A stretch of DNA of 64,000 bases from Blastocatellia bacterium (GCA_035634255.1 DASQDI010000034.1:32509-96508); one strand, 5' to 3'. Counted from the first letter of the stretch, positions 1 through 64,000 are shown. Translations and numbers: made by a program. The notes: generated by a model not told the origin, from the letters alone.

Positions 1-1
1 C

Positions 2-3000
2 CGCCTGCCGAGCAACGGAATCCCGACGGTCAGCGAGGTCAAGCAGACCGAAGACGAAGACAGGATCAATGCCGAGCACCTCGTCTCCGAAGATCGGGCG
101 GGCGCTCTGGATATCTTCGCTCTGGCGGCGAGGTACAACCCGCTCTCGAAGATCGACCCGCTCCGCGTCGCGTCGGTGGTCACGAAAGCCCCGAGGGCGA
201 TGTACGCGATGCTGACCACAACGGCCAGCGCGTCCAGCGCGGCGCCGGCCGCTCCGATAACGCCGGTGGAGGTGACCAAGAGCATCGCCCAGATTCCGGC
301 GGGCCGCTCGGTCACGATAATGTTCAACGTGACCGTCAACGCGGCGAACACGATACCTGCGGGCACGACTCAGGTCTGCAACGATGCCTCGGTCTCTGCC
401 CAGAGCGCCATGGGTCCCGTCAGCGCGACCAGTAATGAGGTCTGTACGGACCTGAACCTCCCGCCGAGGGTGACCACTCAACCGAATGATGCGAGCGTGT
501 GTGCCGGGGAGAACGCGGTCTTCACCGCGGCCGCGACCGGCGCGCCCGTCCCGACCGTGCAGTGGGAAGTCAGCACTGACGGCACGACCTTTACCCCCGT
601 CAACACGGGCGTCAGCAATAACACCGCTGGCGGCATCATCACCAGCACCCTGACCGTCCCTGCGGTGACCGTTTCGCAAAACGGGCATAAATACCGCGCC
701 AAGTTCACTAACAACGCGGACCCTGCCACGCCGACCGCCACGACCAACACCGTGACGCTTACGGTCAAGCAGCCGCCGACCATCCTGAAGGAGTTCATGC
801 CCACGTCGATTCCGCTCAACGGAGTCTCGACGATCAAGTTTACGATCACGAACCCGAACGCTTCGATTGGCCTGACGGGCATCGGATTCTCTGACAACCT
901 CCCGGCGGGGTTGCAGGTGGCAGCCGATCCGGCCATAGCCGCAACCTGCACGGGGACCTGGAATGCGTCGCCGGGTGATACGACTCTTAACTTCGGCGGA
1001 GGCACTCTGGCCGCCGGCGCTTCCTGCACGCTCATGGTCAACGTGACGGCCACGACCGCGGGAGTGAAGAACAACACGACCAACGCCATCACTTCAGTCG
1101 AGTGCCCGAACGGCGCGACCAGCAACACGGCTACGCTCACCGTCGTAGCGCCGCCGAGCATAGCCAAGTCGTTCAGCCCGAACTCAATCGGGGTCGGCGA
1201 CACGTCAACCCTGACGTTCACGATCACCAACCCGAACTCCGCGACCGCTCTCACGGGAGTCGCCTTTACCGACGTGCTTCCCGCAGGTCTGAGCGTGGCG
1301 GACGGCAGCTTCGCGGCCTGCGGAGGGACGGTCACGACGACCGCCGCCACTCGCACGATCTCCCTGAGCGGAGCATCTATAGCGGGCGGAGGCACCTGCA
1401 CCTTCAACGTGACGGTCACCGCCGCTTCGCCGGGTGTCCACACTAACACCACAGGCAACGTCACGTCGGCCAACGGCGGGACGGGCAACACCGCGACGGC
1501 GAACATCACCGTCATCGCCCCGCCGAGCATAGCCAAGGCGTTCAACCCCACGACCATCGCGGTCGGCGGAACGTCAACCTTAACGTTCACGATAACGAAC
1601 CCGAATCCTTCGATAACGCTCACGGGAGTCGCCTTCACCGACGTGCTCCCGGCAGGGCTCGGCGTAGCAGACGGCAGCTTCGCGGCCTGCGGAGGGACGG
1701 TCACGACGACCGCCGCCACTCGCACGATCTCCCTGAGCGGAGCATCTATAGCGGGCGGAGGCACCTGCACCTTCAACGTGACGGTCATGGGCGTTTCAGA
1801 AGGAACTTTCACGAACACCACCGGCAATGTGACTTCGGCCAACGGAGGCACGGGCAACACCGCTTCGGCAAACATCACCGTCCTCAATCCGCCGAGCATA
1901 GCCAAGGTCTTCAACCCGGCTTCAATACCGGTCGGCGGAACGTCAGTGCTGACCTTCACCATCAACAACACAAACACGGCGACTATCCTGACGGGAGTCG
2001 CCTTCACCGACGTGCTTCCGGCGGGCCTGAGCGTTGCCGATGGGAGCTTCGCGGCCTGCGGCGGAACGGTGACGACAGTCGCCGCGACCCGTACAATCAC
2101 GCTCACCGGAGCGACTATCCCCGCTGGCGGAACTTGCACGTTCAGCGTCACGGTCGGCGGAGTGAGTGCCGGAGTTCACACGAACACGACCGGCAACGTG
2201 ACTTCGAGCAATGCCGGAACTGGCAATGCCGCGACAGCAGTCATCACGGTTGTCGGTCCTCCGTCAATCAGCAAGTCGTTCAGCCCGACCTCAATCTCGG
2301 TCGGCGGAACCTCGACTCTGACCTTCAACATCGCCAACGCGAACACGACGACCACTCTAACCGGGGTCGGCTTTACCGACGTGCTTCCGGCGGGACTTGA
2401 CGTTGCCGACGGCAGCTTCGCGGCTTGCGGAGGGACGGTCACGACGGTCGCCGCGACCCGCACGATCACCCTCACCGGGGCTTCGATTGCGGCCGGCGGA
2501 ACCTGCACCTTCAACGTGACGGTCACCGGAACCGCGTCAGGCAATTACACCAACACGACGGGCAATGTGACATCGAACGAAGGCGGAACAGGCAACACGG
2601 CCACGGCCATGATCAATGTTGTCGGTCCTCCGAGCATAGCCAAGTCGTTCAACCCGACATCGATCCCGATTGGCGGGACGTCACTACTGACGTTCACGAT
2701 CACGAACAACAATCCTTCTACCACTCTGACGGGAGTCGCGTTTACCGACGTGCTTCCCGCAGGTCTGAGCGTAGCGGACGGCACCTTCGCGGCCTGCGGA
2801 GGGACCGTGACTACGGTCGCCGCCACCCGCACGATCACCCTAACCGGAGCGACCATCGCCGGAGGCGGGACCTGCACGTTCGGCGTGACGGTCACAGGCG
2901 TAACTGAAGGGACGTTCACGAACACCACCGGTAACGTCACGTCGGCCAACGGCGGGACGGGCAACACGGCGACGGCGAACATCACCGTCATCGCCCCGCC

Positions 3001-5980
3001 GAGCATAGCCAAGGCGTTCAGCCCGGCTTCGATCCCGCAAGGCGGAACCTCGACTCTGACGTTCACGATCATGAACACCAACACCTCGACCACGCTCAAC
3101 GGGGTGAGCTTCATCGACGTGCTTCCGGCGGGCCTGAGCGTTGCCGACGGCAGCTTCGCGGCTTGCGGAGGCACGGTGAACACGGTCGCCGCCACCCGCA
3201 CGATCACTCTGAGCGGAGCTTCGATTGCTCCGGGAGCCACCTGCACCTTCAGCGTCACGGTCGGCGGGGCGGCTGCCGGCGTCTTCACGAACACGACCGG
3301 CAACGTCACTTCGAGCAACGGCGGCACCGGCAACACCGCTTCGGCGAACATTACGGTTGTCGGTCCTCCGTCGATCAGCAAGGCGTTCAGCCCGACTTCG
3401 ATTCCGGTCGGCGGGACCTCCACCCTGACCTTCAACATCGCCAACGCGAACACGACGACCACGCTCACGGGAGTCGCGTTCACCGACGTGCTTCCCGCAG
3501 GAGTGAATGTTGCCGACGGCAGCTTCGCGGCCTGTGGAGGGACGGTCACGACGGTCGCCGCGACCCGCACGATCACCCTCACCGGGGCTTCGATTGCGCC
3601 GGGTGGAACCTGCACCTTCAACGTGACGGTGACCGGCGCAACCGCTGGCGTGAAGAACAACGTGACCGGTAACGTCACTTCGGCCAACGGGGGCACGGGT
3701 AACACCGCTTCGGCCACTCTGACCGTCGTAGCGCCGCCGAGCATAGCCAAGGCATTCAGCCCGACTTCAATTCCGGTCGGCGGGACCTCCACTCTCACCT
3801 TCACGATCACGAACTCCAACACGACGACCACGCTTACGGGAGTCGCCTTTACCGACGTGCTTCCCGCAGGTCTGAGCATCGTTGACGGAGTCTCGGCAGC
3901 GTGCGGAGGGGCGGTGACTACGGTCGCCGCGACCCGCACGATCACGCTCACGGGGGCATCGATAGCGCCGGGCGGAACCTGCATCTTCAGCGTCACCGTC
4001 ACCGGCACTACCGAAGGGGTAAAGAACAACGTCACCGGCAACGTGACATCAACCGAAGGCGGGACGGGCAACACCGCTTCGGCCACCATCACGGTCGTGT
4101 CGGGTCCGACGTTCACCAAGTCATTCGGCGCTGCCACGATCCCGGTGGGAGGCACGACATCCCTGACGTTCACGATCACGAACACCAACACTTCGACCAC
4201 TCTGACGGGGGTCACGTTCACCGACGTGCTTCCGGCAGGGCTTGAGGTGGCGGACTCTTCAACCTCGCAGTGTGGAGGCACTCTGACGACCACGGCCGCG
4301 ACCCGCACGATCACGCTCACGGGAGCTACGATAGCGCCGGGGGCCACCTGCACCTTCAACGTGACGGTGACCGGTTCTGCGGCGGGTGTGAAGAACAACG
4401 TGACCGGCAACATATCAACGAATGAAAGCGGTCAGGGTGGCACGGCAACGGCCAGCATCACGGTCGTCGCGCCGCCTTCGATCAGCAAAGCATTCGGGGC
4501 CGCCTCGATTCCTCTGAACGGGACCACGACGCTGACGTTCACGATCAACAACCCGAACTCGACGGTGAGCCTGACGGGAGTCGCCTTCACCGACGTGCTC
4601 CCGGCGGGGCTGAGCGTGGCTAACGGCAGCTTCGCGGCCTGCGGGGGGACGGTCACGACGACCGCCGCCACTCGCACGATCACGCTCGCCGGGGCGACCA
4701 TCGCCGCGAACGGGACGTGTACTTTCAGCGTCACGGTCACGGGCATCACGGCGGGGACGCAGACCAATACGACGGGCAACGTAACCTCGTCCAACGGCGG
4801 GACGGGCAACACCGCGACGGCAAGCGTCGTCGTCGTCTCTCCCCCGAACATCAGCAAGGCTTTCGGGGCCCCGAATATTCCTCTGAACGGAAGCACCACG
4901 CTCACGTTCACGATCAGCAACCCGAATAAGGCGACGATGCTTACCGGAGTCGGAGTCGTAGACGTGCTCCCGGCGGGGCTGAGCGTGGCTAACGGCAGCT
5001 TCGCGGCCTGCGGGGGGACGGTGACCACGGTCGCCGCGACCCGCACGATCACCCTCACCGGGGCTTCGATTGCGGCCGGCGGAACCTGCACCTTCACCGT
5101 CACGGTCACGGGCACAACGGTGGGCCTGAAGGTCAACGTCACGGGCAACGTCACTTCCGCCAACGGAGGGACGGGCAACACCGCGACGGCGTCCATACAG
5201 GTCAACTCAGCGCCGGTGGCCAAGTGCAAGAACGTCACCGTGTCGGCCGGGGCGAACTGCACGGCTAACGCTTCGATCAACGACGGCTCGTTCGATCCCG
5301 ATCCGGGCGATACGATTACGGTGGTCCAGACGCCCGCCGGCCCGTACCCGCTCGGCAACACGACCGTCACCCTGACGGTGACCGATAACCACGGCTCGTC
5401 GAGCACGTGCACGGGCGTCGTGACGGTCGTCGATACGACGCCTCCTGTCCTGAGCTGCCCGTCGAACATAGGGCCGAGTTCCGTCATACCCGTGAACGGG
5501 GGACTTAAGGTCACCTACCCGACTCCTGTGGCGACGGACAACTGCCCGAACCCGACGGTCGTCTGCGTTCCGCCGTCAGGGTCGATCTTCCCGGTGGGGA
5601 CGACGACCGTGACCTGCACGGCCACCGACGCGGGAGGCAACACGGCGGTCTGCACCTTCACCGTGACCACGTTCGACATCTGCCTGCAGGACGAGACCAA
5701 TCCGGGCGTGAAGCTCCTGCTCAACTCGCTCACGGGAGACTACGTCTTCTGCTGCAACGGGCAGCAGTTCACGGGCAGAGGGACGGCGAAGAAGAAAGGC
5801 CAGTCCATCACGTTCCAGCACATCACGGAAGACCGCAGGCTGAACGGGACGGTCAACCTTAACCAGAACTCGGGGACGGCAACCCTGCAAGCGCCTCCCG
5901 GACAAGTTCACTGCCAGATCGTTGACAGGGACATAAGGAATAACACTTGTGCCTGCGCGATCCAGCCGACCAAGCGTTGA
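2..5980 (+). CDS. Giant repetitive cell-surface adhesin-like protein, 5' partial (gene starts upstream of window). N-terminal Ig-like module, 12 tandem ~123-aa DUF11-type repeats, C-terminal HYR-like (hyalin-repeat) Cys-containing modules.
   Basis: Frame 2 is open from nt 2 with no stop before the ORF-track start at 176, so the window truncates the N-terminus. A 123-aa unit recurs 12 times: PPSIAK(A/S)F.P..I.VGGTS.LTFTI.N.N....LTGVAFTDVLPAGL.VADGSFAACGGTVTT.AATRTITL.GA.IA.GGTCTF.VTV. This is the classic conserved-repeat-domain (DUF11) signature. C-terminus: DNCPNP.V.C.PPSGS.FPVG.T.V.C.ATD..GN...C.F.V.V, a HYR-like Cys pattern. No recognisable sorting signal at the C-terminus. Confidence 0.8.
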   Translation, partial: RLPSNGIPTVSEVKQTEDEDRINAEHLVSEDRAGALDIFALAARYNPLSKIDPLRVASVVTKAPRAMYAMLTTTASASSAAPAAPITPVEVTKSIAQIPAGRSVTIMFNVTVNAANTIPAGTTQVCNDASVSAQSAMGPVSATSNEVCTDLNLPPRVTTQPNDASVCAGENAVFTAAATGAPVPTVQWEVSTDGTTFTPVNTGVSNNTAGGIITSTLTVPAVTVSQNGHKYRAKFTNNADPATPTATTNTVTLTVKQPPTILKEFMPTSIPLNGVSTIKFTITNPNASIGLTGIGFSDNLPAGLQVAADPAIAATCTGTWNASPGDTTLNFGGGTLAAGASCTLMVNVTATTAGVKNNTTNAITSVECPNGATSNTATLTVVAPPSIAKSFSPNSIGVGDTSTLTFTITNPNSATALTGVAFTDVLPAGLSVADGSFAACGGTVTTTAATRTISLSGASIAGGGTCTFNVTVTAASPGVHTNTTGNVTSANGGTGNTATANITVIAPPSIAKAFNPTTIAVGGTSTLTFTITNPNPSITLTGVAFTDVLPAGLGVADGSFAACGGTVTTTAATRTISLSGASIAGGGTCTFNVTVMGVSEGTFTNTTGNVTSANGGTGNTASANITVLNPPSIAKVFNPASIPVGGTSVLTFTINNTNTATILTGVAFTDVLPAGLSVADGSFAACGGTVTTVAATRTITLTGATIPAGGTCTFSVTVGGVSAGVHTNTTGNVTSSNAGTGNAATAVITVVGPPSISKSFSPTSISVGGTSTLTFNIANANTTTTLTGVGFTDVLPAGLDVADGSFAACGGTVTTVAATRTITLTGASIAAGGTCTFNVTVTGTASGNYTNTTGNVTSNEGGTGNTATAMINVVGPPSIAKSFNPTSIPIGGTSLLTFTITNNNPSTTLTGVAFTDVLPAGLSVADGTFAACGGTVTTVAATRTITLTGATIAGGGTCTFGVTVTGVTEGTFTNTTGNVTSANGGTGNTATANITVIAPPSIAKAFSPASIPQGGTSTLTFTIMNTNTSTTLNGVSFIDVLPAGLSVADGSFAACGGTVNTVAATRTITLSGASIAPGATCTFSVTVGGAAAGVFTNTTGNVTSSNGGTGNTASANITVVGPPSISKAFSPTSIPVGGTSTLTFNIANANTTTTLTGVAFTDVLPAGVNVADGSFAACGGTVTTVAATRTITLTGASIAPGGTCTFNVTVTGATAGVKNNVTGNVTSANGGTGNTASATLTVVAPPSIAKAFSPTSIPVGGTSTLTFTITNSNTTTTLTGVAFTDVLPAGLSIVDGVSAACGGAVTTVAATRTITLTGASIAPGGTCIFSVTVTGTTEGVKNNVTGNVTSTEGGTGNTASATITVVSGPTFTKSFGAATIPVGGTTSLTFTITNTNTSTTLTGVTFTDVLPAGLEVADSSTSQCGGTLTTTAATRTITLTGATIAPGATCTFNVTVTGSAAGVKNNVTGNISTNESGQGGTATASITVVAPPSISKAFGAASIPLNGTTTLTFTINNPNSTVSLTGVAFTDVLPAGLSVANGSFAACGGTVTTTAATRTITLAGATIAANGTCTFSVTVTGITAGTQTNTTGNVTSSNGGTGNTATASVVVVSPPNISKAFGAPNIPLNGSTTLTFTISNPNKATMLTGVGVVDVLPAGLSVANGSFAACGGTVTTVAATRTITLTGASIAAGGTCTFTVTVTGTTVGLKVNVTGNVTSANGGTGNTATASIQVNSAPVAKCKNVTVSAGANCTANASINDGSFDPDPGDTITVVQTPAGPYPLGNTTVTLTVTDNHGSSSTCTGVVTVVDTTPPVLSCPSNIGPSSVIPVNGGLKVTYPTPVATDNCPNPTVVCVPPSGSIFPVGTTTVTCTATDAGGNTAVCTFTVTTFDICLQDETNPGVKLLLNSLTGDYVFCCNGQQFTGRGTAKKKGQSITFQHITEDRRLNGTVNLNQNSGTATLQAPPGQVHCQIVDRDIRNNTCACAIQPTKR
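775..5230 (+). repeat. Coding tandem repeat array, 12 units of 369 nt, nearly identical at nucleotide level
   Basis: The 10-mer ccgccgagca recurs at 1151, 1520 and 1889, spacing exactly 369 nt, and so on through the gene. Long stretches are identical between units (e.g. ggcagcttcgcggcctgcggagggacggtcacgac). Confidence 0.85.
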
Positions 5981-6012
5981 CCAGGGTCGGCAACGTTTCC
6001 TAACACCTCGAA

Positions 6013-6040
6013 GGGCCGGACCACAACCGGCCCTTTTTCT
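6013..6040 (+). terminator. Rho-independent terminator-like hairpin downstream of adhesin gene
   Basis: gggccgg-accacaa-ccggccc followed by ttttt, 30 nt after the TGA at 5978-5980. Confidence 0.6.
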
Positions 6041-6265
6041 TTGCCTATTTTGGCTCGGGCTTCGATTGACACGCGAAATCGGTTTAAGTAAGATTGCCCA
6101 CGTTTTATTTGTATTCATCTCCTGGGGATTCTCAGATCGAATCAATTAAGCAAGCAAGCTATCTCACGGGTGCGCCCCGGAGCCTTAACGGATTCACCCA
6201 ACTCGATTTCGCATGGTCGATTAAGAGAGCGTCACGAAAGACCAACTGCCCGTAAGAGGACCATC

Positions 6266-8569
6266 ATGAGCGTACTGTCTTTTCCGCGAATCTACTTCAC
6301 AGGTTACATGGCGTGGGACCCCGCGACGGCCAACAACAACGACTATCTGCCCATCTACGACGGGCCCAACGCGGCGCTGGACTGGAGCTACCTGGGGACG
6401 CAGGGGATCACGCCCGAAAATTTCCAGGCCGAGTTCCGTCAGTGGGTAATCAGGTCGCACACGGACACCTGCCCCCCGGACCCTCCGAACGCGGCCACCG
6501 TCGACACCTGCACCGACTGCGGCACGCCTCCGGGTCAGGACCTGTGCCACATGGGGAGCCGGTGGGACTATTACGGGAGCAACGGCTGCTGGCTGGTCGA
6601 TTACCCGGCGGGCAACAAGGTGACCCTCACCACGGGCGGGGCGATTGCATACAATCAGCACCCCGCGGCCGACGACGCGATCCTGAATAAACCGGTCGTG
6701 ATCACCGGCAACACGTTCAGGGGCAGGCAATCCCCCGCGCGCCTGATCGACGTCAACCCCGAATCCCCGTGGTCTAGCCAGATATTTTTCGGGTCGATCA
6801 GGGCGGGGGACGACCAGACTTTCGTCAGCGGCCCGAGCAACCTGCGGATGCACTCCCGCCGCTTCTTCGTCCCCCGCAACATCAGCTCCGACCTGATCAT
6901 CGCGGGCGCGATAGGGGTGATCTTCCAGACCTCGATCCCCTTCGATCAGCTGAGCATTCAAAACGGCGGCAACTCTCAACTGCTGTCGACTCTGCAACAG
7001 GCGATGCAGGAGCAGGGCGCGCAGGGCCTTATGCTGAGGTTCTCCGCTTACAACACGCTCTACTACCAGAACGGGATTTACAACGACATAGCCCAGCAGC
7101 CCCGGACCTGTGACGAAATCGAGGCGATGTACGAGAACGGGGAGGTCTTCATGAACCCGGCTTACAGCGGGGTCACGGGGACGTTTGGGGTGTGGAATGA
7201 GGGCGAGCTTTCGACCGCGCCGGGCGGCCACTTCCTGGTCGCGAATCGGGCCGTCGCCCCCATCGCCCCGGCCCCGGCCGCGAGGTCCGCGTCGAGGAGC
7301 GGGGCCGTCCAGAAAGTCCCCGGCCATGGCAGCGTGATGTTCGAGGAACCAGTTTTATTAGCCGCCGCCCCGGCCGGTCTCCCCCCTCTTGCCCTCGGGC
7401 CGACGATGGCCGAGGTCGACGGCGCGAACGGCATCGTCTCGCTCGACATGAGCAACACGATCCCCGAGTACACGCTCGCGGGAGACAAGTACGACTTCGG
7501 CCCCATCGCGGTCGGGGTGCAGGTGGACGGCTCTTTCAACCAGATAGGCACCTTCACGAATTACGACAGGGAGAGCTATTACGCCACGTCCGGCCTGATC
7601 GACGTGCCGTTTGATGACGGGGTGACGTGGGCGAACGTGCGGCAATGGCTTGAGCAAGGGCTGATGGCGTTACAGGTGCCGCAAGGTAATAAGAAGGTGA
7701 TCGCGTCTCTTGAACTCCCCCTCACCGCCGAGACCGACGACCGGGGGATATACCTCGACGAGTGCCGGACCGCGGAGGTCACGGTTCAGGTCCGCTATAA
7801 GAACGGAGCGCCCCCGCCGGGGACGAAGATTCTGCTGGCGCAGTATTACCCGTGGACTCTGAACGTGGGGGCCGGTCAGTGGCAGCTTTTCGGAGCGCCC
7901 CCGCCCTCTGGCGATTCGAGTTCTTTCTGCACGGCCACTCCCGAAAGTGAATACCTGACGTTCCCCGGCGGCGAGGTTGCCGATGTCGTAATCCCGTATC
8001 TGAACGGCAGCCCCGCGCCCTACGGCGAGGCGACGGTCCGGCTAGAGTGGGCTAGCCCCGGCTTTCCCGTCGTGGCCTTCTACCCGTTCCTGCAGGGCGA
8101 GCCGCAGCCCACCCCGCAGAGCTCCGTGATCTTCAAATTCCAGAATTACAACACCTACACCATCGCGAATGCTTTCTACTGCACGGTGCGGGCGATGGCT
8201 CAGGATAACAGCCTGGTGCAGCAGTTCGTCGACCGGTGGAACGGGACGGGCCAGTTCGCGGGCCAGCCGCAATACGACCGCCTGCTGGCGTGGAATTTCA
8301 TTTATGGGAACATACTCTACGTGTACGACATGCTTTACCCGGTGATGGACCAGTTCGTGCCTCTGGGGAGCCTTGAGCAGGTGGAGGGGGCCATCAACCA
8401 GCTGGTCACGATGATATCGGAAGACTGGGTCAACGCGAGCACGTTATACATGCCGATCACCCGCGAGCTGTCGGCGGGCAAGCGGATAATTCTGAAGACG
8501 TGGGGAGACTTAGTTATTCGGAAGTACCCCCGTCAGCCTTTGCCGCCGATAGTAGTTCCCTGCGATTGA
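6266..8569 (+). CDS. Large hypothetical protein, ~767 aa from the ATG at 6266 (ORF track extends to 6170). No recognisable domain, no signal peptide.
   Basis: Long ORF with GC-rich third positions. aagagga SD 7 nt upstream of the ATG at 6266 (MSVLSFPRIYFTGYMAWDP...). The antisense ORF 6221..7327 is shorter and judged an artefact. Confidence 0.6.
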   Translation: MSVLSFPRIYFTGYMAWDPATANNNDYLPIYDGPNAALDWSYLGTQGITPENFQAEFRQWVIRSHTDTCPPDPPNAATVDTCTDCGTPPGQDLCHMGSRWDYYGSNGCWLVDYPAGNKVTLTTGGAIAYNQHPAADDAILNKPVVITGNTFRGRQSPARLIDVNPESPWSSQIFFGSIRAGDDQTFVSGPSNLRMHSRRFFVPRNISSDLIIAGAIGVIFQTSIPFDQLSIQNGGNSQLLSTLQQAMQEQGAQGLMLRFSAYNTLYYQNGIYNDIAQQPRTCDEIEAMYENGEVFMNPAYSGVTGTFGVWNEGELSTAPGGHFLVANRAVAPIAPAPAARSASRSGAVQKVPGHGSVMFEEPVLLAAAPAGLPPLALGPTMAEVDGANGIVSLDMSNTIPEYTLAGDKYDFGPIAVGVQVDGSFNQIGTFTNYDRESYYATSGLIDVPFDDGVTWANVRQWLEQGLMALQVPQGNKKVIASLELPLTAETDDRGIYLDECRTAEVTVQVRYKNGAPPPGTKILLAQYYPWTLNVGAGQWQLFGAPPPSGDSSSFCTATPESEYLTFPGGEVADVVIPYLNGSPAPYGEATVRLEWASPGFPVVAFYPFLQGEPQPTPQSSVIFKFQNYNTYTIANAFYCTVRAMAQDNSLVQQFVDRWNGTGQFAGQPQYDRLLAWNFIYGNILYVYDMLYPVMDQFVPLGSLEQVEGAINQLVTMISEDWVNASTLYMPITRELSAGKRIILKTWGDLVIRKYPRQPLPPIVVPCD

Positions 8570-8621
8570 GACTTGAGAAGCATAAAAGCCATCGGGTATA
8601 CTTTGACCTTCTCGAAATTGT

Positions 8622-8711
8622 GGAGAAGTCGCCTAGTGGCTGAGGGCGGCGGTTTGCTAAACCGCTATAGGCTGTAAAGGCCTATCGAGGGTTCGAATCC
8701 CTCCTTCTCCG
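8622..8711 (+). tRNA. tRNA-Ser (anticodon GCU)
   Basis: Cloverleaf read by eye. Acceptor ggagaag/cttctcc. Anticodon stem gcggt/accgc with loop ttGCTaa. Long variable arm (aggctgtaaaggcctat) typical of Ser/Leu. T-arm gaggg-ttcgaat-ccctc, discriminator G. CCA not encoded. Confidence 0.85.
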
Positions 8712-8735
8712 TTGATTCATTCAGTCCAAACGGCA

Positions 8736-8768
8736 AAGGGCAACCCTCGTCAGAAGGTTGCCCTTTTG
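8736..8768 (+). terminator. Rho-independent terminator after tRNA-Ser
   Basis: Perfect 10-bp stem aagggcaacc / ggttgccctt with a 10-nt loop, followed by a U-tract (ttttgct). Confidence 0.7.
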
Positions 8769-8941
8769 CTATCGCACCGCCTCACTGCTCTGTACCAAAG
8801 ATTCCCCGCTCGTTGAGCAAGTCGGCCGAGGTAATGTCGGCGGCGATCATTTCGGTGGATTCCGTTCGGAATAACCGTGTGGCGGTTGTACGCACTGTTT
8901 GAAGCAGAAGCGCTTCCCCTTACCCAACCCCGTCCGCAACC

Positions 8942-9853
8942 TCAGCCTCGGCTTTCGGTCCGCTTCAATTCATCGGAGAATTTTAGCGCCTCTCGCAACA
9001 CGTGGTCGGCCAGGGCCGGATGAATAATGCTCTTGATCTGGCCCGCTTCTATTCCCTTTTGCGCCGTCTTCTTGAAGGCAATGAGCTCATCCAGAGAGCC
9101 CTTAACATCATTCGATTTATTCGCCCCGCGCCAGGCCTTGCTAGTCTTCATCGCCTTTTCAATGAGCATACGCTCCTCCGGGTCGAGCAGATGAGCAATA
9201 AAATCGGCATGGTCGGCCATGATGCGGGTCCAGAAATCAACCACCTCGCCGTGATCCAGCTCGACCTTACCGCGAGAGAAGCCGTCGAGGCGTTTGGCGA
9301 AGCGGTCCCCCTCAAGCGCGGTGTGTTCAAAGAAGGCAGGCCAGGCCAGGCTCTTTAGCTGGCCTGATGCCTGCGCCTTTTCCATTTGTTGCTTGAGGTC
9401 AATAAACCTCCTAACCAGTTCGATGGTGGATTGGTTGAAAGCCGCCAGGTTGCCCTTGTCGAGCCGCGCGCTTTTCACCTTATCAAGCTGGCCGGTAAAT
9501 TGATTATGGAACTGCTGCGTTTGCGCTCGCTGAGCGTCTAGCTCCGGCGAAGGCATGTGCAGGATGAAGAACTTGGCATGCTCAGCTTCCTGGTCCAGCC
9601 AAAAAAGACTTTCCGCGAGCGAATGCGCTACAGGGTCAGTAGAACCAGCCGCGGGGACGAAGACCGGCTTCTTTGCCCCGCTTAAAGTCATCACGCCCGG
9701 AAACATCTTGTCGTCGCCCAGAAACCTGGCGAAGATGTTTGTTTGCAGGGTAAGCCCTACAAGGCTTGCTCCGCCAGCCAGCAGGACTTGTCGGCGCGTG
9801 ATAGGTCCGTTTTGCTCGGGTCCTACATTGTCACAATGTTTCTTGTTACTCAT
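8942..9853 (-). CDS. Hypothetical Tat-signal (twin-arginine) exported protein, 303 aa
   Basis: N-terminus ...ITRRQVLLAGGASLVGLTL has an RR motif followed by a hydrophobic h-region. Internally repeated helical segments with His/Glu/Asp (HAKFF..HMP; ADHADFIAHLLDPEE) suggest a possible metal-binding helical bundle. Family not recognised. Confidence 0.55.
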   Translation of the reverse strand: MSNKKHCDNVGPEQNGPITRRQVLLAGGASLVGLTLQTNIFARFLGDDKMFPGVMTLSGAKKPVFVPAAGSTDPVAHSLAESLFWLDQEAEHAKFFILHMPSPELDAQRAQTQQFHNQFTGQLDKVKSARLDKGNLAAFNQSTIELVRRFIDLKQQMEKAQASGQLKSLAWPAFFEHTALEGDRFAKRLDGFSRGKVELDHGEVVDFWTRIMADHADFIAHLLDPEERMLIEKAMKTSKAWRGANKSNDVKGSLDELIAFKKTAQKGIEAGQIKSIIHPALADHVLREALKFSDELKRTESRG

Positions 9854-10037
9854 TTTCCCCTCCCCATATTGAGTTGTGTTCGTCCACTAAGCTATTTCCC
9901 CTAACTATCAGATATGAATGAGTGCATGATAATAACCGTCCTCCGAAAGATGAGGCCCTGAAGGTAAGCGCCGTGGCGATGAGAAGGGTCTTACTAATCC
10001 AGGGGGCCCAGATATTCCGGCCGTGTTACCTTGAATC

Positions 10038-10733
10038 CTAGTCGAAAGCGCCGCCCTTAAGCGGCCGTATCCTTTCTAAAACGGCAGACACCATGCGGTC
10101 GCAACTGGCACCCATGAATTGAAATGCTGATGCCGTGGCCGCCCCGGTCTGCGCGTATATGTTCTTGCGCAGCAGCGAACGCGCTCGGTGCAGCCGTACC
10201 TTGACTGCCTCTTCACTGAGATCAAGACATTCGGCTGTCTCTGCCGTACTCATCTCTTCTACCTCCCGCAACATGAAAACTGACCGGTAGGTCTCAGGCA
10301 GCCTGTCTACGGCCGCCTCCAAGACCATCCTCATCTTATGAGTCAGCATTTCCTGCTCGGGAGATGGCGATTTGGATTCCAGGCTCATGCCACCCTCCAT
10401 TGACTCGGGCGCGGCGTCGATCTCTACCAGCCTCTTGCGGCTGCGCGCCCTGGCCAGCGCCTCATGCACCGCGATCTTAGTCAGCCAGGTCGAGAACCTG
10501 GCCCGGCCGTCGAACTGATCCAGATGCATGTAAGAGCGGACGTAAGCGTCCTGCGTCACGTCCTCGGCCTCGGCGGCGTCGCCCAGGATGGAGCGGGTTA
10601 CGCGGTATAGCCGCTGGTTATACCGCCGCATCAGTATCTCAAACAGGGCGGTCTCCCCGGCGCGCACCCGCTCGACCACTTCTTCGTCGGTCATAACGCT
10701 TGCCACTGTATTAATTGCCGCCGTAATTATCAT
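10038..10733 (-). CDS. ECF-type RNA polymerase sigma-70 family factor (alternative start at 10694)
   Basis: Region 2-like segment (DAAEAEDVTQDAYVRSYMHLDQFDGRARFSTWLTKIAVHEALARAR) and region 4 HTH (LREVEEMSTAETAECLDLSEEAVKVRLHRARSLLRK). Confidence 0.8.
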   Translation of the reverse strand: MIITAAINTVASVMTDEEVVERVRAGETALFEILMRRYNQRLYRVTRSILGDAAEAEDVTQDAYVRSYMHLDQFDGRARFSTWLTKIAVHEALARARSRKRLVEIDAAPESMEGGMSLESKSPSPEQEMLTHKMRMVLEAAVDRLPETYRSVFMLREVEEMSTAETAECLDLSEEAVKVRLHRARSLLRKNIYAQTGAATASAFQFMGASCDRMVSAVLERIRPLKGGAFD

Positions 10734-10955
10734 GTCATATCGCCCCCTAAATTTAGCTCCCTGTACTTACATGCTCTCTATATACAGAGTCTCTTTCTCG
10801 AAAAAGGTTACAGACTTCATTCCGTTGCGGTTTTATGACCGGTGATCTCTTAACAGGGCTCGGAAATTCATTCGCACGGAATCCAATGGAAGGATTCGGC
10901 TGGGGCAGCACAAGTTCGCGATTTTATTGGGAAGCTCCAAGAATCTCGCATTGAT

Positions 10956-11156
10956 TTGGGGATAATATTCGCCCAAAATGGCATACCGGGCGAACCTGAG
11001 GTGGCAGATGCAGTTAGAGAAATCCACGCCGCATTTGATAACTTTGGATTGTACGTATGGGTAGTTTTCGAAGAAGATTTAAGGGTTATCGAATCAGGAG
11101 CAAACTTCTACGAAATTCATGATGGCGAAATGGATCATTTGCGATTTGATTTCTGA
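10956..11156 (+). CDS. Small acidic hypothetical protein (66 aa) in a low-GC intergenic island
   Basis: ORF in a ~500-bp AT-richer stretch (10734-11243). No recognisable motif. Coding status uncertain. Confidence 0.25.
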   Translation: MGIIFAQNGIPGEPEVADAVREIHAAFDNFGLYVWVVFEEDLRVIESGANFYEIHDGEMDHLRFDF

Positions 11157-11243
11157 CAACTTACGCCGTGTCTAACAAGCGCATGCTACGAATAGTCATG
11201 CCGCCAAGTATCGCAGCCGTGCGATGAGAGGGAGGCACAAGTT

Positions 11244-11849
11244 ATGCTGAATGGGGTCGCTAAAATCTTACTCGTTCTAATCGTGATGGCGCTTGGTGAC
11301 ATAGCGCTTCGGACACGGTTACCATCTCCGTATGCGCAGGCTCAATCGCCCGCCGCACAACCCGTTAAAGATAACGAAGAATTAAAGCGCCTGTGCGATG
11401 AAGATCAAGCCGACCGTACCCCGCCCGGAGGGAAGCCCATAGATTGGGCGAAGGTCGGGCCGCGTGACAAAGCGCGGCTCAAACGGGTGAAGGAAATCTA
11501 CAGGCAGAACCTTTTGCGAACCGCCAATGACTACGACTGCGCCGCCACGGTCCTTCAACATGGTGACGGGCCGGAAGATTTCCTATTAGCGCATGAGTTT
11601 TGGATCGTAGCGATCAGCAAGGGCAAGAACGATAAGGATACGCTGTCGTTGGCGGCAGCTAGCGAGGACCGCTTCCTGATGAAGATTGGCAGGCCGCAGC
11701 GCTTCGGCACGCAGCTCCACTCAGAAGGGGAGGGCCCCATCGTGCTGTATCCGGTAGACGAAGGCGTGAGTGATGAACTACGGCGTTTGATGATCGGACA
11801 TTCGCTAGCAGAGATAAAGGCGCGGGTGGCAGCAATGAATAAGAAATGA
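11244..11849 (+). CDS. Hypothetical protein with N-terminal signal-anchor/signal peptide (201 aa)
   Basis: N-terminus MLNGVAKILLVLIVMALGDIAL is hydrophobic. aggga-type SD (gagggagg) upstream of the ATG. No known domain recognised. Confidence 0.5.
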   Translation: MLNGVAKILLVLIVMALGDIALRTRLPSPYAQAQSPAAQPVKDNEELKRLCDEDQADRTPPGGKPIDWAKVGPRDKARLKRVKEIYRQNLLRTANDYDCAATVLQHGDGPEDFLLAHEFWIVAISKGKNDKDTLSLAAASEDRFLMKIGRPQRFGTQLHSEGEGPIVLYPVDEGVSDELRRLMIGHSLAEIKARVAAMNKK

Positions 11850-11985
11850 TGTGGCGCCGCGGCATGACAAGTCAACGGGCCGGAGGCCGGGAAGCAAATT
11901 TCGTATGAAACAATTAATGTCGTTTGCGGCCCAGGTCGACTCGGCGTCAGGCTTTAACTGTGAGCCAAACAATGTGGAGTCAATT

Positions 11986-13086
11986 ATGAAACTCTTTATG
12001 ACGGTCTCGATTCTGGTCATTTCCCTGACCGCCTCGATCACGGCCTCGGGCCAGGACATAAGGCGGCAAGTAGATGATTTAATCAAAGCGGAGATGGCGA
12101 AACTTCACATACCCGGAGCGGCGGTGGCAGTGCTCCGCGACGGCGAGACGGAACTGATCCAGGGTTATGGGTTGGCAAATATCGAGCGGAAGATCCCCGT
12201 GACGCCGGACACCGTCTTCCAGATCGCCTCGACGACTAAGCCTTTTACGGCCATGTGCGTAATGATGCTTGTTGAAGAAGGCAAGGTTTCGCTTGATGAA
12301 AAAGCGATGAAATACCTTCCCTGGCTGCCGGCAATCTACAGCGAGGTTACGGTGCGCCAACTCCTGACGCATACTTCAGGAATAAACAGGGACGTTCGGA
12401 CGGCTAACGTAGATAACTTTACTATTGATGAGTTCAAGAGAAGGTTTGCTGCCGCGTCAGTCTCTTTCAAACCGGGCGAAAGGTGGGAGTATAGCAACAA
12501 CGGTTACATCCTACTCGGATTGATTGTTGAGGCCGTTAGCGGAAAACCCTTCGGAGAGAATCTGGCCCGGCGTATCACCGGGCCGCTTGGCATGAATGAC
12601 ACCGGGTACAATGAGCCGCCCACTGCCAAAATGAAGAATCGGGCGACCGGGTACGACTGGATTGAGAATGCTTATCGTCCGAGTCCTTATTTCTCCGGCG
12701 GCTACACGGGAGGCGCGATCACCTCCACCATATCCGATATGGCGAAATGGGGGCGGGCGCTCTCCGCAGGGAGACTACTCAATCGATCAAGTTTCGAGCA
12801 AATATGGACACCCGCTAAACTGATCGACGGGCGGCCGGGCAGTTTTGACTTTCGCGGGGAGCAATCGGGCTACGGGTTCGGCTGGTTTCTGACGAGCTAC
12901 AAGGGCCGTAAGTTATTCACCCATGGGGGGACGGTCTCAGGATTCTCGAGCCAAGTCCATCGCTTTGTTGATGACAAAGTTACCATTATCGTTCTTACTA
13001 ACAGTAAATCCGGACCAGACAGGATCGGGTTTGCTGAGGTCCTGGCACGTGGCATAGCCGACCTCTACTTCTCTGACGGGACCTAA
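11986..13086 (+). CDS. Beta-lactamase-fold serine hydrolase (class C beta-lactamase/PBP-like), secreted
   Basis: S-x-x-K active-site motif in FQIASTTKPFTAM. Later YSNNGY (Y-x-N) and HGG (KTG-equivalent) motifs. Signal peptide MKLFMTVSILVISLTASITASGQ. ATG chosen at 11986; the ORF track extends to 11851. Confidence 0.75.
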   Translation: MKLFMTVSILVISLTASITASGQDIRRQVDDLIKAEMAKLHIPGAAVAVLRDGETELIQGYGLANIERKIPVTPDTVFQIASTTKPFTAMCVMMLVEEGKVSLDEKAMKYLPWLPAIYSEVTVRQLLTHTSGINRDVRTANVDNFTIDEFKRRFAAASVSFKPGERWEYSNNGYILLGLIVEAVSGKPFGENLARRITGPLGMNDTGYNEPPTAKMKNRATGYDWIENAYRPSPYFSGGYTGGAITSTISDMAKWGRALSAGRLLNRSSFEQIWTPAKLIDGRPGSFDFRGEQSGYGFGWFLTSYKGRKLFTHGGTVSGFSSQVHRFVDDKVTIIVLTNSKSGPDRIGFAEVLARGIADLYFSDGT

Positions 13087-13478
13087 ACACGGGTTGAGCG
13101 GGCGGCAAGAATTTGACCGGCATTGGTGACTGCTCGCGCCGCGAGGAATTAGCGCGATTGTTCTCAGTCGGCGGGCCAGTTTCCGAATTGGTCAGCGAGG
13201 ACCGAGATGGTCGCTGGTGGCCGACTACTGGGCCGACGGCAGCGCCCTCGTAAAAACACATGGAACAGTCCTGCGAGGCACACCCTGAAGGCGCTCCGAT
13301 AATCACCATCGGCTTTGAGGCAAGAAGAATAAACTGATCCCCGCGGTCAGACCCGGACCTTAATCGAGATTTGATCGATACGGACTATTTGCCGATGGCC
13401 TTTTCGGCCCGGCCGTAGTAGCGGGTTGAAGATAAGCCCTTTTGCCTTTACCATCTATAAAAGAGAAGGGCCATCATT

Positions 13479-14435
13479 ATGATCCGAGTTTTAATGTTTG
13501 ATTTGTACGGTACTCTTGTTCGAGGTGATAGTCTGTTTCCTCATGCGCGTGAAGCTCTTGCGGTAGTATCCAAGTTCGAGACAAGCGCAGGCGACCCGCT
13601 CGATTTGTGTCTTGTTTCAGACTTTGACATGCCGGCACCCCCTGCGACGCCGCAGAAGACTGAGAGCATCTTTAATAAATATATCTCGATATTGAATGAT
13701 CTCGATTTGCAGGATTTTTTCGAGCCGGTCCGGCGGCATGTTACGCTCTCGGCCCATGCGGGAGCGCCCAAACCTGACAGGCGCGTCTTCGAAAAAGCCC
13801 TTGAACGGCTCGGCACCGACGCACATTTAAGCGAGTGCCTATTCATTACTGAGAACAAAGAGCACGCCGCTGCCTGCCGCAAGTTGGGGATGGTCACCTT
13901 AGAATTCAACCCCCTTGGACCCGGAGAAGGCGACTTTCATGACTGGTCAGAAGCCCCTTCGATAATTGCTCAAACTGTTGCGCCCGATAGCTTCTTTGAT
14001 ATGCAACTGGCGCTGAAACTACGACTGGCAACAGCTCATGATATGGAATTAGTGACGATCAGCACGGGTTCGACCAAAGGCCGCATCCGCGGACGAGCGA
14101 AGGTCTTGCATCCTGTCACGTTAATGGCCGACGAGGGTTCTGAGAAAGTGCAAGTGCCGGTCCCTGTCGACGTGGAGATCGAGATGAGTGAGGAGGGAAA
14201 AATCAAATCAGTCAAGGCCGGCGAGCCTGACCCCGAGTACCTGGCCGAATCTGCTCATTTTATTGAGACCCTCAGAGAACACGGCCAGATCGCAAGCGAG
14301 CACAGCAAGCCTACGCCGGGCCAGACGTATCAGGAAGAGACCGACGAAAAGGGCCGCAAGCTGTTAAAACACATACGCTCCACAGCCCTCCCGGAGGGGA
14401 GATCACGCCGGCTTAAAAATGGCACAAGAACCTGA
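13479..14435 (+). CDS. HAD-superfamily hydrolase-like protein with C-terminal extension
   Basis: N-terminal motif I VLMFDLYGTLV (DxYGT, HAD-like). Remainder unrecognised. Overlaps the convergent gene 14413..15969 by ~20 nt at the 3' ends. Confidence 0.5.
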   Translation: MIRVLMFDLYGTLVRGDSLFPHAREALAVVSKFETSAGDPLDLCLVSDFDMPAPPATPQKTESIFNKYISILNDLDLQDFFEPVRRHVTLSAHAGAPKPDRRVFEKALERLGTDAHLSECLFITENKEHAAACRKLGMVTLEFNPLGPGEGDFHDWSEAPSIIAQTVAPDSFFDMQLALKLRLATAHDMELVTISTGSTKGRIRGRAKVLHPVTLMADEGSEKVQVPVPVDVEIEMSEEGKIKSVKAGEPDPEYLAESAHFIETLREHGQIASEHSKPTPGQTYQEETDEKGRKLLKHIRSTALPEGRSRRLKNGTRT

Positions 14436-15969
14436 TCCGCGTGAGGACCTTCTTGCCTCCGCGCGCACGTACGACATGCGTAGGCAGGTGGCTCTTCTTT
14501 TTATCGCCGGCGGCGGCCGAAGCGGCGCGGGCGGCTGAGGCCGCGCGTATCGCCCCGCGCGGGGTAGTGGGTCCGGGCATTTCGTCTTCGAATACGATGG
14601 CATCCTTCTCGAGCAGCGTTTCGACAAACGTGTGCACCTCGTCCGTCGTGACGCTCTCTTGCGGTAACGCGCTCACGATGGCCGCGCGTCTGCCTGAAGA
14701 CCCGACGAGGATAGGTTCGGAGACGACCGCGACCACATCGCGCAACCTTTCGCTCAACCCGCTAAGCGGGACCTCCCGGTGATGCACCGCCTCGGCAAAA
14801 TTTTCGCCGCCGATCTTAACCGCATTAACGGTGAGCCTCGATTGAGGCGCGGCGCCGAGCCGCCGCTTTAAGTCCTCGCGAGTAGTCGCCGTCAGGATGG
14901 GGGCGCCCCCCCTCGTGGCCGCGGCGATCCTGGGCGCTTCGCCCGCCAGGCTCGCTCTCGGGGCCAGCATCGCAGAGACCCCCAGGCTGATACCATGGCG
15001 CGAAAAGGCTTCACGTATGGCGTCGCGATTCGCGCCACTGTTGGTCTCCTGGTCTACCAGAGCCATGGCGCGCCCGACGGATTGGAAAAAGCGCGGGGTT
15101 TCTTGAGCCTGCCGCGTCCCGCCGATCAAGAGTTTGCCCGCCGTCTGCGCAGCCTTCCACAGATTCGCCTGATTGCGTGCGGTGTGGGAGGCAAAAATGT
15201 TGCGGATCAAGTCATAGAAACAGCCCGCGAAAACCCGCCCGAAGCTGTGAACCTCAGACGTGAGCACCGAAGGCTTGCCGGATTTCGGCAAGGTCGTGGG
15301 CAGCTGCCATTTAAAATTATTGAGCGCACGGCGCGGCGCGGAGGCGTCAAAGTCCGGCCCCTCGGCGCGCTTCGTCCCATCGGCCAAATCTTCCATCACT
15401 GCCTCTACAAAATTCTTACCCCCTAAATCCGGCGATATGTTAAGAAGCGCGTTGCGCGTCGCCTGGTCGGACAAGGCCGTGAGGATCGCCACGCAATCGC
15501 CGAAGGCTTCGTGAAACGCATTCGGTTCGGGTAAGGTGGTGTCCCAGAGGTCAGGCCTGATGGCGTCTAAAAAAGCGTGGCCGCACTCGTGCGCGACGAC
15601 ATCGGTGCTGGCCCCCGAAAAGGTGGTCTTGTTGCCGGTCGTGTACTCATAAAACTCTAGCGATTGCCGGCTGTAGCCCGCGTTGAGATCAAAACCGGCG
15701 TTTTGCAGCAGGGATAGTTTCTTCGGCGAAGATGTGCCCCAGGCAGACAATTTGCCGCTGAGGCCTTCCCACACCTCTATCGCCAGAAGCGATGCCTCCC
15801 GACACTGCCAGAAGAGAAACTCCGGCGTGCCGCGGTCATACAGACCTTCCGCGACGGCGCCCGTGTAAGCGAGGCCGGCGCTACCGGCCGGGCGATCACC
15901 TCTGGGCTGTTTCTTGCGCATCGGCGGCCCATTTTGAGCCAGGGGGTCGTTCGGAATGAAGTTGATCAT
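14413..15969 (-). CDS. Thermolysin-like (gluzincin) metallopeptidase-like protein, no signal peptide
   Basis: VVAHECGHAFLD is an HExxH motif. NAFHEAFGDCVA lies 20 residues downstream; it resembles the M4 NEAxSD third-ligand Glu motif at M4-like spacing. No N-terminal hydrophobic signal. C-terminal Ala/Lys/Arg-rich tail. Confidence 0.55.
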   Translation of the reverse strand: MINFIPNDPLAQNGPPMRKKQPRGDRPAGSAGLAYTGAVAEGLYDRGTPEFLFWQCREASLLAIEVWEGLSGKLSAWGTSSPKKLSLLQNAGFDLNAGYSRQSLEFYEYTTGNKTTFSGASTDVVAHECGHAFLDAIRPDLWDTTLPEPNAFHEAFGDCVAILTALSDQATRNALLNISPDLGGKNFVEAVMEDLADGTKRAEGPDFDASAPRRALNNFKWQLPTTLPKSGKPSVLTSEVHSFGRVFAGCFYDLIRNIFASHTARNQANLWKAAQTAGKLLIGGTRQAQETPRFFQSVGRAMALVDQETNSGANRDAIREAFSRHGISLGVSAMLAPRASLAGEAPRIAAATRGGAPILTATTREDLKRRLGAAPQSRLTVNAVKIGGENFAEAVHHREVPLSGLSERLRDVVAVVSEPILVGSSGRRAAIVSALPQESVTTDEVHTFVETLLEKDAIVFEDEMPGPTTPRGAIRAASAARAASAAAGDKKKSHLPTHVVRARGGKKVLTRIRFLCHF

Positions 15970-16039
15970 AGGTGTCCTTTCTGGCGCTGGGGCGCAACCT
16001 GAACTGATGATACTACCCTTCGGCTGCGCGGCCTTGTTT

Positions 16040-18418
16040 TCATCGGCGTGGGATGGGAGTGATGAGGCTATCGCGCGCCTGCATAATGTCGATCATGGCC
16101 TCAAAACTAAATCGCTCATCCCCGTCCTTGTTTTCAAGCTTCTTAATTCCCTCACCTACAGAGTACAGGTAACCGCTACGCTGTGTTATGCCGACAGTCT
16201 CCATGGGAACAATCCGTAGATTAGCCACCTCTTGCATGATCTCTTGATAGGCGTTCTTACCGTGATACCACGGCCAGCGCTGGACGGTTGAGAGGTCGCC
16301 CTTCTTCTCGCCCGCCGGCGGTATAGGGGTCTGGAACCCTTCGGCCACCTTCTTGAAATCGTTCTGGAATTTATCGCTCCGCCAGTAACCTGGGAGGGCA
16401 TGATTTTTGAACAGGAAGATGACCGGGAAGATATCGACGTACTCAAGGCACGCGGCCAAAAGTAAGGCGAGGTCAATGCACGTACCCCGCCGACCGTTGA
16501 TGATTTCAGAAGGGGTGCGCAAGCGCTGCGAGGCGATGTTGTAGGTCGGGGGAGGGTTGATGTAGCTGATATTCATGTTATAAAGGAGCGCCGCCCAAAG
16601 AGCCCTCACCTGCTGGTCGACCCCATCGTAAGGCTTATCGGCGCCCGCGTCGACCGCCTGGTAACCATCGAACCCCGCGCTGCTGTCATCGCGCAACGCC
16701 ATCACATAAGCCTGCGCGACGTCAACGATCTTACTGACAGCGGGGTCGCGCGGCAGGACGAAAGAAGGCAGCCAGACGCGCTCCGCGTCGTTGCCGCGCC
16801 ATTCGTCTATCGGCGGCAAAGTGACGCGGTAGGTCTGCCGGTGAAGCAACTGTTTTTGCCATGAGACCTCGACGAAGAGCCCCGTATGTACATTCTCGTT
16901 ATTGAGGAAGTCTATCGAGTAGAAGAGCGGCACACGTATATCTTTGTTCAGGTCGCGCGACGATTCGGCCATGTCAACAGAGCCGCTATAGCGCGAGCTT
17001 TCCCCTCCGACGTACAGCACCACGTCAACCTGAATGTCATTGACGCATCCGGGCGGGTCCTTCTCCTTACGCAGCATGAATTTTTCAAATAACTCGCAGT
17101 TGTTATGCAGCGTCGAGTAGTTCAAATTATTGCAGGTCTTAACCTCGACCGAGAGAAGTTTGCGGGCGTCCCTCCCGTGGAGGTCCTCGACCGTTATGAC
17201 TTTCTTTTTCTCCGTGAGCAGGTCGGTCCGGACCCTCTCCGAGGCTTCCGATTGAGGCTTGACCAGGGATTGCGCGCTCCACAGGACCACCCCCGTGCCC
17301 ATCAGCCGCTGGGGCTGTTGCTTGAGCAGGTTGCAGGCGTACTTGAAAGCCTCTAAAGTGTCCCAGTTGAACCGCCTCCAGGCTTCATAGAAACTGTCGA
17401 AGAAAAGCTCCGTCAAGGCATCTTCGAACTCGTCCTGGAATCCAATCGCGGCGCCTGCGCCTTCAGCTACGATCAAAGAGCTGACACGCTGGGCGGAGTA
17501 AAATATATTGCAAGAGACGAGCGCGGGCTTACGCGCGGCGGCATTGAGCAACCGCGCGAGGTCTTTAGCTTCGACCGGGTCGACGCCGGGGTCACCCGTT
17601 AACAAATAGCCGTCGAGCACCTCCTCCACGTTTAATACGCCTAGAGTCACTGCTTGATTAGTGTCGAAGCCCGACAGGTGAATGACGTCCGGCGCGTAAC
17701 CGGTGATTTTCGCGCCTACGCTCTGGCGAGTTCCGTCCGTGATGATTTCATGCCGAAGGCCCAGGCTCGACTCCACCAGATGGCGCTCGGAATCGAAAGT
17801 GTATTGCTGCCCCAGTTCTCCGGGGGCACTCTCGATAATCAACAATTTTTCCGGCTTCTTATTGTGGGCTGCTTTCGTCTGTCTCTGTAAGTGGCGGATA
17901 ACCGTTAAGGCCTTCCCCTGTCGGAAAGGACGTGTGGCCGCGCTTAACATGTACTCCCATGGGAATACGCGCGCTTCCCAGCCATCTTCTTCGGACGTGA
18001 AAGGGACGGCGACTTCTACGACGTCGGACTCCGCGATGCCACGTAAGTGGTCCCGTTTGATGCCGAGCTTATCGAGTTCCGTCTGGCAGCGTTGAATCTG
18101 TTCTTCGCGAGCAGACTCGGACGTGTTCCATCGGCGGCGATTGCACAGGATATAGGACCACTGCGCCGCCGCGCGCTGGAAGTCTTTGCTGCTCTGGAGA
18201 GTCGTCACCTCACCGGCGGGCGTGCGGAGATGAACCGTCACCCATTCTTTGGCGGGCGTTGCAGGATGCGGCATCCTTATTTTTCGCCGACCCGAGCCGG
18301 AAGCGGTAGCCGATTTCCGCGCCCCGTGTGCTTTACCTTTTTTGCCGGCTAGACCTTTCTTGCTCGGTTGCGAGCCCTTGTAGGAGGCCCCGATCCGCGC
18401 TTTTTTTGATGACGGCAT
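16040..18418 (-). CDS. Multi-domain cytoplasmic protein: polybasic (Lys-rich) N-terminal tail, CHAT/caspase-like domain, C-terminal transglutaminase-like Cys-protease core
   Basis: N-terminus MPSSKKARIGASYKGSQPSKKGLAGKKGKAHGARK. The segment DVIHLSGFD...KPALVSCNIFYSAQRVSSLIVAEGAGAAIGFQDEFEDALTELFFDSFYEAW matches the CHAT His...Cys dyad pattern (HxxGHG...LSAC...AGA..V...W.V.D). C-terminal GRRGTCIDLALLLAACLEYVDIFPVIFLFKNHALPGYW resembles the transglutaminase-like G.C.D.A..L.A....GIP...... H...GYW core. Located 70 nt upstream of the co-oriented metallopeptidase gene. Confidence 0.45.
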   Translation of the reverse strand: MPSSKKARIGASYKGSQPSKKGLAGKKGKAHGARKSATASGSGRRKIRMPHPATPAKEWVTVHLRTPAGEVTTLQSSKDFQRAAAQWSYILCNRRRWNTSESAREEQIQRCQTELDKLGIKRDHLRGIAESDVVEVAVPFTSEEDGWEARVFPWEYMLSAATRPFRQGKALTVIRHLQRQTKAAHNKKPEKLLIIESAPGELGQQYTFDSERHLVESSLGLRHEIITDGTRQSVGAKITGYAPDVIHLSGFDTNQAVTLGVLNVEEVLDGYLLTGDPGVDPVEAKDLARLLNAAARKPALVSCNIFYSAQRVSSLIVAEGAGAAIGFQDEFEDALTELFFDSFYEAWRRFNWDTLEAFKYACNLLKQQPQRLMGTGVVLWSAQSLVKPQSEASERVRTDLLTEKKKVITVEDLHGRDARKLLSVEVKTCNNLNYSTLHNNCELFEKFMLRKEKDPPGCVNDIQVDVVLYVGGESSRYSGSVDMAESSRDLNKDIRVPLFYSIDFLNNENVHTGLFVEVSWQKQLLHRQTYRVTLPPIDEWRGNDAERVWLPSFVLPRDPAVSKIVDVAQAYVMALRDDSSAGFDGYQAVDAGADKPYDGVDQQVRALWAALLYNMNISYINPPPTYNIASQRLRTPSEIINGRRGTCIDLALLLAACLEYVDIFPVIFLFKNHALPGYWRSDKFQNDFKKVAEGFQTPIPPAGEKKGDLSTVQRWPWYHGKNAYQEIMQEVANLRIVPMETVGITQRSGYLYSVGEGIKKLENKDGDERFSFEAMIDIMQARDSLITPIPRR

Positions 18419-19186
18419 GCCGCTCTCCTTTCAAGTTCTTAAGGATGAGGGACGGCGATTGTAATCTTCGGTTATAGCCGAGCCAGTCAAATCTTTCTTT
18501 TGTCAGACTAATAGACAAAACCTACGATTAAGAACGCCTGGCCCAGAATTGGTCAGTGAGAGAAGAGATTTGTCCAATTAACGCTTACTCATCGCGTGCC
18601 GAGACCACAATAGAATTCTGAGCAGGAGGGTTGTAACCCGACCGGGAGTGTAATAGCTGCCGCGCCCTGTTGTCAATCCCCTTCATGTCTAAGCTTAGCC
18701 GTATGGTAAACCGGAGTTTTATCATAAGAATTAGGTAGGCATGTCACTCGACGTTAAGGGCTTGACGCCCCTCACGTACGGGGCCAAGATTATAAGCAGC
18801 AGCGATTAACTAAAGCCGTGGACGCAACGGGGCGGACATTATTGCGAATTAACCGCCGGAATACAACTACTCCATCCCGCGCCGATTGAAAAACTGTTGG
18901 TCATGCCTCGACGCCTCATCGAGGCGACGCAAGGCCGGGACCGGCCACAGCACTGATCGCTCCGATTTCGGCAATCGGCGCGGCTCGGGCGCAATACCAA
19001 CTGCTCCGACTTATCTTCAGCAGATTCTTGACGCCGGGATGTTCATCCCGAAGAGGGGATTTGCCATGTTTATTCTACTCGCGTGACGACTGCCGGGCGG
19101 TTTCGCTCGCCCGGGCGGCGAGTAGTTTTATCTTACACATGGAGGCCAAGGCTACATTAACGAAACAGACTTAGGAGGTACAAAAA

Positions 19187-19954
19187 ATGACTACAAGGAG
19201 ACAAGGTAAAGAGACTTCTAAGCAAGGCAACCAACAACAAGCCACAAGGCAAACGTCGCAACAAGCACCTCAGGCATCTCAGGCCAGCGGGCAGGCCGCG
19301 CAAGGCTCTGCCGAAGCGAAGGGCACACAGATACAGCAGGGCGATCAGACCGGGCAAGGAGCCCAAACCGGCCTGGCACGTCAGGGGGCGCCCATGCCAT
19401 CGCTGTTCGGGGCCGACCCATTCAGCCTGATGCGTATGAGCCCGTTCGCCCTGATGCGCCGCTTCACGGAAGAGATGGACAGGATGTTTGAGGATTACGG
19501 CGTGGGCGGCAGCTTGTCGGCTTCGCGATCCGCCGGAGGGCTCCGGCAGGGGGCGGGCTATTTTGCGCCGCAAGTCGAAGTCTTCGAGCGCGAGGGGCAG
19601 CTCGTCGTGCGCGCGGACCTGCCGGGCATGACCAAAGACGACGTGCGCGTCGAAGTGACCGACAACGGGATACTGCTCGAAGGCGAGCGACGCTACGAGC
19701 ATCAGGAGAGTCAGGGCGGCGTGTACCGCTCGGAGCGTTCCTACGGCAGCTTCCGCCGCATGGTGCCTCTGCCCGAGGGCACGAATGCCGAAGACGCGAA
19801 AGCGACGTTCAAGGATGGCGTGCTTGAGATCACGATGCAGGCCCCGCAACAGCAGACCCGCGGACGCCAGATCGAGATTCAGGGCGGCGGCGAGGCTCAG
19901 CCACAGAACCGGCAGCAGGACAGAGCGCAGGCAACAACAGCCGGGAAGCGCTAG
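19187..19954 (+). CDS. Small heat-shock protein, Hsp20/alpha-crystallin family, with ~80-aa Gln/Ala-rich disordered N-terminal extension
   Basis: Alpha-crystallin domain: PQVEVFEREGQLVVRADLPGMTKDDVRVEVTDNGILLEGERR...YRSERSYGSFRRMVPLPEGTNAEDAKATFKDGVLEI. N-terminus is QQQATRQTSQQAPQASQASGQAAQGS... aggagg SD 8 nt upstream of the ATG. Confidence 0.85.
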   Translation: MTTRRQGKETSKQGNQQQATRQTSQQAPQASQASGQAAQGSAEAKGTQIQQGDQTGQGAQTGLARQGAPMPSLFGADPFSLMRMSPFALMRRFTEEMDRMFEDYGVGGSLSASRSAGGLRQGAGYFAPQVEVFEREGQLVVRADLPGMTKDDVRVEVTDNGILLEGERRYEHQESQGGVYRSERSYGSFRRMVPLPEGTNAEDAKATFKDGVLEITMQAPQQQTRGRQIEIQGGGEAQPQNRQQDRAQATTAGKR

Positions 19955-20171
19955 CCGGCAGCAACGAGGTTACCGCGCGGTCATACGGCGGGTGACCGCG
20001 CGGCGACTTCTCATTTTCGACAGCCGATATAAGAGGCTCATCCGTCACGCGTGGGCGCAAAGAAAGATTCAAGATTAGAAAATAAAAGTCCAGCAGCCCA
20101 TAAGCGGCGATGATGAAGTCGATGACCCGGGCGGCGGCTGAATCTTACTGAATCTTTATCCGGAGAAATGA

Positions 20172-21359
20172 ATGAGCGAAACAATTTCCCCGACGAATAA
20201 CGACAGACCGCGGAGGCGCGCGACGAGCGCGGCGCTTCTCACTGCCATTATGCTCTTACTAATCGCGTGCAACAGGACGCCGGAGCGCAACGAGTCAGCA
20301 TCATCCGCGCCATCGAACACGACGCCCGGCTCCGGCGCTCAGACAACTTTCCCGCAGAACTCTTACGCCGATCTGGTGAGCCGCGTCGCCCCGGCGGTCG
20401 TGACGGTTCACTCCGCGCGCCGCGTCCGCGCCCCGAGGCAGCACCCCTTCCTCGACGACCCGCGCTTCCGGGAATTCTTCGGAGACATCCTGCCGCGCGT
20501 CCCCGAGAGCGATGCGCCGCGCCAGATAGGGTTGGGCTCCGGGGTCATCGTCTCGGGAGAGGGGTACGTCCTTACGAATCACCACGTCATCGACGGCGCC
20601 GAAGAGATACAGGTGGAGTTGAATGACAGAAGGACCTACGCCGCGCGGGTCGTCGGCTCCGACCCGCCGAGTGATCTTGCTGTCTTAAAGGTTGACCAGA
20701 GCGACCTGCCGGTACTGGCCATAGGCGACTCGGACCGGGCGCGCGTCGGCGATGTAGTCCTGGCAATCGGCAGCCCGCTCGGGCTCGGGCAGACCGTGAC
20801 GGCCGGCATCATCAGCGCCAAGAGCCGTACGACGGGCCTCTCGGACGGCAGCTTCGAAGACTTCATCCAGACCGACGCGCCGATCAACCAGGGGAATTCG
20901 GGGGGCGCGCTCATCAGCTCCGCGGGCGAGCTCATCGGCATCAACTCGCAGATTCTCAGCACGTCCGGTGGCAACATCGGCATAGGCTTCGCCATCCCCT
21001 CGAACATGGCGAGGTACGTCATGGATCAGCTCATCCAGACGGGCAGGGTGCGGCGCGGCAGCCTCGGCGTGACCTTACGGCGCGTCACTTCGGACGTTGC
21101 CGCGAGCCTCGGGCTACAGGAGGTGCGGGGCGCGCTCGTCGAGTCGGTGATCGCCGGCAGCCCGGCCGAGCGCGCGGGCGTGATGCGCGGCGACGTGGTG
21201 ACGGCTTTCAACGGGACTCCCATCGCCGACACCAACTCTTTGCGCAACGCGGTCGCCGGGACACAGCCCGGCACGGAAGTGACTATGACGGTGATACGCG
21301 AAGGTCGTGAGCAACAACTGCGCGCCACGCTCGGCGAGCTGAACACGGACTCGCGGTAG
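20172..21359 (+). CDS. HtrA/DegP-family trypsin-like serine protease with C-terminal PDZ domain; probable lipoprotein
   Basis: Catalytic-triad contexts: His in LTNHHVIDGA, Asp in SDLAVLKV, Ser in GNSGGAL. PDZ-like segment (SLGVTLRRV...GLQEVRGALVESVIAGSPAERAGVMRGDVV). N-terminal LLLIAC lipobox. Confidence 0.85.
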   Translation: MSETISPTNNDRPRRRATSAALLTAIMLLLIACNRTPERNESASSAPSNTTPGSGAQTTFPQNSYADLVSRVAPAVVTVHSARRVRAPRQHPFLDDPRFREFFGDILPRVPESDAPRQIGLGSGVIVSGEGYVLTNHHVIDGAEEIQVELNDRRTYAARVVGSDPPSDLAVLKVDQSDLPVLAIGDSDRARVGDVVLAIGSPLGLGQTVTAGIISAKSRTTGLSDGSFEDFIQTDAPINQGNSGGALISSAGELIGINSQILSTSGGNIGIGFAIPSNMARYVMDQLIQTGRVRRGSLGVTLRRVTSDVAASLGLQEVRGALVESVIAGSPAERAGVMRGDVVTAFNGTPIADTNSLRNAVAGTQPGTEVTMTVIREGREQQLRATLGELNTDSR

Positions 21360-21378
21360 TCCGCTTTGAAGGAGGATT

Positions 21379-21987
21379 ATGAAGAAAAGGGCTCTGTTGA
21401 GTTTTCTCTGTTCGTTCTGCTGTGTCGCGGGCGCAGCCCTCTTCCAGCCATCGTCCGAAGCGCAGGCTCAGGGAAGCCGGGCTTCGAGACTTCGCATCAA
21501 CGGAACGGTCGTCGGCATCGGCGGGAACTTCGCCGGACGGTCGCGCCCCTTCTCACTGATAGTCAACAGCTATACGGCTACCAATCAGGTGCGCGAGTTG
21601 AATGACTCGCTCGCGCGTGGCGGGCAGGACGAGTTGCTCAAAGCGCTCTCGAAGATGAATGCCGGGCGGATACAGCTAGGCACCGGAGTGGGCGTGAGAG
21701 CTAACGCCGTGATCGCCGAACCGTGGGACGAGGGAGGCACGAAGCTGACCGTATTTTACGAGCGCAACCTAGGCTTTTTCGAGCTGCGTTACGGCACGAG
21801 GTCTCAGGACTACCGCATCGGCTATGCGGAGATATTCCTCGACCGGAACGGCAGGGGAGCGGGGACGCTCATTCCGGCGGCGCGCGTCAGGCTCAGAGAG
21901 GGGGACACGTGGGAGGTTGAGGACTTCGGCGTCTACCCCGCGAGGCTGATGGGCTTGCGGTCAAGCGGGAGCCTTGTGCCCCGCTGA
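21379..21987 (+). CDS. Hypothetical secreted protein (202 aa)
   Basis: Signal peptide MKKRALLSFLCSFCCVAGAALFQPSSEAQAQ. ggagg SD upstream. No recognised domain. Confidence 0.55.
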   Translation: MKKRALLSFLCSFCCVAGAALFQPSSEAQAQGSRASRLRINGTVVGIGGNFAGRSRPFSLIVNSYTATNQVRELNDSLARGGQDELLKALSKMNAGRIQLGTGVGVRANAVIAEPWDEGGTKLTVFYERNLGFFELRYGTRSQDYRIGYAEIFLDRNGRGAGTLIPAARVRLREGDTWEVEDFGVYPARLMGLRSSGSLVPR

Positions 21988-22019
21988 GTGCGCGACTACG
22001 CCGAAAGGGATCACCAAAC

Positions 22020-23633
22020 ATGCCTTCCGACAGGGAACAGACCTTCATCAACGGCAGGATTTTCACGGCGCGCGGCGAGGATGAATTCGTAACCGCATTC
22101 AAGGTTGCCGATGGGAAGATCACCTGGGCCGGCGCTGCGAGCGAAGTGGACGGCTCCGGCGCAATCGACCTCGGGGGCAGGACCGTCCTGCCCGGCTTCA
22201 TCGATGTCCACACGCACCCGACCTACGTGGCGATGACTCTCAACTCGGTCCCCTGCACCGTCCCCGTCGTCAACAACATCCCGGAGATGATCGAGGCCCT
22301 CAGGAAGCACCCGAACTTCGGCAAGGGGCCGAACTACTGGATCGAGGGCTGGGGCTACGACGAGTCCAAGCTCGCCGAGCGCCGCACCCCGACCGCCGAA
22401 GACCTGGACCTTGTCTCGACCACCCAGCCGGTGTACGTGCTACGCTCCGACGCCCACTCCGGCATCTGCAACACCCGCGCCCTGAAGATCGCCGGCATCA
22501 CGAAGGAGACGCCGGACCCGGAAGGCGCGCACTTCGGCCGCTACGAGAACGGGGAGCCGAACGGCATTCTACAGGAGCACGCGGCGAACGACACCGTGCT
22601 GCGAGCCAAGGCGGTCGAAGACTACCCGACAAGGGTCCGGCGCATTGCCGCGACAGCCGCCCACTACAACGAGCGCGGCATCGTGGCCATCACCGACATG
22701 ATGGCAATCACCCGGCCGTTCGACGACCTGCGGGCTTACCGTGACGCCGAGAAGCAGGGCCTCAGGCAGCAGGCGGCCCTCTACTTCACATGGTCCGGGC
22801 TCAAGGACAATCCCATTCCCGACCTGACGGACGAACAGCGCGAGGGGCGGGTCAAGTTCGCAGGCATCAAGCTTTTCGCCGATGGCTCGGTCTCCAACCG
22901 CACGGCATGGATGTGCCGGCCGTATCGCGGCTCCGGGCATGGCTACTCGACGCTCAGCGACGCGGACCTGCATTCCGGCTACGAGTGGGCGAAGAGCAAC
23001 AGGGTGCAGGTCGCGGTCCATGCGATGGGCGACCGCGCGCTCCAGCGCGTCATCGACTTCTTCGCGGACAGAGAGCCGTGGATGGGCGACGGCCTCCCGT
23101 CGGTCCGACTTGAGCACGCGACGCTGCTCAGCCGGGCGCAGATGCGCCGGATGAACGACTCGAAGATGAGCTTCGGCATATCGACGCAGATCATCTTCCT
23201 CTTCGCCGAGTACGACTCCTACTCGGCGAATCTGACTGAAGAAGAGCTGTGGCGCACCTACCCGGTTAAGAGCTTCTACGAGAATATCGAGCACGTAGGC
23301 CTCTCTTCCGACGCCCCGGCCACGACGTGGGCCGACCCGGACAACGTCTTCGTCTCCATCAAGGCCGCGGTGACGCGCAAGGCGTACAACGGCTCGGACA
23401 TCGTTCAGGAGCAGGCCATCACCGTGCCTCAGGCGGTGCTGCTCTACACGGCCCGGCCGGCGACCGTCGCGCCCTACGAGGGCAGGCTAGGTCAGATCGC
23501 CGAAGGGTTCGAGGCCAGCTTCATCATCCTCGACCGGGACATCTTCACCATCGACGCGGATGAGATCGACCGCACTGTAGTAGAGCAGACGTGGCTGCGC
23601 GGCGAGAAGGTCTACGAGCGCGGCGGGGTGTAG
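22020..23633 (+). CDS. Amidohydrolase-family metal-dependent hydrolase (Amidohydro_3-like)
   Basis: N-terminal metal-binding signature GRTVLPGFIDVHTHP. C-terminal ...LSSDAPAT... then IDADEIDRTVVEQTWLRGEKVYERG, the typical amidohydrolase end. Confidence 0.75.
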   Translation: MPSDREQTFINGRIFTARGEDEFVTAFKVADGKITWAGAASEVDGSGAIDLGGRTVLPGFIDVHTHPTYVAMTLNSVPCTVPVVNNIPEMIEALRKHPNFGKGPNYWIEGWGYDESKLAERRTPTAEDLDLVSTTQPVYVLRSDAHSGICNTRALKIAGITKETPDPEGAHFGRYENGEPNGILQEHAANDTVLRAKAVEDYPTRVRRIAATAAHYNERGIVAITDMMAITRPFDDLRAYRDAEKQGLRQQAALYFTWSGLKDNPIPDLTDEQREGRVKFAGIKLFADGSVSNRTAWMCRPYRGSGHGYSTLSDADLHSGYEWAKSNRVQVAVHAMGDRALQRVIDFFADREPWMGDGLPSVRLEHATLLSRAQMRRMNDSKMSFGISTQIIFLFAEYDSYSANLTEEELWRTYPVKSFYENIEHVGLSSDAPATTWADPDNVFVSIKAAVTRKAYNGSDIVQEQAITVPQAVLLYTARPATVAPYEGRLGQIAEGFEASFIILDRDIFTIDADEIDRTVVEQTWLRGEKVYERGGV

Positions 23634-23870
23634 GTCAGTTTTCGACCGCGCGGGCCGCGGGCGCGATTATCCTGCTCTCTTCAACCCTTCTTTACAACAT
23701 TCTGAAAGAGAGGGGCCTGATTGCTCTGGAGCGGCTGATGGGCATGCTGCTGGTGATGATCGCCGTGCAGATGTTCAAAAACGGCGTGGCAAAGTTTCTG
23801 ACGCCGAGTTCATGAGAGAATACTAGAGCGCATCTCATGCGCTCATCCTCGCCGGGCGCGGGCGGGAGTC

Positions 23871-25256
23871 TTGACAGATCGAAGGGATTTAATGGATAAG
23901 AACGCGAACGTTGATGCCGGAAGAGTACCCATGAATGAAAGACCTGAACGACCCGGAGTCGTGATAGTCGGCGGCGGGTTCGGCGGCCTTTACGCCGCGA
24001 AGGCGCTGTCGAATGAAGCGGTCGACGTGACGCTCGTCGACCGCAAGAACCATCACACTTTCCAGCCGCTCCTTTATCAGGTGGCGCTGGCGGTGCTCTC
24101 CCCCGGAGAGATCGCGGCCTCTCTGCGCCACATCCTACGCAACGCGCGCAACGTTAAAACCCTTCTGGGCGAGGTCGTCGGATTCGACACCGCCTCGCGG
24201 ACGGTGGAACTGAGCGACGGCGCGAAACTCGATTACGATTACCTGATAGTCGCCGCCGGAGCGCGGCACGCTTACTTCGGGCATGACGAATGGGAGGGCG
24301 AAGCGCCCGGGCTGAAGACGATTGAAGACGCAGTGGAGATTCGCCGCCGTCTGCTGCTCGCGTTCGAGAGGGCGGAGCGCGAGGCGCTCTTGACCGGCAG
24401 AAAAGAGCCCCTGAACTTCGCCGTGATCGGCGGCGGCCCGACGGGCGTAGAACTGGCGGGGGCCATCGCCGACCTCGCGCGGCTGGGTCTGGCGAAGGAC
24501 TTCAAAGCAATCGACACGACGAAGGCGCGCGTTCGGCTTTACGAGGGTGCCGCGCGCGTTCTGGGGATGTTTTCGGAAGAATCGTCCCGCAGGGCCGAAC
24601 GGCAGTTGCGGGAGCTGGGGGTCGAGGTCCACACCAACAGCATGGTGACGGCGGTCGAGCCGGGGCGGATCAAGGTCGGCGACGAATGGGTCGCGACCGA
24701 CGTCAGCCTCTGGGCCAGCGGGGTCGCCGCCTCGCCGCTCGGTAAGAGGCTCGGCGCGGAGACCGACCGGGCCGGGCGGGTGATGATCGAACAGGACCTG
24801 AGCCTCCCCGGACATCGCGAAGTTTTTGTCATCGGAGACATGTCGGCCCTCACGGACGTGAAAGGCACGCGGGTGCCGGGGCTGGCGGCGGCGGCGATGC
24901 AGCAGGGGAAGGCGGCGGCTCAGAATATCCTCCGCGACCTGCGCGGCCAGAAACGCATCCCATTCGAATACGATGATCGGGGGACGATGGCGACCATAGG
25001 TCACAACCGCGCGGTGGCGGAATTCGGGGAGAAGAAGTTCACGGGCTGGGTGGCGTGGCTGCTCTGGTCGGTGGTCCACGTCTTTCTGCTGATCGGCTTT
25101 CGCAACCGCCTGGCGGTGATGAGGCAGTGGGCATGGGCGTACCTCAAACGCGAGGGAAGCAGCCCACTCATCACCGATTATCAGCGGATAGAGTTCGGCC
25201 TGAAGGGGGCGGAAGAGCAACCGGTCCCCGCCGCCAGTAAGACCACCGAGCCTTAA
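23871..25256 (+). CDS. ndh: Type II NADH dehydrogenase (NDH-2) / FAD-dependent pyridine nucleotide-disulfide oxidoreductase
   Basis: Two Rossmann motifs: GVVIVGGGFGGLYAAKAL and FAVIGGGPTGVELAGAI. VIGDMSAL conserved motif. C-terminal amphipathic/hydrophobic membrane-association segment (GWVAWLLWSVVHVFLLIGFRNR). Confidence 0.8.
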   Translation: MTDRRDLMDKNANVDAGRVPMNERPERPGVVIVGGGFGGLYAAKALSNEAVDVTLVDRKNHHTFQPLLYQVALAVLSPGEIAASLRHILRNARNVKTLLGEVVGFDTASRTVELSDGAKLDYDYLIVAAGARHAYFGHDEWEGEAPGLKTIEDAVEIRRRLLLAFERAEREALLTGRKEPLNFAVIGGGPTGVELAGAIADLARLGLAKDFKAIDTTKARVRLYEGAARVLGMFSEESSRRAERQLRELGVEVHTNSMVTAVEPGRIKVGDEWVATDVSLWASGVAASPLGKRLGAETDRAGRVMIEQDLSLPGHREVFVIGDMSALTDVKGTRVPGLAAAAMQQGKAAAQNILRDLRGQKRIPFEYDDRGTMATIGHNRAVAEFGEKKFTGWVAWLLWSVVHVFLLIGFRNRLAVMRQWAWAYLKREGSSPLITDYQRIEFGLKGAEEQPVPAASKTTEP

Positions 25257-25312
25257 AATCCTCCGACCTGACGGGCGCGCGGGTTGCGCCGTCAGGCGGG
25301 TGAGGAATCGGC

Positions 25313-26095
25313 CTAACCTTGCAGAAGCGACTGCGCGCCATCGATCCATATCTCGGTGCCGGTGATTAAGCTCGACGAGTCCGAAGCGAGAAACAGCACG
25401 AGTCGCGCGACCTGCTCGGGAGTTCCGGGCTTGCCGTCCGTAAGCGGTATCTTACCTTCGGGGAACTCGACCGGCTCGCGCACCCTTTCTAAATCCCGCT
25501 GCTCCGTGCTCTCCTCAATCGAAGTATCAATCGCGCCGGGGCAGATGACGTTGGCGCGCACGCGGTGGCTCGCGAGTTCGAGCGCGATCATCTTCGTGAA
25601 AGCCACCTGCGCGGCTTTCGACGTAGAGTAGGCGGTCGCGCCCGTGTTGCTGAAGATGCGCGTGCCGTTGACTGACGAAGTGACGATGATTGAGCCGCCT
25701 CGTTTTTTCAGGTAAGGCAGGGCGTACTTGACCGTCAGAAACGTCCCCTTGAGGTTGACGCCCAGCGTCTTGTCCCACTCTTCCGGCGAGAGTTCTTCGA
25801 GCGGTGCCCAGACGCCGTTGATCCCCGCATTCGCAAAGACAATGTCGATGCGGTTCCACTCGCCTGCGAGCTTCGCGATGGCGCTCTGCATCTGGTCGGG
25901 CTGCGATATGTCCGCGACGAGAGCCAGCGCCTCGCCGCCCCCGCCGTTGATCTCGGAGACGGTTTGCCGCAACTCATCTTCCGTGTGCCCCAACGCGCCG
26001 ACTCGCGCGCCCTCGCGCGCGAGCAGCAACGCCGCCGCCTTGCCTATACCCGATCCCGCGCCGGTGACGAGCGCGACCCTGCCTTCCAGTTCCAT
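25313..26095 (-). CDS. Short-chain dehydrogenase/reductase (SDR) family oxidoreductase
   Basis: MELEGRVALVTGAGSGIGKAAALLLAREGARV is a TGxxxGxG cofactor motif. Catalytic Y-x-x-x-K in YSTSKAAQVAF. ATG chosen at 26095; the ORF track extends to 26155. Confidence 0.85.
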   Translation of the reverse strand: MELEGRVALVTGAGSGIGKAAALLLAREGARVGALGHTEDELRQTVSEINGGGGEALALVADISQPDQMQSAIAKLAGEWNRIDIVFANAGINGVWAPLEELSPEEWDKTLGVNLKGTFLTVKYALPYLKKRGGSIIVTSSVNGTRIFSNTGATAYSTSKAAQVAFTKMIALELASHRVRANVICPGAIDTSIEESTEQRDLERVREPVEFPEGKIPLTDGKPGTPEQVARLVLFLASDSSSLITGTEIWIDGAQSLLQG

Positions 26096-26460
26096 GACTA
26101 CCTCCCGCCGAAACACAGACTGTTTCGCCGGCGTCGGTGACTCGCGCCCACACACCGGTCGCCGGCCCTGCCGATCACACGATCAAATTCACCATCGCAT
26201 AACTGCGAGGAGATTACCAGCAGCCGATGAGTCGCAGATACCACGCCACGAACAGCAGGAACAACCCGTGGGCGGTCATATTCTCCTGTCACTCCACACC
26301 CGAACTCATTATCTGATTCACGATGCAGGCATCGCCTCGACGCCCGGCGTGCCGGGTCGGAGGGCGGCCTGTAACGTTTTTTCCAGTCTGCCCACTTCAG
26401 TACGAAAGCGATGATACGACACTCGCTTCAGAAAAACTTTTAGAGAGAAAGGATTTACTC

Positions 26461-26832
26461 ATGAAAACCATCAAGAAGATCACAGGGATGATGATTCTCG
26501 CGGCCGTGTTCACTCTCACCTCAGTTACTCCGGGCTTAGCTGGCGCAGTCGGCGGCAGGCAATACAACACCTACAGGCTCTACGGCAATAGCTATAACAA
26601 TTTCGGCGTCACTTTTCGCGGCGGCGAGATCGCTCGCGTTTATGTAAACGGCGACGGCTCAACCGATCTCGACCTCTACATCTACGACCAATACGGCAGG
26701 CTGATCGTCTACGACAATGACTACAGCGACAGCTGCTTCGTCAAATGGTTTCCCATCTACACGGGGACCTTCACCATCCAGGTCGTCAACCGTGGCGGCT
26801 ACTGTAACATTTATAGAATTTCAACCAACTGA
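26461..26832 (+). CDS. Small secreted protein (123 aa) with PPC-like (pre-peptidase C-terminal-type) beta-sandwich domain
   Basis: Signal peptide MKTIKKITGMMILAAVFTLTSVTPGLAGA. The segment GGEIARVYVNGDGSTDLDLYIYDQYGRLIVYDNDYSDSCFVKWFPIYTGTFTIQVVNRGGYCNIYRIS has the same pattern as the N-terminal modules of the three TPR-CHAT proteins at 30021-43406. Confidence 0.55.
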   Translation: MKTIKKITGMMILAAVFTLTSVTPGLAGAVGGRQYNTYRLYGNSYNNFGVTFRGGEIARVYVNGDGSTDLDLYIYDQYGRLIVYDNDYSDSCFVKWFPIYTGTFTIQVVNRGGYCNIYRISTN

Positions 26833-27060
26833 GCTTGCGGCGCAGTCAGCACCCACTCGACGATACGTCAGCGATACCCGAAGCAATCTCCAATCAAATA
26901 ACTGCGACCGGCCAGCGGCGACCCGGGAAACGCCGCTGGCCTTCTCTTTGGCCGCGCCGGGGCTTTGCGCCGGGCGCGGCTTACCGACGCGGTAAGGATT
27001 CAAGCCGAGGGCTGTAATGTTTTCTCACCTTTTTCACAACTGGGTGGAGGAAGGATTAAT

Positions 27061-27474
27061 ATGAAAAACAACACTGAAACACCGACAGTCGCGCTTAAGA
27101 CATGCAACCCATGCGGCGCACAGCTCTCGGCATCTTATCGGTTCTGCCGACTGTGCGGAGCGGACCAGAGTCTTCCGGAATCTTCCACCAAACGACTCGA
27201 CCCCACGCCGGGCCGGGATACGAACGCAAAGGGACTAGTGACGAGGACCGAGCGGGAGGCGTCATCGCAGGCAGCCGGCTACAGTTCGATTTCCGGCTCG
27301 ATAATGAACTCGCTGACCATGTCTGATCTGCCGGTCGCCTCGTCATTGATCAGGAGCCGGGCCGCCAAAAAATTCGTCACCGCGGTCATCGCGCTTCCAC
27401 TCTGGCTGATGATCATTCTGCTCTCGCCCCTCGATGCGCTCGAAGCGTCCAGACGGGTCGCCAGACAATTGTAA
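27061..27474 (+). CDS. Zinc-ribbon domain membrane protein (137 aa)
   Basis: ggagg SD 8 nt upstream of the ATG at 27061. CxxC...CxxC (CNPCGAQLSASYRFCRLCGA). C-terminal hydrophobic helix (FVTAVIALPLWLMIILLSPL). Confidence 0.55.
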   Translation: MKNNTETPTVALKTCNPCGAQLSASYRFCRLCGADQSLPESSTKRLDPTPGRDTNAKGLVTRTEREASSQAAGYSSISGSIMNSLTMSDLPVASSLIRSRAAKKFVTAVIALPLWLMIILLSPLDALEASRRVARQL

Positions 27475-27586
27475 GGCGGCCCGTCTTCGAAGCGGGTTTA
27501 CTACGTGGTTGGCCGAACGGCCTGAGCCCGGCCTGACTTCAGCTCGATCCCAACCATGCTCTTTTCGGATGCACTCCTCCCGCCCG

Positions 27587-29950
27587 TCAATTCCGTTTCG
27601 CGGCGCTCCTTAAATAAATCCGATCAATCGACCAATCGGTCGGCGTCCGCGCCTTCGCCGCGCGGGTCGCTGAGCCGATGCTGTAAAACAGTTGCGCCAG
27701 AGGCGAATCGTTTTGGCCTCTTATGTCGCCCCTTGAGCGCGCGCCCGTGAATTCGAGCACGAATGGGTCAGGCAACTCCTGATCGCTCGTCAGCAGAATG
27801 TACGTGTCCAACCCGAACGGCGGTACTAACTCGACCATACCGGCCTTGCCGAGTAATATCTCCCGCGGCTGTTGGGCGGGCGGCTTTTGGGCGTCGAGCG
27901 GAAAGCGGTTTTCCAGATTCCCGTCCTTATTAAACAGCAGAGAGGACGCGCCCTGGCTGTCTATGGAAAAGACATAGACCCATTTGCGGTTTATGATTCT
28001 GGCCCGCGCGAGCGCCTGCTCGTCGGCCACCAGCACCAGATCGTACTTATCGCCTTCATAAACAGTCCCCTCGCGCATCAACTCGCTCGCGCCGGTCCTG
28101 CGCACCGAAAGCCGGTATGGAAAGTCCGCGCTCGCGGGCGCTTGAATCTGCTGCCAGCCTTTGATGCGCGCGAGCGTCACCGCCTTGTCATGCAACTCCG
28201 CCGCGCCCGCGCCGCCCGAGCCTTCTATGGCTATCCAATCGCTGCGGGGCGGGAAGACGTATTCGGATTGCTTGTTATTATCGGCGCTGCCGGTTAATGC
28301 TTCGCGGCGCACCCACGCATACTCCACCCGGTCGCCGTCCGAACGGCCCGCGAGAAAATACTCAGCCTCCTGCAAAGTTTTGGTCTCTTCCATAGCCTGT
28401 TCGAGCTTGAGACCGTGCCGCAGTTCCCGCGACGGCGGCAGACTGATGAACACCGGTTGACCGGTCGCGGCGGCCACTTTTTTCAAGTCGAGCGGGTTGC
28501 TCAATGACTCGGCTTCGCCCGCGGGGGAAACGGATTCCCATCGCCCGCCCGCATAGATGACTACCCGTTCGGCCCGCGCCCCTGTCGGGTCGTCAACCGC
28601 GCTGATATGTTTCGCGCCGCGCAGTTGTTTAAGCTCGCGCGCGACTCGCAGGATTTCGCCCTGCTCAATCGCCGGAGGTATCCAGACTTTCAGGCCCACG
28701 CCGTCTTTCGAGACCCACCGATCCAGGATGTAGAGGTCGCCGCGCCGGATGCTCCCGGCGTCGCCTTGAATGACTTCGGCCTCGCAACCGCTCAATCCGG
28801 CCAGGCTCGTGACGCGCAGCCTGGCCCCTTTATCGTCAGGCTGGCCCGCTTTTTTCAACTCGCTGCCGACGCCCAGCCCCATCGCCAGCCCGCCTTCGAG
28901 CGTGAAGCGATTCCGCTCGACTTTGATAACGCTGGCCGCCGGCTTGTCGAGCGCCGGGTCGGGCTCGCCGCCGAAGAGCGGCCCCTTACGACGTTGCGCG
29001 TTGGCTTCCAGGGCAGGCTGCTCGTACACCTGCTCGCCTTTCATGTAACTGGTCACCCGGCTGAAGACCTGCTCGGCGGACTCGTTGGCCGACACTGACG
29101 GTTGCGACAACACCTGGCTCAAGGCCCAGGTAAAGTTGCCGCGAGGCGAGCCGTTGTACCGGCACTCTCTCGCCTGCTGATAATCCTGCGCGGCGTAGAG
29201 AAAGAGCGCGCCCCGCTCGGCGGGCGATTGCTTGAAGCTCTGCGGCTCGGCAACGTCTCGTTCGTCGAACGGCCCCGTCCGGGTGTACTCTTCGGCGAAG
29301 CTGCCGCGCCCGAGCGAGCTGCTGTGACAGCTATCGAAAATCCCCGTGATCGTTACCCCCTTGTCAATCGCCTTCAGGAAGAGCCGGGCGATCTCCTTGT
29401 CGCGGATGTCGCGCGCACCATGGTTGGCGTCCGCCGGCACTATGCTCTCGTCATAGCCGTCCGCTTCTCCGCTCCTGGAGTTCTTCACTTTCGAGCCGTG
29501 ACCCGCGTAATACAGTACGCATATGTCGCCCGGCTCGGCCTGCCGGATCAGGTGATCTTCTATGGCCTGCAAAATAGCATCGCGCTTCGCTTCACCGTCC
29601 TTGAGGACTTTCACCTCAGTGAATGCGAATTTATTAATCAGCAGCGCTCGCATTGCTTCGACATCGTTCACCGGCCCATAGAGGTTAGTGAACGCGCCGC
29701 GCATGGAGCCGCTCTTCTGGGCCGCCGCCGGCCGGCGAGTCGGCCTGCCCGCGCTCGCGCCAGGACGATCAATCTTTTCTTTCGCCTGCTCGGTCTGGTA
29801 GGTGTTGATGCCGATGAGCAGGGCGCGGCGCACAGGTTCTTTAACCGGCCGACCAGCACTGGATCGAGCCACGGTCGGGAAAGGCGCCTGCGCAAAAATC
29901 AGCGCAAGGGATACGGCAACCGATGTGAGGGTTCTATTAGAGCGGCGCAT
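27587..29950 (-). CDS. Secreted caspase-family (peptidase C14) protein with large C-terminal region
   Basis: Signal peptide MRRSNRTLTSVAVSLALIFAQA. Caspase fold signatures: RRALLIGINTYQ, NDVEAMRALL, catalytic His in CVLYYAGHGS, catalytic Cys in IFDSCHSSSLGR. Last gene of the minus-strand sigma/CHAT cluster. Confidence 0.8.
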   Translation of the reverse strand: MRRSNRTLTSVAVSLALIFAQAPFPTVARSSAGRPVKEPVRRALLIGINTYQTEQAKEKIDRPGASAGRPTRRPAAAQKSGSMRGAFTNLYGPVNDVEAMRALLINKFAFTEVKVLKDGEAKRDAILQAIEDHLIRQAEPGDICVLYYAGHGSKVKNSRSGEADGYDESIVPADANHGARDIRDKEIARLFLKAIDKGVTITGIFDSCHSSSLGRGSFAEEYTRTGPFDERDVAEPQSFKQSPAERGALFLYAAQDYQQARECRYNGSPRGNFTWALSQVLSQPSVSANESAEQVFSRVTSYMKGEQVYEQPALEANAQRRKGPLFGGEPDPALDKPAASVIKVERNRFTLEGGLAMGLGVGSELKKAGQPDDKGARLRVTSLAGLSGCEAEVIQGDAGSIRRGDLYILDRWVSKDGVGLKVWIPPAIEQGEILRVARELKQLRGAKHISAVDDPTGARAERVVIYAGGRWESVSPAGEAESLSNPLDLKKVAAATGQPVFISLPPSRELRHGLKLEQAMEETKTLQEAEYFLAGRSDGDRVEYAWVRREALTGSADNNKQSEYVFPPRSDWIAIEGSGGAGAAELHDKAVTLARIKGWQQIQAPASADFPYRLSVRRTGASELMREGTVYEGDKYDLVLVADEQALARARIINRKWVYVFSIDSQGASSLLFNKDGNLENRFPLDAQKPPAQQPREILLGKAGMVELVPPFGLDTYILLTSDQELPDPFVLEFTGARSRGDIRGQNDSPLAQLFYSIGSATRAAKARTPTDWSIDRIYLRSAAKRN

Positions 29951-30020
29951 GATGCGTTACCTCCCAAAATTTTCCAATCGATAGATTTGAAGGCGGCGCG
30001 ACATTTCCTCTTCGGGCCGC

Positions 30021-33000
30021 TTACCTCCAATTGCCGGTCAGAACGAAAGGCGACCAGTAATAGGGGTGGGTAAACGGCGCGCCCTTGTCCTGCGTGAACG
30101 GCGGCGATTGATCAGCGCCGGGGCCGGTAACCGCCGGCCCGCGCCAGAGCGGAGTCTCACCTGCTCTGTACCTGCCGTTTATCAGAGAAAGCTGCGCCTT
30201 TCGCAGGGCTTCGCCTTTGCCGACTCGCGGGGCGGCTTCGAGCTGCCCATAAAATTCGCTCATTAAAACCCGCGTCGAAGCGTCGGCCACCGACCACAAG
30301 GTTGCCAGGACCGATTTCGCACCCTGTTTTTGAGCTATCGCGCCGAAGCTTTCGATCTCCGCGCCGCTCGATTTTTCACCGGCGCTCATCGCAGTGTTAC
30401 AGGCCGAAAGCGTCAGCAGTTCCACCTCGCTGAATTTATCGCCGATCTCGTCGCGCACCGCCGCCAGCGATAATCTCCGCTCCTCCTCCTTGCCGCCGCC
30501 GAGCAGCAGGTACGAACTCGCTTCGTTTCCGGCGTTGAGGCTGAAATGGCTGGCGACGTGAACGATGCTGTAGCGCCCGAGGTGGAGCTTGAACGCCCGC
30601 AAGGTAAATTCTTCGTCGGGCAAATTCACGCCCCTGATGATGCCGCTCTTCCCTTCCGTCAGTTCCGCGCAGAAGGCTCTTTTCTGCGGGTCGTCGACGA
30701 CGCTGCATAATTCCACAGGGACCGAGGGGAGCGCGGAAAAACCGCCGAAGGGTTTCGACACGCCGACGCCGAGCGCCGTCCAGTCGCCCCGCCCACCCGG
30801 CGCGTCTTTCAGCTTGTCGAGGCTCGCCAGAGTGATGACGGAGTTGGAATACTTCTCAGCCAGATACCTCTTGCCGTCCCACAGCGCGGCGAGGGGCGCG
30901 TAACGCAGCGTGCCGTCCAGGCTCCAGACTATCGTGTCAGCTTTCACGCCTTCCAAATCTTTTTGCAAAGCGGGAGGGAGCAACTTGTCGTAAAGCTTTT
31001 TGCCCGCCGGTCGCGGGTCGAGGCTCGGGTCTTGCGCGGCGGCGCGAAATTCGGCGACCAGTTTGTTCAACTCCTCCGCTTTGATGTCAACGGTGTGCGC
31101 GCGATTGACTTTCGCGGTAGTGACGATGATGTTCAAGCGGTCTTCGCCAGCGATGGTGGAAAGGATGACCGTTCTCGGCTGCTTGAGGCCTGAGAGCAAC
31201 GCCTGCGTGCCCGATATTTGGGCCACGCGCACGTCCTCCTGCCTCTTTTCCTTGTTGAAGTATTGGCCGCTCAGTTCTTCGAAGAATCTGTTGAAGACTT
31301 TCCTCGCGTCCGTAAGCTTATTGCCGAGGTCGTCGAGGCGGGCTTGTTGCGGGAACTTCCCGACCTCATATTGCCTGCTCGCTTTCTCCAGCTCATCGTG
31401 TTCTTTGCCGACGAGGGTGATGCGGTCGGCGATCTGTTGGTAGCGTTGGTAGGCTTCGCGCTCGGGGTCGTTGAGCGGGATTTTGTCCAGCAGTTCTTTC
31501 GCGACTTTATCGCCGCGGCGCAGGTACTCGAAAAGCTCGTCTCCTTTGAGCAGGGCCAGAACCTGCTCGGCTTCGGCGATGCGCCCTTCGGCGATCAACC
31601 AGTCGGCCAGCCGCCGGTAATGCTTCTCTTTTTTTTCCAGGAAGCCCTTCCGAGAAATAGCGTCTAGGTTCTGTAATCTCTGGCGCTCCGATTGAATCTC
31701 ATTAATGGCTCGCTTGCCGTAAAAGATCGCCAGCCGCCGGTTGCCGAGCGCGTCGTGGGTGCGTGCCAATTCAGTGAGCAGCGAGCTGTACTTCGGAGAG
31801 AATGCCTCTTTGCCGCCAATGCCCACGGATTGATAAAGGGCCAGGGCTTCGTTTTGATACTTTAAGGCTTCCTGCGCTTTGCCCGCCTCCATCAGCGTCC
31901 ACCCAACGTCAGTCAAATCATCGGCGGTATCTTCATTAACGTTTCCGGTGCGGCTGATTTCAAGCGCTTGTTTGTAGTACTCGGAAGCCTTATCCCACTC
32001 TTCCAGCTTCGCCAAGGTGTATGCGACAGAGGCCGCGCTTAATCTAATAGTACGGGGCTCTTTCATGGAATGGGAAAGCGCCAGAACCTTTTCGTAATAC
32101 TCAAGAGATTTTGGATAATCTTCCATCATCCGGTAATTGTAAGCAATGCTGTCCAATCTCACCTTTTCGATGAAAGTCTCATAACCTTCATCGAAGACCC
32201 CGAGCCCTCCGATATTGGCGTTCTTCTTCGCATTCTCCGCAAAATCGGGGGACTGCAAAATTGCCAGGCTTTGATCGACACGCTCCTTGAGCCTGACCTT
32301 GTCGTTCAGTACCCAATACATCGAAGCCATAATGTACAAGGTAGAGGATTGACCGAATTTATCATCCATCTCGCGATTGATTTCCAAAGCTCTTTCCAGG
32401 TTCTTTAACGCCGCTTCATATTCGTAATTTCGCGACTGGACCATGGCGATGGAGGTCAAAGCGGTCGCCACGTTTCTTTTTTCATTTTCGAATGCGCCGT
32501 AGATTTTCAGCGATTCGGTGAAAGATTCCAGGGCCTTAGCACTATCTTTCGCCTCCCTGCTATATACCGTTCCTATTCTTTGTAGTGTTAAAGCTTCCCG
32601 GAGTTTGAATTCCGGGCCCTGAGTTTCCTGATACAAAGCGCGACGCCGTTCTAGTGATTCATTCAGGTATTTGAGGGCTTCTTCCGGCTGCCCGAAACTG
32701 TTATCAAGCGTCCCGCCAATGTCAGCCAGCGTGTCGGCCCTGAGGGTTTTAAGCGCGATGAGGGCTTGCTTTACGCCGGGAATGTTTAGGTCGGCGAATG
32801 CTTTATCCTCAAGGATTTCCCGGTAGACCGCGAGAGCCTGCTTCTGGTAATCAACATTTGCCCTCAATTCGCCGAGGTTATTATGCGTCTGAGCAATACC
32901 GCCCAGTGATATAGCTTCGCCGTTCTTCGCCTGAAGTTCTAAGAGCTTCAGTAAGTTGAGTAATTGCCGGGAGACCTCGCCTGTCCGACCTATTTTTTCG

Positions 33001-33806
33001 ACGAGGGCCGTGTCCTTCAGCTTTGCGTTCAGGGCGCGAAACCTTGTTAAGGATTCGTTTAATTTCTCCCTTGCCGCGAGGGAATCCGATTTTGATCTGA
33101 CGCTTAGTTTTTGCCCTTCCCCCAATACCTGAATCGCCTTCTTTAATTCCTGAGACGGCTCGGTGAAAAGAAGGGCGTCGTATTTATTGACTTTGACTTG
33201 TCTGACTTTTTGCGTCGTCAACTCTACCAGACCGCCCTCTCCTAACTCCCGCCAGCCCGCCGATGCTCCTTCAAGTTTCGCTATAGCTGTGTCTGATTCC
33301 CCCGCCTTATGACTCGCGGCCATCCCTTCGACGAACAATCGTTCGACCTCGACCCGCCTCCTGTCTTTCGCGGTCGCCGTCCGCGAGGCTTCGCGCCGGA
33401 TTGTGTAACCGCCCCTTTCCGCCTTCGCATCAAGGCCGCTTACTTCCAGCATGAAACTGCCAGCCTTCTCCGCCACAAACGAAATGGTTTCCGGCCCCTG
33501 CTTTCCGTTAGGGCTGTCCATCTCGCCCAGGACGTTGCCGCTCGCGTCCAGCAGCCTGAGCGTAACATCGACGCCTTTCTGCTCGGCCCGCGCCTGAAAA
33601 AACTCTCCGGCTTTCAAAGCTAATGCGTAACGGTGCGTCTCCGTGCCGGTCATCTCACGTTCAAGGGTTTGACTCGGAGGCAATTCCCGAACGCGGCCCC
33701 CGCTCGACGCCTGCCCGAAAGCGACACCAAATGACAGAGTCAGCGATATGAGCAGGGGCAGGATTCGCCGCGTGTGTGGTCTAAGGTTCGTCGTCATCTT
33801 TTTCAC
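30021..33806 (-). CDS. Secreted PPC-like/TPR-repeat/CHAT-domain protein (1261 aa), paralog 3
   Basis: GTG start with ggagaaagag SD. Signal peptide MKKMTTNLRPHTRRILPLLISLTLSFGVAFGQA. N-terminal beta-sandwich (..GYTIRRE). Long TPR array (AL.YY..AL.I... repeats). C-terminal CHAT: HVASHFSLNAGNEASSYLLLGG...LLTLSACNTA...AKSVLATLWSVADAST..LM..FY...HPYYWSPFVLTGNWR. Confidence 0.85.
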   Translation of the reverse strand: MKKMTTNLRPHTRRILPLLISLTLSFGVAFGQASSGGRVRELPPSQTLEREMTGTETHRYALALKAGEFFQARAEQKGVDVTLRLLDASGNVLGEMDSPNGKQGPETISFVAEKAGSFMLEVSGLDAKAERGGYTIRREASRTATAKDRRRVEVERLFVEGMAASHKAGESDTAIAKLEGASAGWRELGEGGLVELTTQKVRQVKVNKYDALLFTEPSQELKKAIQVLGEGQKLSVRSKSDSLAAREKLNESLTRFRALNAKLKDTALVEKIGRTGEVSRQLLNLLKLLELQAKNGEAISLGGIAQTHNNLGELRANVDYQKQALAVYREILEDKAFADLNIPGVKQALIALKTLRADTLADIGGTLDNSFGQPEEALKYLNESLERRRALYQETQGPEFKLREALTLQRIGTVYSREAKDSAKALESFTESLKIYGAFENEKRNVATALTSIAMVQSRNYEYEAALKNLERALEINREMDDKFGQSSTLYIMASMYWVLNDKVRLKERVDQSLAILQSPDFAENAKKNANIGGLGVFDEGYETFIEKVRLDSIAYNYRMMEDYPKSLEYYEKVLALSHSMKEPRTIRLSAASVAYTLAKLEEWDKASEYYKQALEISRTGNVNEDTADDLTDVGWTLMEAGKAQEALKYQNEALALYQSVGIGGKEAFSPKYSSLLTELARTHDALGNRRLAIFYGKRAINEIQSERQRLQNLDAISRKGFLEKKEKHYRRLADWLIAEGRIAEAEQVLALLKGDELFEYLRRGDKVAKELLDKIPLNDPEREAYQRYQQIADRITLVGKEHDELEKASRQYEVGKFPQQARLDDLGNKLTDARKVFNRFFEELSGQYFNKEKRQEDVRVAQISGTQALLSGLKQPRTVILSTIAGEDRLNIIVTTAKVNRAHTVDIKAEELNKLVAEFRAAAQDPSLDPRPAGKKLYDKLLPPALQKDLEGVKADTIVWSLDGTLRYAPLAALWDGKRYLAEKYSNSVITLASLDKLKDAPGGRGDWTALGVGVSKPFGGFSALPSVPVELCSVVDDPQKRAFCAELTEGKSGIIRGVNLPDEEFTLRAFKLHLGRYSIVHVASHFSLNAGNEASSYLLLGGGKEEERRLSLAAVRDEIGDKFSEVELLTLSACNTAMSAGEKSSGAEIESFGAIAQKQGAKSVLATLWSVADASTRVLMSEFYGQLEAAPRVGKGEALRKAQLSLINGRYRAGETPLWRGPAVTGPGADQSPPFTQDKGAPFTHPYYWSPFVLTGNWR

Positions 33807-33825
33807 GTCTCTTTCTCCGGCCGCA

Positions 33826-36800
33826 TCATCGCCAGTTGCCGATCAGGATAAACGAGGCCCAGTAGTGCGGGTGGGCGAAAGGGTTTTTGGCGTCTTTCAC
33901 GAAGTACGGCAGCCCGATTTTCCGCCCGCTCGATTGCGGGCCTCTCAAGCTGGGATCGTTCCCGTTACTCTTCGCCTCTTTGCCGAGTAAAGAGAACTGC
34001 GCCCGGCGGAACGCCTCGCCTTTCGACATCGCGGGGTTATCCGCCCGCAGCTTGTAGAAGAGGACCATCAATTCCGGCGTTGCCGCGTCCGACACCTTCC
34101 ACAGGCTCGCGATTACGGATTTCGCGCCAAGCTCCTGCGCGAGGAAGGCGAAGCCTTCGGCCTCTTCGCCGCTCCCGCCGCCCGTCGCCGTATCGCAGGC
34201 AGAAAGCGTCAACAGGTCCACCGCGCCGAACAGGTTGTCTTTATCCTGAAGCTCATCAAACGTCAGCTTCCCGTCGCCGGTCAGCAGGAATGAAGCCCTC
34301 CGGTCAACCGGGTTGAAGACGTAATGGCTGGCTATGTGAATGACCTGATGCGAGCCTTCGCGCCACAGGCGCAACGCCGCTTCCTTCGTGAAGTCCGTGT
34401 CGAGCCTTCGCGTGCCTTCCAGAATGCCGGTCTCTCCATCCTGCTCGCGCACGATGTCACGTATCTCGCGCTTTGCCCCCTGCAATGCGCCGAAGCTCCG
34501 ATTATCAACCGTCTTCGCCTCCGAAACGCCTAGACCGAGCGCCTTCCATTTAGCCGAGTCTTTGTCAGTCAGCCTTCGGCTCTTACCGGTGAAAACGACG
34601 TGGCGGTATTTCTCGACCAGATAAGCTTTGCCGTCATGCAAAGCTGCCATCGGAACGTATCGCAGGACGTCATCCAGGGACCACATCAGAGTCCTGTCCG
34701 CGTACCTGCCGAAATAGGTTTCCAGATCGGCTTCGAGCGTCCTATTCTGTCTGGCGGAAGTCTGGCGAAACAGTCTGTCGTAAAGCTTTTGCGCCAGGGG
34801 CCGCGGGTCGTACCTGTCAGAGCTTAAAGCCGCGCGAAACTCGGAGACGGTCCCTTCCAGCCCCGCCACATCAATTGGGTATGCCTTGCGGCCTTCGGGC
34901 GTGACGAGAATTATCCAGCCGAATTTCGATTTCGCTTTGCCCGCCTGACCGCTCTCATTCTTCGTCTTTTCCGTGCCGATCACGGTGTAGAGCGCGGCCA
35001 CGCCAGTCTTCAACTCACTCCTTAATTGCTTCATCTCGGTCTGCAGGGCTCTCGCAATATTGATCTCTTCTATTTTTACCTCGACGTCGCTTGCCGAGTT
35101 GCCGAGCGCTTCGAGCGATAACCGGAAAGCCCTGTTCGCCGCTTCAATCTCTTTTATAAGCTGGTCGAATTGCGTTCTTTTATCGCCGGGTAGAGCGCCG
35201 TTTTCTTCCTTCTCTCTTTCCAATTCGATTTGCTGACTTGCCAATGCCGCGAGTTTCTCGACGTGTGCGATCACGCTGGCTTCCGCATTGTTGTAAGGTA
35301 TGATGTCGGGAGTGCCGCCGGAATTGTCGCTGGCTCGAGTCACCTGAAGTTGTCTGAACTCAGCTTCTTTGAGCAGGTCGAGCACGGCCTGAGCTTCGGG
35401 CAAACGCCCCCGCCCGATCAGCAGGTTGGCCAGCTCGCGGTAGGCGTCGGTGACTTTCTCCCGATAAACCTCCTGTGTCTCGCGCTTCAGGGTGCGGATC
35501 GAGCCGCGCAACTGCTGATACTTGTTGACCGACTGCTTGCCGTAGAAGATCGCCAGACTCTCGTTGCCGCGCGCCCTCCACGCCGACATCAGACCTTGGA
35601 GGGCTTTCGCCTCGATGTCCTTATCGGCAATGGCGCGGGCAACGATCATGGCTTGTTGGTACGCTTCGGCTGCTTTATCGAACTCCCTGTTTTTCTCATG
35701 CAGTTTCCCCAGCGCAAGGTGAACAGCATCTTCAAAATATCTGTTCTGATATTTTTTCGAGTAATCCAGGACTTCGTTCAGGACCGGCCATGCTTTCGCA
35801 GTTTCATTCAATTCGATATAAACTTTTCCGATACCAAGCAAAGCATCTGCCTCATTACGTTTGCTCTCGGTCTCACGACTCAACCTCAAGGCTTGCTCGT
35901 TATGGATAAGGGCCTGCTTGAAGTGCTCAGGGTTTTTATTCTGTTCGCCCATTCTGCGATAGATGGCTCCGATCCCGTTAAGCTGATAAATCTCGCCTAA
36001 CTTATCGCCGATCTCCCTGCTAACTTTTAGCGACCTCTCGCGGTGCTCCAACGCCGTTTGAGTTTCGCCCAGCTCCAGATAATCGACGGCGATGTTGCCA
36101 AGAATGGTTGCTTCGTTGGCCTTTTCGCCGGTGCCCCTGGCTATGGACAACGCCTGCTCAAAATAATCAATCGACTTGCCTCTTTCACCTGTGCTTGAAG
36201 ATAAATTTGCGAGATTATTGAGGGAGAGTAATTCACCGTTTTTGTTCCCGGTTTCGCGGGAGATTGCCAGGGCGCGGTTGATGTAATTCAATGCCTTTTC
36301 GTTCTCGCTCAACACCGTATAGGCGCGCCCGATGTTATTCAGACAGGTCGCGATGGCTTCCTTATCACCTATTTTTTCGGCGATCTCTAATCCCTGATTC
36401 GTGTACTTGATACTTTCCCGCTCATCTCCCAAATCGGAATAAACCTGGCCGATATTATTGGGGATCGTTGATTCGGACGGCATGGCCCCCGTCTTGCGGA
36501 TTAATTCCAACGCCCTGTTAAGATTTTGCAAAGCCTTCCGCGGCTCGCCGAAAGCCTGATAGACGAGTGCGATGTTGTTAAGCGCGGTGGCTTCCATGCC
36601 CTCACGCTTCGTAGCTATCGCCAATTTCAATGCCTGGTCGTAATACTCAAGGGCTTTACGGATGTTGCCGGTTTCTTTATAACGAACGCCGAGGTTATTG
36701 AGTAGACTCGCTTCGACAGTTCGGTTTCGCGCTAAATCTTTTATTCTTTGCGGGGCCTGGCGGTACAGCTCTAAAGCCTTATTGAGTAACTCAATCGCCC

Positions 36801-38838
36801 TCTCGTTCTCTCCGAGGAATGCGTAGACACCGGCAATGTTCGAATAAGTCATGGCACGGCTGTCAACATAAGTGAGGTCTTTTATTCCTTGTTGTATCGC
36901 CAGAGCTTGATTGTAATATTCGAGCGCTTTTTTCGGCTCGCCTGAAAACAGGTGCGATTGACCGATGTTATTGAGTATTGACGCTTCAAAATTCTTCTCC
37001 AGATCGCCCCTGTCGGGGATAAGGCGCACCCCTTCTAATGCTTTTGTAAAAGGCTCCAGGGCTTTCTTCTTATCTCCCGTATACGAGTAGATCAGCCCGA
37101 TGGAATTGAGCGTTAAGATGATTCGGAATTTATCATTCAACTCCTGAGAGATTACCAGCCCGCGATTATAATTCTCTAAGGCTTTATCCCACTCGTACCT
37201 GTACTGATGAATTTGAGCGATTGAATGGATCGAATCCATAACCCTCTTTTTCGAATTGTCATCGCCTTTCTTCTCAAACTCCCCAAGCACCTGGTAGTAA
37301 TATCGCAGAGCTTTTTCGGCATTTCCCAGATTGAAATATACTCTGCCGAGCGTTTGTAAGGTCAACGCCTTTAAGATTCTCATCTGGTCTTTAACGCTGT
37401 TGGTTAAATTTCCTGCCCACCTCTCCGGCGCGGTCTCGTCAGTCGCCAAAGCCATTTCCGCGTATTTTATGGCTTCTTTATAATCGGGAATGTTTTCGTA
37501 ATAAGATGCTATCATTCCTGTCAGAATGATTTCCCATAGTCTGATTTTAAACTCCTGATGATATGCCAGAGCCTTTTTAGAAAACTCGATGGCTTCAGCA
37601 AATTTCCCCTCACTATAATGAAAGTTGGACAAGGCAGAATAAGTATCGCTTTCATGTATTCTATTTTTCTGGGATTGGAATAATTTTAAGGCCTCATTCA
37701 GGTTTTCTAACCCCTTCTGCTTTTCCCCCTGTAAAGTTTGAATCGGGCCTATCTTCAAAAGGGCTATGGCTATCCCGCCATTGTTTTTCATCTCTCTCCA
37801 CAAGGCCAACGCCTGATCGTACTTCTCCAACGCCTTCGGCTTCTCGTTCTGCGCGTCGAGGGCCGCGCCGAGCACATATAGACAAGCGGCTTCGAAATTT
37901 TCGTTCTTTTCTTTTTGAGCAAGCGCCAGACTTTTTTGGTAATACTCATTCGCCTTCGGGTAATACTTCAACCCTGCATAGTCGTTTCCGAGAGACATTA
38001 AACTGTTCATTACCCCGACATTGTTTTTTGCTTTTTGAAAAATCTGTAAGGCCTGGCTGTGATACTCAGTTGCCTGCTTGTATTCGCCAAAGCCGCTCAT
38101 CATCGAGCCGATTGTGTTGAGAGTCGCGGCCTCCAGCGGCCTGTCGCCGGACGCTTTGACTATCTCCAAAGCGCGGTTGATGTAATCAATCGCTTTGTTA
38201 TTTTCCAGCAAAACGTTATGCGCGGTGGCTAAGCGGTCCAGGGTGCGGCCCCCCCAGTACCTGTCCCCGATTCTCTGCCACAGAGCTAGCGCCTGTTCGC
38301 GTTTGGCAATAGCCTCGCGGATATTTACAGCGGTATTTTCTTTCTGCAAAGTGGCGGCTTCCGACAAGAGTCTCAACGCTTCGATTCGCGTCTTGTCTTT
38401 TTCCGTAAGCGCGTCCGCCGACCGCGCTGAGAAACGGTAACTGCCGCCCCCGAATTGGTTTTCTGAAGGGTCGATACGCAGAAGGTATTCGCCGGTTTCT
38501 TCCGCGACGAAAATGAGGGTTTCGCGGTCAAGGCCGCTGCCTAAATTCGCTGTCGCGACGCCTGTTTTATCACTCGCCTTAACAAGCTCGACCTTCACGT
38601 CAAAGGTCTGCTCCGTAAGCTCGACGAACAAAACCTGACCCTGCCGCAAAGAGAATCTATACTGGTGCAGATCGCCCTTTTTAATTTTTCGCTCAAGCGA
38701 TTTATCGAACGACAATCTGTATTCGCTTACCGAAGGCGTCTGCCCGAAGGCAGAGGCATTCAAAGTCAGAGCCGCTAAGAATATGACGACCGGCATCCGC
38801 CAGGCGCGTGACCTCGTCTTCAATCTCATGTTATTCAT
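33826..38838 (-). CDS. Secreted PPC-like/TPR-repeat/CHAT-domain protein (~1670 aa), paralog 2
   Basis: ATG at 38838 preceded by ggagg. Signal peptide MRLKTRSRAWRMPVVIFLAALTLNASAFGQ. More than 20 TPR units. C-terminal CHAT: HIASHYVFNPVDRRASFLLTGDG...LLTLSACDTATGG...AKSVIASLWKVSDAATPELMVLFY...HPHYWASFILIGNWR. The ORF track N-terminal extension to 38865 overlaps the upstream gene and is probably not translated. Confidence 0.85.
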   Translation of the reverse strand: MNNMRLKTRSRAWRMPVVIFLAALTLNASAFGQTPSVSEYRLSFDKSLERKIKKGDLHQYRFSLRQGQVLFVELTEQTFDVKVELVKASDKTGVATANLGSGLDRETLIFVAEETGEYLLRIDPSENQFGGGSYRFSARSADALTEKDKTRIEALRLLSEAATLQKENTAVNIREAIAKREQALALWQRIGDRYWGGRTLDRLATAHNVLLENNKAIDYINRALEIVKASGDRPLEAATLNTIGSMMSGFGEYKQATEYHSQALQIFQKAKNNVGVMNSLMSLGNDYAGLKYYPKANEYYQKSLALAQKEKNENFEAACLYVLGAALDAQNEKPKALEKYDQALALWREMKNNGGIAIALLKIGPIQTLQGEKQKGLENLNEALKLFQSQKNRIHESDTYSALSNFHYSEGKFAEAIEFSKKALAYHQEFKIRLWEIILTGMIASYYENIPDYKEAIKYAEMALATDETAPERWAGNLTNSVKDQMRILKALTLQTLGRVYFNLGNAEKALRYYYQVLGEFEKKGDDNSKKRVMDSIHSIAQIHQYRYEWDKALENYNRGLVISQELNDKFRIILTLNSIGLIYSYTGDKKKALEPFTKALEGVRLIPDRGDLEKNFEASILNNIGQSHLFSGEPKKALEYYNQALAIQQGIKDLTYVDSRAMTYSNIAGVYAFLGENERAIELLNKALELYRQAPQRIKDLARNRTVEASLLNNLGVRYKETGNIRKALEYYDQALKLAIATKREGMEATALNNIALVYQAFGEPRKALQNLNRALELIRKTGAMPSESTIPNNIGQVYSDLGDERESIKYTNQGLEIAEKIGDKEAIATCLNNIGRAYTVLSENEKALNYINRALAISRETGNKNGELLSLNNLANLSSSTGERGKSIDYFEQALSIARGTGEKANEATILGNIAVDYLELGETQTALEHRERSLKVSREIGDKLGEIYQLNGIGAIYRRMGEQNKNPEHFKQALIHNEQALRLSRETESKRNEADALLGIGKVYIELNETAKAWPVLNEVLDYSKKYQNRYFEDAVHLALGKLHEKNREFDKAAEAYQQAMIVARAIADKDIEAKALQGLMSAWRARGNESLAIFYGKQSVNKYQQLRGSIRTLKRETQEVYREKVTDAYRELANLLIGRGRLPEAQAVLDLLKEAEFRQLQVTRASDNSGGTPDIIPYNNAEASVIAHVEKLAALASQQIELEREKEENGALPGDKRTQFDQLIKEIEAANRAFRLSLEALGNSASDVEVKIEEINIARALQTEMKQLRSELKTGVAALYTVIGTEKTKNESGQAGKAKSKFGWIILVTPEGRKAYPIDVAGLEGTVSEFRAALSSDRYDPRPLAQKLYDRLFRQTSARQNRTLEADLETYFGRYADRTLMWSLDDVLRYVPMAALHDGKAYLVEKYRHVVFTGKSRRLTDKDSAKWKALGLGVSEAKTVDNRSFGALQGAKREIRDIVREQDGETGILEGTRRLDTDFTKEAALRLWREGSHQVIHIASHYVFNPVDRRASFLLTGDGKLTFDELQDKDNLFGAVDLLTLSACDTATGGGSGEEAEGFAFLAQELGAKSVIASLWKVSDAATPELMVLFYKLRADNPAMSKGEAFRRAQFSLLGKEAKSNGNDPSLRGPQSSGRKIGLPYFVKDAKNPFAHPHYWASFILIGNWR

Positions 38839-38855
38839 GGTTGCCTCCGGTAGAA

Positions 38856-41800
38856 TCATCTCCAATTTCCGATCAGCACGAACGGTGCCCAGTAGTAAGG
38901 GTGTGCATGCGGCGCATTCCTGTCATAGGCGAAGGGCGGCAACTGCTTATCGCCGCTCCCGGCGGGCTCGACCTTCGGCCCGCGCCACCCTGGAGCCGCT
39001 CCCGGTTTGTAGCTTCCGTTGAGCAAAGCGAGTTGCGACTGACGCAGGGCTTCGCCTTTCGGCAGTCGCGGGTCGGCCTGCCGGGTCCGGTAAAACTTCA
39101 CCATCAATTCTTTCGTCCCCTCGTCCGACACCTGCCACAGACTTGCCAGCACCGATTTAGCGCCGAGGTATTGCGCTTTATAGGCAAACCCTTCGACCTC
39201 TTCGCCGTTCGTCTGGCCGGGGCCGTTACCCGATTTCATGACCCCGCCCGTCGCCGTATCGCAGGCCGCAAGCGAGAGCAGATCGACGTTGCGGAATAGA
39301 GTCCGGTCATTCTCAAACTCGGTCATATGCAACGCGGTGCCGTCGCCCAGAAGCAGGAAGGACAATTCTGCATTCGCCGGGTTGAACCAGAAGTGGCTGG
39401 CGATGTGAATGACTGACCTGGGAGCCAGGGCGATTTCGAACAAAGCTTCCTTCGTGAAGTCCCGGTTCATCTTGATCACGCCGGGCAATATTCCATTCAT
39501 GCCATTTGCGGAGTCTCTTTTTTTGACCAGTAGATTAATCTCGGACTCTGCGCCCGTGAGCGCGGGGAATACTAAAGTCCTTCCGTCAACCGTCACAGTC
39601 TTCGCTTCCGAAACGCCTAAGCCCAGGGCCTCCCAGCCGGGTTTAGGCAAGTCTGTCAACCTCCCGATACTTTGCGTGTTGAAAATGACATTCCGGTATT
39701 TTTCGACGAGGTACTGTTTGCCGTCGTGCAGAGCGGCCATCGGCACGTAGCGCAGGATGCCGTCCAGGGACCACATAAGGGTTTTATCCTTTTGATCCCC
39801 GATGTAGGTTTCAAGGTCGGCCGCGAGAGTGGTCTTCTGTCTCTCGGAAGTCTGCAAAAACAGTTTGCGGTAAAGCGACTGAGCCAGGGGGCGCGGATCG
39901 TACTGCGGCGACCGAAGCGCCTCGCGGAATTTGAAGACGGTCCTCTCCAGGTCTTTCGTGTCAATCGGGTAGGCTTTGCGGAACTCGCCCGTCACAAGCA
40001 AGACCCAGCCGATGGTCGCTTTTTCGCTTTCGGGCCCCGACGCCTTTTTAGCCTCGCCCGCCTTGCCGATGACCGTGTAAAGCGCGACCACCCCTTTGCC
40101 GAGTTCGGGCAGTATATTCTGCACGTCCTGCTCCCTCATTCTTTCGGCAAGTCTTCCTTTGACATCGGGCGCGGACGCGGCAAGAGTTCCGAGTGCCTGC
40201 TGCAACGCCTCCTCTGCTTTTTTTAATTCGATGCGGAGTTCGTGGAAGCGCGCCGTTTCCTCTTCGGTGTGGTTTCGCTTGCTTCTTAACTCGCCGATCT
40301 CGCGCCCCAGCGAAGCCAGGTTTTCGATAACCCTTATGACCTCTTCCTCGGCCTTGCTGTAAGGCAGGGTGAAGATCGGCTCGCCGCTGCGCCCCGTAAG
40401 CTTTCTGAATTCTTCTTCCTTGAGCAGATCCAGCACGGCCTGCGCTTCCGCCAGGCGGCCCTCGGAGATGAGGATGTCAGCCAGCGTGCGATAAGCCGAC
40501 TCTTTGTCGCTCAGGAAGCTTTGCTGAGACTCTTTATCGAAGCTCCTGATGTTGCCGCGAATCTCCTGAAAGGCATTGACCGCCTGCTTGCCATAAAAGA
40601 TTGCGAGGCGCGGGTCATTCCCCTTGCTCGACAGGGCCATTAAATTCCACAGCACTCTGCCCTCGACCTTTTTGTTTTTGATTTCTCTTGCTATCGTCAG
40701 CGCTTGCCGGTAATAGTCCTGCGCCTTCTCGGGCCGCTTTAATCTTTCATTTACATTTCCAAGCCCGTTGAGAGCGTAACTTTCACCGCGTCGGCTTCTT
40801 ACTTCTCGTGTGAGTGACAGCCCTCGCTCGTAAAAACTCCGCGCCTTTTCAGGTTGGTTTAAGTTCGAATACGCATCTCCGAGATTGATGAGAGCGTTGG
40901 CTTCATCGCCCTTTTCCTTACCCTCTCTGGCAATCGCTAACGCCTGCTCGTAATAATCTTTCGCCTTTTCGTACTGTTTCAAATTCAAGTATGTGTACCC
41001 CAAAGCGTTGCGTATTTGCCCTTCACCTTGCCGGTTCAATACTTCTTTCATCATTGCCAGCGACTGATTGTAAATATTCCGCGCTCTTTCGTTTTGGTTT
41101 AAGTCGGCATAAACAGCACCAATCGCGCTAATCGTGCCGCCTTCGAGTTCCCTGTTCTTTATTCCTTTAGCTATTGTTAGCCCATGCTCGTAGTAGTCCC
41201 GCGCCTTTTCATACTGATTCAAGTTGAAGTAAACCGACCCCAGGCTAATGAGCGCGATACATTCAAGGGCAAGGTTTTTTGTCTCCCTCGATTTTATTAG
41301 TGACTGTTCTAAGTAGCCCTGCGCCTTCTCGTATTGATTCAAATCCGAGTGAGTGGATCCCATATAAAGGAGCGAGAAGTTTTCATTGGTCGGATTGTTT
41401 ATTTCCCGAGACGCCTTTAACGCTTCCTCATGGTGACTCAGCGCCTTCTCATATCGATTCAGTTTTTTGTAAAGCTCACCGAGACTGTTGAGGATATTAA
41501 CCTCCCGGTATCTATTCGAACTCGTCCTGGCAATCGTTAACGCCCGCTCCAAATAACTTTGAGCTTTATCAAATTGATGTAGCCTTACGTAAAGGCGGCT
41601 CGCATTTGTGAGGACATCGCCCTGCCCGTTCTTATCGTTTAAGCTCGTTGCTATTTCCAGCGCCTGTTCGTAATGATCCTGCGCCTTATCATATTGTTTC
41701 AAGTCCGTGTAAAGACCCGCCAGGGCGTTCAGTGTGCTGCTCGTGTACTTATCTTTCGATCTTCGCGCAACAGAGAGCGCCTGTTCGTATAAGCTCCGCG

Positions 41801-43406
41801 CCTTTTCGAACTGCTTTAAGGCTTTATAATGGTTCGCCAACATGCCGAGAGTGAGAATTTCAAAACCCCTTTCTTTCTCCTCTCTGGCAATCGCCAGCGC
41901 CTGCTCGTAATAGCCCTGTGCTTTTTCGTTCTCCCCTGAGTTGGCGTAGCTACTTCCCAGACCGGCCAGCAGGGGAATCTGGCCGACCCTGTCCTTCAAA
42001 CTTTCTTTGATTGACAATGCCTGCTCCGAATAAGCACGTAGCTTTTCATTCTGCCCCAGGCATAAACAGGCCGTCGCAAGATTACTCAGCATGCGACTTT
42101 CGCCGTCCCTGTCTTTCAACTCTCTTTTTATCTGTAACGCCCGCTCGAAGTATTCCCGCGCCTTGTCACAGTCGGAGGTGCCTGATAATTGAATAAGCCC
42201 TAAATTGAAGAGTGTTTCACTTTCCCCCCCCTTATCCGGCATATCTTTATACGAGGCCAAGGATCGCTCGAAATAATCCTGCGCCTTCTCGTACTGGCCG
42301 AAAAAGTTGAGATGATAAATCCCCAGGAGATTAATTATGTTTCGCTCACCCCTTTTGTCTTTTGAGTCCCTGGTTATCGCCAGCGTCAGCTCTAAATACT
42401 CTTTTACCTTATCCAGATTTTGCGTGCTGGGTTTCGAGTAGGTATAAGCCAGCCTCAATAACGCGAACGATTCGCCGCTTCGGTTTTTCACTTCTCTCGC
42501 TATCGCCAGCCCTTGCTCGTAATACTCCCTCGCCTTTGCCTCCTGATTTAAGTCGTCATAAATCTCTCCCAAATTGCTAAGCGTAATGCCCTCGCCGCGC
42601 CTGTCTTTCAGCTCTCTTCTTATTGCTAATGCCTGTTCATAGTAATCTCGCGCCTTTTCATACTGGCGGAGGCCTTTGTGCGCCAATCCCAGTCCGTTCG
42701 CGGCCTTTCCTTCACTCTGTCTGTCTTTGATTTCCTGGAACTGTTTCAATGCCTGGCTGAGCGAATCAACCGCTTTCTCATTCTGATTTAAGTCGCTGTA
42801 CGCCCAGCCGAGATTTGTCAGCGTCACGGCTTCCCAATATCGGTCGCCGCTCTCTCGCCACAAACCGAGCGCCGTCTCAAATTTATTGATTACTTCTGCT
42901 GAAGCCTGTGGGTTGGCTATCTGTAAATTTCGGCCTTCGCTGAACACTTTCTCAGCAGCAACGCGCTTTCTGTCTTGCTCACTCGGCTCACGCAGCCCGA
43001 CAACGGTTATACTATAGTTGCCTGCGCCTGCATTTTGTTCGACAGGCTTGACTTCGATTTTATACGCCCCATCAATTAAGGCTATGCATGAAACCGCCTC
43101 GCGCCACAAAAGGCCGTTATGCGCATTCATATCAATCAAAAGTTTTCCGTCGGGCGCGTATAGAGAGACGATGACATCGAAGCCCGCGCTCTGATTGACT
43201 TCGGCGCGCATGAACTGTCCGGCCCTGAGATTGACTTGATAGGTGTGCGCCTCTCCGACTTTCAGAGCGCGCTCGACCGTCTGATTCAGCGACAGCACGC
43301 GAACGTCGTTCTGCGCTTGCCCGAGGGCCGAAGCGATAAACAGCCCCAGAGCCAGAGCCGCAAAGCTAAAACGTAAAGACTTCGAAGAAATAATAGGCCG
43401 ATACAT
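38856..43406 (-). CDS. Secreted PPC-like/TPR-repeat/CHAT-domain protein (~1516 aa), paralog 1
   Basis: ATG at ~43406 preceded by gggaggaa. Signal peptide MYRPIISSKSLRFSFAALALGLFIASALGQA. The ORF-track TTG start at 43496 gives a 30-aa non-signal extension. TPR array. CHAT: HIASHFWFNPANAELSFLLLGDG...LLSLAACDTATGG...AKSVLASLWQVSDEGT..LMVKFY...HPYYWAPFVLIGNWR. Confidence 0.85.
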   Translation of the reverse strand: MYRPIISSKSLRFSFAALALGLFIASALGQAQNDVRVLSLNQTVERALKVGEAHTYQVNLRAGQFMRAEVNQSAGFDVIVSLYAPDGKLLIDMNAHNGLLWREAVSCIALIDGAYKIEVKPVEQNAGAGNYSITVVGLREPSEQDRKRVAAEKVFSEGRNLQIANPQASAEVINKFETALGLWRESGDRYWEAVTLTNLGWAYSDLNQNEKAVDSLSQALKQFQEIKDRQSEGKAANGLGLAHKGLRQYEKARDYYEQALAIRRELKDRRGEGITLSNLGEIYDDLNQEAKAREYYEQGLAIAREVKNRSGESFALLRLAYTYSKPSTQNLDKVKEYLELTLAITRDSKDKRGERNIINLLGIYHLNFFGQYEKAQDYFERSLASYKDMPDKGGESETLFNLGLIQLSGTSDCDKAREYFERALQIKRELKDRDGESRMLSNLATACLCLGQNEKLRAYSEQALSIKESLKDRVGQIPLLAGLGSSYANSGENEKAQGYYEQALAIAREEKERGFEILTLGMLANHYKALKQFEKARSLYEQALSVARRSKDKYTSSTLNALAGLYTDLKQYDKAQDHYEQALEIATSLNDKNGQGDVLTNASRLYVRLHQFDKAQSYLERALTIARTSSNRYREVNILNSLGELYKKLNRYEKALSHHEEALKASREINNPTNENFSLLYMGSTHSDLNQYEKAQGYLEQSLIKSRETKNLALECIALISLGSVYFNLNQYEKARDYYEHGLTIAKGIKNRELEGGTISAIGAVYADLNQNERARNIYNQSLAMMKEVLNRQGEGQIRNALGYTYLNLKQYEKAKDYYEQALAIAREGKEKGDEANALINLGDAYSNLNQPEKARSFYERGLSLTREVRSRRGESYALNGLGNVNERLKRPEKAQDYYRQALTIAREIKNKKVEGRVLWNLMALSSKGNDPRLAIFYGKQAVNAFQEIRGNIRSFDKESQQSFLSDKESAYRTLADILISEGRLAEAQAVLDLLKEEEFRKLTGRSGEPIFTLPYSKAEEEVIRVIENLASLGREIGELRSKRNHTEEETARFHELRIELKKAEEALQQALGTLAASAPDVKGRLAERMREQDVQNILPELGKGVVALYTVIGKAGEAKKASGPESEKATIGWVLLVTGEFRKAYPIDTKDLERTVFKFREALRSPQYDPRPLAQSLYRKLFLQTSERQKTTLAADLETYIGDQKDKTLMWSLDGILRYVPMAALHDGKQYLVEKYRNVIFNTQSIGRLTDLPKPGWEALGLGVSEAKTVTVDGRTLVFPALTGAESEINLLVKKRDSANGMNGILPGVIKMNRDFTKEALFEIALAPRSVIHIASHFWFNPANAELSFLLLGDGTALHMTEFENDRTLFRNVDLLSLAACDTATGGVMKSGNGPGQTNGEEVEGFAYKAQYLGAKSVLASLWQVSDEGTKELMVKFYRTRQADPRLPKGEALRQSQLALLNGSYKPGAAPGWRGPKVEPAGSGDKQLPPFAYDRNAPHAHPYYWAPFVLIGNWR

Positions 43407-43469
43407 TGGAGCATTCCTCCCGATCAATTCAGCTTGTTTGCGCGAGATGTAAACTGCTTGAACCTTGGA

Positions 43470-43483
43470 CGAAGAACTTCGTT
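43470..43483. promoter_or_regulatory. Perfect 6-2-6 palindrome ACGAAGAACTTCGT flanked by GAACC direct repeats in the leader of the first TPR-CHAT gene; candidate operator
   Basis: Plus strand gaaccttggACGAAGAACTTCGTtcgagaacc, read directly. Lies between the anti-sigma stop (43782) and the SD-supported ATG (~43406). Confidence 0.25.
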
Positions 43484-43781
43484 CGAGAACCTTCAAATGA
43501 TCTTTCAGTGAAGAGCGGCCCGGAGTCTAACATAAATTACAGTCCCCTACTAGTAAATTTACTTACCATTCTGCCCCGCCTGTTATTAAAAGCGACGGTC
43601 ACTTTTTGCCGGGCCGCCCGACAAAATCTCCGCGCATTATCAGGTGAGAAAGTAGAAGAAATGTTACAGGGGCTTTTTTCCGGGCCTATTGAGGCTTGAG
43701 GCCGGGCCGGTCGCGGCGACAGAATTTAGATGCGGAAGGCCGGCGCGCCGGCGTCGCGCGAAGATCGGTTTAAAGCTCGCG

Positions 43782-44753
43782 TTATTTTCTGACAACGCGA
43801 ATTAAAAACTCGCCGACGCCTCTTGTCTCGTTCTGCTCCGTCACCCCATCCACCAGCAACCGGTAACCGCCCGCGGGCAGGTCCTGGGCGGGTATCCGCA
43901 GGATAATTGATCTCCCCTTCGCGGTTTTCGTGCTTGTGATCGAATCGCGCCGGACCTCTTGCCCGAGATCGTTCAGCAGGACGGTTTCATACCGGGTGTA
44001 ATCATCGCTCTTCAGGTCGAGTTGCAGGCGGACCCTTTTAGCCGCGGCGGGTATCGAGATGGTTATTTGTTTCTGCGGGGCCCCTCTGGTGATTCCGCCG
44101 GGCTCGACTTCGAGCACCGCGCTGACGAGAGTGTTCGTGGAAACCTGCTGTTCCAGCCGCTCGACATCCTGCCTCAATTGCTCTCTCTCTTGTTCGAGCT
44201 TCTCCCTCTCCGCGCTCGACGCCTCCTTCAATTCCTGATTGACGCGGGCCAGGTCCATCAACCTCTGGTTGACTTCTTCCAGGCGCCTGCTCTGCGCGGC
44301 TTGCGCGTCGGCGAGTTGCGACCGCAATCTGACGACCTCGAACCAGAGCCAGCCGCCTCCGACCAGCGCCACGAGCAGCCCGGAAACCAGAGCCCATTGC
44401 CGAAGCGGATAATCGACGCGGAAGAATTCGCGCGCCCTCTGCCAGGGCGAGACCTGATCCCGCGCCGGCGCCGCCCGATGCCTGCGGGCAAACGTCATCA
44501 GGGCGCGCGCGGAGTGAACACGCTCGCGCCGCCGGTCCGAGTTGAGGAAGTTCTTCTCGAACAACGCGCGGTTGCGGGCCGTAAGCCGGCCGTTGACGTA
44601 AGCGTCGATGATCTCATCCTCGGCGACCTGCAACTCTGTGAAAAAGTCTTCGTCTTCGAGGTAGCGGGCTTCGACCTGCTCGCGGTCCTGCGCCGGCAGG
44701 TCCCCCAGGAGATAGCGAATAAGCCGATCTTCTTGTTTAATCGCAGACATCAA
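43782..44753 (-). CDS. Putative single-pass membrane anti-sigma factor / regulatory protein (323 aa)
   Basis: Immediately downstream of the ECF sigma gene in the same orientation. Cytoplasmic N-domain (~110 aa), one TM helix (WALVSGLLVALVGGGWLWF), coiled-coil (LRSQLADAQAAQSRRLEEVNQRLMDLARVNQELKEASSAEREKLEQEREQLRQDVERLEQQ) and a C-terminal extracytoplasmic domain. No zf-HC2 Cys/His motif, hence the moderate confidence. Confidence 0.5.
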   Translation of the reverse strand: MMSAIKQEDRLIRYLLGDLPAQDREQVEARYLEDEDFFTELQVAEDEIIDAYVNGRLTARNRALFEKNFLNSDRRRERVHSARALMTFARRHRAAPARDQVSPWQRAREFFRVDYPLRQWALVSGLLVALVGGGWLWFEVVRLRSQLADAQAAQSRRLEEVNQRLMDLARVNQELKEASSAEREKLEQEREQLRQDVERLEQQVSTNTLVSAVLEVEPGGITRGAPQKQITISIPAAAKRVRLQLDLKSDDYTRYETVLLNDLGQEVRRDSITSTKTAKGRSIILRIPAQDLPAGGYRLLVDGVTEQNETRGVGEFLIRVVRK

Positions 44754-44783
44754 GACGCGCTCCCGTTACCTGAGTTCATAATC

Positions 44784-45428
44784 TCATGTGGGAATCCGCT
44801 CAAAGTGTTTCTCCGCCTCCGAATGCTCCTGCAAACACTTCGTTATACAGGTTTCCAGCCTCTCCCTGATCCGGTGCATGCGGACCCGTAAAGCCCCCTG
44901 ACTGATTCCCAGTTCTTCGGCGATTTGCTTTCGACGATTGATCTTGGCCCTTTTCTCTTCGTAGTAGTAATCGATCACGTGTTGGCGTTCGGCTTCCGGC
45001 AGAGTCTTCGCGCATCTCTCCAGACAGTCGAGCCGTCGCTCCAGCTCGATTTTTTCCTCTTCGCTCGGCGGCGGCAATCCGGCGGGAGTTCGTCCCGCCG
45101 GCAGATCGCCATCCAACCCTTCAACCCGCATCTCCGGTGACTTCCAGTACTCCCGCAACACATTGCGCGCGATCCCCGTCAGGTAAGCGGCGGGGTTCCT
45201 CACCTCTTCGCCGGCCATTATCATGCGCGCGGCGCGGTCTATAGAGATGTCAACAAGGCGGTCCGGGTCGGCGACGTTGTTACGCTCGAAGAAGTAGTAA
45301 AACCGCTGATAAATCTTCAGGTACTCCGCGCCGCGCGCGTCGGGATCAGGTGACAGACACGACAGGAATTTGTCCAGAGCTTCCTGTGTGAGTTTCCAAT
45401 CCTTCTTATAAGTGACACGGTCTACCAT
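44784..45428 (-). CDS. ECF-type sigma-70 family RNA polymerase sigma factor
   Basis: Region 2-like segment (RLVDISIDRAARMIMAGEEVRNPAAYLTGIARNVLREYW). Region 4 HTH (IAEELGISQGALRVRMHRIRERL). First gene of the minus-strand sigma/anti-sigma/CHAT/caspase cluster. Confidence 0.75.
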   Translation of the reverse strand: MVDRVTYKKDWKLTQEALDKFLSCLSPDPDARGAEYLKIYQRFYYFFERNNVADPDRLVDISIDRAARMIMAGEEVRNPAAYLTGIARNVLREYWKSPEMRVEGLDGDLPAGRTPAGLPPPSEEEKIELERRLDCLERCAKTLPEAERQHVIDYYYEEKRAKINRRKQIAEELGISQGALRVRMHRIRERLETCITKCLQEHSEAEKHFERIPT

Positions 45429-45548
45429 ACGCTTTTCAGCAGGCCAGATGTTGTTCGGTGAGACAATACAACCTTCCCGAGTTTTTTTCCAGACCCCGCA
45501 AAGGCATGTAGCCGTTTTGAATTCTTCCCTGCTCCGCTGGTCTGAAAC

Positions 45549-45594
45549 AGGGAGAGCCGGTCCGTTACTGATTGGTGACGGGCCGGCTCTCCCT
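45549..45594 (-). other. 46-nt perfect 12-bp inverted repeat (agggagagccgg ... ccggctctccct) with nested secondary pairing; possible terminator between the SDR gene and the ECF sigma gene
   Basis: Read directly. Weak U-tract (gttt) on the minus strand after the stem. Confidence 0.35.
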
Positions 45595-45615
45595 AGTTTC
45601 TTAATACTGTTCGCT

Positions 45616-46644
45616 CTACGAGGCTATTTCGTTATTCTCGCGGGCGGCCTGATCGGAAAGCGCCGTGAGGAAAGAAGGCGCGAGGGCCGACTGGCTCTCC
45701 TCGCCTAAGGCGCGGCCCTTGCCGATGCCGCCCGGTCCCGGCAGGAGCCTGTTTGCCAACCCCAGGAGGTCCGCGGTCACGCCGGGGAAGACTCCGTGAA
45801 ATAGCGCGGCCAGCTTTGCCTGTATCGAGAGGACGACTTCGGCGTCCCCCCGTTTGCACGCCGCGATGACCTGCCGCGCCGCGCGCTCGGCCCTCATCGA
45901 CGTGACAGGGAGCGAGTCGCTTATGGTGAACCAGGCGTACTCGGCTTTATGCTGCCCTTTGAAGACGGCGTTGCGCGGGCTGCCCGTGCGCATCAGCCCC
46001 GGACAGACGGTCGTGACCACGATGCCGTCTTTCGCAAGCTCCGCGCGCAGCCCCTCCGACAGCCCGACGAGGGCGAACTTGCTCGCGCTGTAGGGCAGCA
46101 GGTGAGGCACGCTGATCTTGCCGCCTATCGAAGAGATGTTCACTATGCGGCCTTCGCCCCGCTCTTTCATGTGCGGGAGGACGGCGAGCACGGAGTAGAG
46201 CGGGCCCCAGAAGTGCGTCTTCATCGCGTGCTCGTAATCCCGCAGGGTCATCACCTCCATCGGCCCGACCTCGATCACGCCCGCGTTGTTGATGAGCACG
46301 TCGATGCGCCCGTAGTGGTCGGTGACCTCGCGCACCATCCCTTCCACCTCGAACTGATTGGTGACATCGCACGCCGTGGCGTAGACGGCCGCACCGCGCT
46401 GCTCAAGGTCATGGCGCGCGCGGTCGAGTTCTTCCGCGTCGCGCGCGCAGATCGCAAGCCTCGCCCCCTCGCGCGCGAGCTCCCGCGCGAGCACGAGCCC
46501 CAGACCGCGCGAGCCGCCCGTTATCAGCACGACCCGGCCGCGCATGTCGTACCGGCGCGACCTCCTGATCAACTCCCTCGCCGCCAGCAGAGCGCCCGCG
46601 CCCGCCGCCGCGAGCAGCAACCCATTGCCGTTCCCTTTTCTCAT
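45616..46644 (-). CDS. Short-chain dehydrogenase/reductase (SDR) with N-terminal hydrophobic segment
   Basis: GRVVLITGGSRGLGLVLARELAREGARL is a TGxxxGxG motif. YSASKFALVGL is the YxxxK motif. N-terminal LLLAAAGAGALLAA. Confidence 0.8.
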   Translation of the reverse strand: MRKGNGNGLLLAAAGAGALLAARELIRRSRRYDMRGRVVLITGGSRGLGLVLARELAREGARLAICARDAEELDRARHDLEQRGAAVYATACDVTNQFEVEGMVREVTDHYGRIDVLINNAGVIEVGPMEVMTLRDYEHAMKTHFWGPLYSVLAVLPHMKERGEGRIVNISSIGGKISVPHLLPYSASKFALVGLSEGLRAELAKDGIVVTTVCPGLMRTGSPRNAVFKGQHKAEYAWFTISDSLPVTSMRAERAARQVIAACKRGDAEVVLSIQAKLAALFHGVFPGVTADLLGLANRLLPGPGGIGKGRALGEESQSALAPSFLTALSDQAARENNEIAS

Positions 46645-46669
46645 AACTCACCCCCTGCCCAGTATATCT

Positions 46670-47443
46670 CTAAGCGTCGCTGAATTCCGCCACGACCGGC
46701 GCATGGTCCGAAGGCCGCTCCCACCCGCGCGTCTCTTTCGCTATCCAGGCGTCGGAACTCCGCTTCGCCAGGGACGCCGAGACCCAGACGTGATCTATGC
46801 GCAGGCCCGCGTTGCGGCGAAAGGAGACCGCGCGGTAGTCCCACCATGAATATAGCCCGCCCTCGGCGTGGTGCTTTCGGAATGCGTCCGTGAAGCCCCA
46901 CTGTTTGATGTGCTCAAGGGCTTCGCGCTCGGGCTCGCTGAAAAGGATCTTGCCGCGCCACAGCTTCGGGTCGTGGACGTCTATGTCTTCGGGCGCGACG
47001 TTGAAATCTCCGCAGAGAAAGACCCGCGCTTTCCTGTCGTACGACTCGTCCAGGAAAGCGCGCAGACGCCGCATCCAGCCGAGCTTGAAGGCGTACTTGT
47101 CGGAGCCGACGGCCTGCCCATTCGGCACGTAGACGTTGACGATGCGAATCCCTTCGACCGTCGCGGCGAGCAGGCGCGCGTGCGCGTCGCCGGGGTCACC
47201 CGGAAAGCCGCGCCGCACATCCTTCGCCGGCGCGCGGGATATGATGGCCACGCCGTTGTATGTCGGCTGCCCGTACGCCTCGGAGTTATAGCCGAGTTCG
47301 GCGAAAGCGTCCCGAGGGAATCTATCGTCCGGGCACTTAGTCTCCTGCATGCAGAGCACGTCGGGGCGCGCGTCTTCGAGCCACTTCAACACGAGCGGCA
47401 GCCGCGCCGTCACGGAGTTGACATTCCAGGTCGCGATCTTCAT
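46670..47443 (-). CDS. xth: Exodeoxyribonuclease III (AP endonuclease, EEP superfamily)
   Basis: [10 protein letters not shown]...[11 protein letters not shown]-terminus. Conserved [18 protein letters not shown] and C-terminal RIDHVWVS...[10 protein letters not shown]. Confidence 0.9.
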
Positions 47444-47504
47444 AGCAACCAATTCTTAAGCATGCGGGGCCGGGGGGCAAGCCGCGCGCTCGCACTCGGG
47501 CCGC

Positions 47505-50156
47505 TCACACGCGGGCGAGGCTCGCATGCCTCGCGGGCGCTTCAATCGCCGGGATCGAGACCGCCCCGAATTCTTCGAGGACCTTCATCACCCTTTCGAG
47601 CTTTTCGTAGAAGACGACCACGACCTCGTTCTCGCCCATCTCCCGCATCGCGGTCCGCAGGGCCTCCTCCTCGTCGGGGATGACGCTGACCTCGCGGTCG
47701 GGCGCTTCGTCCTTCACCGCGTCCCGCAACAGCGCGGGCACTTCCCCCCTCGCCCTCCCGCGCAGGTCCAGGTCTTCCTTGATGATGACCCGATGGAAGC
47801 CCGCCGCCGCGCGGCCCGCCTGCTCGATGATGAGGTTGTTCCTGTCTCCGGGCGCCGCGATGACACCCGTGACCCTGCGGCCGCCCCATTGAGAAGCCAT
47901 GCGGCATATGGACTTGATCGCCTCGGAGTTGTGCGCGTAATCGACCATCACGTAACCTGAGCCGACGCGGTACAGGTTCATCCTTCCGGGGTTGTCACCC
48001 CCGATGGCGAAGCTCTTCATACTGGCCGCGACCTGCTCTTTAGACATGCCGAACGCGCGGCAGGCCGCGATGGCCGCAAGCGCGTTCGCTACGTTGAACT
48101 CCGCGGTCCCCGAGAGGGTCGCGGGGATGTTCGCCACGCGGACTATGTGGTACTCCTTGCGGCCCACGGCCTCCATGATCCACCCGCCCCGCGCGAAGTA
48201 GGCGACGCCGCCCGCGGCCACGTGCCTCCTGATCAGGAGGTGATTTTCGCGGAGCGAGAAGTAGATGACGTTGCGCTTCAACCTGTTCACCCGCGGCTCA
48301 TCCATCAGCCGCGAGAGGCGCTCGTCGTCGGCGTTGAGGATCAGGGAGCCGCCTTCCTTCACCCGCTCGGCCACGAGCGACTTGATGTAGACCAGATCGT
48401 CGATGCTCTTGATCCCGTCCTGGCCGATGTGGTCGGGCTGAATGTTCGTGAGCACGGATATGTCCGACCAGTCGTAGCCGAGGCCGCGCCGGGCTATGCC
48501 GCCTCTCGCGGTCTCAAGCACGGCGACCTCGACCGAAGGGTCGGCCAGGACGGTTCGGGCCGACTGAGGTCCCGTCGTATCGCCCCCGACTATCCGCTCT
48601 TTGCCGATGTAAATCCCATCGGTCGTGGTCATCCCGACCACCCGGCCCGTCTCCCCGAGCACGTGGGCGATCATCCGCGTGACCGTCGTCTTGCCATTCG
48701 TCCCCGTCACCGAGATCAGGGGTATTCGCGACGGCGAGCCTTCGGGGTATAGCATCTCCACGATGGCCGCCCCGACGTTGCGCGCCTGCCCGCGGCTCGG
48801 GAAATGGTGCATGCGAATTCCCGGAGAAGCGTTCACCTCGATGACGCCGCCGCGCGACAATGGCTCGGATATGTCTTTCAGCACGAGGTCGACGCCGCAG
48901 ATGTCCATGCCGATTACGCGCGCGGCCCGCTCGCACATCTTCGCGACTTCCGGGTGGACCGCGTCCGTCACGTCGATGGCCGTCCCCCCCGTCGAAAGGT
49001 TTATCCCCTCGCGCAGGTAGACGACCTCGCCCCGCGCGGGCACGTCATCGAGGCTCAGGCCGCGCTTCTTCAGGTAGGCGGACATGACGGGGTCGACTTT
49101 TATTTTGGTCAGGGGCTTCTCGTGGCCATCTCCCCGGAGCGGGTCTTCATTGAGGATGTCGATCAGCTCCGAGATGGTGCGCGACCCGTCGCCCGTGACG
49201 TGGGCCGGGAGCCGCTCGCTCGCGGCGACCATCGAGCCTCCGACCACGAGCACGCGATAATTCCGGCCCTCGAAGAGTTCTTCGACCAGAACGTCCTTCG
49301 AGAATTCGCGCGCTATCCGGAAAGCGTCCGCGACCTCGGGCTCGCTCGTTAAATTGAGCGACACGCCCCGGCCCTGGCAGCCGTTCAGGGGCTTGACGAC
49401 GACGGGCGCGCCCAGGTCTCTGAATGCCTCAATCGCCTCCGCCTCGGTCACGGCTATCACCCCGCGCGGGACCGGGATGGAGGACTGGCTCAGGACTTTC
49501 TTGGTCAATTCCTTATCGGCGGCGATCTCGACCGCGATGCAGGAAGTCCGGTCAGACATCGCGGCCTGAACGAACCGGCGGCACTTGCCGTAGCCGAGTT
49601 GCACCAGGCTGTCGCCGTTGATGCGGACCCACGGGATGTCGCGCCGCTCGGCCGCTTCGAGGATGGCTCGGGTGGTCGGCCCGAATTCCGTCTCAGCGAT
49701 TATCGAGCGCGCCTGCTTCAGCCTCTCTTCGAGGGGGAAGTCTTCGCCCCTGACGAGGGCCTCGACCAATTCCACGGCCGTTTCGAGCAGGAACCGCGTT
49801 CCCTTCTCGGCCTTGTATTCGACGACGACGTTGTAGCAGCCGGGCTCGTCGGCTTCTCTGGTTTTGCCGTGAAATGAAGGGACCCCCGCGTGCTCGGTCA
49901 GCTCAAGCGCGACGTGCTCGACGATGTGGCCGAAGTAAGTGCCCTCGCGCAGGCGCTCGACGAAGCCCCCCTCCCTCCCGAGCGAGCAGTGATGCTCGCG
50001 CATGCCGGGGAGCAGGTCGAGCAAACGGTCCACGAATCCAGGGATTTCGTAGCTCTCTTTTTCGAACAGGTCTTCGAGGTATAGCCTCATAACGAGGACG
50101 GGATTATGGCTGTAGATGTTAGGACCTGAAAGAGTCCTTATTCCGTCGATTCTCAT
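47505..50156 (-). CDS. cphA: Cyanophycin synthetase (ATP-grasp + Mur-ligase-like domains)
   Basis: 883 aa. N-terminus MRIDGIRTLSGPNIYSHNPVLVMRLYLEDL is characteristic. ATP-grasp region (VVKPLNGCQGRGV). Mur-ligase P-loop ISVTGTNGKTTVTRM. Immediately downstream of the cyanophycinase gene. Confidence 0.9.
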   Translation of the reverse strand: MRIDGIRTLSGPNIYSHNPVLVMRLYLEDLFEKESYEIPGFVDRLLDLLPGMREHHCSLGREGGFVERLREGTYFGHIVEHVALELTEHAGVPSFHGKTREADEPGCYNVVVEYKAEKGTRFLLETAVELVEALVRGEDFPLEERLKQARSIIAETEFGPTTRAILEAAERRDIPWVRINGDSLVQLGYGKCRRFVQAAMSDRTSCIAVEIAADKELTKKVLSQSSIPVPRGVIAVTEAEAIEAFRDLGAPVVVKPLNGCQGRGVSLNLTSEPEVADAFRIAREFSKDVLVEELFEGRNYRVLVVGGSMVAASERLPAHVTGDGSRTISELIDILNEDPLRGDGHEKPLTKIKVDPVMSAYLKKRGLSLDDVPARGEVVYLREGINLSTGGTAIDVTDAVHPEVAKMCERAARVIGMDICGVDLVLKDISEPLSRGGVIEVNASPGIRMHHFPSRGQARNVGAAIVEMLYPEGSPSRIPLISVTGTNGKTTVTRMIAHVLGETGRVVGMTTTDGIYIGKERIVGGDTTGPQSARTVLADPSVEVAVLETARGGIARRGLGYDWSDISVLTNIQPDHIGQDGIKSIDDLVYIKSLVAERVKEGGSLILNADDERLSRLMDEPRVNRLKRNVIYFSLRENHLLIRRHVAAGGVAYFARGGWIMEAVGRKEYHIVRVANIPATLSGTAEFNVANALAAIAACRAFGMSKEQVAASMKSFAIGGDNPGRMNLYRVGSGYVMVDYAHNSEAIKSICRMASQWGGRRVTGVIAAPGDRNNLIIEQAGRAAAGFHRVIIKEDLDLRGRARGEVPALLRDAVKDEAPDREVSVIPDEEEALRTAMREMGENEVVVVFYEKLERVMKVLEEFGAVSIPAIEAPARHASLARV

Positions 50157-50384
50157 TAATTCACCTCTCGGTCGCCTTTTCTTTATGCCTGGATTTCGAG
50201 CTTGCTGCCGCCTCCGTCAATCATCCGGTCACCGGCCGCCGGGTCGATCCATCAGGTCGATCTATCAACCGGGCGGCCCCGGCGAGGACGTGCGCCCGCG
50301 CGTCGTAGAGCCATTTAAAGCTCTCTGCGCGGAATCTCTTTCGATGTGAGTGTAGTTATTAGTAAAAGCCCCGACCCCTCTCTT

Positions 50385-51338
50385 TCATCTTTTCGATCCG
50401 GCGCGTTTCTTTGCGCCTCGCGGCTTCTTCGGGGCGCGCGCCCTCACGGGGTTGCGGGCCGACCCCTCCACGCTCTTGCGCTCGGAAGCCGCCTCCGCCC
50501 CCGCCCAGGCCTCCCCCTTCACCAGAGGCAGGCGATTCTGTAGGTCGAAGCCGTACCCCGCCGGCAGTATGTGAATCTTGACTCCGCAAAGGGCGAGCAT
50601 ATCGTTCTTGTTGAGCCCCAGCAGGTTGGTGTAAGTCAGAGCGCCCGCGTCGATGACCGTGACGGAGCCTTCCCCGATCACCTCGAACCAGTGGCCGCTC
50701 GTGACTATGGCCGTGTCTTCATCGATCCCCACCCCCAGGTCGCGGGGGTACTGGGCCACGGCCGAGAGCAGGCGCCGGAGCCTGCCCCTCTGCTCAAAAT
50801 GCTGGTCAATCAGAACGCCCGAGACGAACTCCATGCCGGGGCCGAGTTCGACGATGCCTACCCTGAGCGGGGACGATGATAGACCTCCGACGATCATAAC
50901 GCTGGACATCATGGCGGCCCCGGCGCTCGTGCCCGCGAGGACAAGCCCTTCCTCGTGCAGCTTGTGGAGCGCGGTGTCAATCTCCGTCCCCCCTAACAAT
51001 CTGGTGATGCGAAGTTGCGTACCGCCCGTGAAGAATACTCCTGTGGCACCTTTTATGGCTTCCAGGGCCGCCGGGTCGTTCGCGTCCTGGCGGCTGGAGA
51101 TGTCGAGGTAGCGCGCCTCCGAAGCCCCGAGCCGCCTGAACACCTCGGTGTATCTCGCCCCCAGGGTCGAAGGATTATCCGAGGCCACCGCGATCACGAC
51201 GACGCGGGCTTTTTCGCCGCCGGAGAGCCGGACGAACTCTTTGAGAATCCTGCACTCCCCCTCTTTGTCTTCCGCCCCGCCGATGATGACCAATCGCCCG
51301 GAAGCCTTATTCGAATCTCTCGATCTCCTGGTCTTCAA
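50385..51338 (-). CDS. cphB: Cyanophycinase (peptidase S51) with unusual Lys/Arg-rich C-terminal tail
   Basis: GRLVIIGGAEDKEG, FFTGGTQLR and catalytic Ser context LAGTSAGAAMMSS. C-terminal APKKPRGAKKRAGSKR. Confidence 0.85.
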   Translation of the reverse strand: MKTRRSRDSNKASGRLVIIGGAEDKEGECRILKEFVRLSGGEKARVVVIAVASDNPSTLGARYTEVFRRLGASEARYLDISSRQDANDPAALEAIKGATGVFFTGGTQLRITRLLGGTEIDTALHKLHEEGLVLAGTSAGAAMMSSVMIVGGLSSSPLRVGIVELGPGMEFVSGVLIDQHFEQRGRLRRLLSAVAQYPRDLGVGIDEDTAIVTSGHWFEVIGEGSVTVIDAGALTYTNLLGLNKNDMLALCGVKIHILPAGYGFDLQNRLPLVKGEAWAGAEAASERKSVEGSARNPVRARAPKKPRGAKKRAGSKR

Positions 51339-51629
51339 TCAACTCCTCTGATATTCAGCAAAGGCTCCGGCGGTCATTCGTAGCCGCCAGAGCCTTCAAA
51401 ACCTCGGCCCTGATGTAGCAAAGCCCGTTCCTCGCCCGCGCTCGGGGAGGCCGCAATTCGCAGTTCAAATTACGCGCGTTCCGGACATCAGCCGGAATGC
51501 ACGGGGCGAGGAGTTCAGGAAATCATGAGACAACATTGCCTTCGCCGGAAACATTTCTTGGACCCTCCGCGGCCCGGCCTGTTTACGAGGCGCATGCGGG
51601 TCAGAGGGGGCGCGACTTCTCGGGCCGGA

Positions 51630-51794
51630 TCAAATCTCGCCCTTACGCTCTTTCTCCTCTATGTCCTGCTCGATAATGTCTCTGTCACCTTCGGCTTTCG
51701 TGGCCGTCCTGTTCGGCTCGTTCTGAAGTTCTTCGCTCCCGGACGCGCCGCCCGCCTGATCCTTCTTTTCGCCGCTCGTTTTTGCATCAGCCAT
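51630..51794 (-). CDS. Unannotated small hydrophilic protein (54 aa; MADAKTSGEKKDQAGGASGSEELQNEPNRTATKAEGDRDIIEQDIEEKERKGEI)
   Basis: Found by reading the minus strand of the 950-bp gap between cphB and the DUF883 gene. ATG preceded by gggaga SD (ccgggagaaccttaaatATG). Below the 60-aa cut-off of the ORF track. Coordinates approximate to +/-2 nt. Confidence 0.4.
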   Translation of the reverse strand: MADAKTSGEKKDQAGGASGSEELQNEPNRTATKAEGDRDIIEQDIEEKERKGEI

Positions 51795-52296
51795 ATTTAA
51801 GGTTCTCCCGGATTATCTGAAAACGACCTCACACCTTCCCCGGCTCGGATGAGCCTCTCAGATTCAGGGCAAAGGGAATGCCAGTCCCGCAAAAGAGTGA
51901 CGGCTGGGGCAGGGGCGGCGGGCGATGAGTTGGTGAGCGCGGAGCAGGCGGTTCAACTAAAAGAGAGTGTCTTCAATAGAGTACCTCCGCCCCGGAATAT
52001 GAGTGATATTCAGACACTACTGCACGCTAAAGGGACATGGATGCAGGCCCCGAGCGGGTACGCGCGCGCGTGGCTCGCGTGTTCGGGCCGGGCGGCGGAG
52101 GCAAACTTTTCGCGCCCCGTCTCATATATCTCCGCCTGATTTGCGATTTATGGCCTTTCGCCGCGGGCGAGGGGCGACGGGTTCGGGCCGCGAAGAATCC
52201 GCGCGAAGCCGTTTCGGGTGCTGGCATTTGTTTTGCAACTATCCAGAAGAGTATCAGTGAGTAAGCCGAACGTTACTGTTAGGAGAGGATGTAGAA

Positions 52297-52671
52297 ATGG
52301 AAGAGATTACGAACAGCAGAAACACTCAGGGAACGGCGACGAGCCGGGCCACTTCTAGAACAGGATCATCCTACGAAAAAGGGGGGTCTACCTTAGATAA
52401 CATCAAGACCACCGTGGCCGAGAAGCTCTACTCCGCAGCGGACACTCTTCAGCAGAAGGCGGGGCAGACCAACCAGCCGGACAGCACGATGGCGACTTAT
52501 GGGACTCAGGCCTCCGAGTGGCTCAACCGCTCGGCCGACTACATCCGCGACCTGGATGTGAACAAAGTAAAGACCGACGTGCAGAATGAAGTTCGGCAGA
52601 ACCCTGGGCGCAGCCTGCTCATCGCGACGGCGGCCGGTCTCATTCTCGGAGCTTTATTTCGCAGGAGGTAG
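52297..52671 (+). CDS. DUF883 (ElaB/YqjD-like) C-tail-anchored membrane stress protein
   Basis: aggagagg SD. Hydrophilic helical N-part. C-terminal NPGRSLLIATAAGLILGALFRRR TM anchor, typical of the ElaB/YqjD/DUF883 family. Confidence 0.7.
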   Translation: MEEITNSRNTQGTATSRATSRTGSSYEKGGSTLDNIKTTVAEKLYSAADTLQQKAGQTNQPDSTMATYGTQASEWLNRSADYIRDLDVNKVKTDVQNEVRQNPGRSLLIATAAGLILGALFRRR

Positions 52672-52676
52672 TAATC

Positions 52677-53096
52677 ATGCAAACTCGCCCTGGATTTGAT
52701 CCACAGGCTAATCTCGACGCGCAACGCGAGTCTTTCGGCGTTTTACTCGGGCAACTGGCTAATGATTCGGCGGCGCTGGTCCGCGATGAGATCGCGCTCG
52801 CCAAGCAGGAGATGACGGAGAAGGTATCCGCGTTTAAATCGGGGGTGGTCGTCTTAGTCGCCGGTGCCGTCATCGGGCTGCTGGCCGTCCTGACTCTGCT
52901 CGCCGCCGCCGTAATCGGCCTCGGCAATATCATCGGGCCGGGCTACTCCGCTCTCCTGATAGGAGTCGTGCTGGCCGTCGTCGCGGGCATCATATGCGCT
53001 ATGGGCATGAGGCGGCTGAAGGAGACGAGCCTCAAGCCCGAGCAGACCATCGAAACCCTGGAGGAAGATAAGGAATGGCTGAAAGAACTGACGTAG
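52677..53096 (+). CDS. Holin-X-like (phage holin family, Holin superfamily III type) two-TM membrane protein
   Basis: ESFGVLLGQLANDSAALVRDEIALAKQEMTEKVSAFKSGVVVLVAGAVIGLLAVLTLLAAAVIGLG...LLIGVVLAVVAGIICAMGMRRLKE matches the 'putative actinobacterial holin-X' architecture that commonly sits between DUF883 and DUF3618 genes. Confidence 0.65.
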   Translation: MQTRPGFDPQANLDAQRESFGVLLGQLANDSAALVRDEIALAKQEMTEKVSAFKSGVVVLVAGAVIGLLAVLTLLAAAVIGLGNIIGPGYSALLIGVVLAVVAGIICAMGMRRLKETSLKPEQTIETLEEDKEWLKELT

Positions 53097-53614
53097 CAAC
53101 CAGGTCGCGCGCCGGGGCCGGCCCCGCGGAGCGCAGCGCCGAAGAGATTCGCCAGGATATCGCCGCGAAACGCGATACCATCACGGAGACCGTCGACAAG
53201 CTAGGGGAGCGAATTCAGGAGACTCTTGACTGGCGCGAGTACATTGGTCAATACCCATACCTCGCGCTGGGTCTCGCCGCGGGTCTGGGCTTTCTCGTCT
53301 CGGGCATCTTCAAACGTAACCCGACGCCGACCGAACGAATGATCGACGCCCTTGCCGACTCCGTCGAGGACATCACCGACCGCTTCCGTGACTCCCTGGG
53401 GGATGTCATACCCAAGAAGACCGGTCCCGGCCGCACCGTCAAGGCCGCCGTCACCGGAGCCGTCGCGACCGCCGCGACCAACTATCTGAAGAACCAGGTC
53501 AGCACTAGGCTCGGCTTCGGGTCCGGGGAGCAGGCCAGCACGCGACGCGATTCGCCTCGCGGCAGTCAGGGTTACGCAAGGAGCATGAACGCCGGAGATC
53601 GCGGGGGCTTTTAA
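53075..53614 (+). CDS. DUF3618 domain membrane protein
   Basis: RSAEEIRQDIAAKRDTITETVDKLGERIQE is the DUF3618 signature (SPEEIRADIE.TR..L..T...L). Central TM segment YPYLALGLAAGLGFLVSGIF. Overlaps the previous gene by 22 nt. Confidence 0.65.
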   Translation: MAERTDVATRSRAGAGPAERSAEEIRQDIAAKRDTITETVDKLGERIQETLDWREYIGQYPYLALGLAAGLGFLVSGIFKRNPTPTERMIDALADSVEDITDRFRDSLGDVIPKKTGPGRTVKAAVTGAVATAATNYLKNQVSTRLGFGSGEQASTRRDSPRGSQGYARSMNAGDRGGF

Positions 53615-53704
53615 ACCGGACGCGGGTGGTCGGCTCCTTTTCTATCAAGCAGTTTCAAGAGGGACTTAACAACAAATTCATCCAGGAGGAAATTAGGAGG
53701 AAAT

Positions 53705-54235
53705 ATGGAATCTAATAAGAACACGGCAAACGAACAGAACAAAACGACCACGGGCACCCAGTCGTCTGGCGGTCAGGGCTCATCGAAGACTTCGGGCAGC
53801 ACCACGGGCTCTTCGATGGGGTCTACGACGGGCTCGACCACGGGCTCGACCACAGGCTCAACTACGGGCTCGACCACAGGATCGACCACGGGCACGAGTT
53901 CGTCCGCGGGCAGGCAGTCCGGCTACACGGCGGGCAGCGCGACTCAGGCGGCCCGCTCTCAGGGCGGCGAGGGCGGCGCTGAAATGTATGACCAGGCCAG
54001 GCATGCCGTGACCGAGGCGTACGACCGCACGAGCGAGACCCTGTCAAACACCTACGAGCAGGCGATAAATTACGGGCGCGAGAACCCCGGCAAATTCGCC
54101 TTAATCGCTTTCGGAGCCGGTATCGGCATCGGCGTGCTCCTGGCCAGCGCGGGCTCGGGCCGCAGCCGCACGAGCCGTATCGCCGAGCCTGTCGTGAACG
54201 CGCTCTCGCAGGTGGCGATGGAATTCATCCGGTAA
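53705..54235 (+). CDS. DUF883/YqjD-like tail-anchored protein with (T-G-S-T)n low-complexity repeat
   Basis: N-terminus GSTTGSSMGSTTGSTTGSTTGSTTGSTTGSTTGTSSS. Then helical AEMYDQARHAVTEAYDRTSETLSNTYEQA. C-terminal NPGKFALIAFGAGIGIGVLLASAG TM anchor. Confidence 0.65.
   Translation: MESNKNTANEQNKTTTGTQSSGGQGSSKTSGSTTGSSMGSTTGSTTGSTTGSTTGSTTGSTTGTSSSAGRQSGYTAGSATQAARSQGGEGGAEMYDQARHAVTEAYDRTSETLSNTYEQAINYGRENPGKFALIAFGAGIGIGVLLASAGSGRSRTSRIAEPVVNALSQVAMEFIR
53807..53893 (+). repeat. Coding 12-nt tandem repeat (ggctcgaccacg-like, ~7 units) encoding (TGST)n
   Basis: ggctcgaccacg ggctcgaccaca ggctcaactacg ggctcgaccaca ggatcgaccacg, read directly. Confidence 0.8.
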
Positions 54236-54331
54236 GCATGCAGTCGGCGGCGCACGTTCGGAGTTCGCTTTGAACGTGCGCCCGCTCGAATGCAGATGCA
54301 GGCAAAGCTCGGCTTTGCACAATCCGATCAG

Positions 54332-54359
54332 GGCGCGATTAAATCGCGCCTTTTTTTTT
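54332..54359 (+). terminator. Strong rho-independent terminator
   Basis: gggcgcgatt aaatcgcgcc followed by ttttttttt. Confidence 0.8.
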
Positions 54360-54442
54360 GGCCGGGAACCCGCCCCGCGCGGTGATTTATCGGCGGCATG
54401 TTGTATAATCCTGCCGGACGCTCGCGGCAGGCCGAAGGAAGT

Positions 54443-54610
54443 ATGGACAAACAAGACAAACCCAAGATAGAGCAGATGGAAATCCTGAGGGAACAGGCGT
54501 TGTACGGACCTCAAGAGAATCGTGAGGAAGCGCAGAAGGAGTACGAAGAGTTCCGAGAGAAATTGCTGGGCCATGAGCAATGCGAGACCCCAAAATCACA
54601 CGAAAGCTAA
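54443..54610 (+). CDS. Small acidic hypothetical protein (55 aa)
   Basis: gaagga SD then ATG (MDKQDKPKIEQMEILREQALYGPQENREEAQKEYEEFREKLLGHEQCETPKSHES). No recognised domain. Confidence 0.4.
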   Translation: MDKQDKPKIEQMEILREQALYGPQENREEAQKEYEEFREKLLGHEQCETPKSHES

Positions 54611-54624
54611 GAGGAAATTAAAAG

Positions 54625-54852
54625 ATGGGAGATAAGGTAATTACTTGCGCGGACTGTGGGCAGTCGTTCACGTTTTCTGCCGGCGAACAGGATTTCTACC
54701 AGCAAAAAGGTATGAGTGAGCCGAAACGTTGCAAAGAGTGCCGGGCGGCCAAAAAGGCCGAGAGAGGCGGCGGGGGCGGAGGCGGCAACCGCAGGGGCGG
54801 CGGAGGCAGCGGAGGTGGAGGCGGACGCGGCGGCTCGTACAACCAGTGGTAA
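54625..54852 (+). CDS. CxxC-x17-CxxC zinc-ribbon protein with Gly/Arg-rich (RGG-like) C-terminal tail
   Basis: MGDKVITCADCGQSFTFSAGEQDFYQQKGMSEPKRCKECRAAKK matches the widespread small zinc-ribbon family (...C.DCG..F.FS..EQ.FY..KG...P.RC..CR). Tail GGGGGGGNRRGGGGSGGGGGRGGSYNQW. Confidence 0.65.
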   Translation: MGDKVITCADCGQSFTFSAGEQDFYQQKGMSEPKRCKECRAAKKAERGGGGGGGNRRGGGGSGGGGGRGGSYNQW

Positions 54853-54960
54853 AAGTCGGGGGCAGTCCTCACCCGCAGGGATGCGGAGAACCGCCAGCAA
54901 GTCGAGGCGATTTGCTGGCGGTTTGATTTGAGAGCGGCTGGCGGGCTCCTGCCCGAAAGC

Positions 54961-55428
54961 TTATTTATTCAGCCTCGCCTTAGGCTGGTAAGTACCCGGC
55001 ACGGCTCGGAAAGATATGCTCAGGCGGTTCCAGCTGTTGATGGCGACGACCGCGGCGGTCAGGTTGATCAACTCTTCGTCCGAGAAATGCTGCCGGACCT
55101 GCTCAAACACCTCGTCAGGCGCATGCCCGTCGGCTATGAGCGTGACCGCTTCCGTCCAGGCCAGAGCGGCCCGCTCGCGTTCCGTAAAGAAAGGGGTCTC
55201 CCGCCACGCGCTGAGCGTGTAGAGCCTCTGTTCGGTCTCATCATCCGCCCGCGCGTCTTTCGTGTGCATATCGAGGCAGTAGGCGCAGCCATTGATCTGC
55301 GACGCGCGAACCTTGACCAGCGCGAGTAAGGAATGCTCAAGCCCGCACTCGTCCACGTACTTCTGTAACGAGTACATTGCCCTTAATGCGCCGGGCGCTA
55401 CCTTGTCATAATTCAATCGTGGTTGCAT
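54961..55428 (-). CDS. Carboxymuconolactone decarboxylase / AhpD-like family protein
   Basis: QINGCAYCLDMHTKDA is the CxxC...H AhpD-core motif. 155 aa, the typical size. Confidence 0.75.
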   Translation of the reverse strand: MQPRLNYDKVAPGALRAMYSLQKYVDECGLEHSLLALVKVRASQINGCAYCLDMHTKDARADDETEQRLYTLSAWRETPFFTERERAALAWTEAVTLIADGHAPDEVFEQVRQHFSDEELINLTAAVVAINSWNRLSISFRAVPGTYQPKARLNK

Positions 55429-55593
55429 TGTTTCTCCCTTGTGTACGTTGGTTTTCTACCTACCCATACCACGATCGAGGGCCTCGAAAGGTTACGTCAG
55501 CCCGCATGAGATGACAGCCCGGCGGTGGCCAATATTTACGCGATCAAGTAGAATGCGCTCTTTGTTTCGGTAGTCCCACTAAGGAGGCAAAGT

Positions 55594-55866
55594 ATGGCAG
55601 ATTCCGGCAATCTATATGGGACCGTGATAGATGATCAGGGGCAGGCACTTCCGGGAGTGACTGTAACTCTAATGGGACTGGGGCCTCTTATGGTTCAGAT
55701 TACAGACGCTCGGGGGAGGTGCAGATTTCCAAATCTCTCACCGGGCACTTATAGCCTTAGAGCGCAATTAGAGGGATTCGCTACGGTTGATGATCGGAAC
55801 ATCCAAATCAGAGTGGGTAGGAATACCGAGGTTGAAGTTGAGATGAAGCCTGCGGTAACAGAGTAG
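55594..55866 (+). CDS. Stand-alone carboxypeptidase-regulatory-like (CarbopepD_reg_2 / Cna-B-like) domain protein, 90 aa, no signal peptide
   Basis: Perfect aaggagg SD 7 nt before the ATG, with an in-frame TAG just upstream. YGTVIDDQGQALPGVTVTL...TDARGRCRFPNLSPGTYSLRAQLEGFATV is the canonical pattern seen at the N-termini of Acidobacteria TonB-dependent receptors. Confidence 0.6.
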   Translation: MADSGNLYGTVIDDQGQALPGVTVTLMGLGPLMVQITDARGRCRFPNLSPGTYSLRAQLEGFATVDDRNIQIRVGRNTEVEVEMKPAVTE

Positions 55867-55921
55867 ATTTCACCGAGTTCCGCCTACATAGAGAGGTAAA
55901 TGGTCTGAGATGGGGAGTGAG

Positions 55922-55994
55922 TACCCGCGGCAGGAGTCGAACCTGCGACCTCTTGCTCCGGAGGCAAGCGCTCTATCCACTGAGCTACGCGGGC
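55922..55994 (-). tRNA. tRNA-Arg (anticodon CCG)
   Basis: Reverse complement gcccgcgtagctcagtggatagagcgcttgcctCCGgagcaagaggtcgcaggttcgactcctgccgcgggta. Acceptor stem 7 bp with a G-U at position 1-72. D-arm agctcagtggatagagc. Anticodon stem cttgc/gcaag with loop ctCCGga. T-arm gcagg-ttcgact-cctgc. 73 nt. Confidence 0.85.
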
Positions 55995-56116
55995 ATTCGT
56001 TCGGTTATCAATTCGGGCTTCGGACGGGGCCCGAAGTCCTGAAACAGGATACAGAGTAAGCAGCGCCCTGTCAATTTTCAGATTCCCGCAGCCGTGCGGG
56101 CCGAAGGAGAAAAGAA

Positions 56117-56554
56117 ATGCTTCAAGTAGGAGACCCCGCGCCGGATTTCACGGCGCGCGCGCACACCGGCGAGGACGTGAGCCTCAGGGACCTGCGCGGA
56201 AAGAACGTAGTGCTGTGGTTCTACCCGAAGGCCGACACGCCGGGCTGTACGGCGGAAGGGTGCGGATTCAGAGATCGGATCGAGAGTTATTCGGGTAAAA
56301 ACGTCGAGATACTCGGCGTCAGCTTCGACACCGAGGAGGAGAACCGGGCCTTCGCCGAAAAATTCAATTTCCCTTACCGCCTGCTCTGCGACACCGACCG
56401 GAAGGTAGGCGTGGCCTATGGCGCTGCCGACGACCCGTCGGCCCAGTACGCGCGCCGCATCACGTACGTGATCGACCCCGAGGGCCGCATCTCTAAAGCG
56501 GTCGGGCAGGTCAACGCGCGCGAGCACCCGGAGCAGCTCCTTGGAGAGCTTTAA
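56117..56554 (+). CDS. bcp: Peroxiredoxin Bcp (thiol peroxidase, bacterioferritin comigratory protein)
   Basis: VGDPAPDFTA...GKNVVLWFYPKADTPGCTAEGCGFRD carries the conserved peroxidatic Cys in T-P-G-C-T and the resolving Cys five residues later. Confidence 0.9.
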   Translation: MLQVGDPAPDFTARAHTGEDVSLRDLRGKNVVLWFYPKADTPGCTAEGCGFRDRIESYSGKNVEILGVSFDTEEENRAFAEKFNFPYRLLCDTDRKVGVAYGAADDPSAQYARRITYVIDPEGRISKAVGQVNAREHPEQLLGEL

Positions 56555-56593
56555 CCCGCCGCGAGGCCATCGCGGTCACTGTTGAGGTCACTG

Positions 56594-57223
56594 ATGAACA
56601 GGTCGCCGGGCAGCCCAACAATATTATTCGCGCTCGTCTCGATCCTCGTAGTCGCGGCGGCGTGTCACAGCGTAGACCGCCCGGACGCCGCGTCCGTCGG
56701 GGGGGGCAACTCCAACGCGGCCGGGGGGAACAGGAACGAGGCTGTTACGAATCCGAGCGGCGCGCCGGGAGCCACGCCGGAAGAAGATTTTAAGGGCACG
56801 GCCGGCATCGTCGAAAAACGGAAGCCGGGACAATCACTCGGCGTGCTCAAAGCAGTACGCACCGCCTCCCACCCGAATTTCGACCGCGTCGTGTTCGAGT
56901 TTGAAGGCGACGCGGTCCCCGGCTACAAGCTCGAATACGTCGATAAGCCCGTGCGCCAGTGCGGGTCGGGCGAGGCGGTCGCGGTCGAAGGGGACGGCTG
57001 GCTCAACGTGACATTCACCCCCGCGCAGGCCCACACGGAGGCGGGTCAGGCGACCGTCGAAGACCGCGAGCGGCGTCTGAATCTCAAGATCCTGAAAGAG
57101 CTTGAGTCCATCTGCGACTTCGAAGGAGAAGTCGCTTGGGTCCTTGGGGTCTCATCCCCCAACGTCTACCGAGTCCTGGAGCTCGCGGGCCCCGCGCGCC
57201 TCGTCGTCGATATAAAACACTGA
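56594..57223 (+). CDS. Hypothetical secreted/lipoprotein (ORF track start 56582)
   Basis: MNRSPGSPTILFALVSILVVAAAC has a signal peptide with a lipobox-like AAAC. No known domain recognised. Confidence 0.5.
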   Translation: MNRSPGSPTILFALVSILVVAAACHSVDRPDAASVGGGNSNAAGGNRNEAVTNPSGAPGATPEEDFKGTAGIVEKRKPGQSLGVLKAVRTASHPNFDRVVFEFEGDAVPGYKLEYVDKPVRQCGSGEAVAVEGDGWLNVTFTPAQAHTEAGQATVEDRERRLNLKILKELESICDFEGEVAWVLGVSSPNVYRVLELAGPARLVVDIKH

Positions 57224-57304
57224 CGGGCCATAAGCTAATGAGCCATAAGAAAAGAGGCGGCACAGGTGGCCGCCTCTCATCATTCCCGACCAGTATCGAT
57301 ACTA

Positions 57305-60300
57305 TTACTGATCGTCTTCGTCGTTGTTGGTAGGCTGCGGGCGGGCGGGCTGCGGGTGCCCTACCCCAAGGTTGTCGTAATTCAAAGCGGCGTTGAAGAG
57401 CAGGAAGAAGGCCCCCTGCGTCTGGTGCCGCCACATCGGGTTAGTCGCGAACATCACGACGTGACCGCGCCCGACGGGCACGTCTATGACCGCAGGCTTT
57501 CCGGCCAGCTCCGCCCCGCCGGCGAGCATGCCGCTCACGAGCAGGTTCTTCTCATCCGAAGCGAAGCGCAGCACCACGCGCGGCCTCATCGCCGGGGGAG
57601 TCAGGTACGGCCCGAGCGCCTGACGCATATCTTCGGTCAGTCCGTCCCGCATCGGCTGCGGCTGGCGCGGGCCGGGAAGAGGCATGCCCTGAATGATGTC
57701 GGGGTCGTTGACCCCCCCGCGCCCGGACGCGCGGCCCTCGACTCCGCCGCCGCCGCCTGCACCGCCCCCGCCCCCGCCGCCAGCGCCGGGCTGCGCGCTA
57801 ACCTGAAACAGAGGGGCCTGGCTGAAATATATCTGGAGCGAATCGCCGTAGCCGTACGCGATGGGGCTCTTGCGGTCCGCGAACGTGGCGTTGAATATCG
57901 AGCCTCGCGCCTGCAACTGCCTCGGCTCCTGGATCGAGACGCCTGAAGTGATGCCATAATCTATCGGGATGTTCGAGATCGAGGTGATCGGGACGAACAG
58001 CCCGCCTTCTTCGACGAACCTTTGCAGGTTCGCGACCCCCCGAAGGCCCATGCCGCCGCGCATGTCGTCGGTCTCGTCGGGGGACGAGCCGAAGTTGGGC
58101 GTGATGGCCGACTTCTTCCAGGGGATCGGGTCACCGGTTTTCGGTATCCCATTCACTATGGTCTGGGCCGAGCCGCCGACGGGCGGGAAGATGATAACGT
58201 CGTACTTATCGCGCAGCCTTTCGGTGTCTCGCACGACGTGCTCGGAGATGTAGGAGTAAGGTATCTGCAAGCGGTCGAACTCTATTCGGAACCAGCCCTC
58301 GTTCTGAGTGTTGGTCCACGTGTGGAGTATCGCTATGCGCGGCACGGAAATCTCGTGCGTCGGGACCTCAGGCAGTCTCTCGACCGCCACGGCCGTGAGC
58401 CCGAGCTCCGACACCACGGGCTCAAGCCGCTGGCGGAGGTTCGCGCCGTTCCCCTGGGCCTTGATTATGAAAGAGCCCGCGTTGAAATTCCGGCCCCCCT
58501 CCTTGAACCCTTCCTCCGCCGCGCTCATGCGAACGTCCTTCAGCTTGAAGCGGAGCGTGGCGAGCGTGTTGTCCGTGTTGTGATTGATGATGTAACCGGC
58601 CGCATTCGCCGGGCCCTGTATCCGGCCCTTCACCACTTCGTCGCTCGTGAGCAGGGTCATCGGCTGGCCGAGCACGCTCGCGTCGGTCACGCGGACGGTC
58701 CTGATGTTGCGCAACGCGCCCAGAGTCCACCCCGTATCGTCGTAAGGGCGCGGGTCGCTCACGTTGTAATACTGCGTGTCCATAAGCATGTCGGCCATAC
58801 GCGAGTAGGGCTGGTCCATGCGCACGACGTAAGAGCCGGGGGGGAATTTCTGGTCCTTGACCGTCAGCTCGCCCGCCGCTTTGTGGACTTCGACCCCCAT
58901 CAGCCTGAGCAGGTTCACCGTGTCCGCGGCCTCGACCGGGCGCGGGGTGTCGCCCGGAATGACGTAGGCCGCCGGGCCTTCGTTCCTGGCTTTCGCCACC
59001 GAGCGCTTGCTCTTCAAATAGAAATTATTCAGGAACCGCTCCTTGCTGTTAGCGACCATGTTCATCGCGAAGAGGATGCCGGACTGCTGGAGGTTCACGT
59101 TGTTCCTGAGCGACCACTTCACGCGCGAGTGCGGGGGGTTCGGCCTGAACCACGCGCGTTGCGACTGCGCGCCCACCTGCCGCTCGCGGGTGTCGGCCCC
59201 GCCGTTGCCGAACGTCTCGTAGAAGCGCCCAATCGAGTTGTGCCCGTTCGCCACGTAAAACATGTAGTTCGGGGCCCAGCCGTCGTAGAAGCCGTGCGTC
59301 CACACGCCCGGGACGTCGCGCTTGGTCATCTCCTCGATCTCGTGGTACGCCAGCAGGTGCCACTCGTCTATCACTATCGGGTCGAGCCAGGCGTTGTAAG
59401 GGCCGGTGCCGGTGGAGGTGTAGAGGAACGGGACCGACTCGTGCAGGTCGTGGAGTACCTGCGGGTGGTAGTCGAGAAACGTCTTCATCATGTTGCGCGT
59501 GAGCGCGAGCGCCATCCCCAGCCCGTCGCGGTTGTTGTCGTGCGCGACGTACTTGCCCCAGTAGAGCAGCGACGGGGGGGCGTTCCTGTTAGGGTTCGCC
59601 TTGCGGTAGTTGTACAGGTCCACCATGCGGTCGCGCCCGTCCACTTCCAGAGTCGGGGTGATCATCACGATCACGTTCTTCCTGATCGACTCGATGAAGG
59701 GCGAGTCCTCGACCGCGAGGCGGTAGGCCAGCTCCATCAACATCTCCGGCGAGCCCGTCTCCGGTGAATGGATCGCCCCGCTCGCCCAGTAAAACGCCTT
59801 GCCTTCCCCGATCAGTTGCTTCGCCTCGGCGTCGTTCGTCCTGCGGGGGTCGGCGAGCCGGGCGGTAATCTCCTTGTAGCGGTCGAGCTTCGCGATGTTG
59901 GCCTCGTCGCTTACGACCACGAGGAGCTGCTCTCGGCCCTCCTCCGATTTTTCGGGGGCCGTGAAGACGCGCACGCGCGGGCTGGCCTTTTCGAGCTCGC
60001 GGTAATACCGGTTCATGTCCTTCGTGTAGGTGAGCTTATCCGGGGTGCCCGCGATGTAGCCCAGCACCTTGTCCGGCGACGGCACCTTGTCCGAGGCGGG
60101 GAGGTGGTCCACCAGCTCGGTTAAAAAATACTTCTCGGTCGTGTACTCCCTGATCTTCGCCGTGTAATTCTCGTCGATGCGGGAGGCGGGCGCGGCCTGT
60201 GGGCCGCTTTTCCGGGCGGCTTTCGCGGCCCTCTTAGGGTCCGCCGCGAGCCCGGTCGCCGTCAGTAAGGTGAGCAGCATTGCGCATGCAGTCGCGAGCG

Positions 60301-60403
60301 CGCACGTCTGCCTGATCGCAAGCAAGCGTCCTCGTTTCATTATCTCCTCCATTATGATTAGCGGGCAGTCATCGGCATTCGGCTTTCGCCTGCGATTCGG
60401 CAA
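57305..60403 (-). CDS. Secreted peptidase M14 (zinc carboxypeptidase)-family protein with long C-terminal extension and Gly-rich segment
   Basis: Probable true start MKRGRLL... (about 60337), with a signal peptide. M14 motifs: AIHSPETGSPEMLMELAYRL (HxxE zinc ligands), TPTLEVDGRDR (NPDG-like), YVAHDNNRDG (DLNRNF-like), VLHDLHESVPFLY (second His ligand region). C-terminal ...AQPGAGGGGGGGAGGGGG... Confidence 0.65.
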   Translation of the reverse strand: MPNRRRKPNADDCPLIIMEEIMKRGRLLAIRQTCALATACAMLLTLLTATGLAADPKRAAKAARKSGPQAAPASRIDENYTAKIREYTTEKYFLTELVDHLPASDKVPSPDKVLGYIAGTPDKLTYTKDMNRYYRELEKASPRVRVFTAPEKSEEGREQLLVVVSDEANIAKLDRYKEITARLADPRRTNDAEAKQLIGEGKAFYWASGAIHSPETGSPEMLMELAYRLAVEDSPFIESIRKNVIVMITPTLEVDGRDRMVDLYNYRKANPNRNAPPSLLYWGKYVAHDNNRDGLGMALALTRNMMKTFLDYHPQVLHDLHESVPFLYTSTGTGPYNAWLDPIVIDEWHLLAYHEIEEMTKRDVPGVWTHGFYDGWAPNYMFYVANGHNSIGRFYETFGNGGADTRERQVGAQSQRAWFRPNPPHSRVKWSLRNNVNLQQSGILFAMNMVANSKERFLNNFYLKSKRSVAKARNEGPAAYVIPGDTPRPVEAADTVNLLRLMGVEVHKAAGELTVKDQKFPPGSYVVRMDQPYSRMADMLMDTQYYNVSDPRPYDDTGWTLGALRNIRTVRVTDASVLGQPMTLLTSDEVVKGRIQGPANAAGYIINHNTDNTLATLRFKLKDVRMSAAEEGFKEGGRNFNAGSFIIKAQGNGANLRQRLEPVVSELGLTAVAVERLPEVPTHEISVPRIAILHTWTNTQNEGWFRIEFDRLQIPYSYISEHVVRDTERLRDKYDVIIFPPVGGSAQTIVNGIPKTGDPIPWKKSAITPNFGSSPDETDDMRGGMGLRGVANLQRFVEEGGLFVPITSISNIPIDYGITSGVSIQEPRQLQARGSIFNATFADRKSPIAYGYGDSLQIYFSQAPLFQVSAQPGAGGGGGGGAGGGGGVEGRASGRGGVNDPDIIQGMPLPGPRQPQPMRDGLTEDMRQALGPYLTPPAMRPRVVLRFASDEKNLLVSGMLAGGAELAGKPAVIDVPVGRGHVVMFATNPMWRHQTQGAFFLLFNAALNYDNLGVGHPQPARPQPTNNDEDDQ

Positions 60404-60649
60404 ACCTGCCCCCGGTGCGGGCTCACGGGGTAAAGAACCGTTGCGGAGTTTCCGGCTGATTGCTGAGCGCTGATAACTGAATGTTTATAGAAGCTGGCAG
60501 AGCGTGCTCATGTCCGCGCCAGTGGAAGCACAGCCATGAGCGCGCCCGCCTGTGGGTTAAGACTGAATAATCCTCCCGACGGTTACAAATTTTTTCTCTT
60601 TTTTCCTCCGGCTTCAGTTTCGCTCCCCGCCCGGCCCGCCCGCGCCAAC

Positions 60650-60677
60650 ATTGACAGGCCGGGCGTAAATTGTATAA
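60650..60677 (+). promoter_or_regulatory. Near-consensus sigma70-type promoter (TTGACA-16 nt-TATAAT), ~150 nt upstream of rpsU
   Basis: ttgaca at 60650-60655 and tataat at 60672-60677, read directly. Downstream leader contains the hairpin gggaagg-accgaggggttcgc-ccttccc. Confidence 0.6.
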
Positions 60678-60827
60678 TCTATCCGCTTTGGAGATGAGCC
60701 GGTTCGGGGCTCTGTGGGAAGGACCGAGGGGTTCGCCCTTCCCCTCTCCGGGAATTTCAAAGGTTTCCAGATCAGGCATGAGCGGGCGGCGGCTCGATAA
60801 CCGCCGGTAATTTAACGGAGGTCTTAA

Positions 60828-61031
60828 GTGGCAAGAGTACAGGTTCATGACAATGAGAACATCGAGAGCGCGATAAGGCGCTTCAAGCGGCAGGTGGCCC
60901 GCGAAGGAATCATCACCGATACCAAGAAGCACGCATTCTATCTGAAGCCCGGCGAGCGCCGCCGCCTCAAATCACAGGTGGCCCGGCGGCGAGCCAGAAA
61001 GAACCTCAGGAAGCGCGTAACGGAAGATTAA
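60828..61031 (+). CDS. rpsU: 30S ribosomal protein bS21
   Basis: GTG start with ggagg SD. MARVQVHDNENIESAIRRFKRQVAREGIITDTKKHAFYLKPGERRRLK... matches the S21 consensus (M..V.V..NE....ALRRFKR....G.......R..YEKP...RKR). Confidence 0.9.
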   Translation: MARVQVHDNENIESAIRRFKRQVAREGIITDTKKHAFYLKPGERRRLKSQVARRRARKNLRKRVTED

Positions 61032-61143
61032 TTCGTACGCCCCCCCGCACATTCAATCCGCGCTTTGCAGGATGCTGAATGCCCCGATTCCCCGCGCCGG
61101 ACCGAGCCGGCCGGTACGGTGACATCCGGCATTTGAAGTCTGT

Positions 61144-61947
61144 TCAAGAGGGATCGGGAGCCGCCTTCAACCTCTGAAGGCTCTCCTGCATCTGCGTCCG
61201 AGGCTCCTCTTCTTTCTCGTTCGTCACCGCGTCATTGAGCGCGGGCACCGCCCGCTTGTCGCCGCTGTCGGCGAGCGAGATCGCGGCCGCCACCCTCACC
61301 AGCCTGCTCTCGTCCCTGAGCCCCTGAATCAAAGGATCGACCCCGCGCTTGTCGCGCAGGGCGCCGAGCGCCGTGGCCGCGGCGGAGCGCACGTCCGGGG
61401 ACTCGTCTTTCATCACCCGGATCAGCTCCGGGAGTGCGCGCTCGTCCTTGAGCGAGCCGAGCCCGAACGCCGCGGCGGCGCGCACGCTCGCCTGCCCGTC
61501 CCGGAGGGAGGCCAGAAGCGGCTCGACCGCGCTCGCGTCCGCGAGTTGGCCGAGCACCCTCGCCGCAGCCCCCCGCACGAAAGCCGTCCCGTCTTTCAAC
61601 AGGGCGATGAGCGGCTCGACCGCGCGCTTGTCCCCGATGAATCCGAGCGCATCGACGCAGGCGGCGCGAACTTCAGGGTCCTTATCGTTCAGGACTTCGA
61701 GGAGAGGGGCGACCGCGCGCGCGTCTTCGAGGTAGCCGAGCTGCTCGGCGGCTTCGCGCCTTTCGGAGGCGGATTGGCTCTTCAGCCTCGACGCCAGCTT
61801 CGTCAGCTCGTCCGGCCTGTCGCGCCCCGACGCCGAGCCCGATTGGAGAATGAACGCGCGCGGAGCGGCGTAAGGTTGAAGTGGGGAGAGGCAGGCTCCC
61901 GCCTGCAAGCCGAAGACGAGCGCGGACGTTAAGAGTATAAGGCCCAT
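61144..61947 (-). CDS. HEAT-repeat (PBS-lyase-type) protein with signal peptide
   Basis: Repeated ...R..AA.ALG.LGD.RAV.PL...L.D....VR..AA.ALG... units occur about 6 times. N-terminus MGLILLTSALVFGLQAGA. Confidence 0.7.
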   Translation of the reverse strand: MGLILLTSALVFGLQAGACLSPLQPYAAPRAFILQSGSASGRDRPDELTKLASRLKSQSASERREAAEQLGYLEDARAVAPLLEVLNDKDPEVRAACVDALGFIGDKRAVEPLIALLKDGTAFVRGAAARVLGQLADASAVEPLLASLRDGQASVRAAAAFGLGSLKDERALPELIRVMKDESPDVRSAAATALGALRDKRGVDPLIQGLRDESRLVRVAAAISLADSGDKRAVPALNDAVTNEKEEEPRTQMQESLQRLKAAPDPS

Positions 61948-61954
61948 TTTCGAG

Positions 61955-63130
61955 TTAGATCAGTTCCCGCAAAAAGCTGCGGCCCGCCCGCAATCTGACC
62001 CCGAAATTTTCCGCCACGGTCTGCCCGATGTCCGCGAGCGACGAGCGGGTGCCGAGGTCGACTCCGGGCCGCGCCCGCGCGCCCCAGGCGAGCACCGGCA
62101 CGTACTCCCGCGTGTGATCGGTCGAGACGTCGCCCGGATCGCACCCGTGGTCGGCCGAGATGATGAGAAGGTCGTCCTCTCTCATCGCCCCCTGAATCTC
62201 CGGCAGGCGCGAGTCGAATTCTTCGAGCGCGCGCGCGTACCCCTCCACGTCGTTGCGGTGCCCGTAGAGCATATCGAAATCGACCAGGTTCGTGAAGATC
62301 AGCCCGCGGGGAGTCTGCGCGAGCGCGCGGAGCGTCTGGTCCACGCTCGCGTTATTGTTCCCCGCCTTCAGCTCTTCGGTCGTGCCGCGGTGACAGAAGA
62401 TCGAGCCGATCTTCCCGACGGCGGCGACCGCGAGGTTGTTCGACTTCAGCTTGTCGAGGAGGCTCTCTTCGGGCGGGTCGATGGCGTAATCGTGGCGGTT
62501 CTCCGTGCGGCGGAAGTCCCCCGGCTCGCCGACGAACGGCCGCGCGATGACGCGGCCGACGAGGTCTTCGCCCGTGAGCAGCTCGCGGGCCAGCTCGCAC
62601 CATTTATAAAGCTGCTCAAGCGGCACGACGCTCTCGTGAGCGGCGATCTGAAAGACGCTGTCGGCGGAAGTGTAAACGATGGGCCGCCCCGTCTCGACGT
62701 GCTCGGCCCCGAGTTCCTTTATGATCTCGGTGCCGGAAGCGGGCTTGTTGCCCAGAACCTTGCGGCCCACGGCGCGCTCGAACGGCTCGATTACGCGCGG
62801 GGGGAAGCCGTCCGGGTAAGTCGGGAACGGGCGTTCGGTAACGATGCCGCTCATCTCCCAGTGCCCGGTCGTCGTGTCCTTGCCGTGAGACTGGGTCGCC
62901 GCCCGGCCGAACGCGCCCGAAGGGTCCGCGACCGGATCGACCGGCAGAGGCCGGATGTTGGCCAGTCCCATCCCGCGTAAATTCGGTATCCGGACATCGC
63001 GCGAGCCGAGCGCGTGGCCGAGCGTGTCGGCCCCCGCGTCCCCGTAATCCGAGGCGTCGGGCATCTCCCCGATGCCCACGCTGTCGAGCACCACCAGCAC
63101 GACTCTGTTGAACGGGCCAGACTGTGACAT
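61955..63130 (-). CDS. deoB: Phosphopentomutase
   Basis: N-terminus VVLVVLDSVGIGEMPDASDYGDAGADTLGH and C-terminal ...LISADHGCDP... are characteristic of DeoB (alkaline phosphatase superfamily). Confidence 0.85.
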   Translation of the reverse strand: MSQSGPFNRVVLVVLDSVGIGEMPDASDYGDAGADTLGHALGSRDVRIPNLRGMGLANIRPLPVDPVADPSGAFGRAATQSHGKDTTTGHWEMSGIVTERPFPTYPDGFPPRVIEPFERAVGRKVLGNKPASGTEIIKELGAEHVETGRPIVYTSADSVFQIAAHESVVPLEQLYKWCELARELLTGEDLVGRVIARPFVGEPGDFRRTENRHDYAIDPPEESLLDKLKSNNLAVAAVGKIGSIFCHRGTTEELKAGNNNASVDQTLRALAQTPRGLIFTNLVDFDMLYGHRNDVEGYARALEEFDSRLPEIQGAMREDDLLIISADHGCDPGDVSTDHTREYVPVLAWGARARPGVDLGTRSSLADIGQTVAENFGVRLRAGRSFLRELI

Positions 63131-63268
63131 GAATCATTCTCCCCGGAGGGATTCTAAGACTGCGGCGTTCCAAGCACAAGGGGCGGGAAGCGGATTTATA
63201 AAAGGGATTCCGTGCATAGATTTTCGAATCGATAACTCGGGTGCCTGAGGGCGGCCGGGCGACCCGTT

Positions 63269-64000
63269 TCACCTCCGAACGCCTTTCGAGCGCGACCTCT
63301 GTGCCGCCGCTTTGTCGAGCCTGTCGCGCACCAGCTTCGCCACGGCCGCGTACATCTCTTCGAGCGCCGCCCGCCGCTCCGCCGGGTCATCGAATCCGAG
63401 CGCGAAGAGCGTCAGATCATCGAGCCTTCTGCGGTCGGCCCGCCCGACCTCTTCGAATATCGAGAGCACCGGCCTGCGAGCGATCTCGCCGAAAGCGGCC
63501 AGCAGTCGCTTCCTGAAAGGCGCGGGCAATCCGCGCGGGTCGGGGAGCTTTATCTGCTCGGCTACGTTCACGTCGATGTCGGCTATCGCCTGCGCCCCGG
63601 TCATCTGGCGACAGGTCACCTCGGAGTAGTAACGAGCCCAGGTCGAGTTGAGCAGGGCCGCGAGGACCCGCAGCCCAACACGCCCGCGCGGGAAGACCCC
63701 GTAAAGTTTCTTGTCTTCGAACGCGCGCGCGCGATTCACGGCGACGACCCACCGCTCGCCGATCTTGGAAGGAAAGATGAGGGGCGCGGGCTTCATCCCC
63801 CGCGCGACCGCGTACCACTGCTCGCGCGCGGAGCAGGTGGGCCGCAGGTTGTAGCCCGCGCGCTCCCCTTCGAGTATGTAATCGAGCGCGCGCGTGCCTT
63901 TAAGCTCCTCGCGCGGGGCCGCGCAATTGAAGAAGAGCTTCCGCGCTTCCGAGCGCCCGACGTATATGCCGGAGATGTCTTTGAGCGAGAAGATCACGGG
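63269..64000 (-). CDS. 3'-portion of a larger gene truncated by the window edge; putative DNA methyltransferase / type IIG R-M enzyme C-terminal target-recognition (TaqI_C-like) region
   Basis: Frame stays open to nt 64000, so the gene continues beyond the window. LLAALLNSTWARYYSEV... resembles the LLgiLNSkl.nfy. motif of MTase target-recognition domains. Weak assignment. Confidence 0.3.
   Translation of the reverse strand, partial: PVIFSLKDISGIYVGRSEARKLFFNCAAPREELKGTRALDYILEGERAGYNLRPTCSAREQWYAVARGMKPAPLIFPSKIGERWVVAVNRARAFEDKKLYGVFPRGRVGLRVLAALLNSTWARYYSEVTCRQMTGAQAIADIDVNVAEQIKLPDPRGLPAPFRKRLLAAFGEIARRPVLSIFEEVGRADRRRLDDLTLFALGFDDPAERRAALEEMYAAVAKLVRDRLDKAAAQRSRSKGVRR

Follow-up and report, generated by a model that had tools for sequence, protein, structure and literature searches.

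A putative two-gene module of a transglutaminase-like/pseudo-CHAT fusion protein and a downstream hydrolase in Blastocatellia and other bacteria

Two adjacent genes in a 64,000-nucleotide stretch of a Blastocatellia MAG (GCA_035634255.1 DASQDI010000034.1:32509-96508, hereafter the window) look like an undescribed module, in which a protein with a single predicted catalytic centre is paired with a hydrolase, rather than the three-protease defence cascade put forward in the original prediction. The upstream gene, A (16040..18418, minus strand), encodes 792 aa and matches a 'hypothetical protein' from a Blastocatellia MAG at 100% identity in the database search, and the downstream gene, B (14413..15969, minus strand), encodes 518 aa. 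ORF calls agree with the predicted arrangement of two co-oriented genes 70 nt apart, and both families are conserved. The spacer (15970..16039, minus strand) carries an RBS-like AAAGGA ahead of B, and a Shine-Dalgarno-like GGAG/AGGA precedes each of the two ORFs. A scan of the spacer in the window predicted no terminator-like site, and in A-B loci both genes lie on the same strand, 13-137 nt apart, which makes it likely that A and B are co-transcribed. A promoter-like site (TTGACA-18-TACACT, 18647..18676, minus strand) lies about 230 nt 5' of A; it is a candidate from a consensus scan (10/12 matches). A gene for a 318-aa HAD-like protein (13479..14435, plus strand; motif I 'FDLYGTL', weak HAD matches) is convergent to B and overlaps its 3' end by 23 nt.

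The homologue search with A returned 139 matches, and relatives are encoded in 347 species genomes from at least six phyla, including Acidobacteriota, Gemmatimonadota, Planctomycetota and Proteobacteria, forming about 365 clusters at 50% identity. All database names of family members are 'hypothetical protein'. The three-module architecture proposed for A holds at the fold level in its AF2 model (mean pLDDT 82.6). The N-terminal tail (residues 1-57; 18248..18418, minus strand) is rich in Lys, Arg, Ala and Gly and is as basic as had been claimed, since its approximately 57 residues include 11 Lys and 5 Arg (16 K+R) and neither Asp nor Glu; it is predicted to be disordered, with pLDDT < 50 over residues 4-51, and basic tails with 25-30% K+R are found throughout the family. 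The tail is followed by a small domain consisting of a beta-hairpin and helices in the model (residues 58-130; 18029..18247, minus strand), in which W87, R94 and W97 are invariant and which matches no assigned family. The fusion of CHAT-like and transglutaminase-like regions appears to be undescribed, judging from the 'hypothetical protein' names, the lack of a PADLOC match, and a literature search for pseudo-CHAT/transglutaminase-like fusions that found no paper.

The middle region of A (residues 131-385; 17264..18028, minus strand) has the caspase-haemoglobinase alpha/beta fold, and the CHAT sequence frame is present, with a 'PDxxH' motif and a helix after the Cys strand. Thus the proposed CHAT-like caspase fold stands, but the canonical His/Cys dyad claimed with it does not, an outcome that the original prediction itself had listed as refuting it. 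The His of the motif VIHLSGFD (H247) aligns to the non-catalytic His that comes first in the CHAT 'HxxxH(G)' motif, while the position of the catalytic His is occupied by F251. This register agrees in three alignments, two by HMMER to 8tl0 and one by hhalign to the TPR-CHAT proteins of the window itself, the latter having a very low probability value and being used for alignment register only. At position 251, His occurs in 0/115 homologues, the residue being F, V, I, C, A or L. C303 falls on the catalytic Cys position when aligned to TPR-CHAT by hhalign, or 3 residues before the Cys when aligned to 8tl0 by HMMER; it is kept in 78/115 members (68%) and otherwise replaced by F, L, S, M or V, even within the B-linked clade of A. 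H254 was considered as an alternative His partner of C303 and rejected, its co-occurrence being no better than chance (54/24/22/15), and A in the window has Asn254. Because the His position is never His and the Cys is dispensable, we conclude from these alignments that the CHAT-like domain is a pseudo-protease, which would leave the transglutaminase-like centre as the only cysteine centre of A predicted to be active, instead of two. Compared with CHAT proteases such as SAVED-CHAT (8tl0), Csx29/TPR-CHAT of the type III-E Craspase, separase and the DdvA anti-sigma factor, A shares the fold, but the catalytic His is changed to Phe, Val or Ile across the family, the Cys is variable, and A is not associated with SAVED, TPR or CRISPR. 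Its nearest analogues are pseudo-caspases (e.g., c-FLIP) or the pseudo-protease domain found in separase.

In the C-terminal half of A, an all-beta sandwich (residues 421-540; 16799..17158, minus strand; DSSP strands 422-534) lies ahead of a transglutaminase/papain-like domain (residues 541-792; 16043..16798, minus strand). Here the original prediction of a transglutaminase-like core is confirmed by fold and conservation: Cys647 at the N-terminus of a helix, and His673, Glu740 and Asp777, are all invariant, with the His and an acid on later strands as in the transglutaminase/papain fold. The third residue of the triad is probably Glu740 rather than Asp777, an assignment made from sequence and secondary structure only. 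Foldseek aligned A with the transglutaminases 1g0d and 1nug over 340-390 columns. Among comparable enzymes (Transglut_core PF01841, DUF553 PF04473, PNGase, TglA, PeiW and BTLCP), Pfam scores for A lie below the gathering thresholds (DUF553, 19.5 bits vs. 20.5; Transglut_core, 13.2 bits vs. 23). A is thus predicted to be a divergent transglutaminase-like member outside any curated Pfam family, and the enzyme is apparently active. It differs from other transglutaminase-like and papain-like enzymes in the probable Glu as third residue, in the long stretch inserted between its His and its acid (residues 682-735), and in its cytoplasmic location and fusion with a pseudo-CHAT domain.

This module also forms the N-terminal ~240 residues of ProA, an anti-phage protein of ~1900-2000 aa with a DUF4011/DUF3320 Upf1-like helicase (PADLOC candidate PDC-S37, Hhe-like). 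The NCBIfam model NF058533 (ProA) matches A residues 433-683 with an E-value of 3.6e-43, although the score is 147 bits vs. a cutoff of 1500 and the match covers only profile positions 1-240 of 1903. The motifs LPxFVxPxDP, DGYQ, TC(I/L)D, GHA..G.W and ET are common to A and a 1994-aa ProA-like/PDC-S37 protein, so that A and the ProA N-terminus share both the beta sandwich and the transglutaminase-like core with its Cys/His/Glu motifs; a beta sandwich precedes the catalytic core in animal transglutaminases as well. However, A lacks the helicase, nuclease or DUF3320 body of ProA, and instead has the pseudo-CHAT domain and basic tail, with a hydrolase gene alongside. Literature searches for ProA and PDC-S37 returned nothing relevant, with no published function found for the ProA N-terminal module, and a search for DUF3320 returned only a 2013 HEPN survey.

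B comprises an M36/M4-type zinc metallopeptidase part (residues 1-335; 14965-15969, minus strand), matched by Pfam M36 in the C-lobe only (E 1e-7; 32 bits vs. 23.3), and a C-terminal alpha/beta domain (residues 336-518, within 14413..15969, minus strand) with no family match. Its family is large (982 matches in the homologue search), and H127, E128 and H131 of the HExxH motif, E154 ('HEAFGD'), H241, Y252 and D253 are invariant in 51 sequences, in line with the thermolysin-type HExxH and third ligand first proposed. Foldseek with the AF2 model (pLDDT 91.5, pTM 0.92) retrieved fungalysins (M36; E 9e-7 to 1e-6) and thermolysin (5e-4). Like M36 fungalysins and M4 thermolysins, B has a two-lobed fold, a Glu ligand downstream of HExxH, and in His241 the equivalent of the transition-state His; in contrast to them, it has no signal peptide or FTP/PepSY propeptide, its N-lobe is shortened so that HExxH falls at residue 127, an additional conserved C-terminal domain of 180 aa has no PDB match, and its gene is constantly tied to a convergent HAD-like gene. 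The N-terminus of B is conserved (I2, N7 and D8 invariant), the catalytic domain begins at residue 1, and neither a hydrophobic N-terminal segment nor a Pfam propeptide match was found. A and B both lack a hydrophobic N-terminus, a secretion signal, and TM-like segments outside buried helices, which upholds the claim that neither is secreted; B looks active and cytoplasmic on its sequence and model. The description of its C-terminus as an Ala/Lys-rich tail needs partial revision, since residues 498-511 form a conserved, confidently folded terminal hairpin.

The gene directly downstream of A in 65/80 genome loci encodes a DUF7379 alpha/beta-hydrolase that retains its Ser-Asp-His triad, and in 24 of these 65, from several phyla, its start overlaps the A stop by 4 nt. 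Cultured carriers of the DUF7379 type include Albitalea (Piscinibacter) terrae S-16 and Tahibacter soli. B takes this place in the window, L004, L007, L011, L012 and L092, and a caspase-like protein does so in L047 and L050. Where the downstream DNA reaches far enough, a hydrolase fills the slot at ~90% of loci; at 7/80 loci (L023, L048, L055, L069 and L080, in addition to L047 and L050) it reaches far enough but neither B nor DUF7379 was recognised. DUF7379 genes were found neither within 8 kb in B-type loci nor in the 64-kb window; all-against-all clustering of neighbours at the 80 loci gave no third conserved gene, and profile-profile alignment (hhalign) gave no docking domain shared between B and the DUF7379 partners. 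A literature search for DUF7379 returned no papers.

The expectation that A-B pairs are conserved in other genomes is borne out within one nested clade of A (six loci including the window) and fails elsewhere, A being without B in most lineages. In a neighbour-joining tree, the B-linked A proteins (five: the window, L004, L007, L011 and L012) form a single clade nested among DUF7379-linked A, which indicates a single origin of the association; its persistence could therefore be inherited synteny. A and B stay adjacent in loci whose A identity is as low as 55%, with other flanks differing, and the surroundings of the A-B-HAD block vary between loci. HAD-like homologues convergent to B occur in L004, L007, L009, L010, L011 and L012, and L008 retains a remnant. 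On all long contigs checked (3/3), B homologues at 54-60% identity were without A, and B without A always has the HAD-like companion; one such contig, of 4.85 Mb, carries no listed A homologue.

Taken together, we tentatively favour the explanation, to which we give somewhat less than an even chance, that A and its downstream hydrolase form a two-gene module. The sole predicted catalytic centre of A would be the ProA-type transglutaminase/papain-like Cys-His-Glu domain, fused to a dead CHAT/caspase-fold domain and a polybasic disordered tail, and its ancestral and usual partner would be a DUF7379 serine alpha/beta-hydrolase whose translation is coupled to that of A. This partner may have been replaced once, in a Blastocatellia/Pyrinomonadaceae lineage that includes the window, by an existing M36/M4-type gene that brought its own convergent HAD-like companion. 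The dead CHAT domain might serve as a binding or regulatory platform, and the basic tail might tether A to a polyanion such as nucleic acid, polyphosphate or membrane. Through cleavage or transamidation, the transglutaminase-like domain could then control either the hydrolase or a substrate that the two share, with the hydrolase as the output, either in conflict/defence or in stress-related self-digestion. Alternatively, A and B might be unrelated neighbours, where B and the HAD-like gene form an independent unit, common in acidobacteria, upstream of which a DUF7379-less A landed once and was then inherited. We regard this as possible though rather less likely: the HAD-like gene is always convergent at the 3' end of B, with or without A, the B family far exceeds the B-linked A clade (982 vs. 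~20), the 70-nt spacer could hold a promoter of B's own, in L008 and L009 a long region of its own lies upstream of B, and the single origin, the A-less contigs and the lack of a domain in common with DUF7379 partners all fit it. However, B sits in the exact slot, on the same strand and directly 3' of A, which almost every other A locus fills with a hydrolase; its adjacency to A outlasts changes in the other flanks; DUF7379 is absent from B-type loci; and no terminator is predicted between the two genes.

As for a role in defence, neither A, B and the HAD-like protein nor the DUF7379 partners gave a match in PADLOC-DB 2.0, and only the caspase-like partners in L047 and L050 did so, to a generic 'caspase' model. 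Defence-island context was not found either, with approximately 5/96 immediate neighbours (~60 loci) matching PADLOC models in a coarse, uncontrolled count (one PtuA, one PD-DExK and three mad2) and the remaining neighbours being metabolic or housekeeping. A search of viral contigs found no relatives, and Pfam/NCBIfam scans of the window neighbours found no gasdermin or pore-forming gene. A related locus, L005, adjoins patatin and caspase genes. The originally proposed cascade of three active proteases (CHAT, transglutaminase-like and thermolysin-like), acting against phage through abortive infection or gasdermin activation, is in our judgement very improbable, because the CHAT-like catalytic residues are not preserved, the A-B pairing is not general, and the checks for PADLOC matches, defence islands and gasdermins were negative, even though the CHAT fold is real and L005 has such neighbours. 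Support for a defence reading is indirect and comes from the homology of the transglutaminase-like module to the N-terminus of anti-phage ProA and from hydrolase partner swapping, which, like a patchy phylum distribution, is typical of conflict systems; the housekeeping flanks and the absence of viral copies speak against it. There is a small but appreciable chance that A and a swappable hydrolase (DUF7379 lipase/esterase-like, M36-like or caspase-like) constitute an unrecognised conflict/defence system, in which the ProA-type domain would sense or transduce a signal of infection or stress, the dead CHAT domain would restrain the effector, possibly via partner poly-Arg motifs, and the tail would place the complex on nucleic acid. 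It is somewhat less probable still that A is a self-contained enzyme, such as a transglutaminase for protein cross-linking or deamidation, or else an isopeptidase, acting on polyanion-bound substrates, with the hydrolases as loose helpers in housekeeping turnover instead of regulated effectors. The housekeeping flanks, the invariant triad, the sandwich-plus-core layout like that of true transglutaminases and the seven loci without a recognised B or DUF7379 partner would suit such an enzyme, whereas the 4-nt overlap with DUF7379, seen in several phyla, points to a tightly coupled stoichiometry, and the slot holds a hydrolase in most loci where the downstream DNA is long enough.

If the favoured two-gene module is functional, it would represent a new wiring of protease-like domains in bacteria, in which a fusion of a pseudo-caspase and an active transglutaminase-like enzyme would govern swappable hydrolase outputs, and it would offer a way to approach the module at the N-terminus of anti-phage ProA. 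For the A family itself, the label 'CHAT domain-containing protein' is misleading, as the predicted domain is not an active caspase-like protease. Because this family is large and none of it is annotated, a basic assignment of activity would annotate many genes.

Protein A (792 aa; 16040..18418, minus strand) and protein B (518 aa; 14413..15969, minus strand) are encoded by co-oriented genes, each preceded by a Shine-Dalgarno-like sequence and separated by a 70-nt spacer in which a terminator scan found no terminator-like hairpin. A promoter-like site (TTGACA-18-TACACT) lies upstream of A. Protein A is identical (100%) to an NCBI "hypothetical protein" of a Blastocatellia (Acidobacteriota) MAG. 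With 139 and 982 database relatives, respectively, A and B are both conserved proteins, and the gene pair of the original prediction is therefore real. Genes for an ECF sigma factor, a beta-lactamase-fold protein, Hsp20 and HtrA flank the pair in the window. Elsewhere, the window encodes a 1934-aa protein (176-5980, plus strand) with 12 DUF7933/DUF11 repeats, an isopeptide-forming domain and a HYR domain, which is probably a surface adhesin, and a cyanophycin synthetase (47505-50156, minus strand).

The AlphaFold2 model of A, built from 52 homologues (mean pLDDT 82.6), resolves the three modules proposed earlier and adds two further segments: a disordered tail (residues 1-57; 16 K+R, zero acidic residues), a small N-terminal domain (58-130), a caspase-fold domain (~131-385), a beta-sandwich (~421-540), and a papain/transglutaminase-like domain (~541-792). 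Fold searches on the predicted structure support both main domain assignments, with Foldseek alignments to animal transglutaminases of 340-390 columns spanning the sandwich and the core. A basic tail is characteristic of the whole A family, with a K+R content of 25-30% in the B-linked clade and in the remaining members alike.

The caspase-fold domain had been read as carrying a CHAT His/Cys dyad, a reading that our alignments contradict. The His register was determined by comparing an A-family profile with the SAVED-CHAT structure 8tl0 using HMMER, run twice, and by hhalign against three canonical TPR-CHAT proteins encoded in the same window. Both methods pair H247 of A ("PDVIHLSGFD") with the first of the two His residues in the CHAT "H-x-x-x-H-G" motif, and F251 with the catalytic second one. 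Position 251 is occupied by F, V, I, C, A or L in 115/115 full-length homologues and by His in 0/115. For the Cys, the two registers differ by three residues: hhalign aligns S-C303-N with the canonical "A-C-N/D", whereas HMMER aligns the catalytic Cys with F306, a position that is aromatic in 103 of the 115 homologues. C303 is kept in 78/115 and is otherwise F, L, S, M or V, with substitutions even among near relatives of the window protein, so that, as aligned, the domain lacks a conserved nucleophile under either register. Because the catalytic His is never present and no Cys is conserved, we conclude on sequence grounds that the CHAT-like domain of A is a predicted pseudo-protease, the outcome that the original prediction had itself named as refuting its CHAT dyad. 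His254, found near C303 in 66% of the family, was considered as an alternative partner of C303 and rejected, as it does not co-vary with C303 and the window protein has Asn254.

The canonical TPR-CHAT proteins used in this comparison lie within 27587-43496 (minus strand). They are three giants of 1261, 1679, and 1546 aa, encoded after a 787-aa caspase-like protein (Peptidase_C14), and show CHAT matches at E 1e-48 to 1e-51 and the motifs "H(V/I)ASH" and "LSAC(N/D)". The GC content of this region is 0.47-0.56, vs. ~0.63 elsewhere in the window, and it may therefore be an acquired island of predicted active caspase-like proteins.

By contrast with the CHAT-like domain, the transglutaminase-like domain looks active from its conservation, bearing out the earlier assignment of the C-terminal segment. 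C647, which starts helix 647-660 in the model, and H673, just before strand 674-679, are present in 115/115 homologues, E740 ("P-x-E-T/S") in 114/115, and D777 in 113/115, giving an invariant transglutaminase-like triad. Further, residues 433-683 match positions 1-240 of the 1903-residue NCBIfam model "anti-phage protein ProA" (E 3.6e-43); the score is far under the whole-protein cutoff, and therefore A and ProA have only this N-terminal ProA module in common. A literature search found no publication describing ProA. In tblastn searches against plasmids, the module is N-terminal in proteins annotated as DUF3320/DUF4011 domain-containing. The one examined closely (L091; 1994 aa, Sinorhizobium alkalisoli plasmid NZ_CP034911.1, 193383-200494) is a ProA-like PADLOC candidate (PDC-S37/Hhe-like) that retains the Cys, His, and Glu motifs seen in A. 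Its gene precedes one for a "DNA repair exonuclease" and adjoins a multiubiquitin/ThiF/DUF6527 ubiquitin-like (Bil-type) gene set.

Protein B was correctly recognized as a signal-less thermolysin-like metallopeptidase. Its metallopeptidase site is intact, with H127-E128-x-x-H131, E154 ("HEAFGD"), H241, Y252, and D253 invariant among 51 sequences. In the model (pLDDT 91.5, pTM 0.92), residues 1-~335 match fungalysins (M36; E ~1e-6) and thermolysin/aureolysin (M4; E 5e-4), while an alpha/beta domain, predicted with confidence, spans residues 336-518, for which the fold search gave no PDB match. Unlike these enzymes, B has no hydrophobic leader or propeptide, and its N-terminus is conserved from residue 2 onward. 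Based on the invariant site, the fold match and the absence of a leader or propeptide, B is plausibly an active, non-secreted gluzincin.

A relatives occur in 347 species genomes of Acidobacteriota, Gemmatimonadota, Planctomycetota, Proteobacteria, Verrucomicrobiota, Eisenbacteria, and Chloroflexota. However, the proposed pairing with B holds in only one clade of A. Among the best 80 loci, the gene downstream of A encodes a ~445-aa protein with a DUF7379 alpha/beta-hydrolase domain in 65, B in two (L011 and L012), and a weak caspase-like protein in two Gemmatimonadota loci; no other conserved neighbor was found in these 80 loci. B also follows A in the window and at the metagenomic loci L004, L007, and L092, and contigs of identical length in the A and B match lists point to ~9 further pairs. 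The DUF7379 partner retains its Ser ("HSRGG"), Asp, and His triad, and its start overlaps the A stop by 4 nt in 24/65 loci. Two conserved poly-arginine runs, at ~33-40 ("SLRRRRRR") and 72-78 ("GRRRRRG"), precede the hydrolase core in the genes directly downstream of A in L013-L090 (e.g., L044:10409-11803), and may serve as sites of processing or docking. No extra domain is common to B and the DUF7379 partners. In a neighbor-joining tree, the five B-linked A proteins included (window, L004, L007, L011, and L012; L092 was not among them) form one clade nested within DUF7379-linked A; the partner was therefore replaced once. The near outgroups P0021 and P0022 (53-54% identity) are still paired with DUF7379. 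The "two-protease pair" is a lineage-specific derivative rather than the core of the system. In the loop past the lost catalytic-His position, all 19 full-length A proteins of the B-linked clade have Asn at residue 254 (window 17657-17659), where ~79% of DUF7379-linked members have His; the change coincides with the partner switch, yet this is a single event, not statistical evidence. Two B-type loci, L004 (5270-7635) and L092 (1024-4690), carry a local peptidase-gene cluster, with a larger M36 peptidase (788 aa in L092; 611 + 177 aa calls in L004) and an M28/M20 peptidase divergent and upstream of A.

We hypothesize that A works jointly with the hydrolase encoded downstream of it, in which case the transglutaminase-like domain would modify or cleave the partner hydrolase or a common substrate, the dead CHAT domain would serve as a binding or regulatory platform, and the basic tail might bind a polyanion. 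The main alternative is that the B-linked clade inherited A-B adjacency as synteny that serves no function, given that B is autonomous elsewhere together with a HAD-like gene (13479..14435, plus strand; motif I "FDLYGTL", dehalogenase-like DxY). This gene is convergent with B and overlaps its 3' end, by 23 nt in the window; every B locus examined, whether A is present or absent, has such an overlapping convergent gene, or a remnant of it in L008. Three long contigs, one 4.85 Mb in length, carry B homologues (54-60% identity) but not A.

The case for a defence role of the A module rests on homology to ProA, on the exchange of one hydrolase partner for another and on a patchy occurrence among phyla, and is weakened by the housekeeping context. 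None of the PADLOC models covers A, B, DUF7379 or the HAD-like protein, and no relative is encoded on a viral contig. Of 96 immediate neighbors of A-type modules, ~5 match defence models and the others are metabolic or housekeeping, a coarse scan in which no defence-island enrichment was seen. Upstream of one DUF7379-type module (L005:2729-7895), patatin, Peptidase_C14, Y4kD_C, and metallo-beta-lactamase-like genes form a conflict-like neighborhood atypical for the family.

All domains are members of known superfamilies, but a pseudo-CHAT domain fused to a ProA-type transglutaminase-like module and operonically coupled to interchangeable hydrolases appears to be undescribed in the literature searched. 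The A family is sizeable and wholly unannotated, with an architecture that is clear and testable.

Follow-up and report, generated by a model that had tools for sequence, protein, structure and literature searches.

An enlarged sigma factor, anti-sigma-like partner and TPR-CHAT protease locus in a Blastocatellia bacterium and its possible role in extracytoplasmic signalling

Gene content and junctions of the locus

The window, a 64,000-nt stretch of a Blastocatellia bacterium genome (GCA_035634255.1 DASQDI010000034.1:32509-96508), contained six co-oriented minus-strand ORFs at positions 27587-45428. In order, they encode an ECF-type sigma factor, a single-pass anti-sigma-like partner, three exported TPR-CHAT proteins, and an exported C14 caspase homolog, which confirms both the cluster and the coordinates given in an earlier note on this DNA. 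The features of the locus are as follows.

45549..45594, strand not assigned: terminator-like hairpin with a 20-bp stem (terminator scan and sequence)
44784..45428, minus strand: ECF-type sigma factor, 214 aa (Pfam Sigma70_r4_2, NCBIfam TIGR02937)
43782..44750, minus strand: partner, single-pass and anti-sigma-like, 322 aa
43407..43781, minus strand: gap between partner and chat1, 375 nt, comparatively AT-rich (sequence inspection)
38856..43406, minus strand: chat1, exported TPR-CHAT protease, 1516 aa (Pfam TPR_12 and CHAT)
33826..38838, minus strand: chat2, exported TPR-CHAT protease, 1670 aa (Pfam CHAT)
30021..33797, minus strand: chat3, exported TPR-CHAT protease, 1258 aa (Pfam CHAT)
27587..29950, minus strand: C14 gene, exported caspase/metacaspase-fold protease, 787 aa (Pfam Peptidase_C14)
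27061..27474, plus strand: seventh module gene, zinc-ribbon membrane protein, about 137 aa (weak zinc-ribbon Pfam matches, homologs)

The hairpin, which separates the sigma gene from the SDR gene upstream of it, delimits the cluster at its 5' end. The flanking genes in the window have housekeeping functions (SDRs, cyanophycin synthetase, and NDH-2), and their GC content is 0.60-0.66, compared with 0.47-0.56 for the CHAT genes.

The short or absent gaps described in the earlier note were found from chat1 through the C14 gene, where chat2 starts 17 nt past the chat1 stop, chat3 starts 28 nt past the chat2 stop, and chat3 and the C14 gene are spaced by 70 nt. However, the partner and chat1 genes are separated by 375 nt, or by 285 nt with the earlier start of chat1. 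This gap may house an internal promoter; a promoter scan reported no sigma-70-like site in it, and it contained no Rfam family and no bipartite motif in common with other loci. More broadly, no bipartite motif exceeded shuffled controls in 13, and then 36, operon upstream regions, so that autoregulation by the sigma factor is an assumption. One apparent shared upstream motif was rejected, as it proved to be coding sequence.

The starts of chat1 to chat3 had been placed at the longest ORF, which is probably too far upstream. Judged from ATG codons preceded by a Shine-Dalgarno sequence, such as the chat1 ATG at 43406 behind GGGAGGA, the likelier lengths are 1516, 1670, and 1258 aa, replacing the 1546 and 1261 aa given before for chat1 and chat3.

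The module had been counted as six genes, but a seventh lies just outside the interval of the earlier note. Its product has an N-terminal zinc ribbon (CxxCG...FCRLCG) and a C-terminal transmembrane helix (LPLWLMIILLSPLDAL), and the gene is convergent with the C14 gene, with a Shine-Dalgarno sequence (GGAGGAAGGA) ahead of its ATG. We compared the locus with about 100 related loci (L numbers below), of which all named ones are from Acidobacteriota. Homologs of the seventh gene adjoin the sigma gene, divergently transcribed, in five of them (L001, L014, L015, L016, and L036), with 44-51% identity to the window protein and up to 70% among themselves. The seventh gene belongs to the module of the closest clade.

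Domains and catalytic residues of the encoded proteins

HMM searches, which the earlier note had proposed as a check, detected CHAT (PF12770), TPR, Peptidase_C14, and sigma-4 domains above their cut-offs. The sigma factor matched Pfam Sigma70_r4_2 (29.1 bits, cut-off 25.7) and passed the NCBIfam sigma70-ECF model TIGR02937 (45.7 bits, cut-off 42.9), whereas Pfam Sigma70_r2 gave no match at E<=0.01. Its length of 214 aa is compatible with a protein consisting of sigma-2 and sigma-4, and the family profile matched the ECF sigma-2 structure 6dxo weakly (E 0.0019) and SigE/SigL over positions 48-190, from sigma-2 to sigma-4 (E about 0.04). A weak match to the SigZ model (E 1e-5) was far below the SigZ cut-off. 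Four near-invariant cysteines are located at the start of sigma-4 (C135 and C139, CLERC) and just past it (C194 and C198, CITKC); they are invariant in 16 aligned sequences and present in 72-75 of 75 distinct sigmas, and their pattern suggests an added metal or redox layer. The exact sigma sequence was also found in a Blastocatellia MAG.

The partner begins with a cytoplasmic helical anti-sigma domain (residues 1-92; a helical bundle in the AlphaFold2 model, pLDDT about 90), followed by a transmembrane helix (about 119-139), a long stalk helix reaching to about residue 203, and a periplasmic Ig/FN3-like beta-sandwich (208-321). With an N-terminal helical anti-sigma domain and a gene beside that of the sigma factor, it is arranged as a class I anti-sigma factor. 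Its match to zf-HC2 was just under the cut-off (21.4 against 22.2 bits), and many members of the partner family carry a precomputed PF13490 assignment or the JGI names RsiW and RskA. The N-terminal domain had no His or Cys at the zinc-binding HxxxCxxC (ZAS) positions, indicating that the anti-sigma domain is of the non-zinc type. Most conserved positions of the partner fall in the cytoplasmic domain or on the periplasmic sandwich; the stalk varies in sequence, and an 'RLR' motif after the transmembrane helix is kept in only about 50-70%, so the partner has no clear cleavage site. The family comprises at least 3,673 representatives at 50% identity, and no fusion of partner and TPR-CHAT was present among the best 120 family matches, all of about 320-350 aa.

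The CHAT domains of chat1, chat2, and chat3 scored 171.1, 164.4, and 175.9 bits (cut-off 24; E 4.7e-50, 5.2e-48, and 1.6e-51) and covered nearly the whole model. Pfam also identified TPR arrays in all three proteins (chat1 TPR_12, E 6e-111) and detected only TPR and CHAT, with no SAVED domain. From its N-terminus, the chat1 protein consists of a putative signal peptide, a beta domain that is PPC-like, a long array of TPRs, and the CHAT domain. The PPC-like domains noted earlier gave only sub-threshold matches to PF04151 (cut-off 25.9 bits) in chat3 (20.8, E 7e-4) and chat2 (16.3, E 0.018) and none in chat1; as a family, the PPC-like N-terminal domain is conserved across related loci. Full-length homologs of chat1 were found in L001 and L010, and a chat3 ortholog in L003 (40% identity). 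The chat2 protein matched the first 1,021 residues of its L003 ortholog at 68% identity (the L003 gene ends at a contig edge).

The C14 protein matched Pfam Peptidase_C14 with 84.5 bits (cut-off 21.4; E 1.2e-23), while its C-terminal region of about 450 aa matched no Pfam family. A full-length ortholog in L003 shares 42% identity, and C14 genes also lie beside the module in L001, L014, L016, L044, and L066. With occurrences in about seven related loci, C14 is an occasional accessory.

All four proteases retain the intact His/Cys dyads claimed for them. The dyads are H1338/C1382 in chat1, H1505/C1548 in chat2, and H1084/C1133 in chat3, and they align with the catalytic H615 (C-H-G-E) and C658 (G-A-C-E-T-D) of Csx29. 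In related loci, this His and Cys are shared by all 21 of the 21 CHAT domains compared, which diverge deeply from one another (25-58% identity). The C14 residues H151 (YAGHGS) and C208 (DSCHSS) align to the metacaspases Yca1 and AtMC4 via GHG and DSCHS. When the Shine-Dalgarno-preceded ATG is taken as the start, all four proteases have a signal-peptide-like N-terminus by inspection and hydropathy, as do, by the same means, almost all of the CHAT and C14 proteins encoded in related loci, in agreement with the claim that the module is extracytoplasmic and its proteases are exported.

Conservation of the triad in related loci

Across the comparison set, the conserved unit consists of one TPR-CHAT protein, the sigma factor, and the partner. 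The sigma gene is directly upstream of the partner gene in 68 of 80 metagenome loci, and a CHAT gene is adjacent to the pair in 25 of the 29 metagenome loci with >=700 nt of flank on both sides. This strongly conserved adjacency bears out the functional link between the pair and the caspase-fold proteases that had been claimed. CHAT also adjoins the pair in most genome loci, including those of Blastocatellia, Terriglobia, and Vicinamibacteria, and the triad recurs in the contexts L001, L003-L006, L008-L010, L116, and L117. Copy number is one to three CHAT genes per locus, with or without C14; the three paralogs and the C14 gene of the window are clade-level additions to the triad.

The order of the genes varies. 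CHAT-sigma-partner is found in 32 loci, sigma-partner-CHAT (the order of the window) in nine, and sigma-CHAT-partner in two (L086 and L112), and the CHAT and sigma genes overlap in L004-L006. The pair had been described as sitting in front of the proteases; across the loci CHAT generally precedes the sigma gene, and this variable position suggests that the protease acts as a core part of the regulatory module and is more than a controlled output of it. Three loci with ample flank (L052, L057, and L060) have sigma and partner genes and no CHAT. A sister subfamily has short partners (108-123 aa) without the transmembrane helix and periplasmic part, and CHAT was absent from all five of its loci examined. 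Sigmas with the four-cysteine motif are always paired with a single-pass partner of roughly 320 aa. Taken together, the retention of the triad, its variable order, and the absence of CHAT from the short-partner subfamily make the protease look like a core signalling component and not only an output. The adjacency itself fits equally well with CHAT as a co-transcribed member of the regulon.

In soil Acidobacteriota, members of the family are very numerous and uniform. L009, L116, and L117 share a syntenic chromosomal context: methionine-salvage genes flank the module in all three, and a mechanosensitive channel gene lies on its opposite side in L116 and L117. This synteny points to vertical inheritance.

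Proposed pathway, alternatives, and known systems

These results suggest that the sigma factor, partner, and TPR-CHAT protein probably form a switch that controls gene expression via protein cleavage outside the cytoplasm. In the reading we favour, to which we assign a probability of about 0.4, the locus represents an expanded version of a widespread, undescribed three-component extracytoplasmic module of Acidobacteriota, in which the exported TPR-CHAT protein would cut the partner and free the sigma factor. At rest, the partner would keep the sigma factor at the membrane, while the TPR array and N-terminal beta domain of the CHAT protein would sense a periplasmic protein or peptide cue. Once activated, CHAT would act as a site-1 protease on the periplasmic stalk or sandwich of the partner, an inferred cleavage, and subsequent intramembrane and then cytoplasmic proteolysis would release the sigma factor. 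The freed sigma could transcribe its own operon, including the CHAT genes, resulting in positive feedback. The three old CHAT paralogs of the window may represent several sensory inputs, and CHAT might activate the C14 homolog, as SAVED-CHAT activates PCaspase. The possible roles in programmed cell death, multicellular behaviour, or kin discrimination raised in the earlier note drew no support from these results.

A possible but somewhat unlikely alternative, and the view taken in the earlier note, is that the pair senses an envelope signal by another route and that the exported CHAT and C14 proteins are effectors of its regulon, remodelling or degrading envelope or foreign proteins with no part in sigma release. 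The arrangement in the window accords with this, with the sigma and partner genes first, then chat1-chat2-chat3-c14 in close succession behind a gap that could hold a sigma-dependent promoter, and the variable number of CHAT copies and of C14 is as expected of effectors. ECF operons also often contain their own targets, and context alone cannot separate regulators from targets (PMC7826278). Nevertheless, the same type of protein stands nearly always beside the pair in any order, even between sigma and partner, and is missing where the partner lacks a periplasmic part; no common promoter motif was found, and sensing by a partner with only a small Ig-like ectodomain would be left unexplained. 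Output by the proteases and cleavage of the partner by CHAT are not mutually exclusive.

We consider an anti-phage or conflict system improbable. Here the exported TPR-CHAT protein would sense a periplasmic phage or competitor protein, the sigma factor would switch on a defence regulon, as proposed for DdvA-DdvS, and C14 would be an abortive-infection executioner. All experimentally studied CHAT-sigma links are in defence, the C14 protein matches the PADLOC 'caspase' model (E 4.8e-19), and the CHAT genes have a lower GC content than their flanks. However, no CRISPR, CBASS, or other defence-system model was matched, the PADLOC matches being generic TPR and caspase only, and the housekeeping flanks, the synteny pointing to vertical inheritance, and the abundance and uniformity of the family in soil Acidobacteriota argue against such a role.

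Quite improbable, in our estimation, is a periplasmic caspase-style cascade, in which several TPR-CHAT 'initiators', each recognising its own extracytoplasmic protein cue, would have two kinds of target: the dedicated anti-sigma, whose cleavage would release a Cys4 ECF sigma gated by metal or redox state, and the exported C14 'executioner' of those loci that encode one. If true, envelope sensing would be coupled to transcription as well as to periplasmic proteolysis on a large scale or to cell death; the cascade would be the first extracytoplasmic counterpart of initiator/executioner caspase logic and would define a new class of ECF signalling with three components, a very abundant one. Very improbable is a non-catalytic TPR-CHAT protein that, as a periplasmic scaffold or RseB-like co-anti-sigma, binds the partner ectodomain and modulates its stability without cutting: large TPR platforms are suited to protein binding, the beta-sandwich of the partner has conserved surface positions, and mutation of the DdvA CHAT dyad is expected to have no effect in unperturbed cells, its cleavage being only proposed (PMC11506125), but the invariance of the dyad and surrounding motifs across such deep divergence is hard to explain without catalysis.

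The preferred reading, release of the sigma factor through cleavage by CHAT, can be set beside several known systems. In the DegS-RseA-RseP-sigmaE pathway, a periplasmic protease senses a signal and first cuts a single-pass anti-sigma, after which intramembrane proteolysis frees the ECF sigma. The proposed acidobacterial pathway would follow the same two-cut logic, but instead of a serine protease (DegS, PrsW), a cysteine protease of clan CD, equipped with a TPR sensor and encoded within the operon itself, would make the site-1 cut. Among ECF groups compared by description, ECF238 (CorE2/SigZ-type) has conserved cysteines in the linker and a short C-terminal extension, a pattern also present in the window sigma, and for actinobacterial ECF54 the conserved gene context includes CHAT-domain proteins; both lack an anti-sigma, whereas the sigma family of the window always has one (PMC7826278, PMC8999054).

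The earlier note knew of no characterised function for this architecture, but three experimentally studied systems link CHAT or caspase proteins to ECF-like sigma factors. In DdvA of M. xanthus, an anti-sigma domain is fused to a periplasmic TPR-CHAT region that is proposed to self-cleave before RseP acts (PMC11506125). In DdvA-DdvS and, putatively, in the window module, a single-pass anti-sigma holds the ECF sigma. The two also share a large TPR-CHAT region on the periplasmic side (by inspection for the window) with a canonical His/Cys dyad, and a CHAT site-1 cut followed by RseP-type intramembrane proteolysis, proposed in both. In contrast to DdvA, the anti-sigma and TPR-CHAT are separate polypeptides in the window and all related loci, the anti-sigma domain of the window partner lacks the CHCC zinc site, and a stalk and an Ig-like ectodomain are part of this partner itself. 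The window CHAT spans the full Pfam model, whereas that of DdvA lacks three helices; a CHAT profile search did not retrieve DdvA, and our CHAT structure model (pLDDT 41) is too low in confidence for a fold-level comparison with it. The acidobacterial module also differs in its one to three CHAT paralogs, with or without C14, in having no CBASS/CRISPR regulon nearby by defence-model search, and in forming a very large Acidobacteriota family, DdvA-like proteins being reported only in Myxococcota and one Comamonas species.

In Craspase, the TPR-CHAT protein Csx29 cleaves Csx30, freeing an ECF-like sigma (PMC10028731). Both systems encode TPR-CHAT together with an ECF-like sigma and its inhibitor, whose cleavage relieves the inhibition (putatively so in the window module), and among solved CHAT proteins Csx29 comes closest by sequence profile (E 2e-5), its catalytic residues being aligned. 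Craspase is, however, cytoplasmic and RNA-activated via Cas7-11, whereas the window proteases carry signal-peptide-like N-termini. Csx30 is unrelated to the window partner, and no Cas7-11 (gRAMP), Csx30, Csx31, or other cas genes were found in the window or related loci.

SAVED-CHAT of the Haliangium ochraceum type III-B system activates a C14 PCaspase encoded beside a sigma factor (bioRxiv 10.1101/2023.06.23.546230), showing that two-tier protease cascades exist in bacteria. The window likewise encodes CHAT proteases alongside a C14 caspase homolog and a sigma factor; the SAVED-CHAT/PCaspase/PCc-sigma system, in contrast, is cytoplasmic, triggered by cA3 via the SAVED domain, and without a membrane anti-sigma, and PCaspase cleaves the sigma itself. 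In the acidobacterial module, C14 is only occasional and its relation to CHAT is one of co-occurrence only. From these comparisons, the module would be a split relative of DdvA-DdvS outside defence islands and a periplasmic counterpart of Craspase-Csx30-CASP-sigma.

Gene content of the cluster

The six co-oriented ORFs on the minus strand, reported in the earlier note with their domains, were confirmed by the ORF check, Pfam, and NCBIfam. Additionally, clustering of all ORFs across loci revealed a probable seventh gene of the module, convergent with the C14 gene and just beyond the range first described.

44784-45428, minus: sigma factor; Pfam Sigma70_r4_2, above threshold for TIGR02937, the ECF superfamily model of NCBIfam
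43782-44750, minus: partner, 322 aa, single-pass anti-sigma-like protein; no significant family in Pfam or NCBIfam
30021-43406, minus: chat1, chat2, and chat3, TPR-CHAT proteins; Pfam TPR array and CHAT in each, E 1e-48 to 1e-51
27587-29950, minus: C14 protein, caspase-like; Pfam Peptidase_C14, E 1e-23
27061-27474, plus: probable seventh module gene; zinc-ribbon protein of ~137 aa whose C-terminus carries a TM helix

The intergenic gaps were 33 nt between sigma and partner, 375 nt between partner and chat1, and then 17, 28, and 70 nt. A hairpin with a 20-bp stem (45549-45594) lies between the cluster and the upstream SDR gene. Two rounds of searching for a promoter motif were both negative, and PADLOC gave no system-level match. 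The GC content of the CHAT genes (0.47-0.56) was below that of the flanks (0.60-0.66), and this low GC (30000-44000) could reflect either TPR amino-acid composition or foreign origin.

When translated from an ATG preceded by a Shine-Dalgarno sequence, chat1, chat2, chat3, and the C14 protein comprise 1516, 1670, 1258, and 787 aa, and all four have signal-peptide-like N-termini, in agreement with their earlier description as secreted proteases. The N-terminal domain described as PPC-like gave only sub-threshold matches to PF04151, yet it forms a conserved family across loci. The extreme C-termini of chat1-3 (~38859, 33829, and 30024) and of their homologs in the closest clade are near-identical (...HPYYWAPF(V/I)LIGNW(R/K)), strongly enough conserved to mimic a DNA motif.

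The intact His/Cys dyads noted earlier in the protease-fold proteins were also found to be correct. The motifs V-H-x-[AS]-[ST]-H and L-S-A-C-x-T were invariant in 21 aligned CHAT domains from the window and related loci. A 20-sequence CHAT profile searched against the PDB matched the Csx29/TPR-CHAT of Craspase (E 2e-5) and, weakly, separase (E 0.3); structure prediction of CHAT gave an unusable model. In the profile alignment, the invariant His lies opposite 'C-H-G-E' and the Cys opposite 'G-A-C-E-T-D' of Csx29, and the catalytic residues of Csx29, H615 and C658, fall in these motifs (PMC10028731). The YAGHGS and DSCHSS motifs of the C14 protein align to the catalytic motifs of the metacaspases Yca1 and AtMC4.

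The three CHAT proteins share 31-36% identity with one another, and each has orthologs in other loci. Homologs of the zinc-ribbon protein (44-51% identical to it and up to 70% among themselves) are encoded next to sigma and divergently transcribed in five related loci (L001, L014, L015, L016, and L036), and the gene is confined to the closest clade. The window locus is an expanded module with three ancient CHAT paralogs, a C14 protease, and a zinc-ribbon protein.

Several other genes were observed in the window. A 1934-aa protein (176-5980, plus) with 12 DUF7933/DUF11 repeats, HYR, and Ig domains is probably a giant surface or adhesin-like protein. Another ECF sigma (10038-10733, minus), canonical and with clear matches to both Sigma70_r2 and r4_2, is unrelated to the CHAT module and has a DUF2935 protein gene downstream (8942-9853). 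A cyanophycin synthetase (883 aa) adjoining a Peptidase_S51 (cyanophycinase-like) gene (47505-51338, minus) indicates a nitrogen-reserve polymer locus. An HtrA/DegP-type serine protease (Trypsin_2 and PDZ; 20172-21359, plus) is encoded 22 kb from the module; proteases of this type are site-1 proteases in other ECF pathways.

Distribution and gene order of the module

Word-indexed searches recovered just 20 homologs of sigma and 7 of the partner. When the partner alignment was used as a profile in an exhaustive search, 3,673 cluster representatives matched at E<=1e-30 and 10,359 at E<=1e-10, and the best 150 matches were mostly full length (~320 aa). As a lower bound, the partner family contains at least 3,673 clusters at 50% identity. 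The scan of species-representative genomes yielded 17 full-length loci, all in Acidobacteriota (Blastocatellia, Pyrinomonadaceae, Terriglobia, and Vicinamibacteria), a phylum among the most abundant in soil, save for one contig (CAZOOE010000020.1, L001/L012) titled 'uncultured Clostridia bacterium'. The module and its relatives all belong to Acidobacteriota, and this contig is probably mis-binned.

The neighborhood conservation that the earlier note had proposed to check was found in both genomes and metagenomes. TPR-CHAT genes recur around sigma and partner homologs, sometimes with C14. Among the genome loci, scored with the domains of the window, CHAT lies beside sigma and a long partner in L001, L003, L004-6, L008-L010, L013-L016, L023-L025, and L028. 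Proteins of ~1,500 aa without a Pfam match in L001 and L010 were full-length chat1 homologs by BLASTP, and L003 encodes an ortholog of chat2 (68% identical over the portion that is present), one of chat3 (40% identical), and a full-length one of the C14 protein (42% identical). In the metagenome sample of 80 loci, fetched by partner-family alignment, sigma was directly upstream of the partner in 68, most of the others being too short to show one; an adjacent TPR-CHAT was present in 25 of the 29 that were flanked by 700 nt or more on each side. CHAT was missing from three loci despite ample flank. The gene order CHAT-sigma-partner occurred 32 times, sigma-partner-CHAT 9 times, and sigma-CHAT-partner twice (L086 and L112), and the CHAT and sigma genes overlap in L004-6. 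No partner-CHAT fusion was seen among the 120 best partner-family matches.

The layout with multiple CHAT genes recurs in the closest clade (L001, L003, L010, L014, L015, L067, and L071). In three Pyrinomonadaceae-type loci (L009, L116, and L117), methionine-salvage genes lie on one side of the module, and L116 and L117 have in common a mechanosensitive-channel gene on the opposite side. This common chromosomal setting indicates vertical inheritance of the module in these loci rather than transfer as a mobile island.

Other genes were also observed at individual loci. In the syntenic L116 (13404-14795) and L117 (13430-14980), the gene immediately after TPR-CHAT specifies a protein of 463-516 aa with ankyrin repeats. 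In L003, a stand-alone 164-aa protein (9190-9684) directly after the partner gene consists only of a signal peptide and a CHAT-type PPC-like domain and may represent what is left of a truncated CHAT or a separate part of the module; an M48 metallopeptidase (1513-5991) adjoins the C14 gene of this locus. An Omp85-family protein follows the partner in L001 (11746-13155); like the M48 metallopeptidase, it is an envelope protein encoded alongside the module.

A sister subfamily (L007, at 10001-11437, and L017, L019, L020, and L022) provided an internal control. Its sigma factors (~350 aa) carry an N-terminal extension of ~150 aa containing CxxC, and its partners are soluble proteins of 108-123 aa that lack a TM helix and correspond by homology to the N-terminal domain of the long partner. 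CHAT was found at none of these five loci; therefore, the exported protease accompanies partners with a periplasmic part. L007 also encodes a Trans_reg_C/Tricorn/PD40 protein in divergent orientation.

The sigma factor and its partner

ECF sigma factors represent the third major mode of bacterial signal transduction, and, to our knowledge, how most anti-sigma factors sense their signals is not known. The exact window sigma sequence is present in a Blastocatellia MAG. Its region 2 was missed by Pfam, and the family profile weakly matched ECF sigma-2 and sigma-2-to-sigma-4 structures. Two CxxxC pairs flanking sigma-4 (C135, C139, C194, and C198) were invariant in 16 sequences, and the four cysteines were present in 72-75 of 75 distinct family sigmas. 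By analogy with CorE2/SigZ-type ECFs, these pairs suggest a metal or redox site, and the four-cysteine motif suggests a second, cytoplasmic input. The SigZ model matched sigma weakly. ECF238 (CorE2/SigZ) is described with cysteines in the linker and a short C-terminal extension (PMC7826278), a pattern that the window sigma resembles by description; unlike the window sigma, ECF238 has no anti-sigma.

The N-terminal 115 residues of the partner scored 21.4 bits against zf-HC2, just below the cut-off of 22.2, and lack the zinc ligands. PF13490 is precomputed on many members of the partner family, a few of which are named RsiW or RskA by JGI. Among 88 distinct partners, the cytoplasmic domain and the periplasmic beta-sandwich held the strongly conserved positions, and the stalk was variable. 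On these sequence grounds, the partner is probably an anti-sigma factor.

Proposed mechanism and known systems

One type of protein is nearly always encoded beside the sigma/partner pair, in every possible order and sometimes overlapping the sigma gene; it is absent where the partner has no ectodomain, and its catalytic dyad is invariant. These results speak for the exported TPR-CHAT as a core component of the signaling module and against its being only a target gene. The earlier note had placed the proteases under the control of the sigma/anti-sigma pair; the functional link is real, and its direction is probably not simply from sigma to the proteases. By analogy with DdvA, Craspase, and DegS-RseA, the most likely of the mechanisms would be one in which the CHAT protease, in response to a signal, cleaves the periplasmic portion of the partner, and sigma would then be released. 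The sensor is likely to be a caspase-like exported protease whose gene lies next to that of its presumed substrate. Autoregulation of the operon is probable, and the CHAT genes may therefore be outputs as well.

Searches of the literature for TPR-CHAT, periplasmic, and sigma, or for CHAT, Acidobacteria, and sigma factor, yielded at most the DdvA paper, and this split periplasmic TPR-CHAT/anti-sigma/ECF module, abundant in Acidobacteriota, is apparently undescribed. It provides a handle on the role of the many TPR-CHAT and caspase homologs in Acidobacteria.

The earlier statement that no function is characterized for this architecture is outdated, as relevant precedents exist in DdvA-DdvS, Craspase, and SAVED-CHAT. 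In Craspase, the TPR-CHAT protein Csx29 cuts Csx30, an inhibitor of the ECF-like CASP-sigma (PMC10028731). SAVED-CHAT activates a C14 PCaspase encoded beside a sigma factor (bioRxiv 10.1101/2023.06.23.546230), and the present module offers a way to ask whether cascades from CHAT to C14 also occur extracytoplasmically and in settings other than phage defence. The actinobacterial ECF54 has CHAT proteins in its gene context and no anti-sigma (PMC7826278, PMC8999054).

In the M. xanthus protein DdvA, a single-pass anti-sigma factor, a TPR-CHAT bearing a His/Cys dyad makes up the periplasmic part; self-cleavage of DdvA as the site-1 step before RseP is a proposal, not demonstrated, and reports of DdvA-like proteins are limited to Myxococcota and a single species of Comamonas (PMC11506125). 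For DdvA, with its unknown trigger and its fused architecture, this idea could not be tested. In the window module, by contrast, protease and anti-sigma are separate proteins, so that a direct test is possible in vitro or in a heterologous host, and this very widespread module makes the hypothesis of CHAT as a site-1 protease directly testable.
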